Shown: one piece after another, positions 1-64,000 of the stretch
Layout of the letters: every line of letters begins with the position of its first letter
Numbering within the stretch: the stretch's first letter is position 1
Assembly: GCA_963794325.1 (NCBI GenBank)
Contig: CAWCDG010000003.1
Span: 320,001 to 384,000 of the forward strand
Reading direction: 5' to 3'
DNA length: 64,000 nucleotides
Source of the DNA: an uncultured delta proteobacterium
GTDB taxonomy: Bacteria; Desulfobacterota; Binatia; Binatales; Binataceae
Made by a program: the position numbers and the translations under genes
The notes under the pieces: model-generated
What the model saw: only the letters and a program-made list of their open reading frames with translations
The model's database searches: none
What the model was told of the DNA's origin: nothing

Positions 1-807
1 AACCAGGACGAACTCATAGCGCGATACGCCAACGCGCTCGCGACGAACCCGGCAATTGTCGGCTACTACGTTCAGGACGAGCCGACCGCTGACAAGGTCG
101 CGCGCACCTTCCATCAATACCAGGTGATCAAGGCTAACGACCCGGCCGGATTCAACCTGATCGCTCTGGATCGCCCGGCTGACGTCCAGTTTTGGAAGGA
201 CGCGGTTGACGTCGTGGGCGTCGATCCCTATCCGCTGTGGCTCCCCGTCGACAACTACATCGGTGAAGTGGGCGAGTGGACCCGGACGGCGGTGAATGCG
301 GTCCATGGTTCCAGACCAGTCTGGACGATCATCCAGTTTTTCCAGGCCGACGCGATGTCTTCATGGCCGACCGAACAGCAGTTGCACGATATGACCTGGA
401 TGGCGATCGCGGAGGGCGCGTCCGGAGTTTTCTATTGGTCGCATGGGATGCGCGCGCTCGGGTGGGTCAGGAATCCCGCGCAGCATGCACTGCTATGGGG
501 TTCCCTGATCCGCGTGACCAAAGAGATCAAAGATCTCGAGCCGGTGCTACTGCGGCCCGATACGCCAGTCCTCGCCTCCAGGCCCTCTGAGGACATCGTC
601 ACCCGCGAGAAAACCGGCGCAGACGGCAGTCGCTACGTGATCGCGTACAATCGAACCAATGCGGACGCGACAGCGCATTTCGTCCTAAAATCCCCAGCGC
701 AATCGGCAATAGTGCGCCGCTTCGCGGCAAAGCTCGAAATCAGGAACGGACTGATTTTCGACGACCAGTTCGCGCCCTACGAAGCGAAAATCTACGAAAT
801 CCGCTAG
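1..807 (+). CDS. Glycoside hydrolase-like TIM-barrel protein, 5'-truncated by the window edge
   Basis: Frame is open from base 1 (NQDELIARYANALATNPAIVGYYVQDEP...). GYYxxDEP, GVDPYP and GASGVFYW motifs are typical of clan-A-like hydrolases. Stop TAG at 805-807. Confidence 0.6.
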   Translation, partial: NQDELIARYANALATNPAIVGYYVQDEPTADKVARTFHQYQVIKANDPAGFNLIALDRPADVQFWKDAVDVVGVDPYPLWLPVDNYIGEVGEWTRTAVNAVHGSRPVWTIIQFFQADAMSSWPTEQQLHDMTWMAIAEGASGVFYWSHGMRALGWVRNPAQHALLWGSLIRVTKEIKDLEPVLLRPDTPVLASRPSEDIVTREKTGADGSRYVIAYNRTNADATAHFVLKSPAQSAIVRRFAAKLEIRNGLIFDDQFAPYEAKIYEIR

Positions 808-1011
808 CACCGGGGCTTCCTGTATAAAATTCACATTCGCAGCGGGATTGCCCTCTCGCGCGCAGGACGCCCTGCCTCAAATCGAGCCAAGGCATTTTGC
901 ATCGCTCTTTAGACATTTATGCTGTGCCCTATCGATATGAATCAGAATGTGTTACACAGAGCCACTTCCAAAAGAGACAAAGCGATCTTTGGCGATGTTT
1001 GAGGGGACATA

Positions 1012-3855
1012 ATGCATCGACGCAATTTTTACAGGGCGCGCGGTAACGCATTTCGCGGTTTTATCCTCGTGGCTTCAGTCGCTTTAGTGGCGATGCTAGC
1101 TCAGCGTTTGGGGGCCGCCGCCTCGCAAGACGGGCAGCGTCCCACTGCAACGCAGATGGAGTCTGCCCAAGCGAAATTCCACGTTGTCGATCTGTATGCG
1201 AAACAGCCTTTGAGTTTTGAACGCAACGACGGTCAGACCGACGCCCAGGTGAAATTCATCTCGCGCGGCGATCGCTATACGCTGTTCCTCACTTCGGCCG
1301 AGGCGGTCCTCGCGCTGCGCGCTCCTCACACGGAATCTGGCAAGGCGAACAAGGTCGAATCCGCGATACTGCGCATCAAGCTGGTCGATGCCAACCCCGG
1401 CGCTCGAATCGAGGCGATGGACCAGCTTGCGAGCAAGTCAAATTACTTTGTCGGCAAAGATCCCGGAAAGTGGCATACGAACATTCCCGGCTACGCGCGA
1501 GTGAAGTACCGCAACGTCTATTCGGGAATCGATCTCGTGTACTACGGCGCGAGCCAGCGCCAACTCGAGTATGACTTCGTGATCGCGCCGGGCGCGAACC
1601 CAAATGCGATCGGGCTGCGCTTCGACGGCGCAAGGCAGATGACCCTCAACCACGATGGCGATCTGATTCTGCGGCTCGCCGATGGCGGCGAGGTCATCCA
1701 CCACGCGCCTGTTATCTACCAGGAGCGCGACGGCGTACGCGAAAAAGTAGATGGCAAATTGGTGCTCAAGGGTCAGGATTCGATCGGCTTCCAATTGGCG
1801 GCGTATGACCACGCGCGGCCAGTGTTCATCGATCCAGGACTGAGTTACTCGACCTATCTCGGTGGCACTGGTGGTGACAGCGGCCAGGCTATCGCCGTCG
1901 ATTCGATGGGCTTCGCCTACGTGACGGGGATAACCGAGTCGGCCCCCTTTCCTACTACTATAGGCGCGTACAAGACCACCCCTCCCGGCGGCGGAAACAT
2001 GTTCGTGACCAAGCTGGAAGCTGACGGGTCCGGACCGGTTTACTCGACCTATTTGGGTGGTGATATTCACGACAATTTCGAGGGCGGGTATGGCATCGCC
2101 GTCGATTCCACCGGCAATGCGTACATCACGGGCGACGCCGGGAACAACGGCGATTTCCCCACGACTCTCGGCGCGTTCCAGACCGGCCCGTCCGGCGGCT
2201 ATTCTGACGGGTTCGTCACGAAGCTGAGCCCCGACGGCTCGACGTTGGTCTATTCGACCTATCTCGGCGGCACCTATCATCCAGCCGCAGGTACAACGAA
2301 CGGATATGCCATCGCGATCGATTCCATGGGATTCGCCTACGTCACTGGAAAAACCACGTCGGGCAGCTTTCCCACAACCATGGGAGCGTACCAGACCGCT
2401 AACAACTGCATCAGTTGCACCAACGCCTTCGTAACGAAAATGAAGACCGACGGCACGGGACTGGTTTACTCGACGTACCTCGGTGGCAGTGGCAGTCCTT
2501 ACGGCGGCGACAGCGCCACCGGCATCGCCGTCGATTCCTCGGGGAATGCCTATGTAGGGGGGACCGCCAACTCGTCTGATTTTCCCAAGACTACTGGAGC
2601 GTACCGCACTACCAATTCCGGCTTTTCAGATGCGTTCGTGACGAAACTGAAGCCCGATGGCACCGGCTTGGTGTACTCCACTTACTTGGGCGGCAGTCAA
2701 CCTGATATCGGTGAAGGCATCGCCATCGATTCCGCCGGCAGCGCCTATGTGACGGGTTACACCGGATCGAACGACTTTCCTCACACCAGTGGAGCGTTTC
2801 AAACCGCAATGCGCACCATCTACGGGAACGCGTTCGTGACGAAGTTGACGCCTGACGGCTCGGGACTGGCTTACTCGACCTACCTCGGCGGCTACGGCGA
2901 TACGGCTGATAGCGTCATCAACAGCTACGGCGCCGAGCATGCGTTCGGCATCGCGGTCGATTCCTTCGGCCATGCCTATGTGACGGGAGAAACCTGGTCG
3001 AGCAACTATTTTTGCGCCGGCGCGAACAACCCGATCTCATGTTGTAGCGGCGGCGGAACTGGCACGTGCAACTTTCCCATCACCGGCGATGCGTTCCAGT
3101 CGACCAACAATGCCAGCAATATCGACAATCCAGGACCTAACGCCTTCGTGACGAAAATGAATCTCGACGGCTCGGGCCTGGTTTACTCGACCTACCTTGG
3201 CGGTAGCGCCGCGTACAACGGCGACCGTGGATTTGCCATCGCCGTCGATTCTGTCGGCGACGCCTACGTGACGGGCTCATCGTATTCGACCGACTTCCCC
3301 TTCACCCTGGGGGCATTCCAGACCATGAACAATGGCGGCGGCGGCGACGCCTTCGTTACCAAGCTCATCGTGCCTGCCGGCGCGACTTCGACGCCGACAG
3401 CTACTGCCACCGCAACCAGCTCCGCGACTCCGACCGCGACCGCCAGCGCAACCGCAACCGCTACCGCCACCGCGACGTCGACCTCGACCAGCGCGACGGC
3501 TACCGCAACTCCAACCGCTACCCCGACGCCGGGCGGCGGACGAATCTCGGTGATGCCGAAGCATCTGAACTTGAGCGCGTTACCGTCCGCGACGGCCTCG
3601 GCGAGCATCACGATCCGCAACACCGGTACCGGGCCGCTGATCGTCAACGTTACGGCGCCGAAGCACAATCCGCCGCTCAAGGAGCTCAACGGCGGAAGCC
3701 ACATCGTTATCCCGGCAGGCGGACCAGCCCTTGAGGTGATGATCGTCTACTCGCCGACCAGGAAAGGATCGACCAAGGATTCGATCTCGATAACCAGCGA
3801 CGATCGCACCCACAAGAAAGCGATCAAGATGAAGATCGTCGGCAAGTCGAAATAG
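1012..3855 (+). CDS. Secreted SBBP (beta-propeller) repeat protein with T/A-rich linker and C-terminal Ig-like domain
   Basis: N-terminal hydrophobic signal; PLSFERNDGQ...YDFVIAPGA N-domain; about 7 repeats of YSTYLGG...IAVDSxGxAYVTG...AFVTKL; (TA)n linker; SITIRNTGTG Ig-like tail. Confidence 0.85.
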   Translation: MHRRNFYRARGNAFRGFILVASVALVAMLAQRLGAAASQDGQRPTATQMESAQAKFHVVDLYAKQPLSFERNDGQTDAQVKFISRGDRYTLFLTSAEAVLALRAPHTESGKANKVESAILRIKLVDANPGARIEAMDQLASKSNYFVGKDPGKWHTNIPGYARVKYRNVYSGIDLVYYGASQRQLEYDFVIAPGANPNAIGLRFDGARQMTLNHDGDLILRLADGGEVIHHAPVIYQERDGVREKVDGKLVLKGQDSIGFQLAAYDHARPVFIDPGLSYSTYLGGTGGDSGQAIAVDSMGFAYVTGITESAPFPTTIGAYKTTPPGGGNMFVTKLEADGSGPVYSTYLGGDIHDNFEGGYGIAVDSTGNAYITGDAGNNGDFPTTLGAFQTGPSGGYSDGFVTKLSPDGSTLVYSTYLGGTYHPAAGTTNGYAIAIDSMGFAYVTGKTTSGSFPTTMGAYQTANNCISCTNAFVTKMKTDGTGLVYSTYLGGSGSPYGGDSATGIAVDSSGNAYVGGTANSSDFPKTTGAYRTTNSGFSDAFVTKLKPDGTGLVYSTYLGGSQPDIGEGIAIDSAGSAYVTGYTGSNDFPHTSGAFQTAMRTIYGNAFVTKLTPDGSGLAYSTYLGGYGDTADSVINSYGAEHAFGIAVDSFGHAYVTGETWSSNYFCAGANNPISCCSGGGTGTCNFPITGDAFQSTNNASNIDNPGPNAFVTKMNLDGSGLVYSTYLGGSAAYNGDRGFAIAVDSVGDAYVTGSSYSTDFPFTLGAFQTMNNGGGGDAFVTKLIVPAGATSTPTATATATSSATPTATASATATATATATSTSTSATATATPTATPTPGGGRISVMPKHLNLSALPSATASASITIRNTGTGPLIVNVTAPKHNPPLKELNGGSHIVIPAGGPALEVMIVYSPTRKGSTKDSISITSDDRTHKKAIKMKIVGKSK

Positions 3856-3892
3856 GCTGAACTATCGTCGCTAACCACGCACGCAACAAAGC

Positions 3893-3912
3893 GGCGAGCC
3901 ATAAGGCTCGCC
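3893..3912. terminator. GC-rich hairpin downstream of the SBBP gene, possible terminator
   Basis: GGCGAGCC-ATAA-GGCTCGCC perfect 8-bp stem about 40 nt after the stop; no clear U-tract on +. Confidence 0.35.
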
Positions 3913-4012
3913 GGTGGGTCTTCGCAGTGCTTGAGGTTAACGCGACCGGACGGTTTTGTCATCGCGATCTGCGGCCTTGCATCTAAACTTGGACCGATGA
4001 AACAATTCAAAG

Positions 4013-4381
4013 GTGCCGCTCAGCAATCCCGCAGACGATCCGTTCACCAAACTCGCGCAGAATCTCGGCGAGCTCGAGATTGTGATCGGCGAGCGCGCCC
4101 GGCCCGCGATTGCCGGGGTGCGCGACCGTCTGCGCGAAGCGCTCGCGTGTCGTGAGCGGGGCGACATGGCTGGGTCGATCGCCGCGATTCGCCTGGCGAT
4201 GGGCCAGTTGGCCGCGCTCGGTGCCGCGCTCGATCCGGCGGAAGGCGCCGTGATGCGGACAATCGCGGAGCGATTCACCGAAGCGCTTGGCGCCGGCCAC
4301 AAAGGTGAGGCGAAATCCAGCGTGGACGTGATGCGTCGAAAAGCCGGCGACACCAAGGACGACGACAAGAAGGACTGGTAA
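4013..4381 (+). CDS. Hypothetical alpha-helical protein
   Basis: 122-aa ORF with genome-like codon usage, co-oriented with its neighbours. Confidence 0.6.
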   Translation: MPLSNPADDPFTKLAQNLGELEIVIGERARPAIAGVRDRLREALACRERGDMAGSIAAIRLAMGQLAALGAALDPAEGAVMRTIAERFTEALGAGHKGEAKSSVDVMRRKAGDTKDDDKKDW

Positions 4382-4481
4382 CTCACGCCCGTTTGCGGCT
4401 GGTCTCGCAGGTAGGCGAGAATCCATTCACTGAAAAAACTGGCGGATTCGACGGCCGCCCTTAACTAATCGTGGTGAAATC

Positions 4482-6521
4482 TTGGCGACTGCAGCACAAA
4501 TCAAAGTGAAAAAAGGGAACCAGTCCGACCTGGACCAAACCTGCATCAACGCGATTCGCGTGCTGACTATCGACGCGGTCCAGAAGGCCAACAGCGGCCA
4601 CTGCGGACTGCCGATGGGCATGGCGCCCGCCGCCTACCTGCTCTACACGCGCTTCATGCGCCACAACCCGAAAAATCCGAAATGGTTCGGCCGCGACCGC
4701 TTCGTGCTGTCGGCCGGCCACGGCTCGATGCTGCTCTACAGCATTCTCTATCTCGCCGGCTACGACATCTCGCTCGACGACATCAAGCAGTTCCGCCAGC
4801 TCGGCAGCCGAACCCCCGGCCATCCCGAGCATTGGTGCGTCCCCGGCGTCGAGACTACCACCGGCCCGCTCGGCCAGGGCGTCGGCAACGCGGTGGGCAT
4901 GGCCTTGGCGGCGAAGCATCTCGAGGCGCGTTTCGAGCGCGACAACTCGGGCCTGTTCGACCATCGCATCTTCGGCATCTGCAGCGACGGCGATCTGATG
5001 GAAGGAGTCGCCAGTGAGGCGGCGTCGATCGCGGGGCATCTCGGGCTCGGCAATATCATTTTTCTGTACGACGACAACCACGTGACTATCGACGGGCACA
5101 CGGAGCTCAGCTTCGACGAGGATGTGGTCAAACGCTTCGACGCTTACAAGTGGCATACGCAGGACGTGGCGGACGCGAACGACCTCGGCGCATTGTCGAA
5201 GGCGATTGAAAATGGAATCGCGGAGACCGGCCGGCCGTCATTGATTCGGGTCCACTCGATCATCGGCTACGGCAGCCCGCACAAGCAGGGCACCTCAGCC
5301 GCGCATAGCAATCCGCTCGGCGTCGAAGAGGTCAAGCTGACCAAGGAATTCTACAAGTATCCAACCGAACCGCCATTTTTTGTTCCCGACGACGCGCTCG
5401 CGCACTTTCGCGAATGCGTCGAGCGCGGCGCGGAACAAGAGCAGGATTGGAGCGCGAAGTTCGGGACCTACGCCAAAAAGAATTCCTCCCTGGCCGGCGA
5501 GTTTCAGTCAACGCTCGCGAAAGAGCTGCCCGCGGGATGGGACGCTGAACTGCCGGTCTTCACGCCCAAGGACAGCCTCGCGACTCGAGTATCAGCCTCG
5601 CAGGCCGAGGCCTCCATCGCGAAAAAAGTCTGGAACCTGTTCGGCGGCTCCGCCGATTTGAACGAATCCACTTTCACCGACATCAAGGACGGCGGCGATT
5701 TCGAGCGCGGCCACTTCGACGGGCGCAATCCGCATTTCGGCATCCGCGAGCACGGCATGTGCTCCATCCTCAACGGCATCGCGCTGCACGGCGGGTTCAT
5801 CCCGTATGGTTCGAGCTTCTTGTGCTTCACCGACTACGCGCGTCCGTCGATTCGGCTCGCGGCGCTGATGGAAATCCAGGTGGTATTTGTGTTCACCCAT
5901 GATTCGATCGGCGTCGGCGAGGACGGCCCGACCCACGAGCCGATCGAACAGCTGTCGTCGTTGCGCGCGATTCCGCATCTCACCGTGATTCGTCCAGGCG
6001 ATGCGAACGAGGCGGTCGAGGCGTGGCGCACCACCATGACGCATACCGAAGGCCCGGTGCTGCTCGCGCTCTCGCGCCAGAAAGTGCCGACGCTCGATCG
6101 CACCAAGCTGGCGCCCGCCAGCGGCGCACGGCGCGGTGGATACGTCATTACCGAGACGCAAGGACGTCCCGCGGAAATAATTTTGATAGGCGCGGGATCG
6201 GAGCTGTCGCTGGTCGTCGATGCGAAAGCAAAACTCGAAGATAAGGGCAAAGCGGTCCGCGTCGTGAGCATGCCCAGCGAAAATATTTTTGAAAAGCAGG
6301 ATCAGGCTTATCGCGACTCCGTGCTGCCGCCGAATATTCGCCGCCGACTGGCCGTGGAAGCGGGCGCGCCGATGTCGTGGTACCGATGGGTCGGGCTCGA
6401 CGGCGATATTCTCGGGATGACGACTTACGGCGCGTCGGGCAAATCCGAAGACGTGATGAAGCATTTCGGTTTCACTGTGGACAACGTCGTCGAGCGCGCA
6501 CTGAAATTGCTCGCGCGCTAA
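4482..6521 (+). CDS. tkt: Transketolase
   Basis: DRFVLSAGHGSMLLYS, TTGPLGQG, SDGDLMEG (TPP motif), THDSIGVGEDGPTHEP. Confidence 0.97.
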   Translation: MATAAQIKVKKGNQSDLDQTCINAIRVLTIDAVQKANSGHCGLPMGMAPAAYLLYTRFMRHNPKNPKWFGRDRFVLSAGHGSMLLYSILYLAGYDISLDDIKQFRQLGSRTPGHPEHWCVPGVETTTGPLGQGVGNAVGMALAAKHLEARFERDNSGLFDHRIFGICSDGDLMEGVASEAASIAGHLGLGNIIFLYDDNHVTIDGHTELSFDEDVVKRFDAYKWHTQDVADANDLGALSKAIENGIAETGRPSLIRVHSIIGYGSPHKQGTSAAHSNPLGVEEVKLTKEFYKYPTEPPFFVPDDALAHFRECVERGAEQEQDWSAKFGTYAKKNSSLAGEFQSTLAKELPAGWDAELPVFTPKDSLATRVSASQAEASIAKKVWNLFGGSADLNESTFTDIKDGGDFERGHFDGRNPHFGIREHGMCSILNGIALHGGFIPYGSSFLCFTDYARPSIRLAALMEIQVVFVFTHDSIGVGEDGPTHEPIEQLSSLRAIPHLTVIRPGDANEAVEAWRTTMTHTEGPVLLALSRQKVPTLDRTKLAPASGARRGGYVITETQGRPAEIILIGAGSELSLVVDAKAKLEDKGKAVRVVSMPSENIFEKQDQAYRDSVLPPNIRRRLAVEAGAPMSWYRWVGLDGDILGMTTYGASGKSEDVMKHFGFTVDNVVERALKLLAR

Positions 6522-6559
6522 AGCGCTCGACCGAATTATCAACCAGGAGCGAGCGAACA

Positions 6560-9412
6560 ATGGCCGCCGAAAATCCACTAAAGCAGTTGGAGCGGTTTGG
6601 ACAGGCCGTATGGCTCGATTACATACGCCGTCATCTGCTCACGTCCCCCGAGTTTCGCCGCATGCTCGACGAGGACGGCCTCAAGGGCATGACCTCCAAT
6701 CCGACGATCTTCGAAAAGGCGATCGCCGGGTCCACCGACTACGACGATCAGCTCAAGCAACTCGCGCCCACCAAAAAAAGCGTCGACGAAATTTACGATG
6801 CGCTGTCGATGCAGGATATAAAGATGGCCGCCGACGCGTTCCGCCCGCTCTACGACAAGAGCGGCGGCATCCACGGCTACATCAGCTATGAAGTCTCGCC
6901 GACCCTGGCCAACGACACCGACGGAACCATCGCGGCGGCGCGGCGCTACTGGTCTGCGCTCGAGCGGCCCAATGTGCTGATCAAGGTCCCGTCGACGCCC
7001 GCGGGTCTGCCTGCGATCGAGCAGCTGATTTCCGAAGGGATCAACGTCAACGTGACGCTGATGTTTTCGATGAAGCATTACGACAGCGTCGCCGAGGCGT
7101 TTGTCCGCGGCCTCGAACGCCGGCTCAAGGCGAACAAGTCGATCGACAAGGTATGGTCGGTCGCCAGTGTCTTCGTCAGCCGCGTCGAGACTCTCGTCGA
7201 TCGCAAACTCGAGGACAAACTGAAGGCATCGCCGAACGAGGCGGTCGCTGCGCTGATCGGCACGTCGGCCGTCGCGAACTCGCGGCTCATCTACCAGCGC
7301 TACAAGGAAATTTTCCAAGGCAGTCGGTTCAAGGACGTGCTCGCGAAAGGCGGGCGTCCGCAATGGCCGCTATGGGCCAGCACTGGCACCAAGAATCACG
7401 CCTACAGCGACGTCAAGTACGTCGAGGAACTTGTCGGCCCCGACACCGTTGACACGATGCCGCCGGCGACGATGGATGCGTTCCGCGATCACGGCAAGCC
7501 GCGCGCGTCGCTCGAAGAGGGCCTCGATGAGGCTCGCGAGACCGTAAAGCGGCTGGCGGCCGTCGGGATCGATCTGATCGAGGTCGGCGAGGAATTGCAG
7601 AAAGAGGGCGTCGAGTCGTTTGCGCAGTCGTTCCAGGATTTGAGCGCGGTAATCAAAGGTCGGCGCGCGGCAATCGTCGATGGCGCGCAGGACAAGCAGA
7701 CAATCACTGCGACCGGGTACGAATCGCAGGTCAGCAGTGCATACAAGGATCTCGACAAGAGCGAATTTCCCGCGCGGCTGTGGAAGAAGGACGCCGCGCT
7801 CTGGTCGAAAGACACTGCGGCACAGCAGGCAATCAAGAAGGGGCTTGGCTTTCTGAACGTTCCCGATATTACGGCCGAGCGGGTGAAAGATCTCACGTCA
7901 TTTGTCGATGAGGTTCGAAATGCCGGCTTCCGCGATGTCGTGCTGCTCGGGATGGGCGGTTCGTCGCAGAGCGCGGAGCTGTTCGCGACGACATTTTCGA
8001 GCGCGCCGGGTTATCCGAAGCTTCACGTGCTCGATACGACAGTCCCCGAAACGATCCGCGCGCTCGATCGCAACATCGACATCACCAAGACTTTTTTCGT
8101 CGTCGCGAGCAAAACCGGTGAGACTATCGAAACCTTGTCTCACTTCAGCGCGTTCTTCGATCGCGTCAAGGCGAAGTCGAAGAATCCGGCGGGATCGCAT
8201 TTCGCCGCGATTACTGATCCGGGCACCAGGCTCGCCTCCATCGCGAAGGAAAATAAATTCCGCCGCGTGTTCCTGAATCCTCCCGACATCGTGGGCTGCT
8301 ATTCGGTCCTGTCTTATTTCGGGCTGGCGCCCGCCGCGCTGATTGGGGTGGACGTGGCCACTATCATCGATCGAGCGGTTCGGATGACGCATAGCTCCGC
8401 GGGATGCGTGCGGGTCGAGGAAAATCTCGGCGTGAGTTTGGGAGCGGCTCTGGGAGCGCTCAAGAAAGCGGGGCGCGACAAGGTCACGTTTATAATTTCG
8501 CCGCCGATCAGTGCGTTCGGACTGTGGGTCGAGCAGTTGATCGCTGAGAGCACCGGCAAGAACGGCATCGCGATCGTGCCGGTTTGCGACGAGCCTTCGG
8601 TCGCCCCGAAGTCCTACGGCAAGGACCGCGTGTTCGTTTACCTGAAGCTCGACAAGGGCGCAGATGCCGCGCAGGACGCGGCGTTCGAATCGATCAAGAA
8701 GGCCAACATCCCGACGGTGCAAATCACATTGCCGGAAAAAATCGACCTCGGCGAAGAATTCATGCGCTGGGAGATCGCCTCGGCGACTGCCGCTTCCGTA
8801 ATCGGCGTCGATCCGTTCGCTCAGCCAGGAGTTCAGGAGAGTAAGGACAACACCGCCCGAATCCTCGCCGAGTTCGCGCGCAGCAAGAAATTTCCCGGAC
8901 AGATGCCGATTGCCGAGAATGGCAAGCTCGCGCTTTTTTCAGGAGGTGCTGCGGGCGATGCGATGAAGGGCGCGCGCGATTTTCGCGCGATGCTCGGCGC
9001 GTTCTTCAATCTCGCAAAGCCCGGCGATTACTTCGCCACGATGGCGTACGTGTCGTCCAATCCGACCGTGGACAAAACGATCGCGGCGATTCGCAAAGCG
9101 GTCGTCGGGCGCTACGGTATCGCGACCACCTTCGGCTACGGCCCGCGCTGCCTGCATTCGACTGGACAGTTGCATAAGGGCGGTCCGAACACCGGTCTGT
9201 TCCTGCAGCTCACGCAGGACCATCGCGATACGGTTGCTATCCCCGGTGCGCCGTACGATTTCGCTCAACTCAACCAGGCGCAGTATCTTGGAGATTTCCA
9301 GTCACTCGAGGCGCATGGACGCCGCGTGATTCGCGTCCATCTGGCGGGCGGCGATCCGATCGAGGCGATCGAAGCTCTTGGCAAGGAGATTGTTGCAGCG
9401 ATCGCCAGGTAA
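6560..9412 (+). CDS. tal: Bifunctional transaldolase / glucose-6-phosphate isomerase fusion
   Basis: ATG at 6560 after AGGAG. TAL motifs GMTSNPTIF, LIKVP, NVNVTLMFS, WASTGTK. PGI motifs GMGGSS, EQLIAESTGK, LHSTGQLHKGGP. Confidence 0.93.
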   Translation: MAAENPLKQLERFGQAVWLDYIRRHLLTSPEFRRMLDEDGLKGMTSNPTIFEKAIAGSTDYDDQLKQLAPTKKSVDEIYDALSMQDIKMAADAFRPLYDKSGGIHGYISYEVSPTLANDTDGTIAAARRYWSALERPNVLIKVPSTPAGLPAIEQLISEGINVNVTLMFSMKHYDSVAEAFVRGLERRLKANKSIDKVWSVASVFVSRVETLVDRKLEDKLKASPNEAVAALIGTSAVANSRLIYQRYKEIFQGSRFKDVLAKGGRPQWPLWASTGTKNHAYSDVKYVEELVGPDTVDTMPPATMDAFRDHGKPRASLEEGLDEARETVKRLAAVGIDLIEVGEELQKEGVESFAQSFQDLSAVIKGRRAAIVDGAQDKQTITATGYESQVSSAYKDLDKSEFPARLWKKDAALWSKDTAAQQAIKKGLGFLNVPDITAERVKDLTSFVDEVRNAGFRDVVLLGMGGSSQSAELFATTFSSAPGYPKLHVLDTTVPETIRALDRNIDITKTFFVVASKTGETIETLSHFSAFFDRVKAKSKNPAGSHFAAITDPGTRLASIAKENKFRRVFLNPPDIVGCYSVLSYFGLAPAALIGVDVATIIDRAVRMTHSSAGCVRVEENLGVSLGAALGALKKAGRDKVTFIISPPISAFGLWVEQLIAESTGKNGIAIVPVCDEPSVAPKSYGKDRVFVYLKLDKGADAAQDAAFESIKKANIPTVQITLPEKIDLGEEFMRWEIASATAASVIGVDPFAQPGVQESKDNTARILAEFARSKKFPGQMPIAENGKLALFSGGAAGDAMKGARDFRAMLGAFFNLAKPGDYFATMAYVSSNPTVDKTIAAIRKAVVGRYGIATTFGYGPRCLHSTGQLHKGGPNTGLFLQLTQDHRDTVAIPGAPYDFAQLNQAQYLGDFQSLEAHGRRVIRVHLAGGDPIEAIEALGKEIVAAIAR

Positions 9413-9415
9413 CCT

Positions 9416-10159
9416 ATGTCTGAACCGAAACTGATCATCCTGAACGACGCGCAGGAACTCTACGTGCGCGCTGCTGAAGAAACCGCGCATATCGCCGGCG
9501 AATCGGTCTGCACTCACGGCGAGTTCACGCTATGTCTCTCCGGCGGCTCGACGCCCGCCGCCACTTACGACTTGCTCGCGACGCGATTCCATCTGAGCGT
9601 CGATTGGAAGGAACTGCAATTTTATTGGGGCGACGAACGATGCGTCCCGCCCGATCATCCCGAGAGCAACTACGCGATGGCGAATCGCACGATGCTGAGC
9701 AAGCTCGCGCTCCGACCCGACCAGGTGCATCGGATGCGCGGCGAGGACCCGCCCGCGAAAGCCGCGGCTGCTTACGAAGATGAATTGCGCAAACAGTTCG
9801 GACTTGGCGACGGCGAATTTCCGCGCTTCGATCTCATCATGCTCGGGCTTGGCGACAATCGTCATACTGCGTCGCTGTTTCCGGGCGATTCTGCGATTCA
9901 CGAAACTCAGCGCATGGTAGTTGGCGTCGAAGTTGACGCGGAACCGCCCAAACGCCTGACCATCACACCGCCGGTGATTAACAACGCGCTGCGCGTGATG
10001 TTCCTGGTGGCGGGGCAGGGCAAAGCCGCCGCGGTGAAGGATGTACTCGAGGGAGTGCGCGACCCCGACAAATTTCCTGCGCAAATCGTCGCGCCCAATA
10101 GCGGCGAGGTCATCTGGCTCCTCGACAAGGCCGCCGCCAGTCTGCTTTCGCCGCGCTGA
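9416..10159 (+). CDS. pgl: 6-phosphogluconolactonase
   Basis: LSGGSTP, WGDERCVPPDHPESNY, LGLGDNRHTASLFP; follows tkt and tal-pgi. Confidence 0.93.
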   Translation: MSEPKLIILNDAQELYVRAAEETAHIAGESVCTHGEFTLCLSGGSTPAATYDLLATRFHLSVDWKELQFYWGDERCVPPDHPESNYAMANRTMLSKLALRPDQVHRMRGEDPPAKAAAAYEDELRKQFGLGDGEFPRFDLIMLGLGDNRHTASLFPGDSAIHETQRMVVGVEVDAEPPKRLTITPPVINNALRVMFLVAGQGKAAAVKDVLEGVRDPDKFPAQIVAPNSGEVIWLLDKAAASLLSPR

Positions 10160-10177
10160 TCAGACAGAATAATCGCG

Positions 10178-10723
10178 ATGCGATTCATCTTCCGGAACTT
10201 CACTGCGATTCTCATCCTTGCCGCCGTCACTGGATGGGCATTCTTCTATCTGCCGGATACTCCGACGTGGGCCGTGCTCCGGCTGAAGCAGGATATCGAC
10301 GCGCGCGACGGCGACGAGGCGGCCAAGTACGTCGATTTCGAGAGCGTGGTGACGAAGGCGGGGCAGGATATGGTGAAGAAGCAGGGCGCCAACGATCCGT
10401 TGAGCGCGATGCTCGGGAACGCCGCGGTTGAGTTGCTCAGCAAGCCGATGGCGCAGGTCGCGAAATCGTGGGCGATCCAAAAGGTTGATAACGGCGCGCG
10501 CGAGGTGCAGATGCCCGGCGCCGCGGTGGCCGCCTCGCTCGTGCTGCTGCATCGAAACGGCGACACCGCGGCCACCGACTTCACCGACAACAAGGGCCGG
10601 CGCTGGAGAATACACCTGGCGCGCGGCGACGACGGCTATTGGCGTGTCACCGAAGTCGAGGACGTCGGGCAACTGCTGCAACAGCTACAGCACAACAATC
10701 CAATGGGCATGCCCTCGCCCTAG
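10178..10723 (+). CDS. Membrane-anchored hypothetical protein (DUF2939-like)
   Basis: N-terminal TM followed by TPTWAVLRLKQDIDARDGDEAAKYVDF. Confidence 0.6.
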   Translation: MRFIFRNFTAILILAAVTGWAFFYLPDTPTWAVLRLKQDIDARDGDEAAKYVDFESVVTKAGQDMVKKQGANDPLSAMLGNAAVELLSKPMAQVAKSWAIQKVDNGAREVQMPGAAVAASLVLLHRNGDTAATDFTDNKGRRWRIHLARGDDGYWRVTEVEDVGQLLQQLQHNNPMGMPSP

Positions 10724-10854
10724 CGCGCATTACGGGAGTGTTTCGCCGCCCCTTCGCGGGCCTGCGTTTACTCTGCTTCAATCGACGGCTACAATAGTTC
10801 TCACGCGCGGGCGAACCTTAGGAGGCTCGGCCGCGTTTTAGTATTCAGCACAAA

Positions 10855-12702
10855 ATGAGACGTTCAGACATAAGAAATTTAGCGATCGTCGCTCACGTCG
10901 ATCACGGCAAAACCACTCTGGTCGACGCGATGCTGCGGCAGTCGGGCGTATTCCGCGCCAACGAGCAGGTCATTGACCGCGTGATGGATTCCAACGCGCT
11001 CGAGCGCGAGCGCGGCATCACCATCATGGCCAAGAACACCTCGATTCTCTGGGGTGAGACGCGCATCAACATCGTCGATACCCCCGGCCATTCGGATTTC
11101 GGCGGCGAGGTCGAGCGCACGCTGTCGATGGTGGACGGCGTCCTGCTCCTGGTCGACGCCTGCGAAGGACCGCTGCCCCAGACTCGCTTCGTGCTCAAGA
11201 AGGCGCTCGAGTCGAACCTGCCCGCGATTCTTTGCATCAACAAGATCGATCGCTCCGACGCGCGCGCGCCCGAAGTCCTCGACGAGGTTTACGATCTCTT
11301 CATCGACCTCGGCGCGAACGAGAACCAGCTCGACTTCCCGGTGCTCTACACTCAGGCGCGCGCCGGCACCGCCTCGCTCAAGCTCGACGTTCCGAGCGAA
11401 AACCTGGTGCCGCTCTTCGACGCAATCGTCGCGCATCTGCCGGGCCCCGAAGTCGATCCCGACGCGACCCTGCAATTCCAGGTCAATAACATCGACTACG
11501 ACGATTACGTCGGCCGCCTCGCGGTTGGCCGGATTATCGCGGGTTCGATGACCGCGTCGCAGAACTATTCGCTGTGCCGGCGCGATGGCAAGACCGTCAC
11601 CTGCAAGGTCGCTCATATCTACGGATGGCAGGGGCTGACGCGCGTCGAGCGCAACACCGCCAGTGCGGGCGAGATAGTAATCGTCGCCGGCGTCGAAGAT
11701 ATCGCGATCGGCGAAACCATCGCCGACCTTGAAAATCCGCGCCCGCTGCCGCCGATCCGAATTGATGAGCCGACCGTTGCGATGACCTTCTCGGTGAATA
11801 ACGCGCCGTGGGCCGGCCGCGAGGGAGACTTCGTCACCTCGCGCAAACTCGGCGAGCGAATCGAATTCGAGGCGCGCAAAAACGTCAGCACACGGGTCGA
11901 GCAGTTGTCGCCGGAGTCGTGGCGCGTCATGGGCCGCGGCGAATTGCAGCTCGCGGTGATTATCGAAACGATGCGCCGCGAAGGCTACGAGATGCAGGTT
12001 TCGAAGCCCACCGTCATCACCAAGCAGGCCGACGGCCAGGTGCTCGAGCCGATGGAGATGCTGGTCATCGACATCCCTTCCGAATACATCGGTACCGTCA
12101 CGCAGATGCTCTCGACGCGCAAGGCGAAGATGCGCACGATGGTCACTCATGCGAGCAATCGCGTGCGCCTCGAATACGACATTCCCGCGCGCGGCCTCAT
12201 CGGCTTTCGCGGACGCTTTCTCGAAAGCACCCGCGGCAACGGCCTGATGAATACGCTTTTCAACGGCTACGCGCCGTGGTCGGGTACGATTCGCTCGCGC
12301 GCCAACGGAGCGATGATTTCCGATCGCGAGGGCGTCAGCACGCCGTACGCGATCTTCCATTTGCAGGAGCGCGGTATATTCTTCGTCGGACCCGGCGAGC
12401 CGGTCTACGAGGGTATGATCGTCGGCGAGTATGCTCGTGAGATAAACTTGCCGGTCAACGTGTGTCGTGAAAAAAAGCTCAGCAACATGCGCGCCACCGG
12501 CCACGACGAAGCGATTCGACTTTCGCCCGCGCGCGTTCCGACCCTCGACGCCGCGCTCGAATGGATCGACGAGGAAGAGCTGGTCGAAGTCACGCCCAAG
12601 TCTGTGCGGCTGCGCAACCGCGTCCTCAAGACGGCGCTCAGGAACAAGCATCGTGCGGGATACATCGACGCGCCGCCGTCGGAGATGGCCGAAAGCAACT
12701 GA
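10855..12702 (+). CDS. typA: Translational GTPase TypA/BipA
   Basis: AHVDHGKTT, ERGITI, DTPGHSDFGGEVER, NKID, GRGELQL, EVTPKSVRLR. Confidence 0.97.
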   Translation: MRRSDIRNLAIVAHVDHGKTTLVDAMLRQSGVFRANEQVIDRVMDSNALERERGITIMAKNTSILWGETRINIVDTPGHSDFGGEVERTLSMVDGVLLLVDACEGPLPQTRFVLKKALESNLPAILCINKIDRSDARAPEVLDEVYDLFIDLGANENQLDFPVLYTQARAGTASLKLDVPSENLVPLFDAIVAHLPGPEVDPDATLQFQVNNIDYDDYVGRLAVGRIIAGSMTASQNYSLCRRDGKTVTCKVAHIYGWQGLTRVERNTASAGEIVIVAGVEDIAIGETIADLENPRPLPPIRIDEPTVAMTFSVNNAPWAGREGDFVTSRKLGERIEFEARKNVSTRVEQLSPESWRVMGRGELQLAVIIETMRREGYEMQVSKPTVITKQADGQVLEPMEMLVIDIPSEYIGTVTQMLSTRKAKMRTMVTHASNRVRLEYDIPARGLIGFRGRFLESTRGNGLMNTLFNGYAPWSGTIRSRANGAMISDREGVSTPYAIFHLQERGIFFVGPGEPVYEGMIVGEYAREINLPVNVCREKKLSNMRATGHDEAIRLSPARVPTLDAALEWIDEEELVEVTPKSVRLRNRVLKTALRNKHRAGYIDAPPSEMAESN

Positions 12703-12762
12703 TCGCTTCGTGAGCCATGCGGACGGCGTAACGCCGGACGTGGCGATGGCGTCACGGCAATC

Positions 12763-15700
12763 ATGAGACTGGTCCGAATCGTCGCGCTTTCCGCGCTGAT
12801 TCTCGCGATCCTCATCGGCGGGTCGGCGGCGCTAATCGTATTCAACCAGGCCCGCATCGTCGTTTACGTTCTCGCTTCGGTCCGCAACCGCACCGGCGTC
12901 GATATCATCCCGCGCGCCAGCTCGGTGCACCTCGGCACCCATCTGATCGTCGTCCTCGACCAGCCGCAAGTAATCAACAACGGACATGAAATCGTCAAGC
13001 TGAAATCGCTCCGCGCGATCGTCTCGTACCATTCCCTCTTCACCGGCACCGGCCTTCCGCTTTATCGGTTGACCGCAACCAGTCCTGAAATCATCCTCCC
13101 GGTGAGCTCCAATAACGCGGCCACGGTCCCGATGCCGCGTCCCGGGGCGCCGACGATCGACGCTCTCCAGGAAGCGTTGCATGCATTGTCGCGGATCTGT
13201 TGGCGCGTCGAGACGGTCGACGCAACTATGCGCTATGCCGACGGTGGCGACGTTGCCGATCACGTTGCGATCGTCGCCTACCACACTCGGCGCGAGCCTT
13301 TCCGATGGCTGCTCGAATTCAGCGGCGCATTGCTGACCTCGCCGGTCCCTGGAGCGCAGGTAGCCGGTAAATTCAGCCTCGGTCTCGGAAGGAATCCGCG
13401 CCCCAACGAATTTGCACATGGAGAGCTGTGGACCTGGAACGTCCCGCTGAAGGGACTCGAGGTCGAAAGTTTCTCGTTGGTCGGGACGGTCAAGAATACC
13501 GTGAAGTTCTCGCTTCACGACGACGGCTCTGTCACTGGCGACGCCGAAGCGGAGTCGCAGAAACTCACACTCGTCAGCAAACGGCTCGCCGCACCGGAAA
13601 TATTAGGCGCCTACTCGTTGCACGCCGGCTTCGAAATTACCGATGGCAAGTATGCGTTCACGAAGATCGTTTTGCGCCACGTCGATACGGCCGTGTTGTC
13701 CGGTGATACCGAGCTGGTCGCCCCGCAAAGCAAAAATCCGGAGCTGGGAATCCATCTCGGCGGCTTTCACTTCGACGCGTCCGTCGTCAGGCAGAAACTT
13801 CTCTCGGTCCGCCACCTGCCCGCCGACTTGGTGGATATGCTCAACCGCCTCGGACCCGGCAAGGTAACGGTCGGCGATGCGACCCTGAGCGCCGCGCTCG
13901 AGGAGATCGAGACCGCGCCGCTCGATACGATTCGCAAGAACCTCGTGGTGAGCGGCACCATCGAAGGCCTCGGGTTCGCAATTCCGCAGGATACGAAACT
14001 GCCGCCGGTCTCGGGTCTCAGTGCACAGCTCGCGTACTCGCGGGGACAGCTGACGATCACGCAGGGCACCGCGAAGTTCGGAACTTCCACCGTCCACGAC
14101 CTTTCCGCGAGCGCAAACATCGGCAACGGCGTCGAGGGCGCCGACTACAAGACCAACCTGACCCTCGACGCGAACCTCGACGAGCTCTATCCGGCCATCG
14201 CGCGCTTCCTCGACATATATAAATTGCGCGAGCGCGACCGTCTCCAACGCCTGAGTGGCCGCGTCGAAGTGAACGCGACCGCATCCGGCAAGTTGAGCGT
14301 CACGACGCTGGTCCCGCCCAAAGACTACCAGGTGCGCGCCGACGCCATCGGCGCCGTTCTCACCCTCAAGGGTTCGCCCGGCCCGCTCAAGGTGTCGCGC
14401 GGCACCGTCGCAATCGATCCGGCCGCGATCAAATTCGAAAACGTGATGGTGGCCGCGACCGGCGGCAATGCGACCCTCGACGGCGTCGTGAATTTCGAGA
14501 AGCAAGGCGTCGCCGTGAAGGATCTGACGCTGGGGCTTCATGACTTCCCGTCGCAGTTGTGGCTGACGCTCCTCGTCGATCCGAACGACTTCAGCGTGAG
14601 TGGCCCGATTGGCGGCAAGGTTGTCGTTAACGGCAATCCCAGCAGTCCGGGCGGCCTGATCCCTGAAGGCAAACTGACGCTCGCCAACGGTGACGTGAAA
14701 TTCAACTTCCTGCGTTCGCCGATTATCGTTCAGGGCGCGACGCTCACGATGCACCGCAAGCAGGTCATCCTCGCGATGCCCGGTTCGAAGCTCGAGAATT
14801 CGCCCATCAATTTCCGCGTTTCGGTTGCCGACTACACTCATCCCTCGATTCGCATCGACGCCACCGTGCAGAAACTCGATCTCGAGGTGATGAGATTTGT
14901 GCGGATGCCCTGGTCGCCGGCCGAGCCGCCGATTAATTTTCCGGTTCCATGCTTCGGGCACATCGAAGCGCGCGCCGCAAACCTCGGCAGTTTTCAGATG
15001 ACCGACACCAAAACCGATTTCACCCGCGATCCTACCGGCAATTGGCGCGTTTATAACATGAGCGCCACCGCTTACCGCGGGAAGATGCACATCGAACTCG
15101 TCGGTCGCGCTCCCGACAACTGGATCCACATCATGGGCAGCGCCACCGACATGGATCCCGCGCCGCTCTTTTTGCTGAGCGGCAAGAACACGCAATCGCC
15201 ATTGGTGGGCCATCTGTTTCTCGCCGCAGATTTGTGGGCGAACTCCGACACCAACTTTTTCGAAACTATGGCCGGCGACATGTCGATCACCGTCCGCGAC
15301 GGAACCCTCAACAAGTTCACGCTTCTGTCACGCTTGCTCAGTTTCATCGACATCAAGAATTGGTTGAGCGCGCAAATCCCCGACCCGCGCGTCGCCGGAG
15401 TCCCGTTCAAGACTCTCTTTACCGATTTCAAGGGCAATGGTGGTCTCTTCTACACAAATAATTTCGTGCTTAACGGTCCGGTCATGTCCATCACCGCCAA
15501 CGGCAGCGTGCAGTTCGGCGCAGGCACTCTCGATATGGAGGTCGGCATGTTCCCGTTCGACACCGTCGATTGGGTGTTGAATCACATTCCAATTATCGGC
15601 GAGAGAATCGGCGCGGGCACGGGCAAACTGGTCGCCGCGTATTTCTCCGTGAAAGGTCCGGTCAGCGATCCTTCGATTCTGCCCAAGCCGATCACGTCTG

Positions 15701-15768
15701 TAGCGGAGTTCGTCAAAAAAACGATCGCGGTGCCGATAAACATCATTCGTCCCAACACGGTCAAGTGA
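12763..15768 (+). CDS. AsmA/YhdP-like bridge-like lipid transport protein
   Basis: N-terminal TM, long beta-rich body, C-terminal AsmA_2-like tail (LNHIPIIG...YFSVKGPVSDPSI). Confidence 0.75.
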   Translation: MRLVRIVALSALILAILIGGSAALIVFNQARIVVYVLASVRNRTGVDIIPRASSVHLGTHLIVVLDQPQVINNGHEIVKLKSLRAIVSYHSLFTGTGLPLYRLTATSPEIILPVSSNNAATVPMPRPGAPTIDALQEALHALSRICWRVETVDATMRYADGGDVADHVAIVAYHTRREPFRWLLEFSGALLTSPVPGAQVAGKFSLGLGRNPRPNEFAHGELWTWNVPLKGLEVESFSLVGTVKNTVKFSLHDDGSVTGDAEAESQKLTLVSKRLAAPEILGAYSLHAGFEITDGKYAFTKIVLRHVDTAVLSGDTELVAPQSKNPELGIHLGGFHFDASVVRQKLLSVRHLPADLVDMLNRLGPGKVTVGDATLSAALEEIETAPLDTIRKNLVVSGTIEGLGFAIPQDTKLPPVSGLSAQLAYSRGQLTITQGTAKFGTSTVHDLSASANIGNGVEGADYKTNLTLDANLDELYPAIARFLDIYKLRERDRLQRLSGRVEVNATASGKLSVTTLVPPKDYQVRADAIGAVLTLKGSPGPLKVSRGTVAIDPAAIKFENVMVAATGGNATLDGVVNFEKQGVAVKDLTLGLHDFPSQLWLTLLVDPNDFSVSGPIGGKVVVNGNPSSPGGLIPEGKLTLANGDVKFNFLRSPIIVQGATLTMHRKQVILAMPGSKLENSPINFRVSVADYTHPSIRIDATVQKLDLEVMRFVRMPWSPAEPPINFPVPCFGHIEARAANLGSFQMTDTKTDFTRDPTGNWRVYNMSATAYRGKMHIELVGRAPDNWIHIMGSATDMDPAPLFLLSGKNTQSPLVGHLFLAADLWANSDTNFFETMAGDMSITVRDGTLNKFTLLSRLLSFIDIKNWLSAQIPDPRVAGVPFKTLFTDFKGNGGLFYTNNFVLNGPVMSITANGSVQFGAGTLDMEVGMFPFDTVDWVLNHIPIIGERIGAGTGKLVAAYFSVKGPVSDPSILPKPITSVAEFVKKTIAVPINIIRPNTVK

Positions 15769-15786
15769 GCCGGTGAAAAGTGAAAA

Positions 15787-16485
15787 ATGAGAAAATCGCG
15801 GCCCGCGCTGATCGTATTTTGCCGCGAGCCCATCGCGCATCAGGCCAAGACCAGGTTGATCGGCGCGATTACGCCTGCCGCCGCGGCAGCACTGTCCGAT
15901 GCATTCATTCGCGACGCGCTCGCTAAGGCAGTTTCAGTTCGCCCGTCGCGAATCGTTATCGCGGCGAGCGCGCCGGACGGCGCTGACCGCAGCAAGTACT
16001 TCAGGAAGCTGGCTCGTCGATTTGAAGCGGATCTGATCGATCAGGGAAGCGGTTCGCTGGGCCGGCGGATGGCGCGATCACTCGCTCCATTCACATCGAG
16101 CGGCGCGCTTTTAATCGGAACTGACACACCTTCGCTTCCAGCCTCGATGCTCGCGTCCAGTCTGGAAGCACTTCGCCGCAATCGCGTCGTGATCGCGCCG
16201 AGTCTCGATGGCGGCTATTACGCGGTCGGTGTGCGCGGAGCGATGCCCCCTATCTTCACTGGCATCCGATGGGGCACCGGCAGCGTCTTCGTCACAACCA
16301 TCAAGCGTCTCGAGCGCGCGGCCATTCCGTTCGCGCTCGGTCCCGCATGGTACGACGTCGATCGATGGGCCGACGTACTCCTGCTGGCCGCGCACCTGCG
16401 AATACTGGCGCGAACCGATTCGTCGCCATGCCCGACGACCGAGGCTGTGCTCGCACGGCTTGGAGTCCTCCGCCACGCTCGCTAA
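15787..16485 (+). CDS. TIGR04282/DUF2064 family glycosyltransferase-like protein
   Basis: FCREP...KTRL, QGSGSLGRRM, IGTDTP, PSLDGGYY, WYDVD motifs. Confidence 0.85.
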   Translation: MRKSRPALIVFCREPIAHQAKTRLIGAITPAAAAALSDAFIRDALAKAVSVRPSRIVIAASAPDGADRSKYFRKLARRFEADLIDQGSGSLGRRMARSLAPFTSSGALLIGTDTPSLPASMLASSLEALRRNRVVIAPSLDGGYYAVGVRGAMPPIFTGIRWGTGSVFVTTIKRLERAAIPFALGPAWYDVDRWADVLLLAAHLRILARTDSSPCPTTEAVLARLGVLRHAR

Positions 16486-16494
16486 AGTACCCCG

Positions 16495-16740
16495 GTGATC
16501 GAGCTGATTCTCTACACCCGAAACGACTGTCCGCTGTGCCACCAGATGGAAGCGGTGATTGCCGCCGAGGCTCCGAAATTCGACGCCCGCATTCAGCGTA
16601 TCGAGATCGACGGCGATCCGGATCTCGAAGCCCGTTTTGGAATCGAAGTGCCGGTCTTGTTCGTGAACGATCGCAAAGCGTTCAAATATCGATGCACTCC
16701 CACCGAATTGCGCAAACGACTGGCGCGTGAGGTTAGCTGA
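16495..16740 (+). CDS. Glutaredoxin-like protein (DUF836)
   Basis: YTRNDCPLC (CxxC) and EVPVL. Confidence 0.85.
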   Translation: MIELILYTRNDCPLCHQMEAVIAAEAPKFDARIQRIEIDGDPDLEARFGIEVPVLFVNDRKAFKYRCTPTELRKRLAREVS

Positions 16741-16741
16741 C

Positions 16742-17095
16742 ATGCCGGCGAGAACTCCCCACAAAATGCGGGTCATCTTCGTTACCTGCGGCGGCGAAGA
16801 TCAGGCTGCCGAAATCGCGCGCACCCTGGTCTCCGAAAGGCTGGCGGCATGCGTGAATATCGTCGGGCCCATTCGCTCGATCTACCGATGGCGCGACGAG
16901 GTCAAGGACGACGCCGAATACCTGCTCATCATAAAGACCCGCGCGCTGCTCTATATGAAGGTCGAGACGCGCGTCCGCGAGATGCACACCTATGATGTGC
17001 CCGAGGTCCTCGCGCTGAACGCAGATCGCGGCTCGCCTCCGTACATCCAGTGGATGCTCGATTCGACCGGCCCTCCTCGCGGACACTCCAAATGA
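16742..17095 (+). CDS. cutA: Divalent-cation tolerance protein CutA
   Basis: RLAACVNI, SIYRW, EYLLIIKT, HTYDVPE. Confidence 0.92.
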   Translation: MPARTPHKMRVIFVTCGGEDQAAEIARTLVSERLAACVNIVGPIRSIYRWRDEVKDDAEYLLIIKTRALLYMKVETRVREMHTYDVPEVLALNADRGSPPYIQWMLDSTGPPRGHSK

Positions 17096-18135
17096 TCAGG
17101 TTTGCGATTGCAGGCGCCGGCGCGATCACCGAACGCGCGCACATTCCCGCACTGGCGAGCGTTCCCGACGCGAAAATCGTCGCGATACAAAGCCGCACCG
17201 CCGACAAGGCCGATCGCGTCGCACGGGCGCTTTGGCCTGACGATACGGCACGGCCGAACGCCTATTCCGATTTCGACGAGATGCTGGCGCGCGAGCATCC
17301 CGACGCCGTTGGAATCTTCACGCCAAATCGTTGGCATTGCGAATTTACCGTCAAGGCGCTCGACGCGGGCGCGCACGTGCTCGTCGAAAAGCCGATGGCT
17401 CCGACTGCGGCCGAGGCGCGCAAGATGGTCGATGCGGCCGCGAAAGCTGGTCGCGTGCTGATGGTCGCGATGCAACGGCGCTTCGGCGGAATCGAGCGCG
17501 CAATCAAAGACGCACTGGCGAGCGGTGCAATCGGCAAGCCTAATTTCATTCGTGCACGGCTTTCCCACGGCGGACCTCAATTGTGGGCGCCCGGACAAAG
17601 CTGGTTCACGACCGCTTCAGAAGCCGGCGGCGGCGCGATGCTCGATCTCGGCGTTCACGTCGCCGACCTCGCGATCTGGTTCATGGGCGAGGTCGATTCC
17701 GTCTCGGGGCAGGTGGCGACCCTCGCCAAGCAGATCGCGGTTGACGACACCGGCGCGATGATTCTCCATTTCAAGTCGGGCGCAATCGGCGTCGTCGAGG
17801 CGAGTTGGAGCAGCATGCCGCCGCTGTCGGCAATCGAGATTTACGGCACCGAGGGGCGGGTGATGGCTGGCTATCCGCGCAATGATATTTCGATTCTGAA
17901 ATCCGACGGCAGTCCGGCGCCGGGATTCTCGCGCGAGGAGGTGATGAGCCGCTTCGACCCGCGCGATTTTCTCGCCCCGTCACGCGCACTCGCCGAAAAC
18001 TTCATCGCCGCGATTCAAGGTAGGGCGAAACCCTCGCCCGACGGCATCGACGGACTGCGCGCAGTCGAAGCGATCGAGGCATGCTATCGTTCGTCGCGGA
18101 CCGGTACTCGAATCAAGCTCCCGCTCGATTCATAA
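17092..18135 (+). CDS. Gfo/Idh/MocA family oxidoreductase
   Basis: IAGAGAI Rossmann start, HVLVEKPMA, GGGAMLDLGVH; ATG overlaps the cutA stop. Confidence 0.9.
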   Translation: MIRFAIAGAGAITERAHIPALASVPDAKIVAIQSRTADKADRVARALWPDDTARPNAYSDFDEMLAREHPDAVGIFTPNRWHCEFTVKALDAGAHVLVEKPMAPTAAEARKMVDAAAKAGRVLMVAMQRRFGGIERAIKDALASGAIGKPNFIRARLSHGGPQLWAPGQSWFTTASEAGGGAMLDLGVHVADLAIWFMGEVDSVSGQVATLAKQIAVDDTGAMILHFKSGAIGVVEASWSSMPPLSAIEIYGTEGRVMAGYPRNDISILKSDGSPAPGFSREEVMSRFDPRDFLAPSRALAENFIAAIQGRAKPSPDGIDGLRAVEAIEACYRSSRTGTRIKLPLDS

Positions 18136-18142
18136 TCCACAG

Positions 18143-19231
<1,089 letters not shown>

Positions 19232-19236
19232 ATTCG

Positions 19237-19920
19237 ATGGCGGCGATCAAGCGTCTGTTCGGAAGTTTTCGCTCCTCACGCGGCAAGAAGTCCGAATCGG
19301 AATCGCATTCGTCGATTGAATGGGTGGTGGCGGGACTCGGGAATCCCGGCGAAGAGTACTCGCGTTCCCGCCACAACGCGGGATTCATGACAATCGATCG
19401 AATCGCGAAAGCCAAAGGCGTCGAGTTGAGCCGCCGCAGGTTCAAAGGCATCACCGCTGAAATCACCTTGGCCGAAAAGCCCGCGATTCTCGTCAAGCCC
19501 CAGACCTTTTACAATCTGAGCGGCGAATGCATTTCCGATCTGCTCGGATATTTCAAAATTACCACCAGCCATTTGATCGTAATTCATGACGAGCTCGATC
19601 TCGAAGCGGGGCGGCTCAGAATGAAGCAGGGCGGAGGGGACGCCGGCAACCGCGGCGTTCGTTCAATCGCGGAGTCGCTCGGAACCACCGACTTCATTCG
19701 CGTCAGAATTGGAATCGGCCGCCCGCCCGGCTTCACAACCGAAATGGAACCCGGCCGCCAACCGAAGACCGAAGAAAATAAGGACTACCTGCTGCGCCCG
19801 ATGACGGCCGCCGAAAGACAGGCAATTGCGCCGCTCCTCGACCGCGCTGCGAACGCAGTCGAAGCAATCGCCGCAGACGGCCTCGAAGCCGCGATGAACC
19901 GCTACAACCAACGCAGCTAA
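19237..19920 (+). CDS. pth: Peptidyl-tRNA hydrolase
   Basis: GLGNPG, RHNAGF, KPQTFYNLSG, HDELDL, RVRIGIGRP. Confidence 0.92.
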   Translation: MAAIKRLFGSFRSSRGKKSESESHSSIEWVVAGLGNPGEEYSRSRHNAGFMTIDRIAKAKGVELSRRRFKGITAEITLAEKPAILVKPQTFYNLSGECISDLLGYFKITTSHLIVIHDELDLEAGRLRMKQGGGDAGNRGVRSIAESLGTTDFIRVRIGIGRPPGFTTEMEPGRQPKTEENKDYLLRPMTAAERQAIAPLLDRAANAVEAIAADGLEAAMNRYNQRS

Positions 19921-20152
19921 ACTGCGCCACGCTCGTAGTAACAAATTGTCGTAAGGCGTAATCATTCAGTTGACTTACCAACATACCGCGCGCTAAGCAT
20001 CAACACGTTGGAACCCTCGTCGCGTTGTGCGGGTAAGTTTTCGCGTCCCGCTCGAATAGCAGCGCTGTTAGTGCCGATGCGAGAGGGCGTTGCTGCTTGA
20101 TCCGCACACGCTTCGTCGGTCTCTTAATCTTCTATCTAGGAAAAGGGATGCG

Positions 20153-20641
20153 ATGTTTGTGGAAAACAAGACTCGCTTCAGGAGGGCTGAGGAAGCTCTG
20201 CGGTTTTATTTCCGGTTGCGCGAGCTGCTTCACAGCGGACGGACCGGACGCCTGGTAGCCGACGAACTGCCTGCCGATGCATGCACGACGGCGGCCAACG
20301 CAATCGACGACTATCAATGCATCGGATGGTGCATGCGAGGTCTCGACGAAATCGCGTTGTGGCTGCTCAGCGAAATCTACGGACCGAGCTCTTTCGGCGT
20401 CCATCGGCGCACTCTGGGGCATACCTGCAAGGCCGGCCGGCGCGAATTCCCGCAACGAACATTTCGCCTGCACGAGATGGCCATGGTCCACGAGCACGCG
20501 CTGGGCGTCGTCAAGCGAGGGCTACGGGAACTTGGCATGATCCCGGTCCGCAAGATAACCACGGCGCACGTACGCCGCGAGATAATCGCCGCGGGCAGAG
20601 TCGCGCATCTTCACGGCGACCGAGCCGCTGAACGCGGATAA
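20153..20641 (+). CDS. Hypothetical protein, possibly a sigma4-like or phage-regulator-like helical protein
   Basis: ATG after a purine-rich tract (AGGAAAAGGG); sits between pth and tyrS behind a ~230-bp intergenic region; no firm family. Confidence 0.55.
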   Translation: MFVENKTRFRRAEEALRFYFRLRELLHSGRTGRLVADELPADACTTAANAIDDYQCIGWCMRGLDEIALWLLSEIYGPSSFGVHRRTLGHTCKAGRREFPQRTFRLHEMAMVHEHALGVVKRGLRELGMIPVRKITTAHVRREIIAAGRVAHLHGDRAAERG

Positions 20642-20738
20642 GTCGGCGGCGCCGAGTTCGATAGCGTGGCAGGCGGGCTATTCCGCGCCATCGAAATTCC
20701 TGTACGCTTGAGGACCAATCCAACTCGGGCGAACGGAC

Positions 20739-21938
20739 TTGGCGAAGCGAAGCGCGAACGAAAATCAGGCGAACGAACAGGCGGCGGCGCTGGCCCGCGG
20801 CGCCACTGAAGTTATTTCTCCAGCGGAGCTTGCGGCCAAAATTTCGCTCGGCCGGCCGCTCAGGATCAAGCTCGGGATGGATCCGACCGCGCCCGACTTG
20901 CATCTTGGCCACAGCATTGTGCTCAAGAAGTTGCGCGACTTCCAGGATGCCGGTCACACGGTAATTTTCCTGGTCGGCGATTTCACCGCGATGATCGGCG
21001 ATCCCACCGGACGCAACGAGACCCGCAAGCCGCTGTCGCGCCAACAAATCGAGCGCAACGCGGAAACCTATCGCACGCAGGCTTTCAAGATCCTCGACCG
21101 CGAAAGCACCGAAGTGCGATTCAACAGCGAATGGATGAACGAGCTGGGCGTCGCCAGGCTGATCGAGATCGCGGCGAAGGTGAGCGTCGCCCGCTTACTC
21201 GAGCGTGACGACTTCGAAAAGCGCCTCGCCACCGAGGAGCCGCTGTTCCTTCACGAGCTACTGTATCCCGTGATCCAGGGCTACGATTCCGTCGCGCTTC
21301 AAGCGGATCTCGAGATCGGCGGCACCGATCAGAAGTTCAACATGCTGGTCGGCCGCGAGCTGCAACGACACTACGGACAGGCGCCGCAAGCCGTCATGAC
21401 GATGCCGCTGCTCGAGGGTCTCGACGGTGTGCGCAAAATGTCGAAGTCACTCGGCAACTACGTCGGCCTCACCGACCAGCCCGAGGACATGTACGGCAAG
21501 CTGATGTCGGTGCCCGACAAGCTGATGGTGCGTTACTACGAGCTGCTGACCAACGCGACGCCCGAAGAGATCGCGGCGGTGAAATCCGGCGGGATGCATC
21601 CGATGGAAGCGAAGAAGCGCCTAGCCCGCACCATCGTCACCGAATATCACGGTGAGCCGGCGGCAAATCGCGCCGAGGAATATTTCGAGAGCAAGCATCA
21701 GCGCCGTGAAGTTCCCGCCAGCGCGCACGTCTATCGAATCGCCGAGGATTTGTGGATTTGCGAGCTGATGAAGCAGCTACAGTTCACGCCCTCGACCAGC
21801 GAGGCGCGCCGCCTGGTGAGCCAGGGCGCGGTGCGGGTCGACGGCCACACAATTACCGATGTGAATTTTCGCTTCGTTCCGGGCGAACACAAGGTGCTCG
21901 AAGTTGGCAAGCGGCGAGTCGCGCGTATCGAGCCCTGA
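20739..21938 (+). CDS. tyrS: Tyrosine--tRNA ligase
   Basis: DPTAPDLHLGH (HIGH), GGTDQKFN, KMSKS, C-terminal S4 domain. Confidence 0.97.
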   Translation: MAKRSANENQANEQAAALARGATEVISPAELAAKISLGRPLRIKLGMDPTAPDLHLGHSIVLKKLRDFQDAGHTVIFLVGDFTAMIGDPTGRNETRKPLSRQQIERNAETYRTQAFKILDRESTEVRFNSEWMNELGVARLIEIAAKVSVARLLERDDFEKRLATEEPLFLHELLYPVIQGYDSVALQADLEIGGTDQKFNMLVGRELQRHYGQAPQAVMTMPLLEGLDGVRKMSKSLGNYVGLTDQPEDMYGKLMSVPDKLMVRYYELLTNATPEEIAAVKSGGMHPMEAKKRLARTIVTEYHGEPAANRAEEYFESKHQRREVPASAHVYRIAEDLWICELMKQLQFTPSTSEARRLVSQGAVRVDGHTITDVNFRFVPGEHKVLEVGKRRVARIEP

Positions 21939-21946
21939 CGGGAGTT

Positions 21947-22210
21947 TCAGTCGCTCTTATTCTTCTCGGCCGCCGCGACCGCTTCGCGCAGCTTTTCCAT
22001 CGTGCGTCCAAGAGCCTTGGTGTAGCGCTGCTTGGTCCAGGTCTCCTTGGTCCGCATCTTGAGCCATCCGAGCTTCACCGCGTCCGGCTTGTTGCCCATC
22101 TCGCCGGTCGAAACCTCGATGATCGCGCGCTCTTCAGTGTTGAGCGAATCGAGCACTTCGCGCTTGAGGTTTTGCAGGAATCCGGACTTGAGGTCGATAT
22201 CGATCTTCAT
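21947..22210 (-). CDS. Small basic hypothetical protein
   Basis: 87-aa ORF with normal codon usage, convergent with tyrS. Confidence 0.65.
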   Translation of the reverse strand: MKIDIDLKSGFLQNLKREVLDSLNTEERAIIEVSTGEMGNKPDAVKLGWLKMRTKETWTKQRYTKALGRTMEKLREAVAAAEKNKSD

Positions 22211-22277
22211 CGAAAATGTACTTCAATGATCTTAAACCATAGCATGCGCGTCCTCAACGACCCCGGGAGAAAAAACC

Positions 22278-23120
22278 ATGAAACACTTCACCGTCGATCA
22301 GCACCAACACGTCCAGGTCTGGACCATCCGCAATCCGCCCATGAACTATATGACGGCGCCGATGTCCCAGGAGTTGCTCGAGCTGGTGGGACGCGCCGAA
22401 AACGACGTCAACACTCGCGCGATCGTTCTCACCGGCGGCCTCGATGGCAAATTCATCACGCACTACAGCGTGGACGAGCTGGCCGCGATGGCCGACGATC
22501 CCGCGTCCTGCGCACAGAATTTTCCCACCGCGTCAGCGGGATTCCATCGCATGCTCGACAGGATCATGTTGATGCCCAAGGCGGTCATCGCGGCGATTAA
22601 CGGCGACTGCATGGGCGGCGGCTACGAAGTCGCGCTGTCGTGCGACTTTCGTCTCGCTGCCGACGGCCCTTATCAAATTGGCTTGCCCGAGGCCGTGCTT
22701 GGGATTTTGCCGGGAGGCGGCGGCACGCAACGACTGCCGCGGCTGATCGGCCGGGGCAGAGCGCTCGAGGTGCTGATGTTCGGCAATGTTTACAGTCCTC
22801 GCGATGCCGAGAAGATGGGAATGGTGAACCGCGTGCTCGCACCCGACCAGTTGATGCCCTTCGCGATGGAATGGGCGCGCACCCTGGCCAGCCGCCCGCC
22901 GCGAGCCGTCGCGGCGATCAAACGAGCCGTCTATCTGGGTGCGGACCGCGACCTCGAATCCGGACTCTACATCGAGCGGATGGAGATGACGCAGCTGATG
23001 TGTTCGCAGGACGCACGAACGCTCATGACCGCCTACAACAAGGCAGTCGCGCACGATCCAATGGTCGCGCGGAGCGAATTTCTCAAAGGTATCGGCGTCC
23101 CGGCGGCAAAGGGAAGTTGA
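22278..23120 (+). CDS. Enoyl-CoA hydratase/isomerase family protein
   Basis: IAAINGDCMGGGYEVALSCDFR, GLPEAVLGILPGGGGTQRLPRLIG. Confidence 0.92.
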   Translation: MKHFTVDQHQHVQVWTIRNPPMNYMTAPMSQELLELVGRAENDVNTRAIVLTGGLDGKFITHYSVDELAAMADDPASCAQNFPTASAGFHRMLDRIMLMPKAVIAAINGDCMGGGYEVALSCDFRLAADGPYQIGLPEAVLGILPGGGGTQRLPRLIGRGRALEVLMFGNVYSPRDAEKMGMVNRVLAPDQLMPFAMEWARTLASRPPRAVAAIKRAVYLGADRDLESGLYIERMEMTQLMCSQDARTLMTAYNKAVAHDPMVARSEFLKGIGVPAAKGS

Positions 23121-23132
23121 AGCCGGGCCCGC

Positions 23133-23567
23133 CTATTCCTCGTCGACCGCCTGGCGAATCGAATTCAGGATGAACAGGAACTGATTCGGCGACGACACGC
23201 GGCCGAGCATGTTCACGGTCTTCAGGACCTTGAGCTCCCGTTCGGTCACCTTGTGCCGCGCCAGCGTCCCGCGATCCCCCGCAAACTTGCGCCACGCATC
23301 CTCACGCCGCTTGGCGGGCGAGGCCTCGCGCCGCTCGCCGATGATCCATTGCGCCTCTGGATGCGCCAGGAGGAACAGCCGCTTCTTGTCCAGCTCGAGG
23401 GTGTCGGCAATCCGCGACAGCAGCGACAGGGAAGGGCGTCGGCGTCCATTTTCGAGGTACGCGACGTGGCTGGCCTTCACGCCAAGTTTGCGCGCGAGCT
23501 CACGCTGAGTGTAGGCATAAGCGCCGCGCCGCTGTTTGAGAACCTGACCGAGAGTTTCTTTCTTCAT
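23133..23567 (-). CDS. XRE-family helix-turn-helix regulator with C-terminal extension
   Basis: TQRELARKLGVKASHVAYLENGRRRPS HTH_3 signature. Confidence 0.85.
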   Translation of the reverse strand: MKKETLGQVLKQRRGAYAYTQRELARKLGVKASHVAYLENGRRRPSLSLLSRIADTLELDKKRLFLLAHPEAQWIIGERREASPAKRREDAWRKFAGDRGTLARHKVTERELKVLKTVNMLGRVSSPNQFLFILNSIRQAVDEE

Positions 23568-24039
23568 AGTTTGGTTTCCGTGAATCCTTCCAATAGGGGT
23601 TTGGGTAAGATGACGTTACCGGCCAGACAATGAGGCTCTGGCCGATCGATAGTGATTGCCAAAATCGATTCCGCGCGACTCCCGCCGATCCCCTTTGTAG
23701 ATTTTACATTCTCCAGTTTATGTTTCGATCAATTTGGCTAACCTGATCACTCCGCTAAGTACCTCTGAGCGGGCGTTCAGGTTTCGGCGACAAGACCAAG
23801 AGTCGCACAAATATGAACATAAAGTCCACAGATACAACTCCCTGCGTTACAAGAGTCGGAAAAACTCCCGACAAGCTGTTCCTACGATAACAAAATGACT
23901 CTGCCATGCCCGCAATATGTTATCGAAAACGGGTAAATTCTACAGAGTGTGTAAGTTGTATGCCAACCGAAATCGCAAGAGGCTTCCTCACCCTGCGCGG
24001 CTCAGCCGATCGATTGCCGCCCCATCTCAAATTATCTGG

Positions 24040-24534
24040 CTAACCCGACGACGGATTGGGCAGCTCCGGCTTCTGGCATGTCCCGCCCGCCACGCAATTC
24101 AGACCGGCGCCAAAATAAACTGCGCCCGCCTTCACCGGATAGAATATGTAGTCGAGCGGAGTCTCGATCGGATCGAATCGCTGCGGCGGCCCGGACGCGA
24201 CAGCTTCGGCATGCGCCTGTTGCTCGACCTTCAGCTTGGTATTGGTCTCGACATCCTGCACGCTCGCGAGACGATTGTCGGATCCGAAAATCGCCGCCTT
24301 GCCCGGCTCGAGCCAGACGTATCGCAGTACGGTGGCCCCGTTATGATTGGGGTCCGCGATGTCGTCTTTCAGGTCGGGCTCGCCCATCGACTGCACCGTT
24401 TGTCCCGGCGTCATTCCGGGACTTAACGACCCGCTCTTGGTAGTCGAGCATCCGACCAACAACAGCGCGAGCAGTCCGCCGCCCGCGCCCGCGAGAAATG
24501 TCCGCAAGGTGATCATCGATACCTCAAGCTTCAT
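24040..24534 (-). CDS. Lipoprotein (SmpA/BamE-like motif)
   Basis: Lipobox LLVGC; LSPGMTPGQTVQSMGEPD motif. Confidence 0.65.
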   Translation of the reverse strand: MKLEVSMITLRTFLAGAGGGLLALLLVGCSTTKSGSLSPGMTPGQTVQSMGEPDLKDDIADPNHNGATVLRYVWLEPGKAAIFGSDNRLASVQDVETNTKLKVEQQAHAEAVASGPPQRFDPIETPLDYIFYPVKAGAVYFGAGLNCVAGGTCQKPELPNPSSG

Positions 24535-24627
24535 GACGAGCTAACATACAGTAGAGGCCTTCGACAATCGACCATCCGGATGAGGAAGTTCACCTAATCG
24601 GCTGTTATATTCGTTCGAGCGCCGGAA

Positions 24628-24963
24628 ATGGATACCGACAACGATCTACTCTTCGTCTACGGCTCCCTGATGAATCCCGCGGAACGCGTGATCCTGCTGG
24701 GCCGCCCGATCGAGGCTAGCCCCGCACATCTTCCCGGATACGCGCGCGGCCGCAAGCGCTACTACTTCGTCGCCAAGCAAGTAGACGCCGTTACCGATGG
24801 CGCAATCCTCGAAGGCCTGACTGCCGACGATTTCGCAATTCTCGACGAATACGAAGAAGTGCCAACTCTCTACACCCGTGAACGAATTGAAGTCCTCTCC
24901 GCCGACGCCCGCAAAATCGAATGCTGGATTTACCTACCGACTAGTTGGGCGGCAGACCAGTAG
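24628..24963 (+). CDS. Gamma-glutamylcyclotransferase (AIG2-like)
   Basis: LFVYGSLM, LDEYEE, YTRERIEV. Confidence 0.88.
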   Translation: MDTDNDLLFVYGSLMNPAERVILLGRPIEASPAHLPGYARGRKRYYFVAKQVDAVTDGAILEGLTADDFAILDEYEEVPTLYTRERIEVLSADARKIECWIYLPTSWAADQ

Positions 24964-24990
24964 CAGGCTTTGTGGCCGGCCGCTGGCATT

Positions 24991-25065
24991 GGTGGCACAG
25001 GCTTCAGCCTGTGATTCTTTCCTGACACATGGACCAGAAAATCACAGGCTAAAGCCTGTGCCACC
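24991..25065. repeat. REP doublet (REPIN-like inverted pair)
   Basis: GGTGGCACAGGCTTCAGCCTGTGATT ... AATCACAGGCTAAAGCCTGTGCCACC: 26-bp inverted arms with 1 mismatch, each arm itself a GTGG-footed palindrome. Confidence 0.85.
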
Positions 25066-25071
25066 AAAATC

Positions 25072-25174
25072 AAACCCTTAGAGCAAAAGGGCGTCCTCGC
25101 CATTTTGCGATTAATACTGGGTGCAGGGGTCACCCCTGCCGCGGAAGCGTGAAACCCGCGCAGGGTTTCACATT
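25072..25174 (-). repeat. Tri-hairpin intergenic repeat, copy A
   Basis: GCAAAA-G-GGCG-TCCT-CGCC-A-TTTTGC; GCAGGGG-TCA-CCCCTGC; GTGAAACCC-N5-GGGTTTCAC. Near-identical to 34970-35070. Confidence 0.85.
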
Positions 25175-25193
25175 AGATTAGTGAATTGTTTCC

Positions 25194-26615
25194 CTACCCC
25201 TTATTATCCGGCGGAATCGCCTTCGGCTGCTCCCCACGCTTCAACCCGAACTTGTCGATCCTGTATTGCAGCGTCCGATAGCTCATCGCGAGCATCTTCG
25301 CCGCCTTCGCAATTACCCAGTCGTTGCGCTCCAGCGCTTGCAGAATCGCGTCGCGCTCGAAGGTTTCGAAATTGAACCCCTCGCTCGGTATCTCGTATTT
25401 CTCGCCGCGCTGACGATCGCCGCTGCGCATCGGCGTTTTGCGCGACAGGACCTCCGCCGGCAGATCGCGCGGCAGCACCTTGTCCCCTTCGCAGAGCAGG
25501 ATCGCGCGCTCGATCGCCGACTCGAGCTGGCGCACGTTGCCCGGCCACGAGTAGTCGAGGATCACTTCCATCGCCTCGCGCCCGATCTCTTTCACGCGTC
25601 CTTCCGCCAGATGCCCGAATTTCGCGAGCGCGTGATTCGCGAGTAGCGGAATATCGCCGCGCCGTTCGCGCAGCGGCGGCAGGGTTACGGTCACGACGTT
25701 GATTCGATAATACAAATCTTCGCGGAAGCGCCCCTCGCCGACTTCTTCCACGATATTGCGATTGCTCGCCGCCACCAGCCGCACGTCGATACGAAACGAA
25801 TCGTTGCCCCCGACGCGTCGCAACTCCTTCTCCTGCAGCACGCGCAGAATCTTCGCCTGCATCCCCTGCGGCAGGTCCGCAATCTCGTCGAGGAACAGCG
25901 TCGACTTGTCCGCGCTCTCGAACAACCCGATCTTGCGCTCGGTGGCGCCGGTGAATGCGCCCCGCTCATGTCCGAACAGCTCGTTCTCGATCAGGTTCTC
26001 GGGAATCGCCGAGCAGTTAATCGCGACGAACTGGCGTGACGCCCGCGGCGACAATCGATGGATCGCTTTGGCCACGATTTCCTTGCCGGTGCCGCTCTCG
26101 CCCTGGATAAGCACCGTCGAATTGGACGGCGCGACGCGCCGCACCAGCCGGATCACTTCCTGGATTGCGGGATCCTGCCCGATGATCCCTTCTATCTCGA
26201 AGGTTCCCTCGAGCCGCCGCTTCAGCAGTTGATTCTCCTGCTGCAGATTCGCGAACTCCGCCGCCTTGGCGACCCGCGTCACCAGCTTCTCGCGATCGGT
26301 CGGTTTTTCCAGGTAATCGAACGCGCCGGCCTTCATCGCCTGCACCACGCTGTCCGTCGATCCATGCGCCGTCAGCACCACCACCTGGCTGCCGGGATAT
26401 GCGCCGCGCACTTTCGCCAGTAGCTCCTCGCCCGACATCCCCGGCATCATCAGGTCCGTCAGCACGACGTCGAAGCGCGACAGCGCCAGCAATTCGATTG
26501 CGCGCTTGCCGACTGCCGCCTCTTCGACCGCGAAGCCTTCTTCGCGCAACGTGTCGGCGGTTATGTGTCGTTCGAGGTCGTTATCTTCAACGACCAGTAC
26601 TGAGGCCTGCGTCAT
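25194..26615 (-). CDS. Sigma54-dependent response regulator (NtrC family)
   Basis: REC domain (VVEDND...TDLMMP), GESGTGKE, GAFTGA, LFLDEI, WPGNVRQL, C-terminal Fis HTH. Confidence 0.95.
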   Translation of the reverse strand: MTQASVLVVEDNDLERHITADTLREEGFAVEEAAVGKRAIELLALSRFDVVLTDLMMPGMSGEELLAKVRGAYPGSQVVVLTAHGSTDSVVQAMKAGAFDYLEKPTDREKLVTRVAKAAEFANLQQENQLLKRRLEGTFEIEGIIGQDPAIQEVIRLVRRVAPSNSTVLIQGESGTGKEIVAKAIHRLSPRASRQFVAINCSAIPENLIENELFGHERGAFTGATERKIGLFESADKSTLFLDEIADLPQGMQAKILRVLQEKELRRVGGNDSFRIDVRLVAASNRNIVEEVGEGRFREDLYYRINVVTVTLPPLRERRGDIPLLANHALAKFGHLAEGRVKEIGREAMEVILDYSWPGNVRQLESAIERAILLCEGDKVLPRDLPAEVLSRKTPMRSGDRQRGEKYEIPSEGFNFETFERDAILQALERNDWVIAKAAKMLAMSYRTLQYRIDKFGLKRGEQPKAIPPDNKG

Positions 26616-28095
26616 GATGGTTGTGTCCGTCCATTACCGCGCTCGGCGGGAAGGTGAAAGTCAAAGTGGTCCCGTGTCCATCCCCGTTCGGTCCGATTTC
26701 TATTGTGCCTCCGTGCGCCTCCACGATCGCTTTCGACAAGAACAGCCCGAGGCCGATCCCGTCGCGTTTGGTGGTGAAGAATGGCTCGAACACATGATTG
26801 GCGACGCCCGCTTCGATTCCCGCGCCGGTGTCCGAAAAAGCAATCACCATCGAACCGTCGAGGCGGCTGAACGTGATCCGCATCGTACCGCCTTCGGGCA
26901 TTGCCTGTATTGCGTTGGCGACCACGTTGATAAAGCAGGTGCGCAGCTTCTCTGCGTCCACCTTGAGGATCGGCGTCTCGTTGCATTCCTCGACCAGCTC
27001 GATTCCCTGGCTCTTCATTTTCGATTCCGACAGCGCCACGACCTCATCCACCAGCTGGTGTACGTCGGTCGGCGTCGGAAATATTTCGATCGGCCTCCCA
27101 TAATGCAGGAAGCTCTGCACCAGGTCCGCCAGCCGCCGCATCTCATCCTTCATGATCGCGAGCTGATGCAAAAACGTTTCGCGATCGTTCGGCTGCTGCG
27201 GAGCGTAGCGCGTGCGGATCTGGTCGAGTGACAGGCTGATGAAGTTCAGCGGATTCTTGATCTCATGCGCCAGTCCGCCGGCCAATTGCCCCAGCGCCGT
27301 GAACCGCTCGAGCCGGTTCAGTTCCTGCTCGCGCTCGCGCGCGTGCCTGAGCTGCCCGACCATTTCGTTGAAGCTGCGGGTCAGCAGCCCGATCTCGTCG
27401 CGGCGATGCGCTTCCGGGACCGGCTCCAGTCCACGCGCCGCAAAATTTTGCGCCGCACTCGCGACCGCATGGATCGGCTTCACGTAGCGGTCCGCCAGGA
27501 TATACGCGAACACCAGCCCGATCGCAAAAATCGCAAACGCAAATAGCAGCTCACGCGTTCGGCTCTGCGCCAGGGGCTTCGCGAAGTCTCCGAAATTCGC
27601 CACCACCTGCACGTATCCGAGCAGATGGTCTTCGACTTCGACCGGGATCAGGTAAACCGTGGTCTCCGGCGCGAGTCCGATCTTGCCGGCCGGGATCGTC
27701 ACCAGTGAATCCGGATGCTTGAGTTGTTCGGGGGTTAGCCACTCCGCCTGCTTTGGCCGTAGCGCCGCGCCGATCAGTTGCGGATTCGAGCTGTTGAGGA
27801 TCAGATTCTCGCTCGACGCGATCGAGACTTCGAGGCCCTGGGTGTGCAGATTGTCGACATAGTGATGGAGCTGATCGCGATCGGTGTCGCGCACCGCGGT
27901 CAATTCCTGCACGCCGATCTGAATCACGCGCGCCAGGTCCTTGACCCGCTCCTGCGTGGTCGCGACGATTTCCGCCTGCGTCCCAAGGCTGACCCAAACC
28001 TCCGCGCCCAAGGTCAGCGTAAGCAGGCCGACCACCAGAACGATCAGCTTCGCCTTGAGGTTAAGCGCGGGAAAGTAGGTTTCCATTTTCGCCAT
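26587..28095 (-). CDS. HAMP-domain sensor histidine kinase
   Basis: 2 TMs, HAMP (DEIGLLTRSFNEM), H-box AHEIKNPL, N/G1/F/G2 boxes. Confidence 0.93.
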   Translation of the reverse strand: MAKMETYFPALNLKAKLIVLVVGLLTLTLGAEVWVSLGTQAEIVATTQERVKDLARVIQIGVQELTAVRDTDRDQLHHYVDNLHTQGLEVSIASSENLILNSSNPQLIGAALRPKQAEWLTPEQLKHPDSLVTIPAGKIGLAPETTVYLIPVEVEDHLLGYVQVVANFGDFAKPLAQSRTRELLFAFAIFAIGLVFAYILADRYVKPIHAVASAAQNFAARGLEPVPEAHRRDEIGLLTRSFNEMVGQLRHAREREQELNRLERFTALGQLAGGLAHEIKNPLNFISLSLDQIRTRYAPQQPNDRETFLHQLAIMKDEMRRLADLVQSFLHYGRPIEIFPTPTDVHQLVDEVVALSESKMKSQGIELVEECNETPILKVDAEKLRTCFINVVANAIQAMPEGGTMRITFSRLDGSMVIAFSDTGAGIEAGVANHVFEPFFTTKRDGIGLGLFLSKAIVEAHGGTIEIGPNGDGHGTTLTFTFPPSAVMDGHNHHDAGLSTGR

Positions 28096-28120
28096 CGGCG
28101 CGCCGGCCGCCGCGCATAGT

Positions 28121-28753
28121 TTATTCCGGCAATCCGCTCTTTTCAGCCGGAGCCGGCTCGCTGGTCTTACGTATTACCATCAACCGGGTTCCGTATATCG
28201 CAACGCTCAACACCGCGACGACCACTAATAGCCGCTCGAAGCCACCGATGTATCTGACCACCCACTCGAGCTGATGCCCGAACACATAGCCCAGCGTCAC
28301 GACGATCGGCACTGAGATCAACGCTCCCAGCAAATCGTAAAACAGGAACACCGCCGGCTTGACCCCGAAAGATCCGGCCGACAAATAAACCAGCGCGCGC
28401 AGACCGGCCAGGAATCGCGCGTAGAAGATCGCGCGATGCCCATGGCGCTGCATGAATGCCTCGATCCGCTCAATCTGATGCTTGCGGCCCGGCCGGCCGA
28501 GAGAAAAGTAGCGCACCAGTCCCGATCCAAAGTGCCGCCCCAGGAAAAACAGCGAGTTGTCGCCCGCCACCACGCCCAGCAGCGACACTGCCAGCGTGAT
28601 CGGATAGCGCGTGATCCCGCGATGTACCAGGTAGCCGCCCGCCAGCAGCGCAACGTCTTCGGGTATCGGCAATCCAAGTCCGCACAGCATCAGAACTACG
28701 AACAATCCGAGGTAGGTGAAGTGTTCGATGTACGCGGAGATCAGTCCGACCAA
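28121..28753 (-). CDS. DedA family membrane protein
   Basis: GLGLPIPED, AGDNSLFFLGR, ARFLAGLR. Confidence 0.9.
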   Translation of the reverse strand: MVGLISAYIEHFTYLGLFVVLMLCGLGLPIPEDVALLAGGYLVHRGITRYPITLAVSLLGVVAGDNSLFFLGRHFGSGLVRYFSLGRPGRKHQIERIEAFMQRHGHRAIFYARFLAGLRALVYLSAGSFGVKPAVFLFYDLLGALISVPIVVTLGYVFGHQLEWVVRYIGGFERLLVVVAVLSVAIYGTRLMVIRKTSEPAPAEKSGLPE

Positions 28754-28755
28754 GC

Positions 28756-29178
28756 TCAGCTCCCGTGCGCGTAGCGCGCGCGCAGTGCGTCGCGGATTTG
28801 TTCGACCGGCATGCCCCGGCTCGCCATCGCCTCGGCATCGCGAGCCTCACCGCAGCAAATCGCGCAGGTGCTCCCGTGAGTATCGCGAAAGCAATCGAGC
28901 AGGTTCTTGTGACCGTCCGTCACGTCGCATCCGCAGTAGCAATGCAACTGCGCCAGCAGCGCGGGATCTTTCTCCGCTACTTCGTAGGCCTCGCGCACCG
29001 TGCCCTGGAAATTCTGCGGGTCGAGCGTGATGCGCAAGTGCGCCCCCGGATCGCCGGCCGCCGCCAATTGCCCATCCGATGGATGCGAAGTGCTCGATGT
29101 GTAACTCGCATATGCGATCGCCACCACCAGCAATGCGGCGGCGGTAAGTGCGACAATTCCCTTGATACCCTTGAACAT
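28756..29178 (-). CDS. PCYCGC/CYCxC-motif exported protein
   Basis: N-terminal TM; LHCYCGC...HKNLLDCF...HGSTCAIC. Confidence 0.8.
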   Translation of the reverse strand: MFKGIKGIVALTAAALLVVAIAYASYTSSTSHPSDGQLAAAGDPGAHLRITLDPQNFQGTVREAYEVAEKDPALLAQLHCYCGCDVTDGHKNLLDCFRDTHGSTCAICCGEARDAEAMASRGMPVEQIRDALRARYAHGS

Positions 29179-29199
29179 GAGTCTCCCCGTGCCCCAAAA

Positions 29200-29871
29200 T
29201 TATAGCATCTCGATGAACCTTAGGCTTTGATTCGCGAAACTATATAGAGCGGCTGGCCGATGAGGCCCGCGGCGCGTATGCGGCAGCCGTTTCAGCATCG
29301 CCATCGCCAGAATACTGCGCCGAAAATTTCGCCGATCGAGCGGCCGCCCCAGGATCAGCGAGTACAGCTCCTCGAACTCGGCAAACGTGAATTCGCGCGG
29401 CAACAACGCATACGCGATATTGGTGTATTCCAGTTTCGACTTCAGCCGCTTCACCGCATACGCCGCCATCTGCGAATGGTCGTAGGCCAGCTGCGGCAAG
29501 CGCGTGACTTCGTACCAGCCGCCATTCGCATACTTGTCGCATGGCGCACTGACCGCGCCGGCCTCCGGAATCAGCGCCATGTAGGCGACCGACACCACGT
29601 GCGCTCGAGGATCGCGCGACGGATCTCCAAACGTGAACAGCTGCTCGAGATAAGCCCCGCGCAGTCCCGTCGATTCGTGCAGCTCGCGTCTCGCCGCATC
29701 GTCCAACAGCTCGCCCACTCGCACCAAACCGCCCGGAAATGCCCACTTCCCGCGCGCCGGCCCGCGTCGCAGCTCGACCAGGTAGGTCTGCAATCGCCCG
29801 TCGTTGATCGCGAACAGCACCGTATCGACCGCGACCATCGGCCGCGCCGGCTTTTCCCCGCCCTCGACCAC
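29200..29871 (-). CDS. nrtR: NrtR-family Nudix/winged-helix regulator of NAD metabolism
   Basis: VAVD, WAFPGG...AARRELHESTG Nudix box, EQLFTFGDPSRDPR, DRRNFRR, RPAALY; adjacent to nadA. Start uncertain (GTG 29871 or ATG 29838). Confidence 0.85.
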   Translation of the reverse strand: MVEGGEKPARPMVAVDTVLFAINDGRLQTYLVELRRGPARGKWAFPGGLVRVGELLDDAARRELHESTGLRGAYLEQLFTFGDPSRDPRAHVVSVAYMALIPEAGAVSAPCDKYANGGWYEVTRLPQLAYDHSQMAAYAVKRLKSKLEYTNIAYALLPREFTFAEFEELYSLILGRPLDRRNFRRSILAMAMLKRLPHTRRGPHRPAALYSFANQSLRFIEML

Positions 29872-29888
29872 GCTCTGTGAGTTCGCGC

Positions 29889-30899
29889 TCAGACGCTGAG
29901 CTCGAGCATCCGCTCCAGTGCGCGCTTCGCTCCCTCGCGCACCTCCTCGGTCAGCTCGATTTCGTAGCGCAGGTGGCGAAGCGAATCGAGCGTGCCCTCG
30001 AGCGTGATCATCTTCATGAACCGGCATAACTTGCACGCCTTGTAAAAATGCTTGTCGGGAATTTCCATCAGAAGACGGTCGGACAGCCCGCATTCGGTGA
30101 CAACCAGGAATTTATCCGCGTCGCTGCTCTTGGCATACGCGACCATCGCGCTCGTTGACAGCACCGCGTCCGCCAATGCCAACACGTCGCGGCGACACTC
30201 CGGATGCGCAATCACCTTGATTCCGGGAATCGCGCGCTTGACCTTGTTCACCTCGTCGGGGGTTATCTGATGGTGCACGTAGCAGTTGCCGTCCCACGAA
30301 ATCACCCGCTTCTTGGTCTGCCCTTGCACGTAGTTCGCAAGATTCTGATCCGGCACGAACAGAATATTGTCGGAGTCGATCCGCTCGACGATCTTCGCCG
30401 CATTCGCCGACGTGCAGCACGCATCCGACAGGGCCTTCACGTCCGCCGTGCAATTCACGTACGATACCACCTTCAGGTCGGGATAAATCTTCAGCAACTC
30501 TTCCTTGCGATCCGCGAGCGCCTCCGCGGTAACACTGTCGGCCAGCGAGCATCCCGCCTTGAGATCGGGCAGCAACACCTTGCGGCCGGGATTGAACACC
30601 TTCGCCGTCTCCGCCATGAAATGCACGCCGCAAAATACAATCACGTCGGCGTCGCGCACGTCGCGCGCATTGCGCGCCAGTTCCAGCGAATCGCCGATAA
30701 AGTCCGCGACCTCGAAAATCTCCGGCCGCTGATAGTTATGCGCGAGAATCACCGCCCGCCGCTCCTTCTTCAGCCCCCGGATCTCCGCAATCATCTCCGC
30801 ATAACGGCGGTACGTCTCATCCGTGTAACTATCGTTCCCGAGCACCGCGAACTTCTCACGCAGCGCCCCGGCATCAATCGCATTCTGTGCAGCTTCCAT
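29889..30899 (-). CDS. nadA: Quinolinate synthase
   Basis: ILAHNYQ, GDSLELA, FCGVHFMAE, AGCSLAD, YVNC, PDQNL, AHPEC. Confidence 0.95.
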   Translation of the reverse strand: MEAAQNAIDAGALREKFAVLGNDSYTDETYRRYAEMIAEIRGLKKERRAVILAHNYQRPEIFEVADFIGDSLELARNARDVRDADVIVFCGVHFMAETAKVFNPGRKVLLPDLKAGCSLADSVTAEALADRKEELLKIYPDLKVVSYVNCTADVKALSDACCTSANAAKIVERIDSDNILFVPDQNLANYVQGQTKKRVISWDGNCYVHHQITPDEVNKVKRAIPGIKVIAHPECRRDVLALADAVLSTSAMVAYAKSSDADKFLVVTECGLSDRLLMEIPDKHFYKACKLCRFMKMITLEGTLDSLRHLRYEIELTEEVREGAKRALERMLELSV

Positions 30900-30925
30900 A
30901 ACGATCAATCCTCGTGACCCAATAC

Positions 30926-30946
30926 TTTGCGTCAATCTGACACTTA
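30926..30946. promoter_or_regulatory. Putative NrtR operator upstream of nadA
   Basis: 21-bp imperfect palindrome TTTGCGTCAATCTGACACTTA with a GT-N7-AC core, 27 bp upstream of the nadA ATG. Confidence 0.7.
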
Positions 30947-31063
30947 CTCGATCCAGTGATCCGACGCAACCCTCTGTTTCTTCCCCTTTCACCAGGTTCG
31001 AAGCCGGCCTGCGGGCAGTTTGACCATATCGGTTCGCCCACAGTACCTTTCGACGAGATCCCT

Positions 31064-32689
31064 GTGCAGACTGAAGGCGCAAGCCGCTCCGTTTCGAGGA
31101 AGATCACTCGCCGTACTCTCATCGGGGCAGCGGCAGGAGCGTGTGCGTACGCCGCGCTATCGCCGCTGGTGGCGACGGCCGGGCGGCTCTCCTTCGTCGC
31201 TCATCTTCCGACCACCGATGCAGCTGGAATTAGCTGGCCGCCGAATCAAGCGTTGCCATCGTTTGCTTCGCCTGTTCAGCTTGACGCCGCCGACATCGCG
31301 TCCCTCACAAGCGACCAACAACTGCTGCTGACCACTCTGCAGGGAATCGTCAATCGCACCCAGCCGCGGATCTACCTGTTTCAGAGCGGCGACGGCACCG
31401 ACCAGACCTGGCTGCAGACCACTAACGTTTCAAACACCGCGATTGCCGATCCGCTCAGCCTGATCGACAAATACGGTGGCGAGACGGCCGGTGCCGTCAT
31501 CTACGATCCCATCCTTCCCGATACTGCCAACGTTGCCACCAGCCTGGCCGGTGTGATGGGCGGCGTGATTGCGACTGCGGATCTGGCGAGCCAGTACAGT
31601 CTGCCCATCCTTGCCGATTTGCGCGGTCAATTCGCGACCAAGCTGGACGCCTACAACTGGCTTATCGACAATTATTGGACCCAGCTCACGCCGCGCCTGC
31701 TGACCGCCATCAGTCCTACAACTCCCAACCTGCGCGATTACATCGTCGCGACGAAATCGCTGGTATTCTGGCTCGATCCGGAAATCCCCGATGAAGCTGC
31801 CCTGTTTACGCAGATACTGCAGAAGGTCGCGCCAAATACGCCTTACATGGGATGGTTCGTGAGAGGACATGAGTCCTCCGGTGTAACGCTATGCTCGCAA
31901 AACGGGGTGGTCGTCGGCGCTGCCGACTTCCTCGATAATGCCACGGTGCTCGGTGGTGTGCCCGCACCAATCAGTCAATCGCAGCCGCAGATCACGACGC
32001 CCAAGCTCGAGAATAAAATCTACCTCACCTTCACTTTCAGCGACGGCGACAATCTGCAGTACGATCAGCATCGGCTCCGAACCATCTGGGACGATCCGAA
32101 TCGCGGCAAGGTGCCGCTCAACTGGACTATCAGCCCACTTCTGATCGATGCTGCGCCGATCATGCTCCACTACTACCAAAGCACACAGACACCAAACGAT
32201 CTTATCGTCGCTGGGCCGTCGGGGGCAGGGTACACCTATCCCGGCGACTGGCCTTCCGCCGCTCTCGCAACCTTCACCAAGCGGACTGGCCAGTACATGA
32301 CGCGCGCCGGACTGAAAGTGATCGACGCTCTGAACCTCACTGCGACGGGCTCGAACTCCAATTTGACGAAAACGGTTGCGCGAGAGTATGCGCGTTACGC
32401 GCACCCTCTCGGGCTACTCTGTAACTGGCGGTTTGATTCCAGTTCCCTGCAAAGACCGGCGGGCCTTCCGGTGATAAGTCAGGCCATCATCAGCTCGGTC
32501 GCGGAAGGACGGATTGCCACTGCATCGATAAGAGACTCGTGGACCAGCCATCACCCGCTCTTCGCAGCCATCCTCGTGGACGCGTGGAACATGACCCCGA
32601 CCGACGTCAATACGCTGGCAGCATCGCTAGGAAAGCCGTTCGAAATCGTTCGCGGCGACGTCTTCTTCGACCTGATACGCAAGCATTAG
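31064..32689 (+). CDS. GxGYxYP-family putative glycoside hydrolase, Tat-exported
   Basis: TRRTLI twin-Arg signal; TLQGIVNR, SDGDNLQY, GPSGAGYTYP. Start uncertain. Confidence 0.85.
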   Translation: MQTEGASRSVSRKITRRTLIGAAAGACAYAALSPLVATAGRLSFVAHLPTTDAAGISWPPNQALPSFASPVQLDAADIASLTSDQQLLLTTLQGIVNRTQPRIYLFQSGDGTDQTWLQTTNVSNTAIADPLSLIDKYGGETAGAVIYDPILPDTANVATSLAGVMGGVIATADLASQYSLPILADLRGQFATKLDAYNWLIDNYWTQLTPRLLTAISPTTPNLRDYIVATKSLVFWLDPEIPDEAALFTQILQKVAPNTPYMGWFVRGHESSGVTLCSQNGVVVGAADFLDNATVLGGVPAPISQSQPQITTPKLENKIYLTFTFSDGDNLQYDQHRLRTIWDDPNRGKVPLNWTISPLLIDAAPIMLHYYQSTQTPNDLIVAGPSGAGYTYPGDWPSAALATFTKRTGQYMTRAGLKVIDALNLTATGSNSNLTKTVAREYARYAHPLGLLCNWRFDSSSLQRPAGLPVISQAIISSVAEGRIATASIRDSWTSHHPLFAAILVDAWNMTPTDVNTLAASLGKPFEIVRGDVFFDLIRKH

Positions 32690-32799
32690 GGTGTTCGCCC
32701 CGTGAACGTTACCCCCTCGTTTTTCGGCCACATGAGTCCACCGCCGATCACCAACCGCGCATCTTCGGCTGATAAGGACGGAGTTGAGGAGTCAATACA

Positions 32800-33945
32800 A
32801 TGAATGAAGTTGATCGCGAAATCGTCGCCGCCGTCCGCCGCTTCGTCGATCGCGACGTCATCCCAAACGCCTCCGCCCTCGAACATCGCGACGAATACCC
32901 GCATGCGATGGTCGCCACGATGCGCGAGCTGGGCCTCTTCGGCGCCACCATCCCGGCCAAGTTCGGCGGCCTCGCCCTCAGCTTCCTGACCTACGCGCGC
33001 GTGATGGAAGAGCTCTCTCGCGGATGGATGAGTCTGGCCGGCGTCATTAACAGCCACCTGATCATGGCCTACGTTATTGCCAATCACGGCACCGACGCGC
33101 AGAAAACATATTTCCTGCCCGCGATGGCGCGCGGCGAAAAACGCGGCGGCCTCGCGCTGACCGAGCCGCATGCCGGCAGCGACGTACAATCGATTCGCAC
33201 CACCGCGACTCGCCGCGGCGACGACTATATTCTCACCGGCTCCAAGATGTTCATCACCAACGCGCGCCACGGCACGATGCTCGCGGTCGCCGCCAAAACC
33301 GACCCTCACGCCGATCCCGCCTACGCCGGCATCAGCATGTTCGCCGTCGAGAAAAGCGATCGCGGTCCCACCGTCAGCCGCAATCTCGACAAGCTGGGTT
33401 ACAAGGGTATCGACACCTGCGAAGTCCTGTTCGAAGACGTCCCGGTCCCCGCCGCAAATCTGATCGGCGGGGATGAAGGCGCGGGCTTCAAACAGGTGAT
33501 GAGCGCGCTGGAAGTCGGACGCATCAACGTAGCCGCGCGCGCAGTGGGAGTAGGGCAGGCCGCGTTCGAAACCGCAATCCGCTACGCGCAACAGCGCACC
33601 GCCTTCGGCAAACCCATCTGCCAGCATCAAGCCGTCCAGCTGCTGCTCGCCGATATGGCGACGCGAGTCGAAGCCGCGCGCCTGCTGGTCGCCAACGCCG
33701 CCCGCAAGAAAGACGCAAACGAACGATGCGACGTGGAAGCCGGGATGGCCAAACTTTTCGCCTCGGAAGCCTGCGCGAAAATCTCTCTCGATGCGATGCG
33801 AGTGCTGGGCGGCTACGGCTTCATGGCCGACTTCCCGGTCGAGCGCTTCTACCGCGACGCCCCGCTGATGATGATCGGCGAAGGCACCAACGAAATTCAG
33901 GCCCTCGTAATCGCCCGCGGCCTCCTGGCTCGGTACGCAATCTAA
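32800..33945 (+). CDS. Acyl-CoA dehydrogenase
   Basis: ALTEPHAGSD, GSKMFITN, GRINVAARAVG, GGYGF...ERFYRDA...IGEGTNEIQ. Confidence 0.95.
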   Translation: MNEVDREIVAAVRRFVDRDVIPNASALEHRDEYPHAMVATMRELGLFGATIPAKFGGLALSFLTYARVMEELSRGWMSLAGVINSHLIMAYVIANHGTDAQKTYFLPAMARGEKRGGLALTEPHAGSDVQSIRTTATRRGDDYILTGSKMFITNARHGTMLAVAAKTDPHADPAYAGISMFAVEKSDRGPTVSRNLDKLGYKGIDTCEVLFEDVPVPAANLIGGDEGAGFKQVMSALEVGRINVAARAVGVGQAAFETAIRYAQQRTAFGKPICQHQAVQLLLADMATRVEAARLLVANAARKKDANERCDVEAGMAKLFASEACAKISLDAMRVLGGYGFMADFPVERFYRDAPLMMIGEGTNEIQALVIARGLLARYAI

Positions 33946-33953
33946 ACGCGATT

Positions 33954-34034
33954 GTTCCTCTTCCCTCGAGGGAAGAGGTTACTCCTCACAAATCCGGTTC
34001 CCCTTCCCTCGAGGGAAGGGGTTAGGGGTTAGGT
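33954..34034 (+). repeat. REP-like CCCTTCCC-N-GGGAAGGG(GTTAGG)n module, half copy plus full copy
   Basis: CCGGTTCCCCTTCCCTCGAGGGAAGGGGTTAGGGGTTAGG recurs at about 37520, 38959 and 47891. Confidence 0.8.
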
Positions 34035-34039
34035 TCTTC

Positions 34040-34771
34040 TCACTCGCCGCGCGCCAACTCATGCAACGCCCGCGCGCATTCCACCGGATGCGTAAACATC
34101 ACCTCGTGCCCGCTCTTCACGAACTTCAACGTCGGATTCTTCAACCTGCTCGAAAAATGCGGATGCCAATTGGGCGCACCCGCGACCGGCGTCTGATCGT
34201 CCTCGCACACGAGATAGCTGCTGGGAATGCCGGTAGCGAAGTAGGGCGCCATCGCCACCGGCGTCATCATCGGCGCGATCGGCTGAGGTCCCACCGCCGA
34301 CAGCACGTATTCCTTCAGCGCCGGCGCCATATCGTTGCTGAGCCCCTCAACAAATTCCTTCCCCATCATCTCGATCGGGATCGATCTCTCCGGCATCGAA
34401 TCCGCCCCCGCCGCGATCGGCGAGGTCGCCGGATCAATTATGGGCTGCCCATCGAGTGCCACCAGCGCCGTGACCCACACCACGCGCTTTATCCGCGACG
34501 GAATCTTTGCCGCGACGCCGGGAATCGTAAGTCCGCCGAGACTATGCCCCGCGAGCACGACGTTCTTCAGATCGTGCCGCTCAATAAATTCCGCGACACT
34601 ATCGACATAGCTCTGAAGGCTTACCTTGGATCGATCCGCCCGATTCATCCCATGCCCCGGCAGATCAACCGCATAAGCGCGATCGCCCAACTTCTCGAGC
34701 TGATTGATAACCGCAGCCCAGCACCATGCGCCATGCCAGGCGCCATGCACCAAAACAAAAGTCTCCGCCAT
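34040..34771 (-). CDS. Alpha/beta hydrolase (methylesterase-like)
   Basis: FVLVHGAWHGAWCW, DLPGHG, GHSLGG nucleophile elbow, SGHEVM. Confidence 0.9.
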   Translation of the reverse strand: MAETFVLVHGAWHGAWCWAAVINQLEKLGDRAYAVDLPGHGMNRADRSKVSLQSYVDSVAEFIERHDLKNVVLAGHSLGGLTIPGVAAKIPSRIKRVVWVTALVALDGQPIIDPATSPIAAGADSMPERSIPIEMMGKEFVEGLSNDMAPALKEYVLSAVGPQPIAPMMTPVAMAPYFATGIPSSYLVCEDDQTPVAGAPNWHPHFSSRLKNPTLKFVKSGHEVMFTHPVECARALHELARGE

Positions 34772-34813
34772 TTTCTTTCCCTCTGTTCTCCTAAGTGGGT
34801 CGCGGCAAAAAAA

Positions 34814-34946
34814 GATCCGGGATTCTTCGCTGGGCTCTGAATGAAACAAAGACTGAGCAGCCTGGCTTTGTGATGTGATCGCAGAACCCTCACCTACCGG
34901 CGGCTACGCCCGCCGGCCTCCTCTCCCGTAAAGTAACGGGCGAGGT
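34814..34946. repeat. Mosaic of REP-like palindromes
   Basis: CCGGGATTCTTC...CTGAATGAAACAAA module (also at 39060-39142), plus CCGGCGG-N-CCGCCGG and CCTCTCCCGT-N-ACGGGCGAGG hairpins. Confidence 0.65.
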
Positions 34947-34969
34947 AAATTCCCGCCCGCCTCCGCCCG

Positions 34970-35070
34970 ACCCTGAGAGCGAAAGGTTGTCCTCAACATT
35001 TCGCGATTCTCAGTGGGTGCAGGGGTCACCCCTGCCGCGGAAGCGTGAAACCCGCGAAGGGTTTCACATT
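34970..35070 (-). repeat. Tri-hairpin intergenic repeat, copy B
   Basis: GCGAAA-G-GTTG-TCCT-CAAC-A-TTTCGC followed by GGGTGCAGGGGTCACCCCTGCCGCGGAAGCGTGAAACCCGCGAAGGGTTTCACATT. Confidence 0.85.
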
Positions 35071-35093
35071 TAATCAAGTGATTTCCCCTTCCC

Positions 35094-36308
35094 CTAACTC
35101 GCGACCGGCGTAACTTCCTGACCCTCTTTCAACGTCGCCGCCGGCACTACGATCACCATCTCGCCGCCGCTCAGTCCCTGCTTGACCTCGATGCCGTCCT
35201 GAAACTCGCGCCCAACCGTGATGGGCACCAGATGCACCGTATCGTCGCGCACGACCCACACCGAGTTGGCGCTACCGTCCGCGACGATCGCCTTCTTCGG
35301 CACCAGCACCATCGGCGCCGCCGCGGTCTGCGTCACGATCGATTGGAACGTCACCTTGGCGCTCATTTCCGGCTTGATAATTTTGAGGTCCGGCTGCAGG
35401 ATTTTGACCTCGACTTTCACCGTGCCTTTCTGCCGGTCGGCCTCCGGATAAATCTTCACCACCTGCGCCGTGAACGGATTGTCCGGATACGCATCCGGGA
35501 TCACCGTCGCCGGCGTGCCCATCTTGACCTTGGCGATATCGCTTTCATTGATATCGACTTCGCAACGCAAATCGCTCAGGTCCGCGAGCTGCGCGATATC
35601 GGTCGCGCCGCCGCCGCCCGGACTCTGGCCGAAGGCTGTAATCGTGTCGCCGAGTTCGCGATATTTCTGCAGCACCACGCCATTGATTGGCGACGTGATC
35701 ATCGTCTGGCTCACGTTGAACTTCGCGAAATCGATCGCGCCTTTGGCCTTGTTGAGCTCGGCTTCCGCTACCGATAGCTGATTCTCCGCGTCATCGAGCG
35801 CGTCCTTCGATTGCACTCCATCCTTATAGAGCGCGCGGAGCCGTTCCGCCCGCGCCTTTTTCAGCACGACATTCGCAGCGGCCAAATCGCGATCCGCGTA
35901 GGCCTGCCGCAACTGGGCCTGGTAATCGCGATCGTCGATCCGCGCGAGCAGGTCGCCGACTTTGACCTGCTGCCCTTCTTCGATCGGCTCGGCGAGTATC
36001 TGCCCGAGAATCTTGGTGCCGATCACGATGTACTTATGCCGCGTGATTATATACCCGCTGCCGGTCAGCACCGTGCCCGCCTGTCCCGCCTGCTTGACGC
36101 TGACGATCGCAGTCTGCACCTCGGGCGGACGGCCGAGCGTCTTTTGATAAACGACATATCCCGCCGCACCGACGACGCCGAGAATCGCGAGCGTGATCAC
36201 AACCGGCACTATCCGGCTCGGCTTTTTCGGATTCGCCGCGCGCGCAATCCGGAGCGACTCGAGCTCGCGGATATTCGGCCCCTTTGGTTGCTCGGTGGAC
36301 AAGGTCAC
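35094..36308 (-). CDS. Efflux periplasmic adaptor subunit (MacA/HlyD-like)
   Basis: N-terminal TM, EEGQQVKVGDLLARID lipoyl half, ITSPINGVV, EVDINESDI. Confidence 0.9.
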   Translation of the reverse strand: MTLSTEQPKGPNIRELESLRIARAANPKKPSRIVPVVITLAILGVVGAAGYVVYQKTLGRPPEVQTAIVSVKQAGQAGTVLTGSGYIITRHKYIVIGTKILGQILAEPIEEGQQVKVGDLLARIDDRDYQAQLRQAYADRDLAAANVVLKKARAERLRALYKDGVQSKDALDDAENQLSVAEAELNKAKGAIDFAKFNVSQTMITSPINGVVLQKYRELGDTITAFGQSPGGGGATDIAQLADLSDLRCEVDINESDIAKVKMGTPATVIPDAYPDNPFTAQVVKIYPEADRQKGTVKVEVKILQPDLKIIKPEMSAKVTFQSIVTQTAAAPMVLVPKKAIVADGSANSVWVVRDDTVHLVPITVGREFQDGIEVKQGLSGGEMVIVVPAATLKEGQEVTPVAS

Positions 36309-37468
36309 ACGCTCCTGAGCGCATCTACTACCGGCATTTTCATCGCTTGCCGCGCCGGTAGCCAGCCCCCGACCATACCCATTACGGCGGCAAAAATCAG
36401 CGCCTCGATCACGATCGCGAACGTCACGTGGAAGCTGAATGCCAGCGTCGAGAACGTCACGAAATTTCCGAAGGTCGTCGACAACCCGTTGATCGGCATC
36501 GCAAGCAGGATTCCAATCACGCCCGCCGCCACCGCCAGCACCAGCGACTCGAGCAGAAACGACGTCATCACCGCGATCGGCGCAAAACCCAGCGCGCGCA
36601 ACGTCCCGATTTCAGTGGTCCGCGACGACACCGCCGCGTACATCGTGTTCATCGCGCCGAATATCGCGCCCACCGCCATTATCACCGCGACGATCATCCC
36701 GAGCACCCGCATCTGATTGGCGACTACCGCCTGATCCTTGTAGTAGTCGGCCTCGGTCTCCGCCTGCAGATTGATTCGCGGATCGTCGGCCAGCCTGCGA
36801 ATCAGCGCAGCGGCGTCCGCGCCCGGCATAAGTTTCAATCGCACATCTGCGTAATAGGCGCCGCGCTGCGCATCGTCCTGCACGTTATGAATATCGCCCC
36901 ACACCTCCGACTCGAACGATCCGCCCTGTGCCGCCATTATCCCGACGACTTTCCAATTTCCCCGTCCGAACCGCAGCGTCGATCCGATCTGCATATTCGC
37001 GTAATGCCCCTGCAGACCTTTCCCGACCACAACTTCATTGACCGACGGATTGAACATCCGTCCTTCGATAATCTTAACCTTGGGATGCACCTTCAGCGCG
37101 ATTGGCAGCACTCCGCGCACAACTATATTGTCGCGCCCGCCGCCGACCCGTTCCATCAACGCCTGCACCGGCAGCTCCGGCGATGCGTCCACGGTGCCAT
37201 CAGGCTCGCGCCGAATCTGCGGCAAGAACTTCATCGCATCAAACTGATCGAGCTGAATCGCCGAGTAGGTCTCGGTAGTGGCCCCCTTGCGCAACACGAT
37301 CACATTATCCGGATCTCCGGTATCCGAAATCGCCGAATTCAACCCCGCCACCAGCGCCATAACAATCACAAACACACAGACAACCAGCGCAATCCCACCG
37401 CCGGTCATAGCAGTAGAAACCCGCCGCACCAGCAGCGACCTGATATTATATTTCAGCGGTATCGCCAT
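36305..37468 (-). CDS. ABC transporter permease (MacB/FtsX family)
   Basis: NTMYAAVSSRTTEIGTLRALGF, WLPARQA. Confidence 0.9.
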   Translation of the reverse strand: MAIPLKYNIRSLLVRRVSTAMTGGGIALVVCVFVIVMALVAGLNSAISDTGDPDNVIVLRKGATTETYSAIQLDQFDAMKFLPQIRREPDGTVDASPELPVQALMERVGGGRDNIVVRGVLPIALKVHPKVKIIEGRMFNPSVNEVVVGKGLQGHYANMQIGSTLRFGRGNWKVVGIMAAQGGSFESEVWGDIHNVQDDAQRGAYYADVRLKLMPGADAAALIRRLADDPRINLQAETEADYYKDQAVVANQMRVLGMIVAVIMAVGAIFGAMNTMYAAVSSRTTEIGTLRALGFAPIAVMTSFLLESLVLAVAAGVIGILLAMPINGLSTTFGNFVTFSTLAFSFHVTFAIVIEALIFAAVMGMVGGWLPARQAMKMPVVDALRSV

Positions 37469-37481
37469 CTAATTCCTATGC

Positions 37482-37779
37482 CCGATCCCCTTCCCGCGAG
37501 GGAAGGGGTCTCCAACAATCCGGTTCCCCTTCCCACTAAGGGAAGGGGTTAGGGGTTAGGTTCCTAAGCATCATTCGCAATCCCAACCGCATCGCATCTT
37601 TCGTTCCTAACCTCTCCTTGTCCGAGGAGAGGTCGGCGAAAGCCGCGTAGCGGTGTCGCCGGGTGAGGTGCAACGCCAGACATTTCAGTCGATCCATACT
37701 CGATTCCGAAAGCCAGAAAGTGGCGCCGCCCCCGAGCACTGCACCTCTCTCTAACCCTCTCCTTGGACAAGGAGAGGGC
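37482..37779. repeat. Mosaic of REP-like palindromes inside the ABC operon
   Basis: Two CCCTTCCC-N-GGGAAGGGG modules (one with GTTAGGGGTTAGG), and ACCTCTCCTTGTCCGAGGAGAGGT and CCCTCTCCTTGGACAAGGAGAGGG hairpins. Confidence 0.8.
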
Positions 37780-37798
37780 ACTGGACAAAGGTTTCTCC

Positions 37799-38938
37799 TC
37801 ACGCAACCGTCCTCAATGCATCCACAATATTCCGCCGCGCCGCCGAGCTCGCCGGCACCATCGCACTCAACAGTCCTATCAACGCCGCAACAATCAGGGT
37901 TTCAGCCAGGATCGCCGGCGGCATCCGGATCGTTCCCAGCGGTCCGCCCACGTTGCCGACTGAAAATATCTTCAGCAGCACATAAGCCGATCCACACCCT
38001 ATAACCCCTCCGATAAGTCCTATGATCAAAGACTCGGCCAGCAGCAGAGACAAGATGGTGCGCGACGGAAATCCCATCGATCGCATCACCGCTATCTCGC
38101 CGCGCCGCTCGCGTATCGACATAGCCGCCGTATTCGCCGCGACCAGTCCTATCGTCAGCACCACGATAAATCCCAACAGCTCAGCCATCCTGAAAAACGT
38201 GCGGTACTGATCGAGGAAGCCGCCGATAAAGGCCGCCTCCGATTCCGACAAGGTCTCCGCCGACGAGTTGGCAAAGCCTTCATCGATAGTCGCAATCACC
38301 TGCGGCACGTTCTCCGGCTTATCCACCTTTATCCACATGTTATCGACGACACCGGGCCGGCCGGCAGCTTCTTCCAGGTAGTCTCTCCTGAACAACAGGA
38401 AATTCGGCGGCGCCTTGCCGCCAATCGTGCCTACGATTTGCAGCGTCACGTTGAACGGATAGAGCGTACCGCGCAGCTGTATCTGCTGCCCCAGATGCAG
38501 ATGAAAGCGCTTCATCGTCTCTGTGCCGACCAGCGCCGCGGTGCGAATCTTCTTGAACTGTTGGAACTGCTCCGGACTGATCCCCCAGTCGGGCCACATC
38601 TTATCGACATTCTCGGGATCAGCCGCCAGATTCGGAAACTGATCCGACACCTCATGGTACACGCCGCCAAACCAGCTCTCCGGCACCACTACCTCGACAT
38701 GCGGCAACGTAGCGACCCGCTGCTTGTAGGCAATCGGAATCGAGTAGGCCAGACCGGCCTTGTTATGCATCGCAATTCTGGTCGAGGAAGCCGTATTCCC
38801 GAGGATCTGATCGGCGACCGTGGGCACGCTAACCAGCGCCGAAAAAATAAACAGCGAAACCGCAATCGACAGCACAGTCAAAAACGTCCGCCGCTTACTC
38901 CGAACCAGATTCTTAAAAACGAGTGCCGTATACTTCAT
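37799..38938 (-). CDS. ABC transporter permease (MacB/FtsX family)
   Basis: NLVRSKRRTFLT, NTAAMSIRERRGEIAVMRSMGF. Confidence 0.9.
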   Translation of the reverse strand: MKYTALVFKNLVRSKRRTFLTVLSIAVSLFIFSALVSVPTVADQILGNTASSTRIAMHNKAGLAYSIPIAYKQRVATLPHVEVVVPESWFGGVYHEVSDQFPNLAADPENVDKMWPDWGISPEQFQQFKKIRTAALVGTETMKRFHLHLGQQIQLRGTLYPFNVTLQIVGTIGGKAPPNFLLFRRDYLEEAAGRPGVVDNMWIKVDKPENVPQVIATIDEGFANSSAETLSESEAAFIGGFLDQYRTFFRMAELLGFIVVLTIGLVAANTAAMSIRERRGEIAVMRSMGFPSRTILSLLLAESLIIGLIGGVIGCGSAYVLLKIFSVGNVGGPLGTIRMPPAILAETLIVAALIGLLSAMVPASSAARRNIVDALRTVA

Positions 38939-38956
38939 AAGACTAACCCTCGATAC

Positions 38957-39142
38957 ATCCGGTCCCCCTTCCCGCTCGGGAAGGGGGTAGGGGTTAGGTT
39001 GCCAATCATCCTTCACCACCAGCATCGCTCACGCGCATCAGGGCGAGGCAAAGAAGGAGCCGGGATTCTTCCCCTTCGGCTGCGCTCAGGGCTTCGGCAG
39101 GTGGAAGCGGAATTATCCAGAAGCGACCTGAATGAAACAAAA
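38957..39142. repeat. REP-like modules inside the ABC operon
   Basis: CCGGTCCCCCTTCCCGCTCGGGAAGGGGGTAGGGGTTAGG and the CCGGGATTCTTC...CTGAATGAAACAAA module. Confidence 0.75.
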
Positions 39143-39144
39143 AC

Positions 39145-39218
39145 AAACCCCGAGAGCGAAAGGTCGTCCTCGACATTTCGCGATTTCCTATCACCGGGTG
39201 CAGGGGTCACCCCTGCCG
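39145..39218 (-). repeat. Tri-hairpin repeat, copy C (lacks the GTGAAACCC hairpin)
   Basis: GCGAAA-G-GTCG-TCCT-CGAC-A-TTTCGC and GGGTGCAGGGGTCACCCCTGCCG. Confidence 0.8.
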
Positions 39219-39243
39219 CCCGCCGCGCAGGCGATTACCTTCC

Positions 39244-39969
39244 TCACGCATGCGCCGCCTCGGCCGGCGCTCCTCGCTTCCCCGGTTCAACCCCGGCCAA
39301 CACTCCCTTATCCAGCCGATAAACCGTATCCACATACCGCTCAGCCCGCGGGTCGTGCGTGACCATCACGATCGTCTTCGAAAACTGCCGATTCATATCC
39401 ACCAGCAATCCCAAAATTTCCTCAGCCGACTTCGCATCGAGATCTCCGGTCGGCTCGTCAGCAACAATAATCGTCGGGTCCGCCACAATCGCGCGCGCAA
39501 TCGCAACCCGCTGCTCCTGCCCGCCCGACAGCTGCCGTGGATAATGGTCCATCCGATCCGCGAGTCCGACGACCTTCAGCGCGGTCTCGACATGCTCCCG
39601 CCGCTCGGCCTTGTTCAGACTGGTCAGCAGCAGCGGCAACTCGACATTCTCAAACGCGGTCAGCACCGGAATAAGATTGTAGAACTGGAATACCAACCCG
39701 ATATGCCGCGCGCGCCAGCCGGCCAGGTCGCGCTCCTTCATCCCGGTAATTTCCTCACCGCCGACCGCCACTCGCCCGGTGCTCGCGTGATCGATTCCCG
39801 CGATCAGGTTCAGCATAGTGGTCTTACCCGACCCCGACGGCCCCATAATCGCGACGAAGCGCCCGACCGGAATCTGCACCGTCACATCGTCGAGCGCGCG
39901 CACTTCGAATTCGTCGCGCTTATAGATTCGGGTCACGTGTTCGAGATCGATTGCGTACTTTTCGTCCAT
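39244..39969 (-). CDS. ABC transporter ATP-binding protein (LolD/MacB type)
   Basis: [32 protein letters not shown]. Confidence 0.95.
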
Positions 39970-39997
39970 GACGATCCTTCCCTTTAACCCGTACCCT

Positions 39998-40576
39998 TCA
40001 CTTCCCCAGAGCGGCGATGTGGGTTGTTTTCAGCCGCGATATACGGCGTCGCTTAATTTGTATCTCACGCTTCAATTGCGAAGCTAAGCTCGCCAGCACC
40101 CGCGCCTTGGCCTCGGTAATCGCACGCCCGAGCTCGACCATCGTGATGCGTACCGGGCTCGCACCCGCCCGCCGCATCCCGGCGACCATCTCGCCCAGGA
40201 TAGAGGTGCGCTGTTCGTCGTCGCGTCGCGCTCGCTCCATATGCTCGAGCGCAATTTCGGGCTGCTGGTCCGCGAAATAAATCTTTACCTGCGTCTCGTC
40301 GAATACGAACAGCGGCTGCGCCGGCTCGCGCAGCATCTTGATAAAATACGCCCGGCCGCGCGGCGTGATCGCATAAATCTTCCGCGCCCGCCGTCCGCGC
40401 CGTTCCGTCCGCAACTTGACCAGCCCGTCGCCCGCCAGTTTCTTCAGCGCCGGGTATATCGATCCGTCGCTGACCCGGTAGAAAAACCCGACCGGGTCCT
40501 GAAACCGCTGCTTCAGGTCGTAGCCAGTCGCCTCCGACTCCATCAGAAACCCGAGGATCGGAAATTTGACATCCAT
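39998..40576 (-). CDS. PadR family transcriptional regulator
   Basis: ILGFL...TGYDLK...[10 protein letters not shown]...YAITPRG. Start could lie further upstream. Confidence 0.88.
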
Positions 40577-40703
40577 CCGCGGCGGCGTCTTGTTGTATTC
40601 CAAAAACGCCGACTTCGCCGGAAAGAGCTGAGCGCCGGGACGTTCGCGACGCAGTCCGTTCACGCTCGAGATTGACGACACCTGATGCATACCCATCAAG
40701 CCA

Positions 40704-40729
40704 ATAGCTCGACTTGAGCTATGAGTCAA
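40704..40729 (-). promoter_or_regulatory. Inverted-repeat operator next to a -35 hexamer upstream of the padR-ABC operon
   Basis: ATAGCTC-GACTT-GAGCTAT (40704-40722) just downstream of TTGACT on the minus strand (40729-40724). Confidence 0.55.
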
Positions 40730-40744
40730 CGAGCGTGGAAGAGA

Positions 40745-41275
40745 TCACGATGCAGCAATCCAGCTGCGCATGCTACGAAAGACGCGCCCGAGATTGCTCG
40801 AACCCGAAAGCGGCGCGGTTCGCGCACCCGCCGCAACCAGCTCGCGCATCCGCGCCGGTTCCGGCTCCGTGCCGAACACCACATCCCAGATAGGCGTGGT
40901 CACGCCGAAAATCGCGTCCGGCTCGCGCAAATGATGCGCCAGATGCCGCGCGCGCAGCCGCTCCTCAACCGCGCACGACGGCGTCGCGAAATGAATCCGG
41001 TAGTGCACGTACTCATACACACCGAATCCCGCGACGATACCGAACAAAAAGATCATCCCCGGCGCCGTCCCGAAGATGGCGGCCAATACGATCAACACGA
41101 CAGCGCTGGGAATCCACGCCCGTATCGCAAACACCGCGCGTGGGTCGACATGATGCTCATTATGCAGCGGCGTCACAAACGTCCGATGCGAATGCCCAAG
41201 CACCCCGTGAATGATGTATTCAAGGAGCGTCCACGCAAACACTCCCCCGACAAAAATCAGCGCACCAGCAATCAC
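40745..41275 (-). CDS. Fatty acid hydroxylase / sterol desaturase superfamily protein
   Basis: His boxes EYIIHGVLGH, HNEHH, YEYVHYRIH, HLAHH; FGVTTPIWDVVFGT. Confidence 0.88.
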   Translation of the reverse strand: MIAGALIFVGGVFAWTLLEYIIHGVLGHSHRTFVTPLHNEHHVDPRAVFAIRAWIPSAVVLIVLAAIFGTAPGMIFLFGIVAGFGVYEYVHYRIHFATPSCAVEERLRARHLAHHLREPDAIFGVTTPIWDVVFGTEPEPARMRELVAAGARTAPLSGSSNLGRVFRSMRSWIAAS

Positions 41276-41378
41276 CGCATGATCTTAGAACGCCTCCACC
41301 CCCTTATCAACGCAGTCCCCCGATTGCATGCATCGCGAAGTCGATGGCGGGCACGGCGGCCCGCCCCCACTGGAGTTC

Positions 41379-41407
41379 TTGACACCCTATTCAAGGATTG
41401 GAATACT
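41379..41407 (+). promoter_or_regulatory. Sigma70-like promoter with overlapping palindrome upstream of the carotenoid oxygenase
   Basis: TTGACA (41379-84), 17-nt spacer, AATACT; TATTC-N8-GAATA at 41388-41405. Confidence 0.5.
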
Positions 41408-41445
41408 CTAATTCCCCAGCACGAAAAGGAAGTCGAGGTGACGAC

Positions 41446-42813
41446 ATGCACGACTCAGCCAATCCCTACCTGACCGGCAACTACGCTCCGTGGCGCGAGG
41501 AAACTGACGCGTTCGACCTCGAGATCGACGGCGAGCTGCCGCGCGAGCTCAACGGCGCCCTTTATCGCATCGGCCCCAACCCGCACTTCAAGCCGCCCGG
41601 CCGCTACCATTGGTTCGACGGCGACGGGATGGTCCATGCGTTCATCCTGCGCGACGGCCGCGCCGCCTATCGCAATCGCTACGTCCGCACTGACGGCCTC
41701 AAGGCTGAGATGAAAGCGGGGCGCGCGCTGTTCGGGGGATTGCTCGAGCAGCCGCGCGAGATGACCCCCGATCTGCCGCCATTCAAGAACGCTGCGAACA
41801 CCAATATCATCGGCTACGCCAACCGCTTGCTCGCGCTGTTCGAAGCCGCGTCGCCGCACGAGCTCCAACCGTTGACGCTCGAAACCATCGGCCTGTTCGA
41901 TTTCGGCGGCAAGTTGACCGGTCCCGTCACGGCGCATCCGAAGTTCGATCCCGTCACCGGCGACTTGCTGTTCTTTGCCTACCAACCGTTTCCGCCGTAC
42001 GCGACTTGGTACCGCGCGAGTCGCGACGGCAAGCTCCTCGAGTCGCGCCCAATCGATACCGGACTGCCCGTGATGATGCATGATTTTATCGCGACCGATA
42101 ACTATGCGATCTTTTTCGTGTGCCCGTCCGTGTTCCATCTCGAGAACGCGGCGGCGGGGAAGCCGCTCTTCAATTGGGAGCCGCAGCATGGAACCAAAAT
42201 CGGCGTGATGAACCGTAAGACCGGCGACGTGAAATGGTTTCAGGACGAAGCGTTCTTCATCTTTCATTTCCTGAACGCGTACGAAGAGCACGGGTCGCTG
42301 GTCGTCGATGGATGCAGAATGGAGTCGCTCGACATGAGCGGCAATTCATTTGGCGGCAAGCCTGCGATGCCGTGGCGATGGAATCTGAATCTTAAAGAGG
42401 GCTCGATGCGCCAGCGGCAAATCGATGACCTACCCTCCGAATTTCCGCGCTTCGACGAGCGCATCGCCGGCCGCAAGCATCGCTACGGCTACTTCGCCGG
42501 CGGCAATCCGGTATCTCCGCAACATGAGACGAGTTTCAAGGCGCTGCTCAAGCGCGACTACCAGACTGACAAACTCGAAGCTCACGACCTCGGCAAGAAC
42601 TTCGCTCCCGGAGAGCCGGTCTTCGTGCCACGCTCCGCGAAGTCGTCCGAGGACGATGGATGGGTGCTCGCGGTCTGGTATGACGAGGCGCTCAACCGCA
42701 GCGAGATGGTGGTGCTCAACGCGCAGAATTTCGCGGGCGCGCCCGTCGCGAGGATCAAATTGCAGCATCGCGTGCCGTGGGGCTTCCACGGCAACTGGGT
42801 GCCCGCGCAATGA
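41446..42813 (+). CDS. Carotenoid oxygenase / lignostilbene dioxygenase family protein
   Basis: NPYLTGNYAP, HWFDGDGMVH, TAHPK, MMHDF, FHFLNAYE, EFPR, GEPVFVP, GFHGNW (four Fe-binding His). Confidence 0.93.
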   Translation: MHDSANPYLTGNYAPWREETDAFDLEIDGELPRELNGALYRIGPNPHFKPPGRYHWFDGDGMVHAFILRDGRAAYRNRYVRTDGLKAEMKAGRALFGGLLEQPREMTPDLPPFKNAANTNIIGYANRLLALFEAASPHELQPLTLETIGLFDFGGKLTGPVTAHPKFDPVTGDLLFFAYQPFPPYATWYRASRDGKLLESRPIDTGLPVMMHDFIATDNYAIFFVCPSVFHLENAAAGKPLFNWEPQHGTKIGVMNRKTGDVKWFQDEAFFIFHFLNAYEEHGSLVVDGCRMESLDMSGNSFGGKPAMPWRWNLNLKEGSMRQRQIDDLPSEFPRFDERIAGRKHRYGYFAGGNPVSPQHETSFKALLKRDYQTDKLEAHDLGKNFAPGEPVFVPRSAKSSEDDGWVLAVWYDEALNRSEMVVLNAQNFAGAPVARIKLQHRVPWGFHGNWVPAQ

Positions 42814-43481
42814 AGAAGGCGACACGCTCCGCGCGCGCAATCGGCGACCTGCGTGTTCCCACCAGGAAAGCGTCGCTTGATCTCGCGCTGCTCGGATTGA
42901 TCGCGGAAGTGCCCGGCGTGTCCGGCTACGACATCATGAAGATCTTCGATCTGTCGATGGCGCATTACTGGCATGCGCATCCGACACAGATCTATCCGAC
43001 CCTGGAGCGCATGGAGTCGCTCGGGCTGATCAAGAGCCGCAACGTCGTGCAGCGCAATCGCCCGAACAAGCGCCTGTACACGATCAGGCCCTCGGGCGAG
43101 AGATTGTTGATCGAATGGCTCGAAAGCGGGTTCGAGGGAATCAACCTGAAGCATCCGCCGTTGCTGCGATGCCGGTTCCTCGGAAATCTCGGACCCGACC
43201 GCGCGATCGCAGCGCTCGAGGAGGAGCGCGAGGCGTGGGCGCGGCATCTGAAGGTTTATCGGCAACTCGAGCAGGGCTATTTCGCGGGCGGGAAAAGCTA
43301 TCGCGACGTGAACGCGATGTTCTCGTGGTTCACGCTCAAGCGCGGGATCGATTGGATGGAGGAAAATATCGGATGGTGCGAGTGGGCGATCGCCGAGATC
43401 GAGCGGAATCGCGCACTGTTCCCAGCCGAGAATATGCGCACCCAGATGAAGCCGCCGATACGAGCAAAACAATCCGCTTGA
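42810..43481 (+). CDS. PadR family transcriptional regulator
   Basis: SGYDIMK...QIYPTLERM...PNKRLYTI; ATG overlaps the oxygenase stop. Confidence 0.88.
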   Translation: MKKATRSARAIGDLRVPTRKASLDLALLGLIAEVPGVSGYDIMKIFDLSMAHYWHAHPTQIYPTLERMESLGLIKSRNVVQRNRPNKRLYTIRPSGERLLIEWLESGFEGINLKHPPLLRCRFLGNLGPDRAIAALEEEREAWARHLKVYRQLEQGYFAGGKSYRDVNAMFSWFTLKRGIDWMEENIGWCEWAIAEIERNRALFPAENMRTQMKPPIRAKQSA

Positions 43482-43485
43482 TTTC

Positions 43486-43548
43486 AATGTGAAACCTTCC
43501 CGGTTTCACGCTTCCTGGGCAGGGCTAAGCCCTGCACCTTAGTATTAA
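43486..43548 (+). repeat. Tri-hairpin repeat, copy D (inverted, two hairpins)
   Basis: AATGTGAAACC-TTCCC-GGTTTCACGCTTCC-N-GGCAGGGC-TAA-GCCCTGCACC-N-AGTATTAA; reverse-complement relative of copy A. Confidence 0.8.
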
Positions 43549-43618
43549 GAAAGATGCGGGCCCGAGCGAGTGCCGTAACCTTTTCGGGGCATTGCGGTTT
43601 CTGTAGATAGAGGCTGAT

Positions 43619-44275
43619 GTGTCCGCTCGATCTGTATCCTTATATTCGCGCTCTGCTGCGAGCGAGAACCGTCGCGCGGGCGTTGCGGAGCGTGGGTTGA
43701 AGGCGCGGGGCGCATCCATCATCGATGCTGGTTACGCGGCGGAGCGGGCGCTGATCGAGGCTGCGCAGCGGGATCGGGGGCGGTTCGGTGAGTTGTACGA
43801 GACTCACTTTGAGCGCGTGTATGCCTATGTTGTGCGGCGGGTGCGGGATCGAGATGAAGCGCAGGATATTACTGCCGATGTTTTTCATCTGGCGCTGAAA
43901 AGTTTGCCGCGCTTTGAGTGGCGCGGGGTGCCTTTTGCGGCGTGGCTCTTCAGAATTGCTTTCAACGAAATTGCCGATCGATCGAAGAGCACCGCCAAGC
44001 TTCGGGCTCATCAACGCGAGGCTGTAGTCGATGCAGTGGACGACAGTGGCGGTGTCGCGACTGGATATGAGGAGGCGGAGCGGCGTGGGCGGTTGTTCAA
44101 GCTCGTCGAGCGGCTGCCGCGCGATCAATCGCGGGTGATTACGATGCGGTTTGCGGAGGATAAATCGATTCGCGAAATCGCGGCTGCGCTCGGACGCTCC
44201 GAGGGCAGCGTCAAGCAGCTTCAATTCCGCGCCATGCAGAATTTGCGGGTGCGGTTGGGTGATTCGAATGGCTAA
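43619..44275 (+). CDS. ECF RNA polymerase sigma factor
   Basis: FGELYETH, DEAQDITADVF, FAAWLFRIA (region 2); SIREIAAALGRSEGSVKQLQFRA (region 4). Start uncertain. Confidence 0.9.
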   Translation: MSARSVSLYSRSAASENRRAGVAERGLKARGASIIDAGYAAERALIEAAQRDRGRFGELYETHFERVYAYVVRRVRDRDEAQDITADVFHLALKSLPRFEWRGVPFAAWLFRIAFNEIADRSKSTAKLRAHQREAVVDAVDDSGGVATGYEEAERRGRLFKLVERLPRDQSRVITMRFAEDKSIREIAAALGRSEGSVKQLQFRAMQNLRVRLGDSNG

Positions 44276-45791
44276 GGGGAAACTGATCGAACAACTGGAC
44301 CATGCGGTGGAGGCGATCATGGCGAAGCCAGATGCGCCGCTCCCCACGTCGGATTCGCGGCTGGCGGCGATTCTGCGGATCGCGGGCGAGTTGCGGGATT
44401 TGCCGCGCGCCGATTTCAGGAATCGTCTGAAGGCTGATTTGGCAGCGCAATCGAAGGAGCTTGAATCTTCGCCGGCCGGTGGCAAGCCGCTGTTCACGCA
44501 TGCGGATATCGAAGAGCGCCTCAAGCAGTTGGCCGAACAGCCGAAATTTATCGTGCATGACGTGCGCGCGGCGCTGAGCGATTTGCCCGACATGTCGATG
44601 CGCTTCCTCGATTCGATGAATGCGCATCTTCTGGTAGCGTCGCGCGGCGATAAGCGCACGCATTGGGAGCGCCATCTCGGGTCCGACGAGATGATTTACG
44701 TGATGGATGGAGAGACCGATATTGTCACCTTGACCGACGGCGGGCCGGTCGAGTCGACGATTCACGCTGGCTCGTTGTTTGTTTGTCCCGAAGGAATGTG
44801 GCATCGCCTGACGCCGCGGCCGTTCGTGTCGGCGTTTTACCTGACGCCGAGCAACACCGAAGGCTCGGCCGCGGCAGACCCGCGGCCAAAGGGCGAGCGC
44901 GTCGCGAAGCGGCCAGTGCGCAGGGCAACCCTCGCGAAGCTCAAGGAGCACGATCTGCGCGCGGCACTGCGCTCGGTCCCGCATCTCAATATTACGGCGG
45001 ACACGACCGGCGAGGATGCTGACGCTGCCGTGCGCAGCATCGCGAAGATCGGGAATCTGACGCTCGGCGTAATGAGCTATACGGGTCTGACGCCCTGGGA
45101 GCGGCATCCCGATGGCGACGAGTTGCTGCTGGTGCTCGACGGCGAGCTCGCGGTGACGGCGCTTACCGACGACGGCCCGGTGAAGCGGAAGCTTCGCGCC
45201 GGCGAGGCCTTCGTGTGCCCGCAAGGATTGTGGCATCGGCAGTTCGCGGAGAAATCGGTGTCGATGCTGTACGGAACGCCGATCGAGCACGGTGCGGTTT
45301 CGTTCGCGGACGATCCGCGCGTCGAGAAAAAAGAAGCCAGCGCGCAGGGGCCGGGAGTTTCACGGAGCATCATGCCGTTCCTGAATATAGAGGGCGTTGC
45401 CAGCGCCGTGGATTTTTACAAGCGCGTGTTTGGCGCGACCGTGCTGATGCGCGACGAGGAGCCCAGCGGAATCGTGAGCCATGCGATGCTCAAGATGGGC
45501 GACACGACCGTGATGCTTTCCGACCCGACCTCGGCCGACGTACAACAGAACGACGTGAACCATCTCACGCGCTCGCCACGTTCGTACGGCGGCTCGCCGG
45601 TCCAGATGTACATCTACGTGGCGGACGTCGACCAAGTCGTGAAGCGCGCGATCGCCAACGGCGCCAGGGCGATCGACCAGGTCGAGAACCGCGACTGGGG
45701 CGACAGGTGTGGTGGGATCGAGGATCCCTACGGCCACATCTGGTTCGTAGGAACGCCGCTGAAGGATCTGCCTCCGAAGAAACTAAAATAG
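44268..45791 (+). CDS. Fusion protein: helical N-domain + two cupin domains + VOC/glyoxalase domain
   Basis: WERHLGSDEM...PEGMWH and WERHPDGDEL...PQGLWH cupins; MPFL...AVDFYKRVFGA...WGDR...DPYGHIW VOC; overlaps the sigma stop. Confidence 0.85.
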   Translation: MAKGKLIEQLDHAVEAIMAKPDAPLPTSDSRLAAILRIAGELRDLPRADFRNRLKADLAAQSKELESSPAGGKPLFTHADIEERLKQLAEQPKFIVHDVRAALSDLPDMSMRFLDSMNAHLLVASRGDKRTHWERHLGSDEMIYVMDGETDIVTLTDGGPVESTIHAGSLFVCPEGMWHRLTPRPFVSAFYLTPSNTEGSAAADPRPKGERVAKRPVRRATLAKLKEHDLRAALRSVPHLNITADTTGEDADAAVRSIAKIGNLTLGVMSYTGLTPWERHPDGDELLLVLDGELAVTALTDDGPVKRKLRAGEAFVCPQGLWHRQFAEKSVSMLYGTPIEHGAVSFADDPRVEKKEASAQGPGVSRSIMPFLNIEGVASAVDFYKRVFGATVLMRDEEPSGIVSHAMLKMGDTTVMLSDPTSADVQQNDVNHLTRSPRSYGGSPVQMYIYVADVDQVVKRAIANGARAIDQVENRDWGDRCGGIEDPYGHIWFVGTPLKDLPPKKLK

Positions 45792-45808
45792 CAACGCGGA
45801 GAAAAATC

Positions 45809-46306
45809 ATGGCTCGCAAAGTGAAGACAGTTCCCGACGGTTGGCATAGCGTGACTCCGTTCCTGTGCGTTCAGGACGCAGGGCGAGCGATCGAGTTCTA
45901 TCGCAATGTGTTCGGCGCGACAGAATTGCAACGCATGGCGGAGCCGGACGGGAAAGTCACGCATGCGGTACTGAAGATTGGCGATTCGATCGTGCGGCTC
46001 TCCGACGACAGCTCGAAGCACGCGGCGGAGTGGGTGGCGAAGGGCTGGTCGCGTAGTCCGCAATCGCTGGGCGGCACGCCAGTGCATTTTTATGTTTACG
46101 TCGAGGACTCGGACGCCGTGTTCAAACGCGCGGTCGCCGCGGGCGCGAAAGCGATGGAACCGGTGACGGACAAGGAGTGGGGCGACAGGCTTGGCTCGCT
46201 GACAGATCCGTTCGGACATATCTGGATAGTGGCGACTCACAAAAGAGATGTGCCAACAGAGGAAGTCTCGAAGCGGCGCGCAGGAGTCAGTCGCGCGGCA
46301 AACTGA
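45809..46306 (+). CDS. VOC family (PhnB/glyoxalase-like) protein
   Basis: HSVTPFL...AIEFYRNVFGA...HAVLKIGD...WGDR...DPFGHIW. Confidence 0.9.
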   Translation: MARKVKTVPDGWHSVTPFLCVQDAGRAIEFYRNVFGATELQRMAEPDGKVTHAVLKIGDSIVRLSDDSSKHAAEWVAKGWSRSPQSLGGTPVHFYVYVEDSDAVFKRAVAAGAKAMEPVTDKEWGDRLGSLTDPFGHIWIVATHKRDVPTEEVSKRRAGVSRAAN

Positions 46307-46308
46307 AG

Positions 46309-47877
46309 ATGAAAATTTCACGCATCATTTCGATCGTGGCGGCGCTGCTGTTCCTCCTCGCGGTTGCGCGGTTGACGCGGTTGGAAAATGCCGGGCCGCC
46401 GCATGTGTTCGTGATGCTGCCCGGGCAGGAGCCGGCAACGATGTATCTGCCGGGGCCGGGAGATCCGTTCTATACGCTGTTTCCCAAACCAGTTTCGCAG
46501 CGGCCGCCGGCTGTCGTGCTGATTCACGGCTTCACGGGCGATCGCGTGCTGATGAGCGGGCTCGCACGACGACTGGCGGAGAATGGTTACGCAGTGCTGG
46601 CGATCGACGTAAACGGGCACGGCGAGAATCGAAATCCGTTCAATGGCGGCACGGCTGAGAGCGACAGTCTGCGCGCGAACGTGAAGACCGCGGTCGATTA
46701 TCTGCGCGACAACAACCTCGTCGACGGATCGCGAATCGTCGTGATGGGGCATTCGATGGGCGCGGGAGCAGCGCTCGACTACGCGAACAACGATCCCAGT
46801 ATCAAGGGCGCGGTGATGATTTCGGGCGGCTGGGCGCTCGGTCCAAATCGTCCGAGGGACGCTCTGTTCATTTTTGCCGAGCGCGATCCGAAGGAGCCGA
46901 TCCAAGACCCGTCCACGGCGATCGCGTCTCATCTGGCGGCAGTGCCGCAGATCGAACTCGGCAAGACCTACGGCGACTTCGCGCAAGGTAACGCGGTCGA
47001 GGCATTCCGGGTGCCGGGCGTCGATCACGTGACGATCGTCAATTCCCCGGTAGCCGCGACCACGATCGTGAAATGGCTCGACAGCACGTTCGGAACCACG
47101 AGAGCCGGCGCGATCAAAGTCAAAGACGCGCGGCGTGGATCGGCGAGATTCGCGCTGTTGATGTTTGTGATCCTGCTGATTCCGCTGGGACGGGTTTGCG
47201 GCTCGATGGCGCCAAGTTGGGCCGAGGAGCGGCCGGGACCGAGCGGATGGATGGGCCTGCTGATACTCGCCGGTGCGCTGATTGCGGCGATGCCGCTGAC
47301 GGCGGCGAATCCGGCGTCGTTCGTGCCGATCGTAGTCGGCAGTATCCAGATCTCATGGTTCATGGTCGCCGGATTGATCGTGTTAGGGGTAATCGCGCTG
47401 TCGCACCCGCTGGAGTGGTACCGAATCCGCGAAGGAGCGGGCGGCGCGATGATCGCCGGGGCGGCGGGCTTCGCGGTGGTGTACGTATGCCAGGTCGCGA
47501 TGTCCGTGATGTTGCATCACCTGTCGCTCTCGCCCGAGCGGCTGATGGTGATGGCGATGGCGACGGTCCTCATGTTCCCGTTCTGGATGGGGTTTGAGTT
47601 GCTGGTGCGGCGCGGCGGGCTGACGATTTCGACGGTGTGCGCGTCGCTCGGCCGTATCCTGATCCTGGTTTTGATGGCGGTGGGCGTGAGCCTGAACGTG
47701 TTGCCGTTCGTGTTGATGTTGATCCTGCCGATACTGGCGATTGCGTTCGTAATGATCGAAATATTCGCGGCGTCTGCGTACAGCGCGTCGCGCAATCTGG
47801 TGGCGATCGCGGTTTTTGAAACGCTATGGTTCGCCTGGATGATCGCAGCGGTGAGCCCGATCACATTTATGTTCTAG
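46309..47877 (+). CDS. Alpha/beta hydrolase with C-terminal multi-TM membrane domain
   Basis: IHGFTG, GHSMGAG nucleophile motif, VDH; about 8 hydrophobic helices at the C-terminus. Confidence 0.82.
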   Translation: MKISRIISIVAALLFLLAVARLTRLENAGPPHVFVMLPGQEPATMYLPGPGDPFYTLFPKPVSQRPPAVVLIHGFTGDRVLMSGLARRLAENGYAVLAIDVNGHGENRNPFNGGTAESDSLRANVKTAVDYLRDNNLVDGSRIVVMGHSMGAGAALDYANNDPSIKGAVMISGGWALGPNRPRDALFIFAERDPKEPIQDPSTAIASHLAAVPQIELGKTYGDFAQGNAVEAFRVPGVDHVTIVNSPVAATTIVKWLDSTFGTTRAGAIKVKDARRGSARFALLMFVILLIPLGRVCGSMAPSWAEERPGPSGWMGLLILAGALIAAMPLTAANPASFVPIVVGSIQISWFMVAGLIVLGVIALSHPLEWYRIREGAGGAMIAGAAGFAVVYVCQVAMSVMLHHLSLSPERLMVMAMATVLMFPFWMGFELLVRRGGLTISTVCASLGRILILVLMAVGVSLNVLPFVLMLILPILAIAFVMIEIFAASAYSASRNLVAIAVFETLWFAWMIAAVSPITFMF

Positions 47878-47890
47878 GACTCCCCATATT

Positions 47891-47929
47891 CCGGTTCCCC
47901 TTCCCTCGAGGGAGGTTAGGGGTTAGGGT
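47891..47929 (+). repeat. REP-like CCCTTCCC..GGGA..GTTAGGGGTTAGGG module
   Basis: Degenerate copy of the 33992-34033 element. Confidence 0.7.
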
Positions 47930-48035
47930 GCCCGCTCATTCTCAGTGCACGAACGTGCTAAACTAATCGAAACAGATCGCTCGGTCTGCTTCATCTCTAA
48001 TTCAAACCGTCGCACGCGACGAAAGGAAAACAATC

Positions 48036-48497
48036 ATGCTCGAAACCGGGAAACCATTTGTGAATTTCAATCTGCAGAATCAGGACGGCCAGCCGATGAA
48101 GCTTGGCGATTTCGCGGGCAAGTGGCTGGTGGTGTACGTCTATCCCAAAGATGACACGCCGGGATGCACGATCCAGGGCAAGTCGTTCACCGCGAGCAAG
48201 GCGGACTTCGACGCGGCCGGAATCAAAGTGGTGGGAGTAAGTGCGGACGACGTTGCGTCGCACAAGAACTTCGCCAACAAGTTCGCGTTCACGATCGATC
48301 TGCTCGCGGATACCAACCATGAGCTGCTCAAGGCGGCGGGCGTCGGGCAGACCGACTACAACGGGACCAAGTATTGGAACCGGACCAGCTTTGTAATCGA
48401 TCCCAAGGGCAACCTGCGCAAGGTTTACGAAAAAGTGAATCCGCAAGGGCATGAAAAGGTGCTGCTCGACGATATCAAGGCGATGCAAAAGGGTTAG
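48036..48497 (+). CDS. bcp: Peroxiredoxin (BCP/PrxQ type)
   Basis: YPKDDTPGCT peroxidatic motif; single Cys. Confidence 0.9.
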   Translation: MLETGKPFVNFNLQNQDGQPMKLGDFAGKWLVVYVYPKDDTPGCTIQGKSFTASKADFDAAGIKVVGVSADDVASHKNFANKFAFTIDLLADTNHELLKAAGVGQTDYNGTKYWNRTSFVIDPKGNLRKVYEKVNPQGHEKVLLDDIKAMQKG

Positions 48498-48730
48498 CGT
48501 CCGGGCTCAGGATCGGGCTGCGATAGGCGGGTCGGGAACGTTTTGTTCTTGCCGTGAATTTTGCTTTGATAGATCAATGGGTAAGGCCCTGATCACACGG
48601 TGAGGACACCAGAACGTTTTGGCGGGTTACCTGAATTTCGGGCGAAATTTATCGTCCGATAATTAGATGGTCCGGTACTTGCCCTGCCTCATCATGACGC
48701 AAGAGTCTCTCTACATTCCAGGAGGAATGC

Positions 48731-50392
48731 ATGGTTAAGAAGATCGCTGCCATAGCCGGCGGCGTTTTCATCGGCCTTGTTGTTGCGTTTGCACGTGTTG
48801 GCGCGTTCCCGTTCTGGGGTTCCGATTCCGACGCTTCCAAAGCTCCCCCGACCCAGCAAGCGCAGGCAAATGGGGTGCAGCCGCTGCCCGCGCCGCCGGT
48901 GCCCGGAGTCCACGTCGCGCCGCCGCCGGCGCCCGCGGAGCCGAACACGCCCGAGCCGAACGAAAAGGTCGGCGTGATCACCTCCTTCGCGCCGCTCGTC
49001 AAGAAGATGATCCCGGCCGTCGTGAGCGTCAACGTCGTGCAGGATGTGAAAGTGTCCGGCATGCCGTTTGGCCCGCAGGCCGGACCTGGCGACGATAACG
49101 GCGGTGGCGATGAAGATCCGGGCGCGCAGGGTGGCGGTGGAGATCAAGGCGCCGTGCCGCCGGGCGGTGGCGGTGGCGATCCATTCGATCAGTTGCGCCG
49201 CTACTTCGGACAGGGCGGTCAGCGCGAATACAAGCAGCACGGGCTGGGTTCGGGCGTGATCGTGTCGGCCGACGGCTACATCCTGACCAACAATCATGTG
49301 GTCGGTAACGCAGAAGAAATCCACGTGACGCTGCAGGACCGGCGCGAGTTTACGGCGAAGGTAATCGGCAAGGATGCGAAGACCGACCTGGGGCTGATCA
49401 AAATCGACACCAAGGACGCGCTGCCGGTCGCGCCGCTGGGCGATTCTAAAACGACGGACGTCGGCGACTGGGTAATCGCAATCGGCAATCCGTTCAACGT
49501 AGGCATGACGGTGACGGCGGGAATCGTCAGCGCCAAGGGCCGAATCCTCGGCGGCGACTACGACGATTTCATTCAGACCGACGCGTCGATCAATCCCGGC
49601 AACTCGGGCGGCCCGCTGATCAATACCAAGGGCGAGGTAATCGGAATCAACACAGCGATCTACAGCCGCACCGGTGCCAACAACGGAATCGGTTTCGCTA
49701 TTCCAATCGACATGGCGCGCAACGTGATGGATCAGCTGAAGGCGCATGGGCGCGTGGTCCGCGGATGGCTGGGCGTCGAGATCCAGGAAGTGACGCCTGA
49801 CCTCGCGCAATCGTTCGGATTGCCGAAGCCCGAGGGCGCGCTGGTCGCGAGTGCGGACAAGGACGGCCCGGCCGGCAAGGGTGGAATCGAGCGCGGCGAT
49901 ATCGTGCTCAGCTTCAACGGCCATCCGGTGGACGACGAGCATGAGCTGCCGGCGCTGGTCGCGCAGACTCCGATCAATCAGAAGGTACCGGTCGAAGTTG
50001 TGCGCAACGGCAAGCACATGACAATCGACGTTACGATCGGCGAGCGCAAGGAACCGCAGGTCGCGTCGGCCAAGACCGAGACGCCGGGCGGTAACTGGGG
50101 TATGCAAGTCGGCGATATCACGCCCGAGATTGCGCAGCAGTTCCATCTCGAGGGCACCAAGGGCGTCGTGATCCAGAAGGTCGCCCCGGACAGCCCTTCG
50201 GCGGAAGCGGGTCTGCAGCCGGGCGACGTCGTGATGGAAGTTAATCACGACAAGGTCGCGACGGTTGCGGATTTCGTCGCGAAGGCCAAGGATGCGCAGG
50301 CCAATAAGAAGCCGGCGCTGCTGCTGGTTCAACGCGGCGGTGCGACGCTGTACACGGTGATCAAGCCGGCCGAGCCGCAGGGGCAGGGCTGA
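48731..50392 (+). CDS. DegP/DegQ (Do family) serine endoprotease with two PDZ domains
   Basis: LGSGVI, TNNHVV, IQTDASINPGNSGGPL, RGWLGV, two PDZ domains. Confidence 0.95.
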   Translation: MVKKIAAIAGGVFIGLVVAFARVGAFPFWGSDSDASKAPPTQQAQANGVQPLPAPPVPGVHVAPPPAPAEPNTPEPNEKVGVITSFAPLVKKMIPAVVSVNVVQDVKVSGMPFGPQAGPGDDNGGGDEDPGAQGGGGDQGAVPPGGGGGDPFDQLRRYFGQGGQREYKQHGLGSGVIVSADGYILTNNHVVGNAEEIHVTLQDRREFTAKVIGKDAKTDLGLIKIDTKDALPVAPLGDSKTTDVGDWVIAIGNPFNVGMTVTAGIVSAKGRILGGDYDDFIQTDASINPGNSGGPLINTKGEVIGINTAIYSRTGANNGIGFAIPIDMARNVMDQLKAHGRVVRGWLGVEIQEVTPDLAQSFGLPKPEGALVASADKDGPAGKGGIERGDIVLSFNGHPVDDEHELPALVAQTPINQKVPVEVVRNGKHMTIDVTIGERKEPQVASAKTETPGGNWGMQVGDITPEIAQQFHLEGTKGVVIQKVAPDSPSAEAGLQPGDVVMEVNHDKVATVADFVAKAKDAQANKKPALLLVQRGGATLYTVIKPAEPQGQG

Positions 50393-50482
50393 TCGCAAAG
50401 TAAGTCATTATGCAGTTGACGCGGCGCATCGAGGAAATCGATGCGCCGCGTTTGTTTTGATACTCGGCGTCGAGGCTGCTGG

Positions 50483-51718
50483 ATGGAAGGTTCGCGAAAA
50501 TTTGATGTAGTGATCGCCGGCGCTGGTCCTGCTGGATTGGCGACGGCGCAGTTCCTTGTTAAGCAACGGCCGAGCCTGGCCGGGCGAATCGTCGCGATCG
50601 AGAAATCGGCGCATCCGCGATTCAAGGTTTGCGCCGGCGGCCTGATTCCCAAAACGATGCTCGCGCTCGACGAGCTTGGAATCGCGCTCGACGTTCCCTG
50701 CGTCGAAGTGATCCGCGGTGAAGCGGCGACGCCGGTTGGTGATGTCGATCTGTCGCGCGGCGGCGACGTGCTCGCGACGGTGATTCGTCGCGACCAGTTC
50801 GACGCGATGCTAGCGCGCGCCGCAGTCGAAGCGGGGGTCGAAATCGTCCAACGCGATCGGGTGCTCGAGGTTGATCAGGACGCAGACGGCGTGCGCGTCA
50901 GTACCGAGTGCGGCATCTACGAAGCGCGGGTGCTGGTCGGTGCTGACGGATCGGGCAGCCGGGTCCGTCGCGCAGTGTTTGGCGCTCGCAAGGAGACGAT
51001 CGGGCGCGCATTGATGACTGACGTCGCGGTCGATCCCGAGGGCACGCCTGAATTTATCGAAAAGCGCTATCGGTTCGACTTTCGATGCGTGAGCGGTGGG
51101 ATCAGCGGCTATAGCTGGTCGTTCCCGTGTCTGATCGACGGCACACCTCATCTTAACGTGGGAATCTACGATCAGCGCTCACACGAGTTCGCTGAACCAG
51201 GTGGCGAACAAGCGCGAATGATATCCGAACTCGTTTCGGCGTTTCCTGAACTTCGGCTTGACGGACTCAAGCGGCATGCGACGCGATGGCATTCGTTTCC
51301 GATTCGATGGTTCGATGCGCGCGACAGCTATAATCGGGGACGTGTCATTCTTGCCGGTGATGCTGCCGGTGTCGATCCATTGATGGGCGAAGGAATTTCG
51401 TGCGCCTTTGAGCACGGTAAGCTTGCCGCAAATGCGATAGCAAAGTTTCTCGATGGCGATGCCGGCGCGTTGCGGTCCTACGATCGCGAGCTGCATGACG
51501 GTGCTGTGGGAAAAAAGTTGCGCAAGCTCGCGTTTGCGGCGCGTCATTTCTATGGACCACGTCACAAGCTGTTCTTCCGGATCGCGCGCATCAGCCGCCG
51601 CGCGCAGGAAATTGGCGTCGATTGGTACAACGGCGCGCACTATCTCGATGAAGCACCTACGCCGCACCTGGTCGCTCGATGGGCGCGCACGGTTCTATTA
51701 GGTGACCCTCTGCGGTAA
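50483..51718 (+). CDS. FAD-dependent oxidoreductase, geranylgeranyl reductase family
   Basis: GAGPAG, PRFKVCAGG, RRDQFDAML, GADGSGS, GDAAGVDPLMGEGI. Confidence 0.88.
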   Translation: MEGSRKFDVVIAGAGPAGLATAQFLVKQRPSLAGRIVAIEKSAHPRFKVCAGGLIPKTMLALDELGIALDVPCVEVIRGEAATPVGDVDLSRGGDVLATVIRRDQFDAMLARAAVEAGVEIVQRDRVLEVDQDADGVRVSTECGIYEARVLVGADGSGSRVRRAVFGARKETIGRALMTDVAVDPEGTPEFIEKRYRFDFRCVSGGISGYSWSFPCLIDGTPHLNVGIYDQRSHEFAEPGGEQARMISELVSAFPELRLDGLKRHATRWHSFPIRWFDARDSYNRGRVILAGDAAGVDPLMGEGISCAFEHGKLAANAIAKFLDGDAGALRSYDRELHDGAVGKKLRKLAFAARHFYGPRHKLFFRIARISRRAQEIGVDWYNGAHYLDEAPTPHLVARWARTVLLGDPLR

Positions 51719-51752
51719 CATTTCGGTTGGCGCGTGCGGTGGAGGTAGTCAG

Positions 51753-52034
51753 GTGGCGGATCGAGTGCGAGTGGCGTCTTCGCGAAAGCGTGCGGGTGCC
51801 CGGCGGCCGCCGAAACAGAAGCGGTTGCGCCGGTTGGGAATCTTCGGGCTCGCCGCGCTGGTCATGCTGATTTTGGGTTTTTTGGCGAAACGAATAATGA
51901 TCCCTTCCGCCGTCCACTACATAGCGTATCGAGCGCCCGATCAGCCGCAGGCCAATCCGCCCGCGACATCGGAGCAACTCACGCCCGCCGATCAACGCCA
52001 ACTGGACAACATCCTCAAGCGCAAGGCCAAGTGA
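51753..52034 (+). CDS. Small bitopic membrane protein, hypothetical
   Basis: Basic N-terminus, one TM, C-terminal EQLTPADQRQLDNIL. Confidence 0.55.
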   Translation: MADRVRVASSRKRAGARRPPKQKRLRRLGIFGLAALVMLILGFLAKRIMIPSAVHYIAYRAPDQPQANPPATSEQLTPADQRQLDNILKRKAK

Positions 52035-52056
52035 CGATCAGTTGATGGCGGGCTCG

Positions 52057-52881
52057 ATGCAAATTGCGGACGACATGGGTTTTCGCGTCGAGCTTGAGCG
52101 CCCGCCGGCGCGAATCGTGTCGTTGGTGCCGAGCTTGACGGAGACGCTGTTCGCGCTGGGCTTCAATTCCGAAGTCGTCGGCGTCACGAAATTTTGTGTC
52201 GAACCCGTAGCAGCGGTGGCATCGATCCCAAAAGTCGGCGGGACCAAGAATCCCGACATCGCCGCGATCGTCAAGCTCGAACCAGAGCTGGTGATCGCCA
52301 ACGCCGAGGAGAACCGGCGGGAGGATGTCGAGCGTATGCGCGCGGCGGGTATCCCGGTGTTCACGACCTACCCGCGCACGGTGCCGGGGGCCGTCGAATC
52401 GATCCTCCGATTGGGCCGTGCGCTCAGTCGCGAAGCGCAGGCTGCCGCGCTGGCCAAGGAAATCACCTTGAGCGTGAGCGGGATCGAGGCGTCGCTCGGA
52501 GTATGGAGCAAGCTGCGGCTCCGCGTATTCTGCCCGATTTGGAAGAAGCCGTGGATGTCCTTCAACGCCGACACCTACGCGCATGACGTGCTGCGGATGC
52601 TTGGTTACAACAATATTTTTGCCTCGGCGGGCGAGCGCTATCCCGTCACCACGCTCGACGAAGCCGTCGAACTCCGCCCCGATATCGTGATACTTCCAGA
52701 CGAGCCGTATGAATTCGACGAGGACGACATCGCCGAGCTGAAGCCTCTGCTGCCGCCGGCGCTCAGCCGTCGCGTCTTGATAGTCAGTGGGCGCGACCTG
52801 CATTGGTATGGCGTTCATATGGTGCGGGGGCTCAAATCGCTGGCGGAGAGAATGGCGCGAGTCCGCGCCGCGGTTCTATAA
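52057..52881 (+). CDS. BtuF-like helical-backbone substrate-binding protein
   Basis: RIVSLVPSLTETLFALG, VGGTKNPD, PDEPY. Confidence 0.85.
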   Translation: MQIADDMGFRVELERPPARIVSLVPSLTETLFALGFNSEVVGVTKFCVEPVAAVASIPKVGGTKNPDIAAIVKLEPELVIANAEENRREDVERMRAAGIPVFTTYPRTVPGAVESILRLGRALSREAQAAALAKEITLSVSGIEASLGVWSKLRLRVFCPIWKKPWMSFNADTYAHDVLRMLGYNNIFASAGERYPVTTLDEAVELRPDIVILPDEPYEFDEDDIAELKPLLPPALSRRVLIVSGRDLHWYGVHMVRGLKSLAERMARVRAAVL

Positions 52882-52911
52882 TCAGTTCGCCGGATCTTAC
52901 GAGAGGTAAGT

Positions 52912-53289
52912 ATGCTCGCGAAAATCAGTCTGACCGCCGCGTTCTTCCTGATGGCAGCGCCACCGCTTGCGTGCGCTTCGTTTCGTGACGCAGGCCGTCT
53001 GTCATCGACAACGCGCCCGTCGAATCAATCGCCGGTCGGCGTCGTTCTCGCTCAAGATGATCAACAAAACGTCGGCACTTCTGACAACGACAACGATAAC
53101 GATAACGACAACGATTCAACCGACAGTGACGACGACAAGCAGGACAGCGACGACAATCAGGCGGATCAGCAAAATGCAGACGGCACCGATCAGCAAGTTC
53201 CGCCGGCGGTGCTCGGCGGGTCCGACAATGATCGGAGCGATCCGCCGCAAGCACCGCAAAATGTTTATCCGGTGAACCCCTATCAATAG
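52912..53289 (+). CDS. Secreted acidic low-complexity protein
   Basis: GAGAGG RBS, signal peptide, DNDNDNDNDND tract. Confidence 0.55.
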   Translation: MLAKISLTAAFFLMAAPPLACASFRDAGRLSSTTRPSNQSPVGVVLAQDDQQNVGTSDNDNDNDNDNDSTDSDDDKQDSDDNQADQQNADGTDQQVPPAVLGGSDNDRSDPPQAPQNVYPVNPYQ

Positions 53290-53340
53290 TCGCGCGGCGC
53301 TTGCTCACCTGGTTGCACAATAGTCTTCGGGGGATCCACG

Positions 53341-54543
53341 ATGCCCGCACCGCTGGACGGAATCAAAGTACTCGACCTGACCAAGCTCGCTCCGGGACCG
53401 TTCTGCACCATGATCCTGGCCGACCTTGGCGCTGAGGTGATCAGGATCGAGGAGCCGGGACCTCCCACCGGAAGGCGCGCGCAGCAAGCAGGCGCAGCAG
53501 GCACGCGCGCTGGCGCCAATAACTTCAACAGCTCGCCGCACAACGCACTTGCGCGCAACAAGAAATCGATCGGGATCAATCTCAAGAGCGGGGCGGGCAA
53601 GGAAGTTTACAGTCGGCTGGCACAGCGTGCCGACGTGATCGTCGAGGAGTATCGGCCGGGCGTCGCCAAGCGGCTCGGCATCGACTACGAGAAACTCGCG
53701 TCGCGCAATCCACGGCTGATTTATTGCGCCATCACCGGCTTTGGACAGACCGGTCCGTATCGCGACCTGGTCGGCCACGACATCAACTACATTGCCACTG
53801 CCGGCGTGCTCTCGATGTTTGGACGCCCCGGCCAACCACCGACGATTCCGCACAACGTCGTCGCCGACTATGCCGGTGGCGGGATGCAGGGCGCGATCGG
53901 AGTGCTCGCGGCGCTGGTCGCGCGCAACCAGACTGGGCGTGGGCAATACGTCGATATCTCGATGATGGACGGCAGTCTCGCGCTGCTGGCGCAGGCGTTC
54001 TCGACGTTTTTCGCCAACGGCAAACTGCCCAGGCGCGGCGAGACGATAAACGACGGCGGGATTCCGAATTACAACGTCTATCTGTGCAAGGACGACAAAT
54101 ACATTACGATCGCCGCGATCGAGCCGTGGTTCTTCGCCAATCTTTGCCGCGCGCTCGGCCGCGAGGATTTTATTCCGCACGAGTACGACTCGAGCAAGCG
54201 TCCGGAAATCGCGCGGGTGTTCACCGAGACCTTCAGAACCAAAACGCGCGACGAATGGTTCGAGATTCTGAGCAAGAGCGATATCTGCGTCGGACGAATG
54301 CTCACGCTCGACGAAGTGCCGAACGATCCGCAAGTACAAGCGCGCAACATGATCGTCGAAGTCGAAGGCAACGGCGGCCGGAAGTTCAAACAGGTCGGCA
54401 TATCGCCGAAGTTCTCGGATACGCCAGGATCGATCAGGTCGCTCGCGCCGCAACTCGGGCAGCATACCGACGAAATCCTTGGCGAGCTCGGCTACAGCAA
54501 GGAAGAGCTCGATCGCTGGCGCGAGTCCGGCGCCATCAAGTAG
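53341..54543 (+). CDS. CaiB/BaiF family CoA transferase
   Basis: LDGIKVLDL..LAPGPFCTMILADLGAEV, RNKKS, GHDINY, VADYAGG. Confidence 0.93.
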   Translation: MPAPLDGIKVLDLTKLAPGPFCTMILADLGAEVIRIEEPGPPTGRRAQQAGAAGTRAGANNFNSSPHNALARNKKSIGINLKSGAGKEVYSRLAQRADVIVEEYRPGVAKRLGIDYEKLASRNPRLIYCAITGFGQTGPYRDLVGHDINYIATAGVLSMFGRPGQPPTIPHNVVADYAGGGMQGAIGVLAALVARNQTGRGQYVDISMMDGSLALLAQAFSTFFANGKLPRRGETINDGGIPNYNVYLCKDDKYITIAAIEPWFFANLCRALGREDFIPHEYDSSKRPEIARVFTETFRTKTRDEWFEILSKSDICVGRMLTLDEVPNDPQVQARNMIVEVEGNGGRKFKQVGISPKFSDTPGSIRSLAPQLGQHTDEILGELGYSKEELDRWRESGAIK

Positions 54544-54587
54544 TAGCGCGTTGCCCGCCGCATCGAATCACGGTTAAGATTCGAGCT

Positions 54588-55910
54588 ATGCCACAGCCAG
54601 TTCCGATGTTCATGCGCGGCCCGCACGATCCGATTCGAATCGAGCGCGCCGAAGGCCCATGGCTCTACGCCTCCGACGGCCACAAGATCCTCGATGCGGG
54701 CGGCGGCGCCGTCGTGGTGAATATCGGGCAAGGGCGTCGCGAAATCGCCGAGGTCGCAGCGCACACGATCGGCAAGCTCGATTATATTGTGCCGGTCTGG
54801 AACTCAGCTGAGCGCGAGCGGCTGGCCGAGCGGCTAACGCGATGGACTCCGGCAGGGCTTACGCGCTTCTTTTTTACCAGCGGTGGATCGGAGGCGGTCG
54901 AAGCGGCGCTGAAGTTCGCGATTCTCTACAACAAGGCTCGCGGCAAACAATCGAAGAGCAAAATCATCGGACGCCGCTTCTCATATCACGGCAACACCAT
55001 CGCGGCACTGTCAGCGGGCGGGAGCGGAAGGCGCGCCGACTACGAACACGTTCTGCTGGACTGGCCGAAGATCGATCCGACGTACTGCTACCGATGCCCA
55101 TGGGGCAAGACTTATCCGTCATGCGATCTCGACTGCGCGACCGCGCTCGAAAAAGAGATCCTCAAGCACGGTGCTGACTCGATCGCCGGATTCATTGCCG
55201 AGCCGATGATGGGATCGAGCGGCGGCGTCGTGCCGCCCGTCAAAGAGTACTGGCCGAAAATTCGGGAGATCTGCACGCGCTACGATGTGTTGCTGATAGC
55301 CGACGAAGTGATGACCGGTTTCGGCCGCACCGGCAAGCGCTTCGGTGTCGATCATTGGGACGTCGTGCCCGACATCCTGATCGGCGGCAAGGGACTCACC
55401 GGCGGCTACATGCCGATGGGAATGATCGCCGTGAAGGAATCGATGGTTGAAGAGCTTGAGCGGGCCAAGGCCGACTTCATGTTCTACACCTACAGCTCGC
55501 ACCCGGTGGCGTGCGCGGTCGCCGACGAAGTGCTCGCAATCATGGAGCGCGAACGGCTGGTGGAGCGATCGGCAGAGGTCGGCGCGCGGCTGGGTTCGAG
55601 CTTGAAGGAAGAGCTGTCGGGGCATCCGATGGTCGGTGACATCCGCGGCACCGGAATGTTCTGGGGGATCGAGCTGGTCCAGGACAAAGCGACGCGCGTG
55701 CCTTTTGCTCCTGAAAAAAAAGTGACCAATCGAGTGCTTGGCGCGGCGGTTCGGAAAGGGCTGTTCTTTTATCCGGCGACTGGGATGGCTGGAAAGGCCG
55801 GCGGCGACGCGATGATGATCACGCCGCCGTTCATCATCGGCGACGCGGAAATCGAGTTCATCATCCGCACGGCGCGCGCGGCCCTCGACGAGATCCAGCC
55901 TAACCTGTAG
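54588..55910 (+). CDS. Class III PLP aminotransferase
   Basis: SGGSEAVE, SYHG, LIADEVMTGFGRTG, GKGLTGGY. Confidence 0.92.
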   Translation: MPQPVPMFMRGPHDPIRIERAEGPWLYASDGHKILDAGGGAVVVNIGQGRREIAEVAAHTIGKLDYIVPVWNSAERERLAERLTRWTPAGLTRFFFTSGGSEAVEAALKFAILYNKARGKQSKSKIIGRRFSYHGNTIAALSAGGSGRRADYEHVLLDWPKIDPTYCYRCPWGKTYPSCDLDCATALEKEILKHGADSIAGFIAEPMMGSSGGVVPPVKEYWPKIREICTRYDVLLIADEVMTGFGRTGKRFGVDHWDVVPDILIGGKGLTGGYMPMGMIAVKESMVEELERAKADFMFYTYSSHPVACAVADEVLAIMERERLVERSAEVGARLGSSLKEELSGHPMVGDIRGTGMFWGIELVQDKATRVPFAPEKKVTNRVLGAAVRKGLFFYPATGMAGKAGGDAMMITPPFIIGDAEIEFIIRTARAALDEIQPNL

Positions 55911-55952
55911 CTTTTGACGCTAACGTCCTGGCTTTCGTGGAGAGACCGGCAC

Positions 55953-56825
55953 ATGGCCGATAGCATCATCGGGCCGACTTCGCATTACTTTTATTCGCAG
56001 CGGCTAAAGCTGCACTACGTCGATTGGGGCAATCCCGACAAGCCGCTGCTCGTGCTCGTGCACGGCGGCCGCGACCATTGTCGCAACTGGGATTGGGTCG
56101 CGCTCGATCTGCGCAAGCATTTTCATATCATCGCGCCCGACCTGCGCGGCCACGGCGACTCCGACTGGGCGGTCGGCAGCGGCTATTCGATGATCGATTA
56201 CGTTCTCGACTTGTCGCAGCTAATGAGCGCGGTTTCGAGCGAGCCTGCCACGCTCATCGGACATTCACTCGGCGGCGGAATCGTTTTGCAATACACCGGG
56301 ACGCATCCGGAAGCGGTAAAGCGCGTCGTTTCGATCGAAGGGATGGGTCCGCCACCCGGGATGATCAAGGACACGCCCGCCTACGATCGCATGAACAACT
56401 GGATCGGCCAGATGCAGACCCTCGCGCGGCGCAAGGTCCGCGAGTACCCGTCGATCGAGGAAGCTCTCGCGCGCATGATCGAGGCCAATCCGCATCTCAG
56501 CCGCGATCAGGCGCGTCACCTCACGATTTGGGGAATTCGGCGTAACGAGAACGGCACCTACTCCTGGAAGTTCGACAACTACGTTCACGCCACGTCGCCG
56601 TACATGTTCAACAATCGTGATGCGCGCGAAATCTGGGGGCGCATCACGTGCGCGACGCTGCTCATTCGCGGCACTGAATCGTGGGCGGGCGATTGGGTCA
56701 AGGACGGGCGCATCCAGGCGTTCAAGCACGCGGAATCGGTGACGGTCGACAAAGCCGGACATTGGGTGCATCACGATCGCCTCGACGAATTCCTGGCAGT
56801 CGCGCATCGCTTCCTCGGCGTGTAG
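55953..56825 (+). CDS. Alpha/beta fold hydrolase
   Basis: LVHGGRDH, DLRGHGDS, GHSLGG, AGHWVHHD. Confidence 0.9.
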   Translation: MADSIIGPTSHYFYSQRLKLHYVDWGNPDKPLLVLVHGGRDHCRNWDWVALDLRKHFHIIAPDLRGHGDSDWAVGSGYSMIDYVLDLSQLMSAVSSEPATLIGHSLGGGIVLQYTGTHPEAVKRVVSIEGMGPPPGMIKDTPAYDRMNNWIGQMQTLARRKVREYPSIEEALARMIEANPHLSRDQARHLTIWGIRRNENGTYSWKFDNYVHATSPYMFNNRDAREIWGRITCATLLIRGTESWAGDWVKDGRIQAFKHAESVTVDKAGHWVHHDRLDEFLAVAHRFLGV

Positions 56826-56842
56826 CGACATCGGCGCCACTC

Positions 56843-58906
56843 ATGCGACGACCTACACTTTCGCTGCGCACCGATCAGTTCGAATACGTTCAGCTGATTC
56901 TGCTGGCGGTCACCGTCGGCATTCTCGCGGCGCTCGGAAATCTGGGCTTTCGCCAACTGATCGAATTTTTCTCGTGGCTGTTTCGCGCGGTCGAGTGGAA
57001 CGCGCTCGGAATCCAGCACGCCGGATGGCATCGAGCGCTGATCCCGGCGATCCTGCTGAGCGGCGGCGTCGCGATCCTGTTGCTTGACCGCATCTTCCCG
57101 GGAGACGTGCTCGGTTACGGCTTTCCGAATTTCCTCGAAATGGTCAATCTCGGCACCGCTCGACTCAAGCGCCGTTGGATCTTCGTCAAAGCCGCGGGAG
57201 CCGCGCTTTCATTGGGCGCGGGCGCGTCGGTCGGACGCGAAGGTCCGATCGCGCAGGTCGGGGGTGCGATCGGCTCGACTATCGCGCAGCTCAGAAAATT
57301 GTCGCCGGACCGTGCCAAGGTGCTGATCGCTGCAGGAGCGGGTGCCGGTATCGCTACAACCTTCAATGCGCCCATTGGCGGCCTGATGTTCGCGCAGGAA
57401 GTCGTCCTGCTCGGCCACACCGAAATCGCCAATCTCACATTGCTGATCATCGCCACCTTCACCGCGGTTATTACTTCGCGCGCGATTCTCGGCAATGCGG
57501 TCGTCTTCATCACGCCCGAATTCGTGCTGCGCAGCTACTGGGAGATGGCGACCTATGCGCTCATGGGCGCGGCGCTCGGCGCACTGGCCGCAGGCTACAT
57601 CCGATTCTTCAACGCCACCGAGGCATGGTTTCGCCGGCTCGACCTACCCGTCTGGGTGAAGCTCGAGGCGGGACTTGCCGTCGTCGGCGTAATTGCAATC
57701 TGGCTTCCGCAAAACTTGTCCGACGGGTATCCGGTGATCAACCGCGCGATGGCCGGCGAGTTCGGCATCGGAATGCTGGCAGCGATGGCCTGCGCGAAAA
57801 TCTTCGCCAGCAGCGTCTCGCTCGGATGCGGTGCTCCGGGAGGCTCCTTCGGACCGACGTTCTTCATCGGCACGATGGCCGGCGGCCTGTTCCAGCGCAT
57901 CTCTTCGCTGGTAATTCCTTCGCTGACCGGACCTCGCGGATCGTACGCGCTGGTAGGGCTCGGTGCGTTTCTGGCTGGTACCACGCACGCGCCACTGACT
58001 GCGCTGTTCCTGCTCTGGGAGATGACGCACAGCGATACGATTGCGTTGCCCTCGATGATCGCGACGATCACGGCTCTGGTCGTGGCTCGCGCGATCGAAA
58101 CCGAATCGATCGACGAGTTCCGTCTCGCGCGCGCGGGCAAAAAGCTGCAGATTGGCCGCGAGCGGTTGGCGCTCACGCTCATACCAGTCAGCGCCGTCGT
58201 AACCAAGAACGTGACGATGGTGTCTGAAAACACTTCGCTCACGGAAGTTCTGCGCACCGCGGGTGAGACCGCCCAATCGACGTTGCCGGTCGTCGATAGC
58301 GACGGTAACTTCGTCGGGACGATCGTGGTCCGTGATCTGTTGTCGATGATCGGCGGCGGTCAAGAGCTTGGCCCGCTCGTCAACGCATTCGACATTTGCA
58401 ATACGCATGCTCCCACGGTGCCGCTCGACGCGAACCTCGATGAGGCGAGCCAGCTGATGGAGCACGACGGCCTCGACGAGATTCCGGTCGTCGATCGCAC
58501 CACACTGCGGTTTCTTGGGCTCGTGACGGGCAGGCATATTGCGCAAGCGCTCAATCGCGTGTCGGTGTCACTCTCGACGCTCGCGACCCGCGACTCAAAC
58601 ATTTACTGGGCGACCGGCTATCGCGTGACGCGGCTCACGGTTCCCGCTACCGCGGCGGGGAAAACTGTGCGTCAGATCGATCCGCGCGCGCGATTCAGCG
58701 TCACGGTTCTGGCTGTTCAGGATGCGAACAATCCGGACGGCGGTTTCGCGCCGATCACTCCTGACCTCCCATTGAAAGCAGGCGACGAATTGATCGCGGC
58801 AGGACGTCCGCAAGATATTCGGCAATTCACAGCTGAATTGGACAGCGTGGAACCTGTCGGCGCGGCGCGCGCCTCATCTCAGGCGAGCGGATCGGGAAAG
58901 ACGTAG
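56843..58906 (+). CDS. ClC-family chloride channel/antiporter with CBS pair and TrkA-C domain
   Basis: GREGP, AGAGAGIATTFNAPIGG, GGSFGP, HAPLT; two CBS domains; C-terminal RCK_C-like domain. Confidence 0.92.
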   Translation: MRRPTLSLRTDQFEYVQLILLAVTVGILAALGNLGFRQLIEFFSWLFRAVEWNALGIQHAGWHRALIPAILLSGGVAILLLDRIFPGDVLGYGFPNFLEMVNLGTARLKRRWIFVKAAGAALSLGAGASVGREGPIAQVGGAIGSTIAQLRKLSPDRAKVLIAAGAGAGIATTFNAPIGGLMFAQEVVLLGHTEIANLTLLIIATFTAVITSRAILGNAVVFITPEFVLRSYWEMATYALMGAALGALAAGYIRFFNATEAWFRRLDLPVWVKLEAGLAVVGVIAIWLPQNLSDGYPVINRAMAGEFGIGMLAAMACAKIFASSVSLGCGAPGGSFGPTFFIGTMAGGLFQRISSLVIPSLTGPRGSYALVGLGAFLAGTTHAPLTALFLLWEMTHSDTIALPSMIATITALVVARAIETESIDEFRLARAGKKLQIGRERLALTLIPVSAVVTKNVTMVSENTSLTEVLRTAGETAQSTLPVVDSDGNFVGTIVVRDLLSMIGGGQELGPLVNAFDICNTHAPTVPLDANLDEASQLMEHDGLDEIPVVDRTTLRFLGLVTGRHIAQALNRVSVSLSTLATRDSNIYWATGYRVTRLTVPATAAGKTVRQIDPRARFSVTVLAVQDANNPDGGFAPITPDLPLKAGDELIAAGRPQDIRQFTAELDSVEPVGAARASSQASGSGKT

Positions 58907-59538
58907 GGACGCGCACGTCCCGCTCGAATTTCTGCGCACATTTCCTCGACCGTCTTTACGTCGTTGTCGAATTCAGTCGCGACGGTCATGAACCATTTTC
59001 CAGTGGCGAAATGAGCGTCGCTGCCACCGACCGCGGTCAGCCCGAGCTTGAGTGCCGCGTCCTCGGCTCGCCGATTCTCCTCGACCGAGTTCTGACCGTT
59101 CAAAACTTCGACCGCCCCAATCGCCGCGCCATGACGGCTCAGCAGCGCATCCAGCCGCACTCCGTAGCCCGAATCGCGAAATGGATGCGCCGGAATTGCG
59201 ACGCCGCCCTCGTGATGAATCACTTCAATCAGGCTGTCGCTCTTGAGCATCCGCGCCGTCAGATCGAATCGCCGCATCACTTCTTCGTTCACCCCGAACA
59301 GCAGCAGATGGCCGAGGTCGGTGTCGGCCTCAATCCCTCTGAAGATGGCGATTTGAAATCGTTCCGCGAGTTCCGCGTACAGTCGCTCGACGTCGGCATC
59401 GATCGGGAACAGCCGATGCTCTGTAAAACAGATGGCGCCGAGGCCCCGTCCCGAACTCTTCGCGAATTCAAGATACTGCTCGGGTGCGACGTTGGAGTCT
59501 GACGAGAGCCTCGTGTGGACGTGGAGGTCGGCGATCAT
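58879..59538 (-). CDS. PHP-domain metal-dependent phosphoesterase
   Basis: DLHVHT, FTEH, AHPFR, GGSDAH. Confidence 0.88.
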   Translation of the reverse strand: MIADLHVHTRLSSDSNVAPEQYLEFAKSSGRGLGAICFTEHRLFPIDADVERLYAELAERFQIAIFRGIEADTDLGHLLLFGVNEEVMRRFDLTARMLKSDSLIEVIHHEGGVAIPAHPFRDSGYGVRLDALLSRHGAAIGAVEVLNGQNSVEENRRAEDAALKLGLTAVGGSDAHFATGKWFMTVATEFDNDVKTVEEMCAEIRAGRARPYVFPDPLA

Positions 59539-59548
59539 CAACAGGACT

Positions 59549-61069
59549 TTACGGCTCGGCGAAGAAGTTGTCGCGCACCTGAATGTGGTCCTCGATCGAG
59601 AAAATTCGCGCCACCAGGAAAATCTGGGTCTGCACCATCAGGCGATCAGCTTCGGTCGGCACGGTTCCCCATAAGATGATCGTGTCACCGTCCATTTTGA
59701 AGCGCACTGAGCTGTAGCCCTGCATGTCCAGCGCCCGGCGAAGCGCCATCTCCCGCGGCGTTGTGTGCGGCGGATCAGCCGGCTCACCCGGGACGGGCGG
59801 CGCAGGATTCGGCTCTGACGGCACCGATCCATAGTCGGGTCCGGTATCGCCGTCGGAAGGCTGCGGCTGCGACGAATGAAAAATCAGGTAGCCCATCAGG
59901 AAAAATCCGCCGACCACCAACGCCATCAGTCGCGCCGAATGCCGCCGGCGCCGCCGCTCGTGAAAAATCGGCCCCGGAAAATCGTGCGGCGCGGCAACGT
60001 CGTCGAGCATGATCGTCTGCGCCTCGGGCGTCGCGCCGCGATCTGTCCCCGACAATCGTCCGGTCACGTCGGCGGCGCAGAACGAGCAGAAGTTCGAATC
60101 CACCGGGATGCTTCGGCCGCATCGCGGGCACTCAGTGTCGATCGCGTTGCTCAGCATCGTCGGCGCCGACGCGTGCTGCTCTTTGGACTTGACGCCGCTC
60201 AGGGGCAGCTTGAGTTGTGGACGCGCGGCCCGGCCGGAGGAATTGCGCTGCGGCGCAGCCATCGGCGTCCCTGACTTGATCGCCATCAGCCGCTGTCTGA
60301 ATTCCACGGCGTCAGCAACGCGCAAAGCCACGTCGTACTTGAGGGCCTGGTCGACCACTTCGCATAGCGCGGGAGTGACCTCAGGACATAGCGATCGCAA
60401 CGGAGGAAAACTGAACGGCGGCTCGAGCGCGGGGTCGCGGCCCGACAGCGCATGATGCATCGTGGCGCCCAGTGCATACAGGTCCGATCGGAACTCGACC
60501 TTGCCGCGATATTGTTCCGGCGGCGCGTAGCCTTGCGTGCCGATCATCGTCGCGTTGCTGAGCGGCTGGAACAGTCGCGCGATTCCAAAGTCGATGAGCT
60601 TGACCTGCTCCGACGGCGTTAGCATCACGTTCGACGGCTTCAGGTCGCGATAGATCACCGGCGGTTCCAGGTTGTGCAGATACTCGAGCGTGTCGAGAAC
60701 CTGCAGCGCCACGTCGATAACCTCGCTCTCGGGAAGCTGGCCGCCGGCGCTCTGGAGTTTCTGCTCCAGCGTTATCCCGCTGATGTACTCCATGACGAGA
60801 TAGTGATGGTTCTCATCGCTGAAGCGATCGAACACGCGCGGGATATGTTCGTTGCTGAGTTGCGCCAGCATGTCGGCTTCGCGCTGAAACGCCGCGACCG
60901 CCTGCTTCTGAGTTTCGGGGCTGGTGAAAGTATCGACCATCTCGGCCAGCGCACACTCGCGCGCGGCGAGCCGCAAGTCCTCGGCCAGATAGACGAGCTT
61001 CATCCCGCCGCCGCCAAGCGGCTTCATCACGCGGTAACGTCCGCCAATGATCGTGTTGGGCGCAATCAT
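59549..61069 (-). CDS. Ser/Thr protein kinase with zinc ribbon, TM helix and C-terminal BON-like domain
   Basis: YRDLKPSN, DFG, GYAPPEQ, SDLYALG; CPRC..CSFC; TM; IILWGTVP...IEDHIQV. Confidence 0.9.
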   Translation of the reverse strand: MIAPNTIIGGRYRVMKPLGGGGMKLVYLAEDLRLAARECALAEMVDTFTSPETQKQAVAAFQREADMLAQLSNEHIPRVFDRFSDENHHYLVMEYISGITLEQKLQSAGGQLPESEVIDVALQVLDTLEYLHNLEPPVIYRDLKPSNVMLTPSEQVKLIDFGIARLFQPLSNATMIGTQGYAPPEQYRGKVEFRSDLYALGATMHHALSGRDPALEPPFSFPPLRSLCPEVTPALCEVVDQALKYDVALRVADAVEFRQRLMAIKSGTPMAAPQRNSSGRAARPQLKLPLSGVKSKEQHASAPTMLSNAIDTECPRCGRSIPVDSNFCSFCAADVTGRLSGTDRGATPEAQTIMLDDVAAPHDFPGPIFHERRRRRHSARLMALVVGGFFLMGYLIFHSSQPQPSDGDTGPDYGSVPSEPNPAPPVPGEPADPPHTTPREMALRRALDMQGYSSVRFKMDGDTIILWGTVPTEADRLMVQTQIFLVARIFSIEDHIQVRDNFFAEP

Positions 61070-61128
61070 GCCTAAAATCAGAATCTAACCATTATCTGAT
61101 TTTATAACAGCCCGCGCGCTTCCCGGAT

Positions 61129-61479
61129 TCATCGCGCCAGCATGTCTTCCCGGGGTGTTCCGGAGAAGGCCGCATTAGCCCCACATATTATATGGATGAG
61201 GATGCCAAATGGCGGCCCCATCCCGTACGCTATCGACACGAAAAAGAACCACATGATGCCCTTGAAGGGCTTGCCGCGGTAGATGTGCCCGACGCCCGGA
61301 ACGATGCTGAGCACGAGCGCGATCACCGGGTTGAATCCCGAACCTCTGTGCAACAGCGATAAACGTGTCGTCGGCGCGCCGCACGATTTGCAATAGCTCG
61401 CCTCGGCGACGACGATCGGCTGGCCGCATCGCGAACAGAACCTCGGTTTTTCGAAATCAGCGTCAGCCACGGAAGACAA
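61129..61479 (-). CDS. Zinc-ribbon + TM2-like membrane protein
   Basis: CSRC..CKSC followed by NPVIALVLSIVPGVGHIY. Confidence 0.8.
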   Translation of the reverse strand: MSSVADADFEKPRFCSRCGQPIVVAEASYCKSCGAPTTRLSLLHRGSGFNPVIALVLSIVPGVGHIYRGKPFKGIMWFFFVSIAYGMGPPFGILIHIICGANAAFSGTPREDMLAR

Positions 61480-62794
61480 ACTGCGCGTCGCCGAAGCGTA
61501 CAGCCTCGCCGTCGTTCACCTTGGTTGGCTCGGTCACGCGCCGATTACCGACGAACGTCCCGTTCTGACTGTTCAGGTCGCGCACCACAAAGGCGCCGTT
61601 GGAATTCTCGATACTCGCGTGATGCCTCGAGATCGAGGAATGGCTGACCACGATTTCATTGTCCAGCGCGCGCCCGATGTGGGTAACCGCGCCGGGACGC
61701 ACGGGATACGCCTGCCCGGACGCGTCGATCAGGCTCGGCCCATCAACTTTGGCATTTGCTCCCGCCAGCCGTGTCGCGATATGCGCAGGATTCACCGCGT
61801 CGGATGCGAGCGAGGCCTGCTGGCGCGCGGGCGACGACGACCCGCGCAGATGGAACTTCATTTCGTAACCGCCGATGTTGACCCGATCGCCGTCGTGCAG
61901 ATCTACAGTCTCGATTCGCTTGCCGTTGACGAACGTACCGTCCTGCACCGCAAGATTCCTGATGACGTAATCAGCGCCGCGCCGCTCGATTACCGCGTGC
62001 CGTTGCTGCACCGACGGGTCGCCGAACAAGCCGACCGGGTTTTCTTCGGCGCGCCCAATCGTCGCGCGCGCTCCTTCGATTCGGTACTGGCGTCCGCGCA
62101 AGCGTCCCTGCTCGACGGTGACCCACGCGGCCTTGGTCATCTCTTGTACCAGCCCGATGAACAGTCCGATCGCAAGGCCGGTTATCGCCTCGCCAAAAAA
62201 TCGCGACGCCAGCCCGCCGCCGACGACCGATCCGATCAAATCAAATGCGATTCCGCCGACCGCTCCGCCAACCAGTCCACCGACCGCTCCCTTGGGCACG
62301 TTTTCCATCGTGAGCGTTGCCAATCCCACACCGGCGCCAACCAGCGCGCCATCGATGGCCCATCCCAACAGTCTTGCGATTATGAGAACGACGATCGATC
62401 CCGAAACCAGCTCACCATTCGGACTGAACCCGACGCCGCCAACTTGAAGGACCAGGTTGAAGACGTAGTTCCCGAGGTAAGTGGAGAGCAGCGACAGCAG
62501 CGCGCAAATACCGAAGCCGCGGAGGAATCGACGCTTGGCCTCCGGCGTCACGCGAACCTCTGAGGTGTCCACCGCCGTGATGAACGCGCCGATCGCTCCG
62601 GCCGCGATCGCCGCCGAGATGTAGTACGCGATCAAATCCCCGGTCGTCTGCGCCTCGCCCAGATGCGAATTGTGCGAAGCCAGTTCGACCGGGAGCCATC
62701 CGATCGCGCCACCCACCAGGCCCGCGAGAGCCTTGAAGGTCAATTCGCGCCGGTTCAGAGAATCGCTTTTCAGTAGAGCTAGAGGTGAGTCCAC
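61463..62794 (-). CDS. Multi-TM membrane protein with two FHA domains
   Basis: Gly-rich TM bundle; IGR...HA...GTFVNG and IGR...SRHHA...SQNGTF FHA domains. Confidence 0.9.
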   Translation of the reverse strand: MDSPLALLKSDSLNRRELTFKALAGLVGGAIGWLPVELASHNSHLGEAQTTGDLIAYYISAAIAAGAIGAFITAVDTSEVRVTPEAKRRFLRGFGICALLSLLSTYLGNYVFNLVLQVGGVGFSPNGELVSGSIVVLIIARLLGWAIDGALVGAGVGLATLTMENVPKGAVGGLVGGAVGGIAFDLIGSVVGGGLASRFFGEAITGLAIGLFIGLVQEMTKAAWVTVEQGRLRGRQYRIEGARATIGRAEENPVGLFGDPSVQQRHAVIERRGADYVIRNLAVQDGTFVNGKRIETVDLHDGDRVNIGGYEMKFHLRGSSSPARQQASLASDAVNPAHIATRLAGANAKVDGPSLIDASGQAYPVRPGAVTHIGRALDNEIVVSHSSISRHHASIENSNGAFVVRDLNSQNGTFVGNRRVTEPTKVNDGEAVRFGDAQFVFRG

Positions 62795-62948
62795 GACGCC
62801 CTCGGCAGCAGCATCCAGGTGAAACAGTTACCAATATAATAGCCCGCATCCGCGCGCTGGAAAACGCCGTCGCTGAACAGCATGCAATCAGCGGGCTGCG
62901 GGGCTCATATTGCTCCCCCCGAACAAAAACAGGCATCATCGCGAGGCG

Positions 62949-64000
62949 ATGAGCATCGAAAATCTGGTTACTGAAAAGTTCGGCCCGCTGCAGGGCGTGA
63001 AGATCATCTCGACCGGAACCCTGATTGCGCAGCCGTTCGCCGCCGAACTGGCCGCCGAGATGGGCGCGGAGGTGATCCAAATCGAGCGGCCCGGAATTGG
63101 CGACGTCGGATGGCGCAATATCGGCATCCGGCTCAAGACCAGGGACGGCAAGTCCGCCGTTGCGACGACCTGGATCCAGGAACGCCGCAACGTGTTTTGC
63201 ATCTCGCTCGATCTGTCGAAGCCGCGCGGCCGCGAAATCTTTTTGAAACTCGTCGCGCGTGCCGACATCTGGATGGAAAGTTCGAGGCCGGGCACCTATC
63301 CGAAATGGAAGCTTGACGACGCGTCGGTTTGGAAGGTCAATCCGAAACTGGTGATCACTCACGTCTCGGGATTCGGACAAAGCGGCGATCCTGACTACGT
63401 CCATCGCGCGTCGTACGACGTGGTTGGGCAGGCGGTCGGCGGCACGATGATCCAGACCGGTTTTCCCGATCCGATTCCGCCGACGCGCGCCGCGCCGTGG
63501 ACCGGCGACTATATTACCGCGCTTTTCACGATGTGGTCGTCGCTCGCCGCGCTGACGTACGCGCGCACCACCGGCAAGGGTCAGTCGATCGACGTCGCGC
63601 AGTACGAAGCGATTCATAAAACGCTGGGCGGAACGATGGTTGAGTACTTCCAGAATGGCGTCGTGCGCGAGCGATCGGGCAATCGCGCGCAGGGCTTTCA
63701 GCCACTCGATTCTTTTCAGGCAATTGACGGATGGGTCGTGATGGGCGCGATAGGCGACGTGTACGCGCGGATGCTCGGCGTGATCGGGCTGGATCAGACC
63801 GACCCGAAATGGGAAACGGCGCGCACTCAGCTCGAATCGATCGAAGGGATCGAATTCGACGCGATCCTGCGCGGATGGATTTCCGAGCGCACTGTGAAAG
63901 ACGTCGTGACCGCGATGGCAGCCGCCAACGTGCCGTGCTCGCCGATTATGACGAGCAAGGACATCGCCGAGGACCCGCAATACCGCGCGCGCGGAATGCA
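62949..64000 (+). CDS. CaiB/BaiF family CoA transferase, 3'-truncated by the window edge
   Basis: Absent from the ORF track because it has no stop in the window. MSIENLVTEKFGPLQGVKIISTGTLIAQPFAAELAAEMGAEVIQIERP..., HVSGFGQSG, GDY. Confidence 0.9.
   Translation, partial: MSIENLVTEKFGPLQGVKIISTGTLIAQPFAAELAAEMGAEVIQIERPGIGDVGWRNIGIRLKTRDGKSAVATTWIQERRNVFCISLDLSKPRGREIFLKLVARADIWMESSRPGTYPKWKLDDASVWKVNPKLVITHVSGFGQSGDPDYVHRASYDVVGQAVGGTMIQTGFPDPIPPTRAAPWTGDYITALFTMWSSLAALTYARTTGKGQSIDVAQYEAIHKTLGGTMVEYFQNGVVRERSGNRAQGFQPLDSFQAIDGWVVMGAIGDVYARMLGVIGLDQTDPKWETARTQLESIEGIEFDAILRGWISERTVKDVVTAMAAANVPCSPIMTSKDIAEDPQYRARGM

Follow-up and report, generated by a model that had tools for sequence, protein, structure and literature searches.

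Conserved blocks of silent-site strand asymmetry with origin-like polarity and aligned hairpin repeats in an uncultured soil bacterium

In bacteria, replication-associated GC skew changes sign at oriC and at the terminus, and strand skew is normally taken to record, along two arms, replication from a single origin. In the genome considered here, that chromosome-wide record is faint, and the strong signal comes from a few short, conserved blocks that have origin polarity; one lies at the origin genes, the others lie far from origin and terminus, and independent repeat families align with them. The host belongs to an uncultured soil genus in a phylum that, to our knowledge, has no cultured member, and the pattern of the block analyzed, which lies in a 64,000-nucleotide (nt) stretch of DNA (the window), is found again at other places in the genome and in its sister species. 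It resembles replication-associated skew in that its silent-site strand asymmetry is independent of gene direction and flips from negative to positive, as also happens at the origin genes. It departs from such skew in having strong values in arms of 6 to 20 kb, in being one of several flips, and in lacking A/T skew; moreover, in a closed sister genome (G007), 185 kb separates the window flip from dif, and the left arm opposes the direction predicted for the main fork.

IS200/IS605-type and REP/RAYT elements, which use single-stranded DNA (ssDNA), show an orientation bias, according to two reports (PMC3971601, PMC6006769). As in those systems, small hairpins here have orientations that match the local GC-skew sign, and two Y1 genes are flanked by inverted hairpins; unlike in those systems, the families showing the coupling (R1 and R2) do not adjoin the RAYT genes, the coupling follows local blocks, and the window's copies are old, with orthologs in other species.

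Mammalian replication initiation zones display upward skew jumps and N-shaped skew domains, which the studies read as the departure of bidirectional forks (PMC2764438, PMC3320577). Many abrupt upward jumps without matching downward jumps occur here as well, but the mammalian domains are megabase-sized linear ramps in a multi-origin setting, whereas those described here are flat blocks of tens of kilobases in a genome with one dnaA and one dif. In Bartonella and Salmonella, a phage-derived origin reportedly drives run-off (escape) replication, which amplifies neighboring host genes (PMC3610622, PMC2697382), and the word "skew" is absent from the main texts of both. A second site of bidirectional synthesis has a possible parallel in the prophage remnant at the center of another block in this genome (C3:95 kb), but that remnant is itself skew neutral (+0.05), the block in the window has no phage gene, and the present case is one of sequence composition alone. 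None of the titles and abstracts listed describes local blocks of skew whose polarity is coupled to the orientation of repeats, either in bacteria or in Binatota.

A two-armed skew block in the window

The genus carries several conserved blocks in which silent-site composition differs between the strands, each anchored to its locus, and the window contains one of them. Segmentation of GC skew at 4-fold sites (GC4 skew) by BIC divides this 23-kb block into two halves with opposite G-versus-C strand bias, regardless of gene direction: a left arm at positions 24,453 to 41,837 (−0.32) and a right arm at 42,068 to 47,852 (+0.25), compared with values of about −0.1 and 0 outside the block. At silent sites in the left arm, the plus strand is C rich and the minus strand G rich, whichever strand codes; in the right arm, the plus strand is G rich, with GC4 skews of +0.10 to +0.40 in individual genes. 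On each side of the center, the strand running outward 5′ to 3′ thus has more G than C, which is the polarity of a replication origin. The arms are flat with sharp outer edges and no smooth decay, and the right edge falls at 47,852 to 48,328. Whole-sequence GC skew in 2-kb windows follows the same course, being about 0 up to 24 kb, −0.19 at 36 to 38 kb, −0.07 at 41 to 43 kb, +0.08 at 42 to 44 kb, about +0.1 as far as 50 to 52 kb, and +0.01 at 52 to 54 kb. The G+C content of the block (0.57 to 0.62) equals that of its flanks. Set against the genome-wide background (standard deviation of 0.049 among 4,415 4-kb windows), the signal is far beyond chance, and the flip is the second largest among 3,762 gene boundaries.

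Most left-arm genes are encoded on the minus strand and most right-arm genes on the plus strand, but the polarity is shared by left-arm genes of either direction. Plus-strand GC4 skew is −0.22 to −0.52 in minus-strand genes at 25 to 41 kb, and among the Pfam-verified plus-strand genes it is −0.49 in the GGACT gene, −0.42 in the acyl-coenzyme A (acyl-CoA) dehydrogenase gene, −0.13 in the RPE65-family gene, and +0.02 in a GxGYxYP-family gene (31,064 to 32,689, plus strand). The bias spans whole genes rather than 5′ ends. The GxGYxYP gene, the sole long left-arm gene without skew, is missing from the syntenic region of all five congeners; it was inserted recently and has yet to acquire the local bias. 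The window holds no Rfam family.

Much of the preliminary description of this DNA survives recounting. Its five hand counts of third codon positions are reproduced exactly (32 C, 20 G, 7 T, and 1 A in typA; 11 C, 22 G, 22 T, and 5 A in the ECF sigma factor gene; 3 C, 21 G, 14 T, and 1 A in 39 permease codons; 12 A and 2 T of 60 in the acyl-CoA dehydrogenase gene; and 11 A in the last 40 codons of the GGACT gene, where GAA encodes 6 of 6 Glu residues). The segmented arms nearly match the regions that it had proposed (about 24 to 41 kb and from about 43 kb onward), and its view that the skew is specific to a strand and holds in genes transcribed either way is borne out. The effect had also been thought strongest beside repeats, but the profile is block-like, with no peak at the copies.

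The flip occurs within an intact gene. The change point is at 41,970 (2-lnL interval, 41,688 to 42,711), between segmentation cuts at 41,837 and 42,068, and is contained in the RPE65-family gene (41,398 to 42,813, plus strand), which has a full-length Pfam match. The flip zone from 41,688 to 42,711 contains no repeat, iteron, or AT-rich stretch; AT-rich stretches are likewise absent from 40 to 45 kb, and no initiator gene was found at the flip. The densest cluster of DnaA-box-like 9-mers in the genome (six with at most one mismatch to TTATCCACA) does lie in the window, at 38,319 to 39,544, but it is mostly within coding sequence and 2 to 3 kb off the flip. Two to three boxes occur at orthologous places in each of three congeners and none in two congeners that keep the skew, and we regard this putative cluster as a lead only. 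All 12 genomic parS matches fall outside the window. Among 58 open reading frames, Pfam searches returned no integrase, replication, or partition genes at 24 to 53 kb and no dnaA/dnaN, gidA, parAB, or rnpA-yidC at 24 to 56 kb. An integrated replicon, prophage, or island was rejected as the identity of the block in view of this lack of such families, the ordinary G+C content, and colinearity in 5/5 congeners.

Four copies of R1, a three-hairpin element of about 100 nt with 196 loci genome-wide, lie in the window. Copies A (25,074 to 25,180; DNA fold z = −6.2; with an orthologous copy in the five congeners), B (34,970 to 35,080), and C (39,147 to 39,220; third hairpin missing) are in plus orientation, and copy D (43,482 to 43,540), which retains hairpins 2 and 3 directly 3′ of the stop codon of the PadR gene, is inverted (minus strand). 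The R2 family (302 loci genome-wide) is represented, all in plus orientation, by a hairpin of CCCCTTCCC-loop-GGGAAGGGG with the tail TTAGGGGTTAGG at 33,986 to 34,049, by two further copies (37,512 to 37,576, with a partial inverted arm at 37,475 to 37,508, and 38,951 to 39,014, adjoining R1 copy C), and by a copy at 47,883 to 47,930. This last copy lies at the right edge of the block, and a cluster of R1 copy A with an R3 doublet (24,990 to 25,072), a REPIN-like long hairpin (fold z = −10.2), lies at the left edge, so that both edges coincide with repeats. Per-gene values show no skew step at R1 copies B and C. The flip is separated from copy C by 2.8 kb and from copy D by 1.5 kb, and strong skew extends 2.3 kb past copy C, the innermost copy, with GC4 values of −0.3 to −0.5 downstream of it. 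An R4 hairpin at 41,346 to 41,367 is an insertion in this genome alone, absent from 4/4 aligned congeners, and is therefore not the conserved center. Its uniqueness shows recent mobility of the R4 family.

The block, the flip point, and the R1 copies occupy orthologous places in 5/5 congeners, whose gene order matches that of this genome between 4 and 62 kb. In all six genomes, which differ by 25 to 38% at 4-fold sites, the left arm is negative (−0.28 to −0.45) and the right arm positive (+0.07 to +0.25). Substitutions were polarized by singleton parsimony among the six genomes, a procedure of low power in which G>C also exceeded C>G in control regions. In the left arm, the rate of G>C (0.278) exceeded that of C>G (0.162; P = 2.9e-5), with a net C>G flux (130 versus 81 events), and the rates of C>T and G>A were equal (0.123 versus 0.137). 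In the right arm, G<->C rates were symmetric (0.189 versus 0.204), and C>T and G>A differed 1.57-fold (P = 0.013). Read cautiously, the rates suggest that the skew continues to be generated, at the least in the left arm.

Regional skew and repeat orientation across the genome

Throughout the genome, skew is a regional property of the strand and is independent of transcription. Plus-strand GC4 skew is correlated between neighboring genes on opposite strands (r = 0.42, n = 1,010) as well as on the same strand (r = 0.54, n = 2,148), whereas the strand of a gene does not predict the skew of its neighborhood (r = 0.006, n = 3,807), and the type of gene boundary is unrelated to skew jumps at the 3,762 boundaries. 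In a cross-validated test, skew was +0.230 for genes on the G-rich strand and +0.204 for those on the C-rich strand. The bias is mutational, and codon positions 1 and 2 are shifted slightly in the same direction. AT skew at 4-fold sites is just +0.017 in strong-skew domains, so the A/T component reported earlier from hand-picked stretches does not generalize; this asymmetry of G and C without an A/T partner leaves the proposal of a simple deamination footprint unsupported. Non-overlapping jumps of at least 0.35 at 4-fold sites number 13 in the negative-to-positive direction and 2 in the reverse, and whole-sequence flips with a delta of >0.15 number 5 and 0, respectively. This imbalance indicates a polar pattern, since a patchwork or inversions would yield equal numbers.

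At the scale of replichores, skew is weak (GC4 of about ±0.05), and its sign also changes at the gidA|yidC flip on contig C4. This flip lies in the canonical origin gene set, mnmE-gidA-gidB-parA-parB | yidD-yidC-jag, with four parS sites, and dnaA is on the same contig. The chromosomal oriC most likely sits at gidA|yidC, a placement based on gene context because the gap contains no DnaA box; nor do the other flip centers, and the eight flip centers share no motif beyond known repeat families. A pattern that we take to be the dif core has one match in the genome (C8:68,844), which is single copy and identical at 22/22 specified bases in 5/5 congeners. In G007, the window ortholog is at 3.105 Mb, the origin genes are at about 0.86 to 0.89 Mb, and dif is at 3.290 Mb. 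The block was rejected as oriC, given that its skew has fallen to about 0 after 18 kb on one side and 6 kb on the other and that the origin genes are on C4, and as the terminus, given that the dif-like site is on C8 and the polarity is the reverse of that of a terminus.

The preliminary description had linked polarity to repeat orientation within the window, and the association extends to the entire genome: 74% of the 196 R1 loci are concordant with local skew (P = 1.2e-11), in all four configurations of flanking genes. Across skew classes, plus-oriented copies make up a declining share, from 100% (n = 11) down to 10% (n = 10) for R1 and from 81% down to 0% for R2, and this coupling is shared by several unrelated 14-mer cores. 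On C4, repeat orientations number 21+/26− to the left of the origin and 16+/30− to the right, indicating that the coupling follows local blocks and not replichores. Genes of the HUH/RAYT type suggested earlier do exist: two RAYT-like Y1 genes are present, at C4:286,760 to 287,293 and C4:486,370 to 486,816, each a Y1 HUH gene between inverted copies of its own hairpin (R3 and R4, respectively), but neither is flanked by R1 or R2, and neither R3 nor R4 shows orientation coupling. Cleavage or mobilization of the repeats by these RAYT proteins is putative.

Explanations for the block

The best explanation is a locus-anchored zone of outward DNA synthesis or strand exposure that the repeats follow, a reading to which we give somewhat less than even credence. 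Recurrent DNA synthesis or unwinding would begin near the center and run outward for 5 to 20 kb on each side; the center would be a secondary zone of local initiation or over-replication, and the displaced or lagging-template strand would be exposed more often than its partner. The process that marks one strand as special would also govern the insertion or retention of repeats, as for elements that transpose as ssDNA. Skew is lacking in both the GxGYxYP insertion and the prophage remnant at C3:95 kb, indicating that the bias is acquired in place. Against outward synthesis weigh the flat arms and sharp edges, which forks merely running out would not yield, and the proposal is weakened by a flip that falls within coding sequence, accompanied by no AT-rich unwinding element, iterons, or initiator gene, and by a DnaA-box cluster that is off center and missing in 2/5 skewed congeners. 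If local synthesis or strand exposure does write the blocks, it would represent replication or repair behavior not described for bacteria. The bolder form of this explanation, in which several fixed and conserved non-oriC sites would start bidirectional synthesis for 5 to 20 kb, write skew blocks, and steer the orientation of hairpin repeats as a bacterial counterpart of multi-origin skew domains, appears unlikely.

The preliminary description favored the repeats as the source, such that a nuclease or helicase loader (e.g., HUH/RAYT) acting on R1 and R2 hairpins would displace or resynthesize one strand, with polarity set by orientation. We consider this improbable, but it would account for the dose-response in the coupling of orientation to polarity, for an asymmetric oriented mean profile (skew from about −15 kb to +6 kb, including at 33 isolated copies), for the repeats at both block edges, and for the enrichment of repeat islands within 2 kb of the strongest flips (2.0 versus 0.6). 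The genome also encodes two RAYTs, each gene flanked by REPs of its own, and in two genomes from other families the gidA region lacks R1/R2 and the flip alike. Strong, conserved blocks are repeat rich, and the repeat-free flip at C4:877 kb is only weakly kept (in two congeners, by whole-sequence skew), which preserves some scope for a causal role of repeats. However, kernels of oriented R1 and R2 explain little of the skew (coefficient of determination [R2] = 0.18; ceiling, about 0.78; null, 0.026); of the 20 largest flips, 9 are more than 2 kb from any repeat island; and no repeat family acts as an unoriented center (mean steps of ≤+0.06). Within the window, the flip lies in a copy-free gene, copies B and C show no step, and skew persists downstream of the innermost plus-oriented copy. 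The RAYT-flanking families are the uncoupled ones, and coupling common to unrelated families is more economically viewed as a response to asymmetry. With the flip inside a repeat-free, intact gene and the low R2, the repeats probably report the asymmetry rather than cause it. The earlier interpretation is supported in part. Were the repeats to write the blocks, REP-like elements would gain a mutagenic, strand-polar activity. Either way, skew-based origin prediction and orientation tests for mobile elements mislead in such genomes unless they are made local.

It is also doubtful that the block is a fading relic of an ancestral structural event (an inverted part of a skewed segment or the integration of a once-autonomous replicon) with no present process. 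An inversion older than the genus may lie behind the block. In favor of a relic, the sharp-edged arms are of similar magnitude, repeat orientation would turn along with an inverted segment, the left arm is opposite to the main-fork expectation in G007, and 4-fold differences of 25 to 38% would leave an ancestral skew visible in all six genomes. The symmetric G<->C rates of the right arm and the net C>G flux of the left arm fit such fading, and this symmetry weakens the case for an active process, as does a per-lineage divergence low enough to leave a relic visible in six genomes. But inversions predict equal numbers of the two kinds of flip, and the count is 13 versus 2 (hand-calculated two-sided binomial P of about 0.007); the left-arm asymmetry in per-site rates favors the existing skew; this architecture is seen again at the origin gene cluster; and integrase, replication, and partition genes are lacking in the Pfam results, with ordinary G+C content. 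An inversion breakpoint was rejected on the basis of unbroken gene order in the congeners and a flip within an intact, full-length, conserved gene. Resection of the RecBCD/Chi type from a break, which by reasoning predicts an abrupt onset and then decay in the opposite sense, seen as abrupt downward jumps, with the other strand exposed, is a misfit to the 13 versus 2 flips.

Ordinary causes (an origin or terminus at about 42 kb, gene orientation or transcription, or codon usage, including 5′-end codon bias) have next to no chance and are refuted, despite the origin-like polarity and the unequal gene strands of the arms, by the positions of the origin genes and the dif-like site here and in G007, the short reach of the skew, the plus-strand left-arm genes that share its polarity, and the whole-gene, strand-independent bias. 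The second block, at C3:95 kb, is conserved in the closed G007 genome, as judged by whole-sequence skew.

Extent of the skew block and its independence of gene strand

Third-codon-position counts made by hand for five gene segments in the preliminary description were identical on recounting. Across the whole sequence of the window (G000:C3:320,001-384,000, in an assembly of 4.45 Mb and 10 contigs), GC skew in 2-kb windows stays near 0 until 24 kb, reaches a minimum of -0.19 at 36 to 38 kb, changes sign between 41-43 kb (-0.07) and 42-44 kb (+0.08), and continues at about +0.1 to about 52 kb. Genome-wide skew averages 0.004 (SD 0.049; 4-kb windows, n = 4415), and the window contains one of 38 genome segments of at least 7 kb with skew beyond +/-0.09. 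Close relatives in public records (Candidatus Binatus, Binataceae) are all soil metagenome-assembled genomes.

Four-fold degenerate sites were taken from 3807 genes identified genome-wide by a simple codon-model caller, and BIC segmentation of these sites divides the window into four levels of plus-strand G versus C skew (GC4 skew): -0.11 at 10.0-24.2 kb, -0.32 at 24.45-41.84 kb (the left arm), +0.25 at 42.07-47.85 kb (the right arm), and -0.01 at 48.3-63.5 kb. Each arm is thus block-like, ending fairly sharply on its outer side, and the gradient within the left arm is mild (near half, -0.39; far half, -0.26; P = 0.014). The abrupt sign change, or flip, has a likelihood interval of 41,688 to 42,711, within an intact RPE65 gene, and neither an AT-rich element nor iterons were found in this zone. 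The non-coding stretch at 41,380-41,410, which is 5' of RPE65 and between two PadR-type regulator genes, is ordinary and promoter-like (TTGACA...GGAATACT) and is conserved in five of five aligned genomes; a small hairpin of the R4 repeat family in the stretch 5' of RPE65 is an insertion in G000 only, missing in all four aligned congeners.

The gene map of 24-56 kb was set by Pfam. A plus-strand GGACT gene is followed by minus-strand genes for a sigma-54 response regulator, histidine kinase, DedA/VTT, PCYCGC, NrtR, and NadA; by plus-strand GxGYxYP and acyl-CoA dehydrogenase; by a second minus-strand group encoding a hydrolase, HlyD, two MacB permeases, an ABC ATPase, PadR, and a fatty-acid hydroxylase; and finally by plus-strand RPE65, PadR, an ECF sigma factor, cupin/glyoxalase proteins, a hydrolase, Bcp, HtrA, and others. 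Two overlapping open reading frames in different frames (44,151-45,791 and 45,215-46,306) both end in a glyoxalase domain, the second having an ambiguous start or a frameshift.

The skew belongs to the region rather than to its individual genes. Minus-strand genes of the left arm have plus-strand GC4 skews of -0.22 to -0.52, and this polarity is common to the plus-strand GGACT (-0.49) and acyl-CoA dehydrogenase (-0.42) genes, with RPE65 being intermediate (-0.13). Genome-wide, the plus-strand GC4 skews of neighboring genes correlate at r = 0.42 when the genes are on opposite strands (n = 1010) versus 0.54 on the same strand (n = 2148), gene strand does not predict neighborhood skew (r = 0.006, n = 3807), and skew steps are independent of gene boundary type (divergent, convergent, or tandem). 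In a cross-validated count, with polarity drawn from eight neighboring genes and composition from the left-out gene, strong domains yield +0.230 in genes coded on the G-rich strand and +0.204 in those on the C-rich strand. At the same sites, AT skew is +0.017, with no change in the G+C share (0.80 versus 0.78), so the asymmetry is purely one of G versus C. Codon positions 1 and 2 shift slightly in the same direction as four-fold sites, as mutational pressure would produce, and the correlation length of the skew is 10-25 kb.

Repeat orientation and local skew

The preliminary description had linked skew polarity to repeat orientation in the window, and this coupling extends over the genome. R1, a repeat of about 100 nt with three hairpins (DNA fold z = -6.2), matches the sign of local GC4 skew in its orientation at 74% of its 196 loci in the genome (P = 1.2e-11), with 71-78% concordance in each of four flanking-gene configurations; R2, a hairpin with a TTAGGGGTTAGG tail, does so at 65% of its 302 loci. 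The response is graded: the share of plus-oriented R1 copies falls from 100% (n = 11) at skews below -0.2 to 10% (n = 10) above +0.2, and that of R2 falls from 81% to 0% over the skew range. Among 15 exact 14-mer cores recovered de novo from intergenic repeats, those of R1, R2, and several others are coupled to skew and palindromic cores are uncoupled. At two other large flips, as in the window, R1 is plus oriented on the negative arm and minus oriented on the positive arm. The C4 contig has 21 plus and 26 minus copies to the left of the origin and 16 plus and 30 minus copies to the right, indicating that the coupling is local and not replichore-wide.

A search for the HUH/RAYT nucleases that the preliminary description had invoked recovered two small Y1 (RAYT-like) genes, at C4:286,424-287,306 and C4:486,309-486,880 (177 and 148 amino acids). 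These are bracketed by inverted copies of their own hairpin families, R3 and R4, respectively, a classical REPtron layout occurring here in a phylum without cultured members.

Other flips, the origin, and the terminus

Non-overlapping steps in skew were scanned at four-fold sites over 6 kb on either side. The largest are all upward (+0.67 at C3:95.9 kb, +0.62 in the window, and +0.51 between gidA and yidC), and steps of at least 0.35 number 13 upward versus 2 downward (two-sided binomial P ~ 0.007, calculated by hand). For the whole sequence, the corresponding numbers are 5 versus 0 at a delta above 0.15 and 14 versus 6 above 0.12. A random patchwork or inversions would give equal upward and downward steps. 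A negative-then-positive block gives one double-size upward step and two single-size downward steps, and the outer edges of the window block and of the C3:95 kb block are among the largest downward steps.

The search for dnaA and oriC, raised in the preliminary description as a possible source of the skew, placed dnaA and the most likely oriC on C4, away from the window block. dnaA is at C4:1,080,787, and a flip of the same type occurs at C4:1,046.9-1,048.5 kb, between mnmE-gidA-gidB-parA-parB and yidD-yidC-jag. Four parS sites adjoin this flip, and the weak replichore-scale skew also switches sign there. The gap between gidA and yidC, which has no DnaA box, is most likely oriC. A dif-like site at C8:68,844 (two 11-base arms and a 6-base spacer), the sole match in G000 to the dif core pattern, is single copy, and all 22 specified bases are the same in each of the five congeners; the positive-to-negative skew step next to it (C8:65,504) is among the largest of that kind. 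The closed sister genome G007 carries dnaA at 0.86 Mb, dif at 3.290 Mb, and the window ortholog at 3.105 Mb, with an R1 orientation flip near 0.89 Mb among the 40 of 137 candidates scored. A distance of 185 kb therefore separates the block from dif. Fork movement on its replichore should leave the plus strand G-rich throughout, an expectation that the left arm opposes. The C4 origin genes, the C8 dif site, and this 185-kb distance rule out the window block as the origin or terminus.

The densest cluster of DnaA-box-like 9-mers in the genome (six within 1.2 kb, at 38,319-39,544, five on the plus strand) lies mostly in coding sequence, within the MacB and ABC-ATPase genes and their spacer, and has no conserved counterpart in two congeners retaining the skew. 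Away from the origin, parS-like palindromes with a GTTTCACGTGAAAC core occur at C2:207,557, C3:424,929, C4:1,742,836, C4:1,742,971, and C4:1,893,281. They share a repeated context of about 45 nt; several are 100-200 nt or less from an R1 copy, and the one at C4:1,893 kb coincides with a large one-sided skew step. R1 hairpin 3 contains both parS half-sites in everted order.

Conservation and candidate causes

The explanation that we favor, tentatively, is a locus-anchored, origin-like process that makes the skew, with the repeats acting as reporters. In either arm, the G-rich strand has its 5' end toward the center, a geometry that would fit outward DNA synthesis from the center of the block; an outward-moving fork would use this strand as its lagging-strand template, or outward synthesis would displace it. 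By reasoning, resection from a central break, or by RecBCD after Chi, should leave the opposite strand exposed or produce abrupt steps downward. The only block with a nameable role is the one at the origin genes, and a true secondary origin in the window is opposed by the flat arms with sharp ends and by the failure to find origin hardware. In titles and abstracts of open-access papers and preprints, we found no account of this combination of short, conserved, origin-polar skew blocks away from the origin and terminus of a bacterium, faint chromosome-wide skew, and repeat orientation tracking the blocks. The combination is unfamiliar, but its pieces are familiar: replication skew, the orientation of elements that depend on single-stranded DNA, REP/RAYT, run-off replication from phage origins, and, in eukaryotes, skew jumps at initiation zones.

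That the repeats themselves cause the skew, as initially proposed, is unlikely. The orientation coupling, the two RAYT-like genes, and the coincidence of the window block edges with repeats all favor this proposal, as does the higher number of repeat islands within 2 kb of the strongest flips (2.0 versus about 0.6). Moreover, two genomes outside the family showed neither R1/R2 nor a flip around gidA, a more distant congener has a weaker flip there with the same R1 arrangement, and a repeat-free flip at C4:877 kb is faint in two congeners. However, the window flip has no repeat copy, strong skew extends past the innermost copy, and R1 copies B and C show no skew step. Oriented exponential kernels on R1 and R2 give a coefficient of determination of 0.18, against a ceiling of about 0.78 (shuffled orientations: mean, 0.026; maximum, 0.036). 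Nine of the 20 largest flips are more than 2 kb from any repeat island, no repeat family marks the center when orientation is ignored, and the families flanking the RAYT genes are R3 and R4 rather than R1 or R2. The repeats are therefore read as responding to the asymmetry. In two studies (PMC3971601, PMC6006769), elements moving through single-stranded DNA have an orientation set by the replication fork, scored against the sign of local GC skew; by analogy, R1 and R2 may move in this way. The window repeat copies are old and orthologous.

The block, the flip in RPE65, and three plus- and one minus-oriented R1 copies are found in five of five congeners. The six genomes differ pairwise by 25-38% at 5668 aligned four-fold sites, and all retain the GC4 skew, the left arm ranging from -0.28 to -0.45 and the right from +0.07 to +0.25. 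The C3:95 kb block, too, has a conserved counterpart in G007, at 2.710 Mb. The GxGYxYP gene, missing in all five congeners, is the sole long left-arm gene without skew. Similarly, a prophage remnant at the exact center of the C3:95 kb block (C3:91,684-100,227, loci L036/L037; S24/CI-like repressor, small open reading frames, Mu-type portal, and a terminase-like reading frame recognized by eye only) is skew-neutral (+0.05). Thus, the bias was acquired in place over time. In G007, the flip of the C3:95 kb block is just 3.3 kb from the neighboring carboxyl-transferase gene, so a shortened or missing remnant is probable in that genome.

An inherited, fading relic is as doubtful as causation by repeats, although divergence per lineage is low enough to leave inherited skew visible. 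In a low-power comparison of singletons polarized by the other five genomes, in which control regions likewise show G>C above C>G, the per-site rates are unequal in the left arm (G>C, 0.278, versus C>G, 0.162; P = 2.9e-5), and G<->C rates are equal in the right. Among these singletons, the left arm has equal C>T and G>A, and the right arm a 1.57-fold excess of C>T over G>A (P = 0.013). Most of the remaining probability belongs to something not thought of, and ordinary causes are very improbable.

Also missing from the syntenic region in five of five congeners is a 947-amino-acid open reading frame at 1,012-3,855, with about seven repeats of about 200-216 nt (D1-D3), which presumably encodes a beta-propeller-type repeat protein.

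Follow-up and report, generated by a model that had tools for sequence, protein, structure and literature searches.

A mosaic intergenic hairpin repeat of Binataceae, best read as REP/BIME- or BOX-like, with a leader that supplies stop codons

The hairpin elements at four gene ends of the window (the whole 64-kb stretch of DNA analyzed here) are copies of a dispersed, non-coding mosaic repeat that occupies many unrelated intergenic loci in Binataceae, soil bacteria of the candidate phylum Binatota. The family is best read as a new REP/BIME- or BOX-like mosaic repeat with a 5′ leader that supplies stop codons, rather than as a dedicated regulatory signal. A literature search found no description of this repeat, and neither a cultured representative nor a described repeat family of Binatota. 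Compared with Rfam 15, the window yields no match at the gathering threshold; matches below the threshold are noise, the best at an element having E=1.9, and a microRNA model reaches E=0.025 elsewhere in locus L046. Both results fit the undescribed status proposed by an earlier, sequence-only reading of this DNA.

Copies of the repeat in the window

Pattern searches of the window return four matches to the core hairpin B, three to the AGGA hairpin C1, and three to the GTGAAACC hairpin A1, with 0.00 expected by chance for each. An unfiltered search of the entire window, using a covariance model based on 101 members of the family, recovers exactly four full-length copies, c1 to c4 (Table 1). The remaining matches of the model are reverse-strand echoes of these palindromic copies, and the next-best candidate reaches 6.8 bits (E=6.7). 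The four copies, which the sequence-only reading had located, are real family members, far above chance, and the compensatory pairs that it quoted for their hairpins are present in their sequences. Two copies are incomplete: 39145-39218 is devoid of A1, and 43486-43548 of C1. The c2 element has a fold z-score of -4.15. Copy c3 is positioned within a MacB-type transporter operon. In c4, the 3′ part after B is a truncated start of module C2 (GATGCGGG...).

Table 1 Features of the four repeat copies and their neighboring genes in the window.
Feature	Position	Strand	Description and basis
Copy c1	25062..25196	-	NtrC-type regulator stop, degenerate leader, A1, linker, B, C1, U-rich tail; 82.6 bits
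c1 upstream gene	25194-26615	-	NtrC-type regulator; Sigma54_activat, Response_reg, HTH_8 domains (Pfam); stop 25194-25196
c1 module A1 hairpin	25149..25171	-	GTGAAACCC-loop-GGGTTTCAC; exact pattern match; stem pairs covary in the family
c1 core hairpin B	25123..25139	-	GCAGGGG-TGA-CCCCTGC; pattern and covariance model
c1 module C1 hairpin	25083..25108	-	11 pairs, T.C mismatch, AGGA loop in gene sense; pattern and fold
Copy c2	34960..35096	-	HlyD TAG stop abutting leader GGGGAAGGGGAAATCACTTGATTAAAT, then A1, linker, B, C1; 86.3 bits
c2 upstream gene	35094-36308	-	HlyD_D23/HlyD_3 (Pfam); stop 35094-35096
c2 module A1 hairpin	35045..35067	-	Pattern match
c2 core hairpin B	35019..35035	-	Pattern match and covariance model
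c2 module C1 hairpin	34979..35004	-	Pattern match
Copy c3	39137..39246	-	ABC ATPase stop, A3 (TCGCCTGCGCGGCGGGC) replacing A1, B, C1, U-rich tail; 30.1 bits
c3 flanking gene	39244-39969	-	ABC_tran (Pfam); stop 39244-39246
c3 flanking gene	37799-39025	-	FtsX/MacB_PCD (Pfam)
c3 core hairpin B	39200..39216	-	Pattern match and covariance model
c3 module C1 hairpin	39156..39181	-	Pattern match
Copy c4	43479..43562	+	PadR TGA stop within leader motif CTTGATT; A1, linker, B; 60.6 bits
c4 upstream gene	stop 43479-43481	+	PadR (Pfam)
c4 module A1 hairpin	43489..43509	+	8-pair version; pattern match
c4 core hairpin B	43519..43535	+	CTAAG variant: closing pair C-G, loop TAA; pattern and covariance model

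Family size and modular composition

A DNA-pattern scan of genome contigs identifies at least 134 loci in about 34 Binataceae-type assemblies. Including the four copies of the window there are at least 150 distinct instances, of which at least 137 are of Binataceae type. The hosts among the matches listed are nearly all Binatus, Binataceae, or 'uncultured delta proteobacterium' metagenome-assembled genomes. Genes in the loci were predicted using a codon-model caller, which was checked on the Pfam-supported genes of the window and by a cross-check (65/67); 76 of the 78 copies with long flanks are located outside called genes.

The element is composed of modules in the order leader-A-linker-B-C. 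The 17-nt core hairpin B (GGCAGGGG-TGA-CCCCTGC), a palindrome of 17-21 nt, is usually preceded by the 9-bp hairpin A1 and a conserved pyrimidine linker, RCYUCCUU, and is followed either by nothing or by one of the alternative hairpin modules C1 to C5. Modules alternate on both sides: among the 150 instances listed, the 5′ module is A1 in 102, A2 in 8, and A3 in 8, and the 3′ module is C2 in 45, C1 in 24, C3 in 8, C5 in 5, and C4 in 3, with 65 unclassified or without one. What had been described from the window as one unit of three hairpins is thus a mosaic of exchangeable parts. Further modules, D, E, and G, were noticed in passing.

Most loci hold a single B. Clusters such as B-C4-B-C5-B-C5 occur, and locus L086 contains a tandem and inverted cluster, with clustered B units in direct orientation. 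Inverted pairs of B spaced 139-208 nt apart consist of two composites, located between convergent (L006, L049), divergent (L046), or co-directional genes (L079).

Compensatory changes maintain the hairpins

The A1, B, and C1 hairpins are maintained by compensatory changes. In the alignment of 101 sequences, pairs of the A1 stem have 10, 10, and 17 double changes, and in B the only pair that the search pattern did not constrain is formed in all 101 (GC 87, CG 11, UA 2, GU 1). None of 500 shuffles reaches the observed covariation score, which collapses in slid controls, and RNAalifold predicts both hairpins unaided. In C1, four pairs have double changes among 28 sequences, and again 0/500 shuffles reach the score. 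The maintenance of the hairpins by compensatory changes, first noticed in the window, holds in a much larger alignment. Stem mismatches are of the G.U and A.C types in about equal numbers (about 6 versus 5 in a tally of the pair tables), and therefore carry no strand information.

The single mismatch and the AGGA loop of C1, reported as invariant, are so within the window; in the 28 family copies of C1 both vary. The mismatch position is T.C in 9 copies and paired as T-A in the other 19; 21 loops read AGGA and 3 CGGA, the others being AGTA, AAGA, and AGGC. The resulting GGA in 24 of 28 loops is the support for reading C1 as a CsrA/Rsm-binding site, which its loop had earlier been said to resemble, and the element as a CsrA-controlled 3′ untranslated region (UTR). 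In organisms with CsrA, CsrA/Rsm sites present GGA in a hairpin loop, usually in several copies that overlap a ribosome-binding site. The repeat, however, offers a single site per element, unconnected with start codons, in a module that is optional and often replaced by C2-C5 or by none. We consider control by CsrA most improbable.

Position and orientation at gene ends

The copies are preferentially located behind genes of the same orientation: 51 of 78 with long flanks, 29 of 42 confident ones with short flanks, and 80 of 120 overall (p=0.0003). In co-directional spacers, 33 copies are in sense and 12 in antisense (p=0.0025). Orientation relative to transcription is therefore not random, with a bias of roughly 2:1. 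The proposal that the element always follows a stop codon in the sense of the gene applies to all four copies of the window, next to Pfam-supported genes, but to only about two thirds of the family. Among the 78 long-flank copies, 14 are in divergent spacers and 12 are antisense to both neighbors; sense transcription from a neighboring gene is possible for 65.

In 48 of 49 sense copies, a stop codon is found 16-77 nt before B (median 49), and therefore in or at the 5′ leader, which contains stop triplets in all three frames. The stop is within the conserved CTTnATTnAATGTGA part in 9 of 38 A1-type copies. Two different PadR-family genes, one in locus L053 and the other upstream of c4, end on the leader stop.

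Placement directly after stop codons, together with the T-rich runs that follow some C modules, could indicate that the elements are the Rho-independent terminators of the genome, or a terminator repeat similar to SPRITE. The C1 version at L019 is a 14-bp stem followed by AGTTTTTT, and c1 and c3 have tails of the GGGTTTGATTTTG type. Nevertheless, a hairpin with a T tract is present on the sense strand of 18 of 131 copies, compared to 34 of 131 on the antisense strand, and terminator-like sites are not commoner in the window than in its shuffles (23 versus 17.5, sd 4.5). Copies also occur within operons, with the next start codon following after a few dozen bases, as in c3 and L053. A terminator function is highly unlikely. 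SPRITEs of pneumococci, which resemble Rho-independent terminators, are likewise concentrated just past the 3′ ends of genes according to the excerpt of PMC3049150, but a SPRITE is one long stem with a U-rich tract, the canonical signature of which is carried by the 18 sense copies counted above.

Turnover at orthologous sites

Orthologous sites, with flanking genes 78-90% identical, differ in their elements. The c2 site carries A1+B(TGA)+C1 in the window and A1+B(CTAAG)+C2 in L030. At the c3 site, A3+B+C1 of the window corresponds to leader+A1+B+C2 in L053. The c4 site shares A1+B among three genomes (window, L057, L112), with three different 3′ parts. Between two FtsX genes, L028 has A1+B+C1, and the window has other modules. 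The spacer between PadR and ABC genes holds an element in L027 and L053 that is absent from the window, where about 50 nt of unrelated sequence take its place; at this one filled-versus-unfilled spacer, which is not cleanly empty, neither an unambiguous empty site nor a target duplication is apparent. Since orthologous spacers are found with the element, without it, or with different modules, the family spreads and turns over.

The REP-like part of the earlier REP/MITE-like classification is in line with this dispersal, presence or absence, and replacement of modules. The repeat is not a strict MITE, because a matching inverted end, sought as the leader's reverse complement up to 250 nt downstream, was found in 1 of 22 leader-bearing copies. 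Integron attC sites, which have R''/R' core sites and end each promoterless cassette of an array adjoining intI, were also rejected, as the neighbors are syntenic housekeeping and operon genes and the window encodes no integrase.

The copies in the window are probably instances of a dispersed BIME/BOX-like mosaic that spreads and turns over, is tolerated at gene ends, and may affect mRNA as a REP-like side effect. New copies would be produced by a copying or recombination process of some kind, and resident copies might be overwritten through gene conversion. Insertions would be best tolerated when they lie in sense at the extreme 3′ ends of genes, since there the leader immediately closes the reading frame and the promoter side is not disturbed; such tolerance would lead to the 2:1 orientation bias. 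The 14 of 78 copies found in divergent spacers, and the 12 of 78 that run antisense to both neighbors, show that gene-end tolerance is not the full account. Once transcribed, the hairpins may form 3′ or intercistronic mRNA structures similar to those of REPs, able to slow exonucleases. In E. coli malE-malF, a REP reportedly affects mRNA 3′ ends, and the same is expected of this family. We speculate that any such effect is incidental and that the hairpins are not a purpose-built signal. Domains of transposases were found neither in 62 open reading frames (ORFs) of the window nor in 10 ORFs adjoining inverted B pairs.

Covariation between the A1 loop and the linker

Column 81, in the middle of the A1 loop, and column 111, immediately 5′ of B, form G:C in 46, C:G in 43, and U:G in 1 of 99 scorable sequences, and are unpaired in 9. 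Among near-identical sequences, with 0-2 other differences, both positions switch in 80 pairs and only one changes in 8. Candidate pairs adjoining 81-111 are C-G (88 CG, 6 UG) and G.U (75 GU, 7 AU, 3 GC), and the G.U is possible on the sense strand only. The linker is nearly invariant (C102 101/101, T104 100/101, C105 100/101, C106 99/101) and more conserved than the stems. Linker column 103 always carries the same base as stem column 89 (TT 84, CC 17; n=101). A repeat that is purely selfish DNA would have no need of two long-range Watson-Crick covariations, which hint at a particular folded state.

These features are consistent with A1-linker-B being a functional, cis-acting RNA of 3′ UTRs and intercistronic spacers, kept by selection for its role rather than by selfish spread. 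Pairing of the A1 loop with the bases just before B would create an H-type pseudoknot stacked on B, and the putative fold could bind a protein or block exonucleases. Its case is strengthened by the 65 of 78 copies that can be transcribed in sense. However, the helix would comprise no more than three pairs, and a lenient score of loop-linker pairing in any register is not above that of shuffled partners (2.16 versus 2.10, sd 0.03). Furthermore, the 12 copies antisense to both neighbors and the swapping of modules at orthologous sites are unexpected for a tuned regulatory RNA, no relative is present in Rfam, and the same pairing could form in single-stranded DNA. We regard a selected cis-acting RNA as unlikely. 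Similarly tentative is the proposal that A1-linker-B is a mobile, self-contained folded motif, in which the triloop base pairs with the base immediately 5′ of B, a three-pair pseudoknot helix stacks on B, and the linker runs along the A1 helix. Linker base 26 always matches stem base 20, as a U.A-U or C.G-C base triple would require, and the two may form such a triple.

Comparison with known repeats

As a BIME/BOX-like mosaic, the family resembles the REPs and BIMEs of Enterobacteria, Pseudomonas, and Stenotrophomonas in being built on short, GC-rich extragenic palindromes kept by compensatory change, in forming mosaics and clusters with other short motifs, and in residing at gene ends and inside operons. 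B might instead be a true REP whose mobilization, in the form of single-stranded DNA, relies on a Y1 transposase (RAYT or IS200/IS605 type) encoded at another place in the genome; the orientation bias would then be caused by the direction of replication and not of transcription. B is a GC-rich extragenic palindrome of 17-21 nt, in keeping with the imperfect palindromes of about 20-40 nt that characterize REPs, and is present singly, in tandem clusters, and as inverted partners, and the 2:1 sense bias is close to that expected from co-orientation of genes and replication. Outside Binataceae, Polymorphobacter (L107) has REPIN-like inverted doublets of the identical 21-mer, with copies 30 nt apart. 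The opposite strand of B reads GGTGCAGGGG..., which resembles the layout of head plus palindrome in Table 1 of PMC2817692. However, the conserved GT(A/G)G head that the excerpt of this source places at the 5′ foot of the REP palindrome is lacking: neither GTAG nor GTGG abuts the stem in the family consensus, and the closest sequence is GGTGC. Family units mostly point the same way, whereas those of BIMEs alternate; most loci hold one B, and in Binataceae inverted doublets are rare, those seen being two facing composites between convergent genes rather than tight doublets or regularly alternating units. The core is embedded between other hairpins, and neither a Y1 transposase nor a RAYT, the gene of which is flanked by two inverted REPs in REP systems, was found among the 72 ORFs scanned. 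The host phylum differs as well, and the REPs given in the excerpt of PMC2817692 do not resemble the family in sequence. A true REP is thus a doubtful, quite improbable identity for B.

The BOX elements of Streptococcus pneumoniae and S. suis (boxA-boxB(n)-boxC, with alternative boxD/E/F) are also modular, with variable middle and end modules. As described in the excerpt of PMC3049150, they are, like the family, intergenic and stably folded, and they vary in composition between strains at one site. The same excerpt reports that BOX, RUP, and SPRITE have strand biases of 61-63% that mirror the coding bias, and the roughly 2:1 bias of the family resembles the roughly 60% of BOX. In contrast to BOX, the ends of which pair like terminal inverted repeats, the family has matching ends in 1 of 22 copies, and each module forms its own hairpin. 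Its modules are 17-35 nt long, compared to about 45-60 nt in BOX, and the sequences are not similar. ERIC/IRU and Correia-type MITEs are, like the family, small non-coding repeats in transcribed spacers, and orientation-dependent consequences have been reported for ERIC (excerpt of PMC3049150). They are, however, single units with terminal inverted repeats and target duplications; in the family, inverted ends match in 1 of 22 copies, and no duplication is visible at the one filled-versus-unfilled spacer.

Implications

A defined repeat library (A1, A2, A3, B, C1-C5, plus D, E, and G) aids the annotation of Binatota metagenome-assembled genomes, because the palindromes likely break assemblies and get miscalled as small ORFs or C-terminal extensions. 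Gene junctions that carry different hairpin modules in sister species constitute a natural experiment, and metatranscriptomes could therefore show the effect of a module on operon expression. If the A1-linker-B motif folds in RNA, it would represent a new class of pseudoknotted 3′-UTR or intercistronic elements spread by a repeat, which might for example block exonucleases or dock a protein. If it folds in single-stranded DNA, it might be the recognition fold of an undescribed transposition system. The loop-linker covariation, should it reflect a pseudoknot, would be unusual for a REP-like repeat. By supplying the stop codon from its leader, the repeat can change the final codons of its host's genes, as at the PadR-family genes of L053 and c4.

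Four copies of a modular hairpin repeat

The four repeat copies proposed in the sequence-only reading (c1–c4) are real: pattern searches found 4, 3, and 3 matches, against 0.00 expected. Searching the 64 kb with a covariance model built from 101 relatives recovered the four copies and no further one. Read in the sense of the upstream gene, the full form of the repeat is composed of five parts: leader, hairpin A1, linker, hairpin B, and hairpin C1. The leader is purine-rich and AT-rich, with the consensus GGGGAAGGGGAAATCACTTnATTnAAT. Hairpin A1 consists of GTGAAACCC, a 5-nt loop, and GGGTTTCAC, and is followed by the pyrimidine linker GCTTCCTTC. Hairpin B (GCAGGGG-TGA-CCCCTGC, then ACC) is separated by a short purine-rich spacer from hairpin C1 (GCGAAATGnnG-AGGA-CnnCmTTTCGC).

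Each copy is located 3' of a Pfam-supported gene, in the sense of that gene. The leader of copy c2 directly adjoins a TAG stop codon, and at c4 the TGA stop is the TGA within the leader motif CTTGATT. The c3 site apparently lies within a MacB-type transporter operon (ABC ATPase, two FtsX permeases, HlyD), and c4 is neighbored by the genes of PadR and an ECF sigma factor. The repeat had been suggested to be undescribed, and no Rfam family matched in the window at gathering score, nor did runs at permissive E-values bring one up for the repeat. A blastn search of plasmid and phage collections with copy c2 gave no match. The window contains no tRNA genes.

Repeat copies and other features of the window (positions in the window unless stated)
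Feature	Position	Strand	Description
Copy c1	25062-25196	minus	all five parts; upstream gene NtrC-type sigma-54 regulator
Copy c2	34960-35096	minus	all five parts; upstream gene HlyD
Copy c3	39137-39246	minus	A3, another short GC-rich motif, replaces A1; upstream gene ABC ATPase
Copy c4	43479-43562	plus	A1 and B, then no more than the opening bases of another 3' module; upstream gene PadR
Module D	33957-33978, 34000-34049, 37487-37508, 37525-37576, 38965-39014, 47894-47921		second palindromic repeat
Module E	37611-37623, 37756-37777; locus L112 ~340-380		third palindromic module, CCTCTCCTTGTCC...GGACAAGGAGAGG
Motif TCATTCAGAGCCCAGCGAAGAATCCC	34819-34844	minus	downstream of c2; related repeats 34798-34828, 39041-39071
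28-nt inverted repeat	24989-25016 / 25040-25067		96% complementary; between GGACT-family gene and c1
947-aa protein	1012-3855	plus	DUF7948, five SBBP beta-propeller repeats, Ig-like domain

A mosaic repeat family of Binatota

Species-representative genomes were scanned with a pattern that fixed hairpin B only, its closing pair and loop being left free, and at least 134 loci matched. Among the matches listed, approximately 34 assemblies are labelled as MAGs of Candidatus Binatus, Binataceae, or 'uncultured delta proteobacterium', all of which NCBI taxonomy places in Binatota. Flanking genes of the window share 78-90% identity with those of several family assemblies, which assigns the window to this group. 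Twelve loci of other taxa were excluded (Polymorphobacter 7, Prevotella 1, cyanobacterium 1, Dehalococcoidia 1, and Desulfovibrionaceae MAG 2, the last overlapping), after which 137 of the 150 distinct instances among the matches listed were kept.

On the 5' side, the 150 instances among the matches listed carry A1 (102), A2 (8), or A3 (8); A2 is a hairpin distinct from A1, GCGGGGC-loop-GCCCCGC. Their 3' side is formed by C2 (45), C1 (24, or 28 with a looser pass), C3 (8), C5 (5), or C4 (3), and is unclassified or absent in 65 of the 150. Module C2 has the form GATGC-GGGAC-TTCG-GTCCC-TGTTAGAA. One cluster (locus L086) reads leader-A1-B-C4-B-C5-B-C5 and is opposed by an inverted C4-B-A1. The repeat had been described as a tri-hairpin unit; its hairpins are real and conserved, and the unit is a mosaic with interchangeable 5' and 3' modules rather than a fixed one. 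A nested insertion of ~20 nt (…GTAGTTTACCCTGAGTACTCG…) splits the C2 hairpin in L098 (~100-150) and L120 (~320-370), which indicates that modules insert into one another.

Two loci with typical A1+B+C2 (L079 and L110) belong to a MAG labelled Candidatus Acidiferrales, an Acidobacteria-type order, and may reflect mis-binning, mislabelling, or a wider host range. An identical 21-nt core, GGCAGGG(G/C)TGA(C/G)CCCTGCACC, preceded by GCCTCCGGCG, occurs in the alphaproteobacterium Polymorphobacter (L004, L042, L085, L100, L106, L107, and L114). In L107 the core forms an inverted doublet, 30 nt apart, that is REPIN-like. The Polymorphobacter core represents either an independent origin of the hairpin or sharing with an unrelated phylum.

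Hairpins are structurally conserved

RNAalifold applied to the 101 A1+B sequences predicts precisely hairpins A1 and B. In the structure specified for scoring, 95.1% of cells are paired, against 90.2% after shuffling, and 113 cells are changed on both sides, against 36.2 in shuffles. The compensatory changes first noticed in a few copies are borne out in the larger alignment; none of 500 shuffles attained its covariation score. Sliding the partners by 1-3 columns as a control reduced the pairing to 37-53%. Three pairs of A1 covary (GC/AU/UA/CG, UA/CG, and AU/GC), with 10, 10, and 17 double changes, respectively. Six of the seven pairs of the B stem were fixed by the search pattern and are therefore uninformative on covariation; the closing pair, which the pattern left open, is formed in all 101 sequences.

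Hairpin C1 lies outside the search pattern, and its claimed covariation is upheld: 95.5% of cells are paired in 28 sequences, four pairs show double changes, and no shuffle equals the score. Its mismatch and loop, previously considered invariant, do vary. In 19 of the 28 copies a T-A pair takes the place of the T.C mismatch. Loops read AGGA (21 copies), CGGA (3), AGTA (2), AAGA (1), and AGGC (1). The stem of C2 occurs in at least five mutually complementary versions (GGGAC/GTCCC, GGGGC/GCCCC, GGGC/GCCC, GGCC/GGCC, and GGCGCGC/GCGCGCC), as read from an alignment with indels. This alignment comprises 45 of 50 listed copies, with three false positives and two nested-insertion copies left out. The loops of C2 are mostly TTCG, TCCG, or TGCG; UNCG tetraloops are stable. 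A strand-asymmetry test of stem mismatches was uninformative (a tally of ~6 G.U versus 5 A.C).

Long-range covariations

The base in the centre of the A1 loop and the one directly 5' of B covary: of 99 sequences that could be scored, 46 have G:C and 43 have C:G. Pairs of near-identical sequences show 80 double switches and 8 single changes at these positions. Together with flanking C-G and G.U candidates, the two bases would form a pseudoknot helix of three pairs, which might stack on B. Seven C:C 'mismatches' belong, on reading of the alignment, mostly to the subfamily of the window, which has a shorter linker, and a one-base register shift would mend their pairing. Complementarity between A1 loop and linker in any register is no better than with shuffled partners, and the position-specific covariation alone holds.

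Two further covariations were found in the 101-sequence alignment. The linker base in column 103 is identical to the stem base in column 89 throughout (TT 84, CC 17). A pyrimidine-motif base triple would require this identity, and subfamily linkage would produce the same; near-identical sequences showed no switch against an unchanged background. In the B loop, the central base (column 121) covaries with the base after GCACC (column 134), the combinations being GC 78, AU 19, and other 4. Given the geometry of pseudoknots, whose loops are limited in length, the B loop could not sterically pair with the tail while the 7-bp B stem is formed; the covariation may stem from subfamily linkage. The three covariations could originate from folding of an RNA or of a single-stranded DNA intermediate, or else from templated mutation. 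Guide-sequence pairing is a feature of IS200/IS605 elements.

A helix between leader GGAAGG and linker CTTCC was rejected, since in the alignment the linker CCTCC leaves the leaders unchanged. The linker variant ACCUCCUU resembles the 3' end of 16S rRNA.

Orientation and position relative to stop codons

Genes in the loci were called using a codon log-odds model trained on the Pfam-supported genes of the window, with which the calls agree in the region 20-48 kb. Among the matches listed, 78 instances have at least 700 nt on either side. Both flanking genes are co-oriented with the element in 31 of these 78, and in two more where the called ORF overruns B; 18 are convergent (same/opposite), 14 divergent (opposite/same), 12 opposite/opposite, and 1 undetermined. 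Inspection of 29 non-sense cases found strong opposing gene calls and no hidden sense ORF ending at the element. A second method, in agreement with the first in 65 of 67 calibration cases, was applied to 53 more instances, nearly all with 300-nt flanks; after exclusion of 11 low-confidence calls, 29 of the 42 confident ones among the matches listed are sense and 13 antisense.

The repeat had been thought always to follow a stop codon in the orientation of the gene. As a bias this stands, with 80 of 120 copies among the matches listed located behind a co-oriented gene (binomial p=0.0003); as a rule it fails, given the exceptions in the family. In co-directional spacers, 33 copies are sense versus 12 antisense (among the matches listed, p=0.0025).

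Among the matches listed, 48 of 49 sense copies have a stop codon that ends 16-77 nt before B (median 49), a distance that puts it within the leader or at its edge. Of 38 A1-type cases among the matches listed, 9 have the stop within the conserved CTTnATTnAATGTGA stretch, where each of the three frames offers a stop triplet. The PadR-family gene that precedes the ABC ATPase (39998-40729 in the window) reads on into the leader in L053 and ends on the leader TAA; the window version ends ~12 codons sooner. The stop-codon-bearing leader explains the stop-proximal placement of copies that was the main observation of the first reading.

Turnover of copies between related genomes

Synteny with the window at 34-45 kb is seen in loci L027-L030, L053, L057, and L112. 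The window and L030 agree at the c2 site in gene end, leader, and A1 stem. They differ jointly in the loop of A1, the linker, the closing pair and loop of B, the tail, and the 3' module, which is C1 in the window and C2 in L030. The c3 site is occupied by A3+B+C1 in the window, leader+A1+B+C2 in L053, and a degenerate A1+B with a C2-like module in L028. A1+B with a rare CTAAG loop is common to three genomes at the c4 site, and the stretch from B to the conserved upstream region of the sigma factor differs in all three.

The spacer between the PadR and ABC genes carries A1+B+C2 in L027, A1+B in L053, and no element in the window. The first reading had proposed looking for empty-site alleles and target duplications; the element-less spacer holds ~50 nt of unrelated sequence instead of a clean empty site, and no duplication is visible there. 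Between the FtsX genes, L028 has A1+B+C1 directly 3' of the stop codon, where the window has other palindromic modules. Such a pattern is consistent with copies being inserted repeatedly, lost, and overwritten by others, and does not fit a fixed regulatory site.

Comparison with known repeats

Boundaries formed by terminal inverted repeats are rejected, as a matching inverted end was found in 1 of 22 leader-bearing copies among the matches listed. The repeat is not a canonical intrinsic terminator: among the matches listed, the signature is rarer on the sense strand (18/131) than on the antisense strand (34/131), and a scan of the window gave 23 terminator-like sites, against 17.5 expected. 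No transposase was found in 62 ORFs of the window or in 10 ORFs of the loci; these 10 lie between inverted B pairs and include no Y1 transposase.

The Binataceae repeat lacks the GT(A/G)G head by which PMC2817692, with its Table 1, defines RAYT-associated REPs. According to PMC3049150, BOX, RUP, and SPRITE show a strand bias of 61-63% and are enriched close to 3' ends, the same kind of bias and enrichment as in the Binataceae repeat. A literature search with keywords and the core motif found nothing relevant on repeats in Binatota.

The repeat is dispersed and mosaic, turns over, is biased towards sense and stop-proximal positions, and bears stop codons in its leader. The family is genuine and had not been described before; it belongs to a phylum that has received little study, is ordinary in kind (REP/BIME/BOX-like), and has one intriguing loop-linker covariation. 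We hypothesize that copies spread by some copying process, with gene conversion between them, and survive preferentially in sense at the very end of genes, because there the leader would close the reading frame and promoters would be spared. The hairpins may have REP-like effects on mRNA 3' ends and intercistronic segments; REP elements affect malE-malF mRNA.

Other features of the window

Module D has the form CCCCTTCCC-N4-GGGAAGGGG, often followed by TTAGGGGTTAGG, and its core hairpin pattern matches four times in the window versus 0 expected. It is also present 3' of C modules in L017, L036, L046, and L116, and has an arm similar to the main repeat's leader. Module E lies in the window directly 3' of the first FtsX stop codon, the position of A1+B+C1 in L028. 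The motif downstream of c2 is of the GTGTCATTCAGAGCGAAGCGAAGAATC type, which recurs 3' of C1 or C2 in numerous loci (L011, L012, L041, L057, L061, and others). The 28-nt inverted repeat comprises two terminator-like hairpins (CACAGGCTTCAGCCTGTG), one per strand. Internal DNA repeats of ~200-216 nt in the gene of the 947-aa protein dominate the repeat-finder output.

The approximate GC skew is -0.08 to -0.19 at 24-42 kb and +0.08 to +0.12 at 42-52 kb. The switch at ~41-42 kb coincides with a change of gene orientation and element strand; as the skew is near zero in the window flanks, it looks transcription-linked rather than indicative of a replication origin.

Follow-up and report, generated by a model that had tools for sequence, protein, structure and literature searches.

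A single-origin clade of bacterial PknB-like kinases with an apparent WNK-type placement of the catalytic lysine

WNK kinases are active enzymes with a Lys in beta2 or the glycine loop and a Cys at the beta3 position (PMC12599244, PMC1821047), and in the available text of PMC1821047, from which the WNK lysine position in the glycine loop is taken here, they are treated as the sole functional protein kinase family without the beta3 lysine. The chloride pocket of WNK1 is described as consisting of Leu369, Leu371, Phe283 and Leu299, and the L369F mutant as having lost chloride inhibition (PMC7606576). POMK (SGK196) is described with a glycine-loop Lys, a lost alphaC Glu and DLD replacing DFG (PMC12599244), and the CAK-chloro small-molecule kinases, which are not protein kinases, with Met72 and Arg55 and with the Glu lost (Phe) (PMC1821047). 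By sequence, a pseudokinase is a kinase in which at least one of three residues is missing, namely the Lys of beta3, the HRD-Asp and the DFG-Asp (PMC12599244). The bacterial pseudokinase families so described are ActPs1-3, GLW, CP1, DYD and DLHK, in which the Lys is replaced by Arg, Leu or Trp (PMC12599244), and most of them are, in the accounts available, also without the HRD-Asp, the DFG-Asp, the alphaC Glu or the activation loop, the HRD being replaced by GLW or Asn among them (PMC12599244, 10.1101/2025.01.12.632604). Motifs reported for bacterial kinases are a glycine-loop Met, a gatekeeper Met, an alphaC RF-Phe and a poly-Pro G-H loop, and the RF-Arg is optional, being present in about 50% of bacterial STKs (10.1101/2025.01.12.632604).

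In the window analysed here, the whole stretch of 64,000 nucleotides from an uncultured Binataceae bacterium, a minus-strand gene at positions 59549..61069 encodes a receptor-type membrane Ser/Thr kinase of 506 aa, as given by the ORF list and the translation. From the N- to the C-terminus the protein is composed of a kinase domain, a zinc ribbon, one transmembrane helix, a Pro-rich linker and a BON-like domain, and 120 homologs at 57-96% identity cover about its full length. The kinase domain (residues 1-270; 60260..61069, minus strand, as are all parts of this gene given below) was delimited by Pfam, AlphaFold2 and Foldseek. Pkinase (PF00069) matches residues 12-213 with an E-value of 1.4e-35, and the AlphaFold2 model of residues 1-290 has a mean pLDDT of 90.7 and a pTM of 0.88, with beta1 at residues 12-21, beta2 at 24-31, beta3 at 37-45 and alphaC at 51-69. 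The Cys4 zinc ribbon (residues 312-335; 60065..60136) gives weak Pfam matches under the curated cut-offs (DUF7575 1.1e-4, Zn_Ribbon_1 1.7e-4), and its four Cys are nearly invariant among orthologs. A hydropathy scan places the single transmembrane helix at about residues 379-399 (59873..59935), and the RRRRR cluster N-terminal to it suggests, by the positive-inside rule, that the kinase domain is cytoplasmic and the C-terminus external. The BON-like C-terminal domain (about residues 436-500; 59570..59764) has the order alpha-beta-beta-alpha-beta in an AlphaFold2 model of residues 405-506, with a pLDDT of 76.6 overall and about 90 over the domain itself. In Foldseek it is matched best by OsmY (8rjx, E 6.8e-4) and more weakly (E 0.007-0.07) by CdsD, DolP and Kbp, which are BON-like or BON proteins, and the Pfam BON score is E 0.14 in this kinase against about 1e-5 in the relatives P0322 and P0336.

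By both sequence and fold the kinase belongs to the bacterial Hanks-type (PknB-like) Ser/Thr kinases. The best phmmer matches in the PDB are StkP, Stk1, PknB and PknA, and the closest folds in Foldseek are Stk1 (top match, 1.1e-20, TM 0.75), PknB and PknA, with WNK3 at rank 41 and 25% identity. The best NCBIfam model is PknB_PASTA_kin (5e-59, below its equivalog cut-off), and PASTA repeats are absent. When a 40-residue N-lobe piece was searched separately against the PDB with phmmer, no WNK was found among the 16 matches at E up to 10, which were bacterial kinases and weak TTBK1 or tau only. The bacterial-kinase motifs are all present as Met23, Met93 (LVMEY), Phe61 and PPFSFPP at 217-223, and in the alignment of the clade described below Phe61 is invariant and Met93, Pro218, Phe219, Phe221 and Pro222 show a conservation of 90% or more. 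The position of the RF-Arg is Ala60.

Two positions of the N-lobe, which lie in the span 60930-61030 (residues 14-47), set this domain apart. The glycine loop reads LGGGGMKLVY (residues 18-27) and beta3 reads ECALAEM (residues 38-44). In the phmmer alignment with StkP (9ruk, E 9.4e-36), Lys24 faces the last residue of G-R-G-G-M-A and Ala42 faces the Lys of V-A-V-K. Lys24 (codon AAG, 60998..61000) thus occupies the third-Gly position of GxGxxG, which we take to be PKA position 55, and in the AlphaFold2 model it is the first residue of beta2, whereas Ala42 (codon GCC, 60944..60946), at the VAIK-Lys position, is contained in beta3. Lys24 is the proposed relocated catalytic lysine. The ORF translation and the StkP alignment bear out the residues and codons named in the preliminary description (AAG at 61000-60998, GCC at 60946-60944), and its statement that YRDLKPSN, DFG, the alphaC Glu and APPE are intact holds in the translated sequence. 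These are the alphaC glutamate Glu64 (60878..60880), the catalytic loop Y-R-D-L-K-P-S-N (residues 140-147, 60629..60652) with the HRD-type Asp142, Lys144 and Asn147, and the activation segment from DFG (160-162) to APPE (182-185), covering residues 160-185 (60515..60592) and including Thr174 and Thr178. Of the canonical triad only the beta3 VAIK lysine is therefore missing, Asp142 and the DFG Asp160 being kept.

Conservation was counted in 250 full-length domains of the clade carrying the swap and in 100 canonical relatives. Lys24 is found in 250/250 domains of the swapped clade and Ala42 in 249/250, the remaining one having Ser, also a small residue. The canonical relatives have the beta3 Lys in 100/100, by which they had been sorted as canonical, and the glycine-loop Lys in 0/100; a second set of canonical domains showed the latter in 0/58. 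Only two stretches had Lys at both positions, and both are degenerate domains without the catalytic residues. The co-occurrence of the two changes, which the preliminary description had proposed to check among homologs, is thus without exception among domains keeping the catalytic residues. These residues are conserved at least as tightly in the swapped clade as in the 100 canonical relatives: Glu64, Lys144, Asn147, Asp160, Gly162 and Glu185 in 250/250, Phe161 in 249/250, Asp142 in 247/250, and Thr174 and Thr178 in 245/250 each. All this holds although identity to the query drops to 50%, with a median of 58%, among 57 full-length representative domains of the clade. The chance that the swap stems from an error of sequencing, assembly or reading frame, or that the gene is decaying, is practically nil. 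The frame is intact over 506 aa, and such an origin is refuted by the homologs and orthologous loci: both residues are present in 118 of the 120 close homologs, from many independent assemblies, the other two being truncated at that region, and gene order is conserved in five orthologous loci (L001-L005), against each of which synonymous codon differences outnumber replacements (78 vs 52, for instance). Lys24 is encoded by AAG at five loci and by AAA at one more.

The history of the swap was followed in trees built with both swap columns masked. In the first tree 158 of 200 rows were kept, stretches filling fewer than 235 of the 265 query columns being dropped, and the second, of 210 rows, was restricted to loci L001-L040 and matches of at least 235 residues. 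Both trees group the swapped rows into a single clade, 58 of 158 rows in the first and 63 of 210 in the second, with an SH-aLRT of 99 each time. The sister of this clade in the 210-row tree consists of nine canonical rows, among them Ca. Binatus soli and Binataceae loci (support 92). The monophyly under masked columns, together with the canonical Binataceae sister, shows that the swap has a single origin within the bacterial PknB-like kinases, in a paralog of the canonical kinases of Binataceae, that it is convergent with WNK, and that all sampled descendants retain it. The convergence claimed in the preliminary description is in agreement with this, the domain being bacterial and PknB-like by sequence and fold and the clade standing beside canonical Binataceae paralogs. 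Given the single origin, the co-occurrence is one event long retained and not repeated covariation, so that the large counts above are non-independent observations of one evolutionary event. Clustered at 50% identity, the clade falls into at least 57 clusters, and the sensor modules at the C-terminus are of many kinds. Measured from the shared ancestor, the swapped clade has a median path length of 0.81 and the canonical sister one of 0.55, which could reflect a somewhat relaxed constraint.

A scan of genome contigs, of which the best 80 of 611 matching stretches correspond to 76 loci, gave the swap in 5 of these 76, all of them in Binataceae or 'delta proteobacterium' MAGs. Locus L035 was scored as Ser/Ala by an alignment offset, its VAVK Lys standing two residues further on. 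The named proteins of the swapped clade are mostly from Binatus, Binataceae or 'Deltaproteobacteria bacterium'. A few carry the labels Limnocylindrales, Acidoferrales or Acidoferrum.

Taken from its sequence, the protein is probably a catalytically competent PknB-like receptor Ser/Thr kinase whose ATP-anchoring lysine has moved from beta3 to the adjacent beta2, a reading given a probability of roughly 60%. If Lys24 acts as the WNK1 lysine does, it would extend to the phosphates of ATP and form a pair with the alphaC Glu64, and Ala42, being small, would leave room for it. It is the near invariance of the other catalytic residues that favours an active kinase. Ala42 makes the protein a pseudokinase under the sequence definition of PMC12599244, a definition that, as given there, captures the active WNKs as well. 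A true pseudokinase, binding nucleotide or partners or switching conformation with no phosphotransfer, and with Lys24 used for binding or structure only, is considered unlikely. The loss of the beta3 Lys, which is the defining feature and is common, at least in part, to all seven bacterial families in their published descriptions, would fit such a protein, as would the somewhat longer path length of the clade and the loss of the HRD-Asp in 3 of 250 members, one of them a TIR-fused form. However, the families as described also degrade the HRD, the DFG, the alphaC Glu or the activation loop, all nearly invariant here together with the activation-loop threonines, and a pure scaffold needs no fixed catalytic base, metal ligands and small residue 42 across a clade of 50% identity.

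The kinase might also be active with Lys24 as no substitute at all, either through another basic residue or with no lysine-glutamate pair, but this we regard as quite improbable. Examples of such a residue are the nearly invariant Arg37 and Arg63, both with a conservation of 90% or more in the swapped clade, and the accounts available of the ActPs2 and DLHK families propose that ATP is bound there through arginine. Arg63, however, is the commonest residue at its position also in the canonical relatives (48/100), and is hence not a clade-specific compensation, whereas Lys24 is the only residue that changed along with position 42 on the clade's stem, has been invariant since then (250/250), and occupies the position published for the WNK lysine.

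The gene neighbourhood gives the kinase a putative signalling context. FHA domains are phosphothreonine readers, and the first gene of the apparent operon (61463..62794, minus strand) encodes a membrane protein for which hydropathy gives four hydrophobic segments and Pfam two FHA domains (Pfam FHA 7e-36 over two stretches; NCBIfam FhaB/FipA-like 1.9e-29); it is kept beside the kinase in all five orthologous loci. Its end is overlapped by 17 nt by the gene of a small zinc-ribbon and TM2-like membrane protein with two hydrophobic segments (61129..61479, minus strand), for which Zn_ribbon_NUD scores at the curated cut-off and other zinc-ribbon models and TM2 weakly, below theirs, and which is likewise kept in L001-L005. 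Downstream of the kinase gene, at a distance of 7 nt, lies the gene of a PHP-domain metal-dependent phosphoesterase (58879..59541, minus strand; Pfam PHP and PHP_C, NCBIfam CehA/McbA metallohydrolase 4.4e-21), which is present in L001, L002, L004 and L005. As judged from domains and gene order, the kinase would cross the membrane once with its OsmY-like BON domain outside the cell, would probably autophosphorylate at the activation-loop Thr174 and Thr178, and would probably signal through the apparently co-transcribed two-FHA membrane protein, the PHP phosphoesterase being a candidate for reversing the phosphorylation.

The convergent neighbour on the plus strand (56681..58906) is a ClC chloride channel or exchanger with a CBS pair and TrkA_C (Pfam Voltage_CLC 3.2e-79, CBS and TrkA_C; NCBIfam ClcB-like 8e-89), with an overlap of 28 nt between its 3' end and the PHP gene. 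It has the same position in L001, L002, L004 and L005, which are the four of four loci with enough flank and are all of one family. The lysine relocation could be imagined to have freed the active-site cleft, as proposed for WNKs, for an inhibitory small ion, the kinase being an ion or osmotic-stress sensor with the BON domain outside and an anion-sensitive site inside, acting with the adjacent ClC; we hold this to be highly improbable. The WNK-like chloride sensitivity brought up in the preliminary description finds no backing in the clade, which has Phe161 in 249/250 domains and thus retains the DFG that is the state of the chloride-insensitive WNK1 mutant L369F. As the DLG hallmark of the chloride pocket is absent, the adjacent ClC gene is only a lead and is not claimed as a part of the system. 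If ion sensing were true, bacteria and eukaryotes would have arrived independently at ion-gated kinase activity via lysine relocation, which would make it a recurrent solution.

A second independent relocation to the identical position would be a clean natural replicate of WNK. With the sister paralog as an internal control, this simple system would lend itself to questions on the benefit of the relocation, the second-site changes that it requires and its possible link to ion sensing. It would also be a caution that active enzymes can be misclassified when bacterial pseudokinases are called by motif. The literature searched, openly accessible main texts, gave no account of a bacterial kinase carrying this swap. 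The clade is apparently unreported, and from sequence comparison it looks like an independent bacterial reinvention of the WNK-type lysine placement.

Compared with the described bacterial pseudokinases, the kinase has lost the beta3 Lys like ActPs1-3, GLW, CP1, DYD and DLHK, but unlike most of these families, as published, it keeps Asp142, Asp160, Glu64 and a full activation segment. In the accounts available, none of them is described as combining Ala at the beta3 position with a glycine-loop Lys in an otherwise intact core, although CP1 is reported as heterogeneous and the kinase is not separable from it by motif alone. In POMK and CAK-chloro, as described, the positive charge has likewise left beta3 for the glycine loop, but in this kinase Glu64 and DFG are kept.

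The arrangement called WNK-like in the preliminary description is recovered here, with Lys at the third-Gly position, a small residue at beta3 and the rest of the core intact. As far as the WNKs are described, WNK1-4 and the kinase both have their Lys at PKA position 55, in the glycine loop or beta2, have a small residue in its place at beta3 and keep the alphaC Glu, the catalytic loop and the activation segment, the equivalence of Lys24 being drawn from the StkP alignment and the published WNK position. The kinase differs from WNK in having no common descent with it, its nearest relatives being the bacterial StkP, Stk1, PknB and PknA, in having Ala and not Cys at position 42, in having DFG in place of the DLG whose Leu369 forms the chloride pocket in WNK (PMC7606576), and in its architecture, that of a bacterial receptor kinase with a zinc ribbon, a transmembrane helix and a BON domain.

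With PknB, StkP and Stk1 the kinase shares the fold, the catalytic loop, the activation-loop threonines, the glycine-loop and gatekeeper Met, the alphaC Phe, the poly-Pro G-H loop, the single-pass receptor layout and the operon-linked FHA protein; it differs from them in the missing beta3 Lys, the glycine-loop Lys and the BON-like domain that replaces the PASTA repeats. Closest of all are the canonical Binataceae paralogs, for instance the kinases at L008:8001-8828 and L011:8004-8774, whose kinase domains are 52-56% identical to the swapped one and which share its bacterial kinase hallmarks, some also having an FHA gene nearby. In these paralogs the third position of the glycine loop is Gly and beta3 carries the Lys (GGGGMG...CA[IV]KEM), and it is exactly at these two motifs, the glycine loop and beta3, that the swapped clade differs from them.

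The kinase gene lies at 59549..61069 on the minus strand and encodes a 506-residue protein in which Pfam places the Pkinase domain at residues 12-213 (E 1.4e-35). Lys24 (AAG, 61000-60998, minus strand) directly follows G19-G20-G21-G22-M23, and Ala42 (GCC, 60946-60944, minus strand) is found inside C39-A40-L41-A42-E43-M44. In the phmmer alignment with the solved StkP kinase (9ruk, E 9.4e-36), Lys24 falls on the sixth residue of G-R-G-G-M-A, the third-Gly position of GxGxxG, and Ala42 on the Lys of V-A-V-K. This third glycine we take to be PKA position 55. In the AlphaFold2 prediction for residues 1-290 (40-row alignment, mean pLDDT 90.7, pTM 0.88), beta2 runs from residue 24 and beta3 covers residues 37-45. 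The YRDLKPSN catalytic loop is unbroken, and DFG, alphaC Glu64 and APPE are present, so that both the lysine swap and the intact motifs named in the preliminary description were recovered. The equivalence of Lys24 to the WNK position was drawn from the StkP alignment and from statements in passages of PMC12599244 and PMC1821047.

Lys24 and Ala42 occur together in 118 of the 120 nearest homologs, and the other two are truncated at the site; identities are 57-96%, and several of the homologs carry the name Candidatus Binatus or Binataceae. A HMMER search with residues 1-290 against 1.84 billion representatives, of which the best 150 matches were taken, gave 199 kinase stretches. Among these, a glycine-loop Lys was paired at beta3 with Ala in 61, with Ser in one and with Lys in one, this last being a degenerate domain that lacks the catalytic Asp and Lys. 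A beta3 Lys was accompanied in the loop by Gly in 76, by Ser in 14 and by Ala in 14; other combinations accounted for 14, and 18 stretches did not have these columns. From the same best 150 matches, identity to the query was 50-81% (median 58%) for 57 full-length swapped representatives and 27-54% for 106 canonical ones. A second set of 107 stretches held 47 swapped and 58 canonical kinases (Gly, Ser or Ala with Lys), along with one degenerate Lys/Lys, one Ser/Arg and one truncated. In the examined domains with catalytic residues kept, glycine-loop Lys and beta3 Lys were never found together, and beta3 Ala or Ser occurred only alongside glycine-loop Lys.

The two trait columns were masked before either tree was built. 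In the first (158 rows, after exclusion of stretches that filled under 235 of the 265 columns), the 58 swapped rows, the query among them, formed one side of a branch with an SH-aLRT of 99. In the second (210 rows, with the kinases of loci L001-L040 from the contig scan added), 63 swapped rows formed a single clade, again with an SH-aLRT of 99, and among the matches listed its sister was a group of nine canonical rows (support 92) including Ca. Binatus soli (L008), Binatus sp. (L009), a Binataceae MAG (L011) and a 'Deltaproteobacteria' MAG (L007). The sister kinases read GGGGMG...CA[IV]KEM, whereas the swapped clade reads GGGGMK...CALAEM. Sister paralogs are paired, with kinase genes about 3 kb apart (L007:4131-8759, L008:4164-8828, L010:2559-7312, L011:4159-8774), and L007, L008 and L011 have an FHA-domain gene some 2 kb downstream of them. 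The swapped clade is so far found mainly in Binataceae-type genomes among the matches listed. The nearest solved relatives by sequence and fold were Stk1, StkP, PknB and PknA (phmmer, Foldseek), and WNK3 came no higher than Foldseek rank 41 (E 1.7e-16, 25% identity). The query also has the glycine-loop Met, gatekeeper Met, alphaC Phe and poly-Pro G-H loop described as bacterial-kinase hallmarks in sections of an atlas preprint (10.1101/2025.01.12.632604). Together, the masked-column trees, the bacterial nearest relatives and these hallmarks indicate, as had been proposed, that the lysine arrangement is convergent with WNK and not inherited. They also indicate that the swap arose once, inside bacterial kinases. 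The joint occurrence of the two changes, suggested earlier as a check on homologs, was borne out wherever catalytic residues are kept; given the single origin, the counts represent one event long retained and not many independent covariations.

The query is probably (about 0.6) an active kinase with a relocated lysine. Across 250 full-length swapped-clade domains, which are kin to one another and often close but still fall into no fewer than 57 clusters at 50% identity, Lys24, Glu64, Lys144, Asn147, Asp160, Gly162 and Glu185 are present in all, Ala42 in 249 (Ser in one), Phe161 in 249, Asp142 in 247, and Thr174 and Thr178 in 245 each. Several features that a scaffold could do without are all kept, namely the catalytic base, the two metal ligands, Glu on alphaC, the threonines of the activation loop and a small residue 42; this suggests active catalysis, as do the co-encoded FHA protein, a reader of phosphothreonine, and the excess of synonymous over replacement differences against each of five orthologous loci. 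This retention also speaks against a true pseudokinase, which we consider unlikely, although the query fits the formal sequence definition of one as worded in part of a review (PMC12599244), the swapped clade has a greater median path length from the shared ancestor than its canonical sister (0.81 vs 0.55), and the HRD-Asp is gone in 3/250 domains. In the bacterial pseudokinase families, as far as portions of PMC12599244 and 10.1101/2025.01.12.632604 describe them, several of these catalytic and activation features are degraded. That a glycine-loop lysine is able to serve is shown by WNKs and POMK in passages of PMC12599244 and PMC1821047, and an active kinase in which a residue other than Lys24 does the job appears more doubtful still than a pseudokinase.

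The kinase gene belongs to a tight minus-strand gene string opened by a membrane protein with two FHA domains (61463-62794), unusual in having four hydrophobic segments in its N-terminal half before the FHA domains, followed by a small zinc-ribbon and TM2-like membrane protein (61129-61479). A PHP-domain (CehA/McbA-like) metallophosphoesterase gene (58879-59541, minus strand) follows the kinase gene after a gap of 7 nt, in the place normally taken by a PP2C phosphatase in PknB-type operons; the PHP protein might be the phosphatase of this kinase system. A plus-strand gene (56681-58906), whose product is a ClC chloride channel or exchanger carrying TrkA_C and a pair of CBS domains, converges on the operon and overlaps the PHP gene 3' end by 28 nt. 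Among the matches listed, the order FHA, zinc-ribbon protein, kinase was kept in 5/5 orthologous loci, and PHP and ClC came next in all four with enough flank (L001, L002, L004, L005). Since all loci are Binataceae-type MAGs, this synteny may reflect mere relatedness.

Beyond the kinase domain there is a Cys4 zinc ribbon (residues 312-335; weak Pfam matches, cysteines nearly invariant among orthologs), then a cluster of Arg residues and a single hydrophobic helix (about residues 379-399, hydropathy), a Pro-rich linker and a C-terminal alpha-beta-beta-alpha-beta domain (AlphaFold2, about pLDDT 90 across the domain). Its top Foldseek PDB match was the osmoregulator OsmY (E 6.8e-4), with weaker matches to the BON-like or BON proteins CdsD, DolP and Kbp (E 0.007-0.07); Pfam BON reached only E 0.14 in the query and about 1e-5 in two relatives. 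We call the domain BON-like. Other swapped-clade kinases (P0129, P0137, P0187, P0142, P0169, P0151, P0154, P0217, P0214) are fused at the C-terminal side to TPR, Sel1, FGE-sulfatase, SPOR, PQQ propeller, NfeD, BON with PDZ, or TIR modules, and in the TIR-fused P0214 the HRD-Asp is also gone (replaced by Gly).

The ClC neighbour and the OsmY-like outer domain hint at an ion or osmotic theme, and such a role for the kinase is of low probability. In WNK1, according to parts of a review (PMC7606576), chloride is bound by the DLG-motif backbone in a pocket including Leu369, L369F abolishes chloride inhibition, and the unusual lysine placement is suggested to make space for chloride. Whereas WNK1 has DLG with Leu369, the bacterial clade has DFG with Phe161 in 249/250, and the defining feature of the WNK chloride pocket is thus absent.

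The remaining window is ordinary chromosomal content by Pfam, with no second kinase within the 64 kb. A 1011-aa ORF (6377-9412, plus strand) joins transaldolase and phosphoglucose isomerase domains; its true start may lie further downstream, as the transketolase ORF (4482-6521) runs on for about 145 nt past the start as listed. In a 443-aa ORF (18589-19920, plus strand) the peptidyl-tRNA hydrolase domain is confined to residues 246-440, and the long stretch before it drew no Pfam match at E 1e-5. Also on the plus strand are a 947-aa DUF7948 and SBBP beta-propeller protein with an Ig-like end (1012-3855) and an RPE65-type carotenoid oxygenase (41398-42813).

No bacterial kinase with this swap was reported in the full-text literature searched, a scope outside which supplementary tables and subscription papers fall. 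Passages of Kannan et al. 2007 (PMC1821047) give Wnk as the sole functional ePK family without K72 and mention a comparable lysine shift in a small-molecule kinase subfamily. Seven bacterial pseudokinase families are covered by the 2025 atlas preprint (10.1101/2025.01.12.632604) and the 2025 review (PMC12599244), and by the descriptions in portions of these sources none combines a beta3 Ala and a glycine-loop Lys with an otherwise intact core. Lysine relocation itself is known from WNK, and on this basis what is new is its convergent, WNK-style counterpart within PknB-like kinases.
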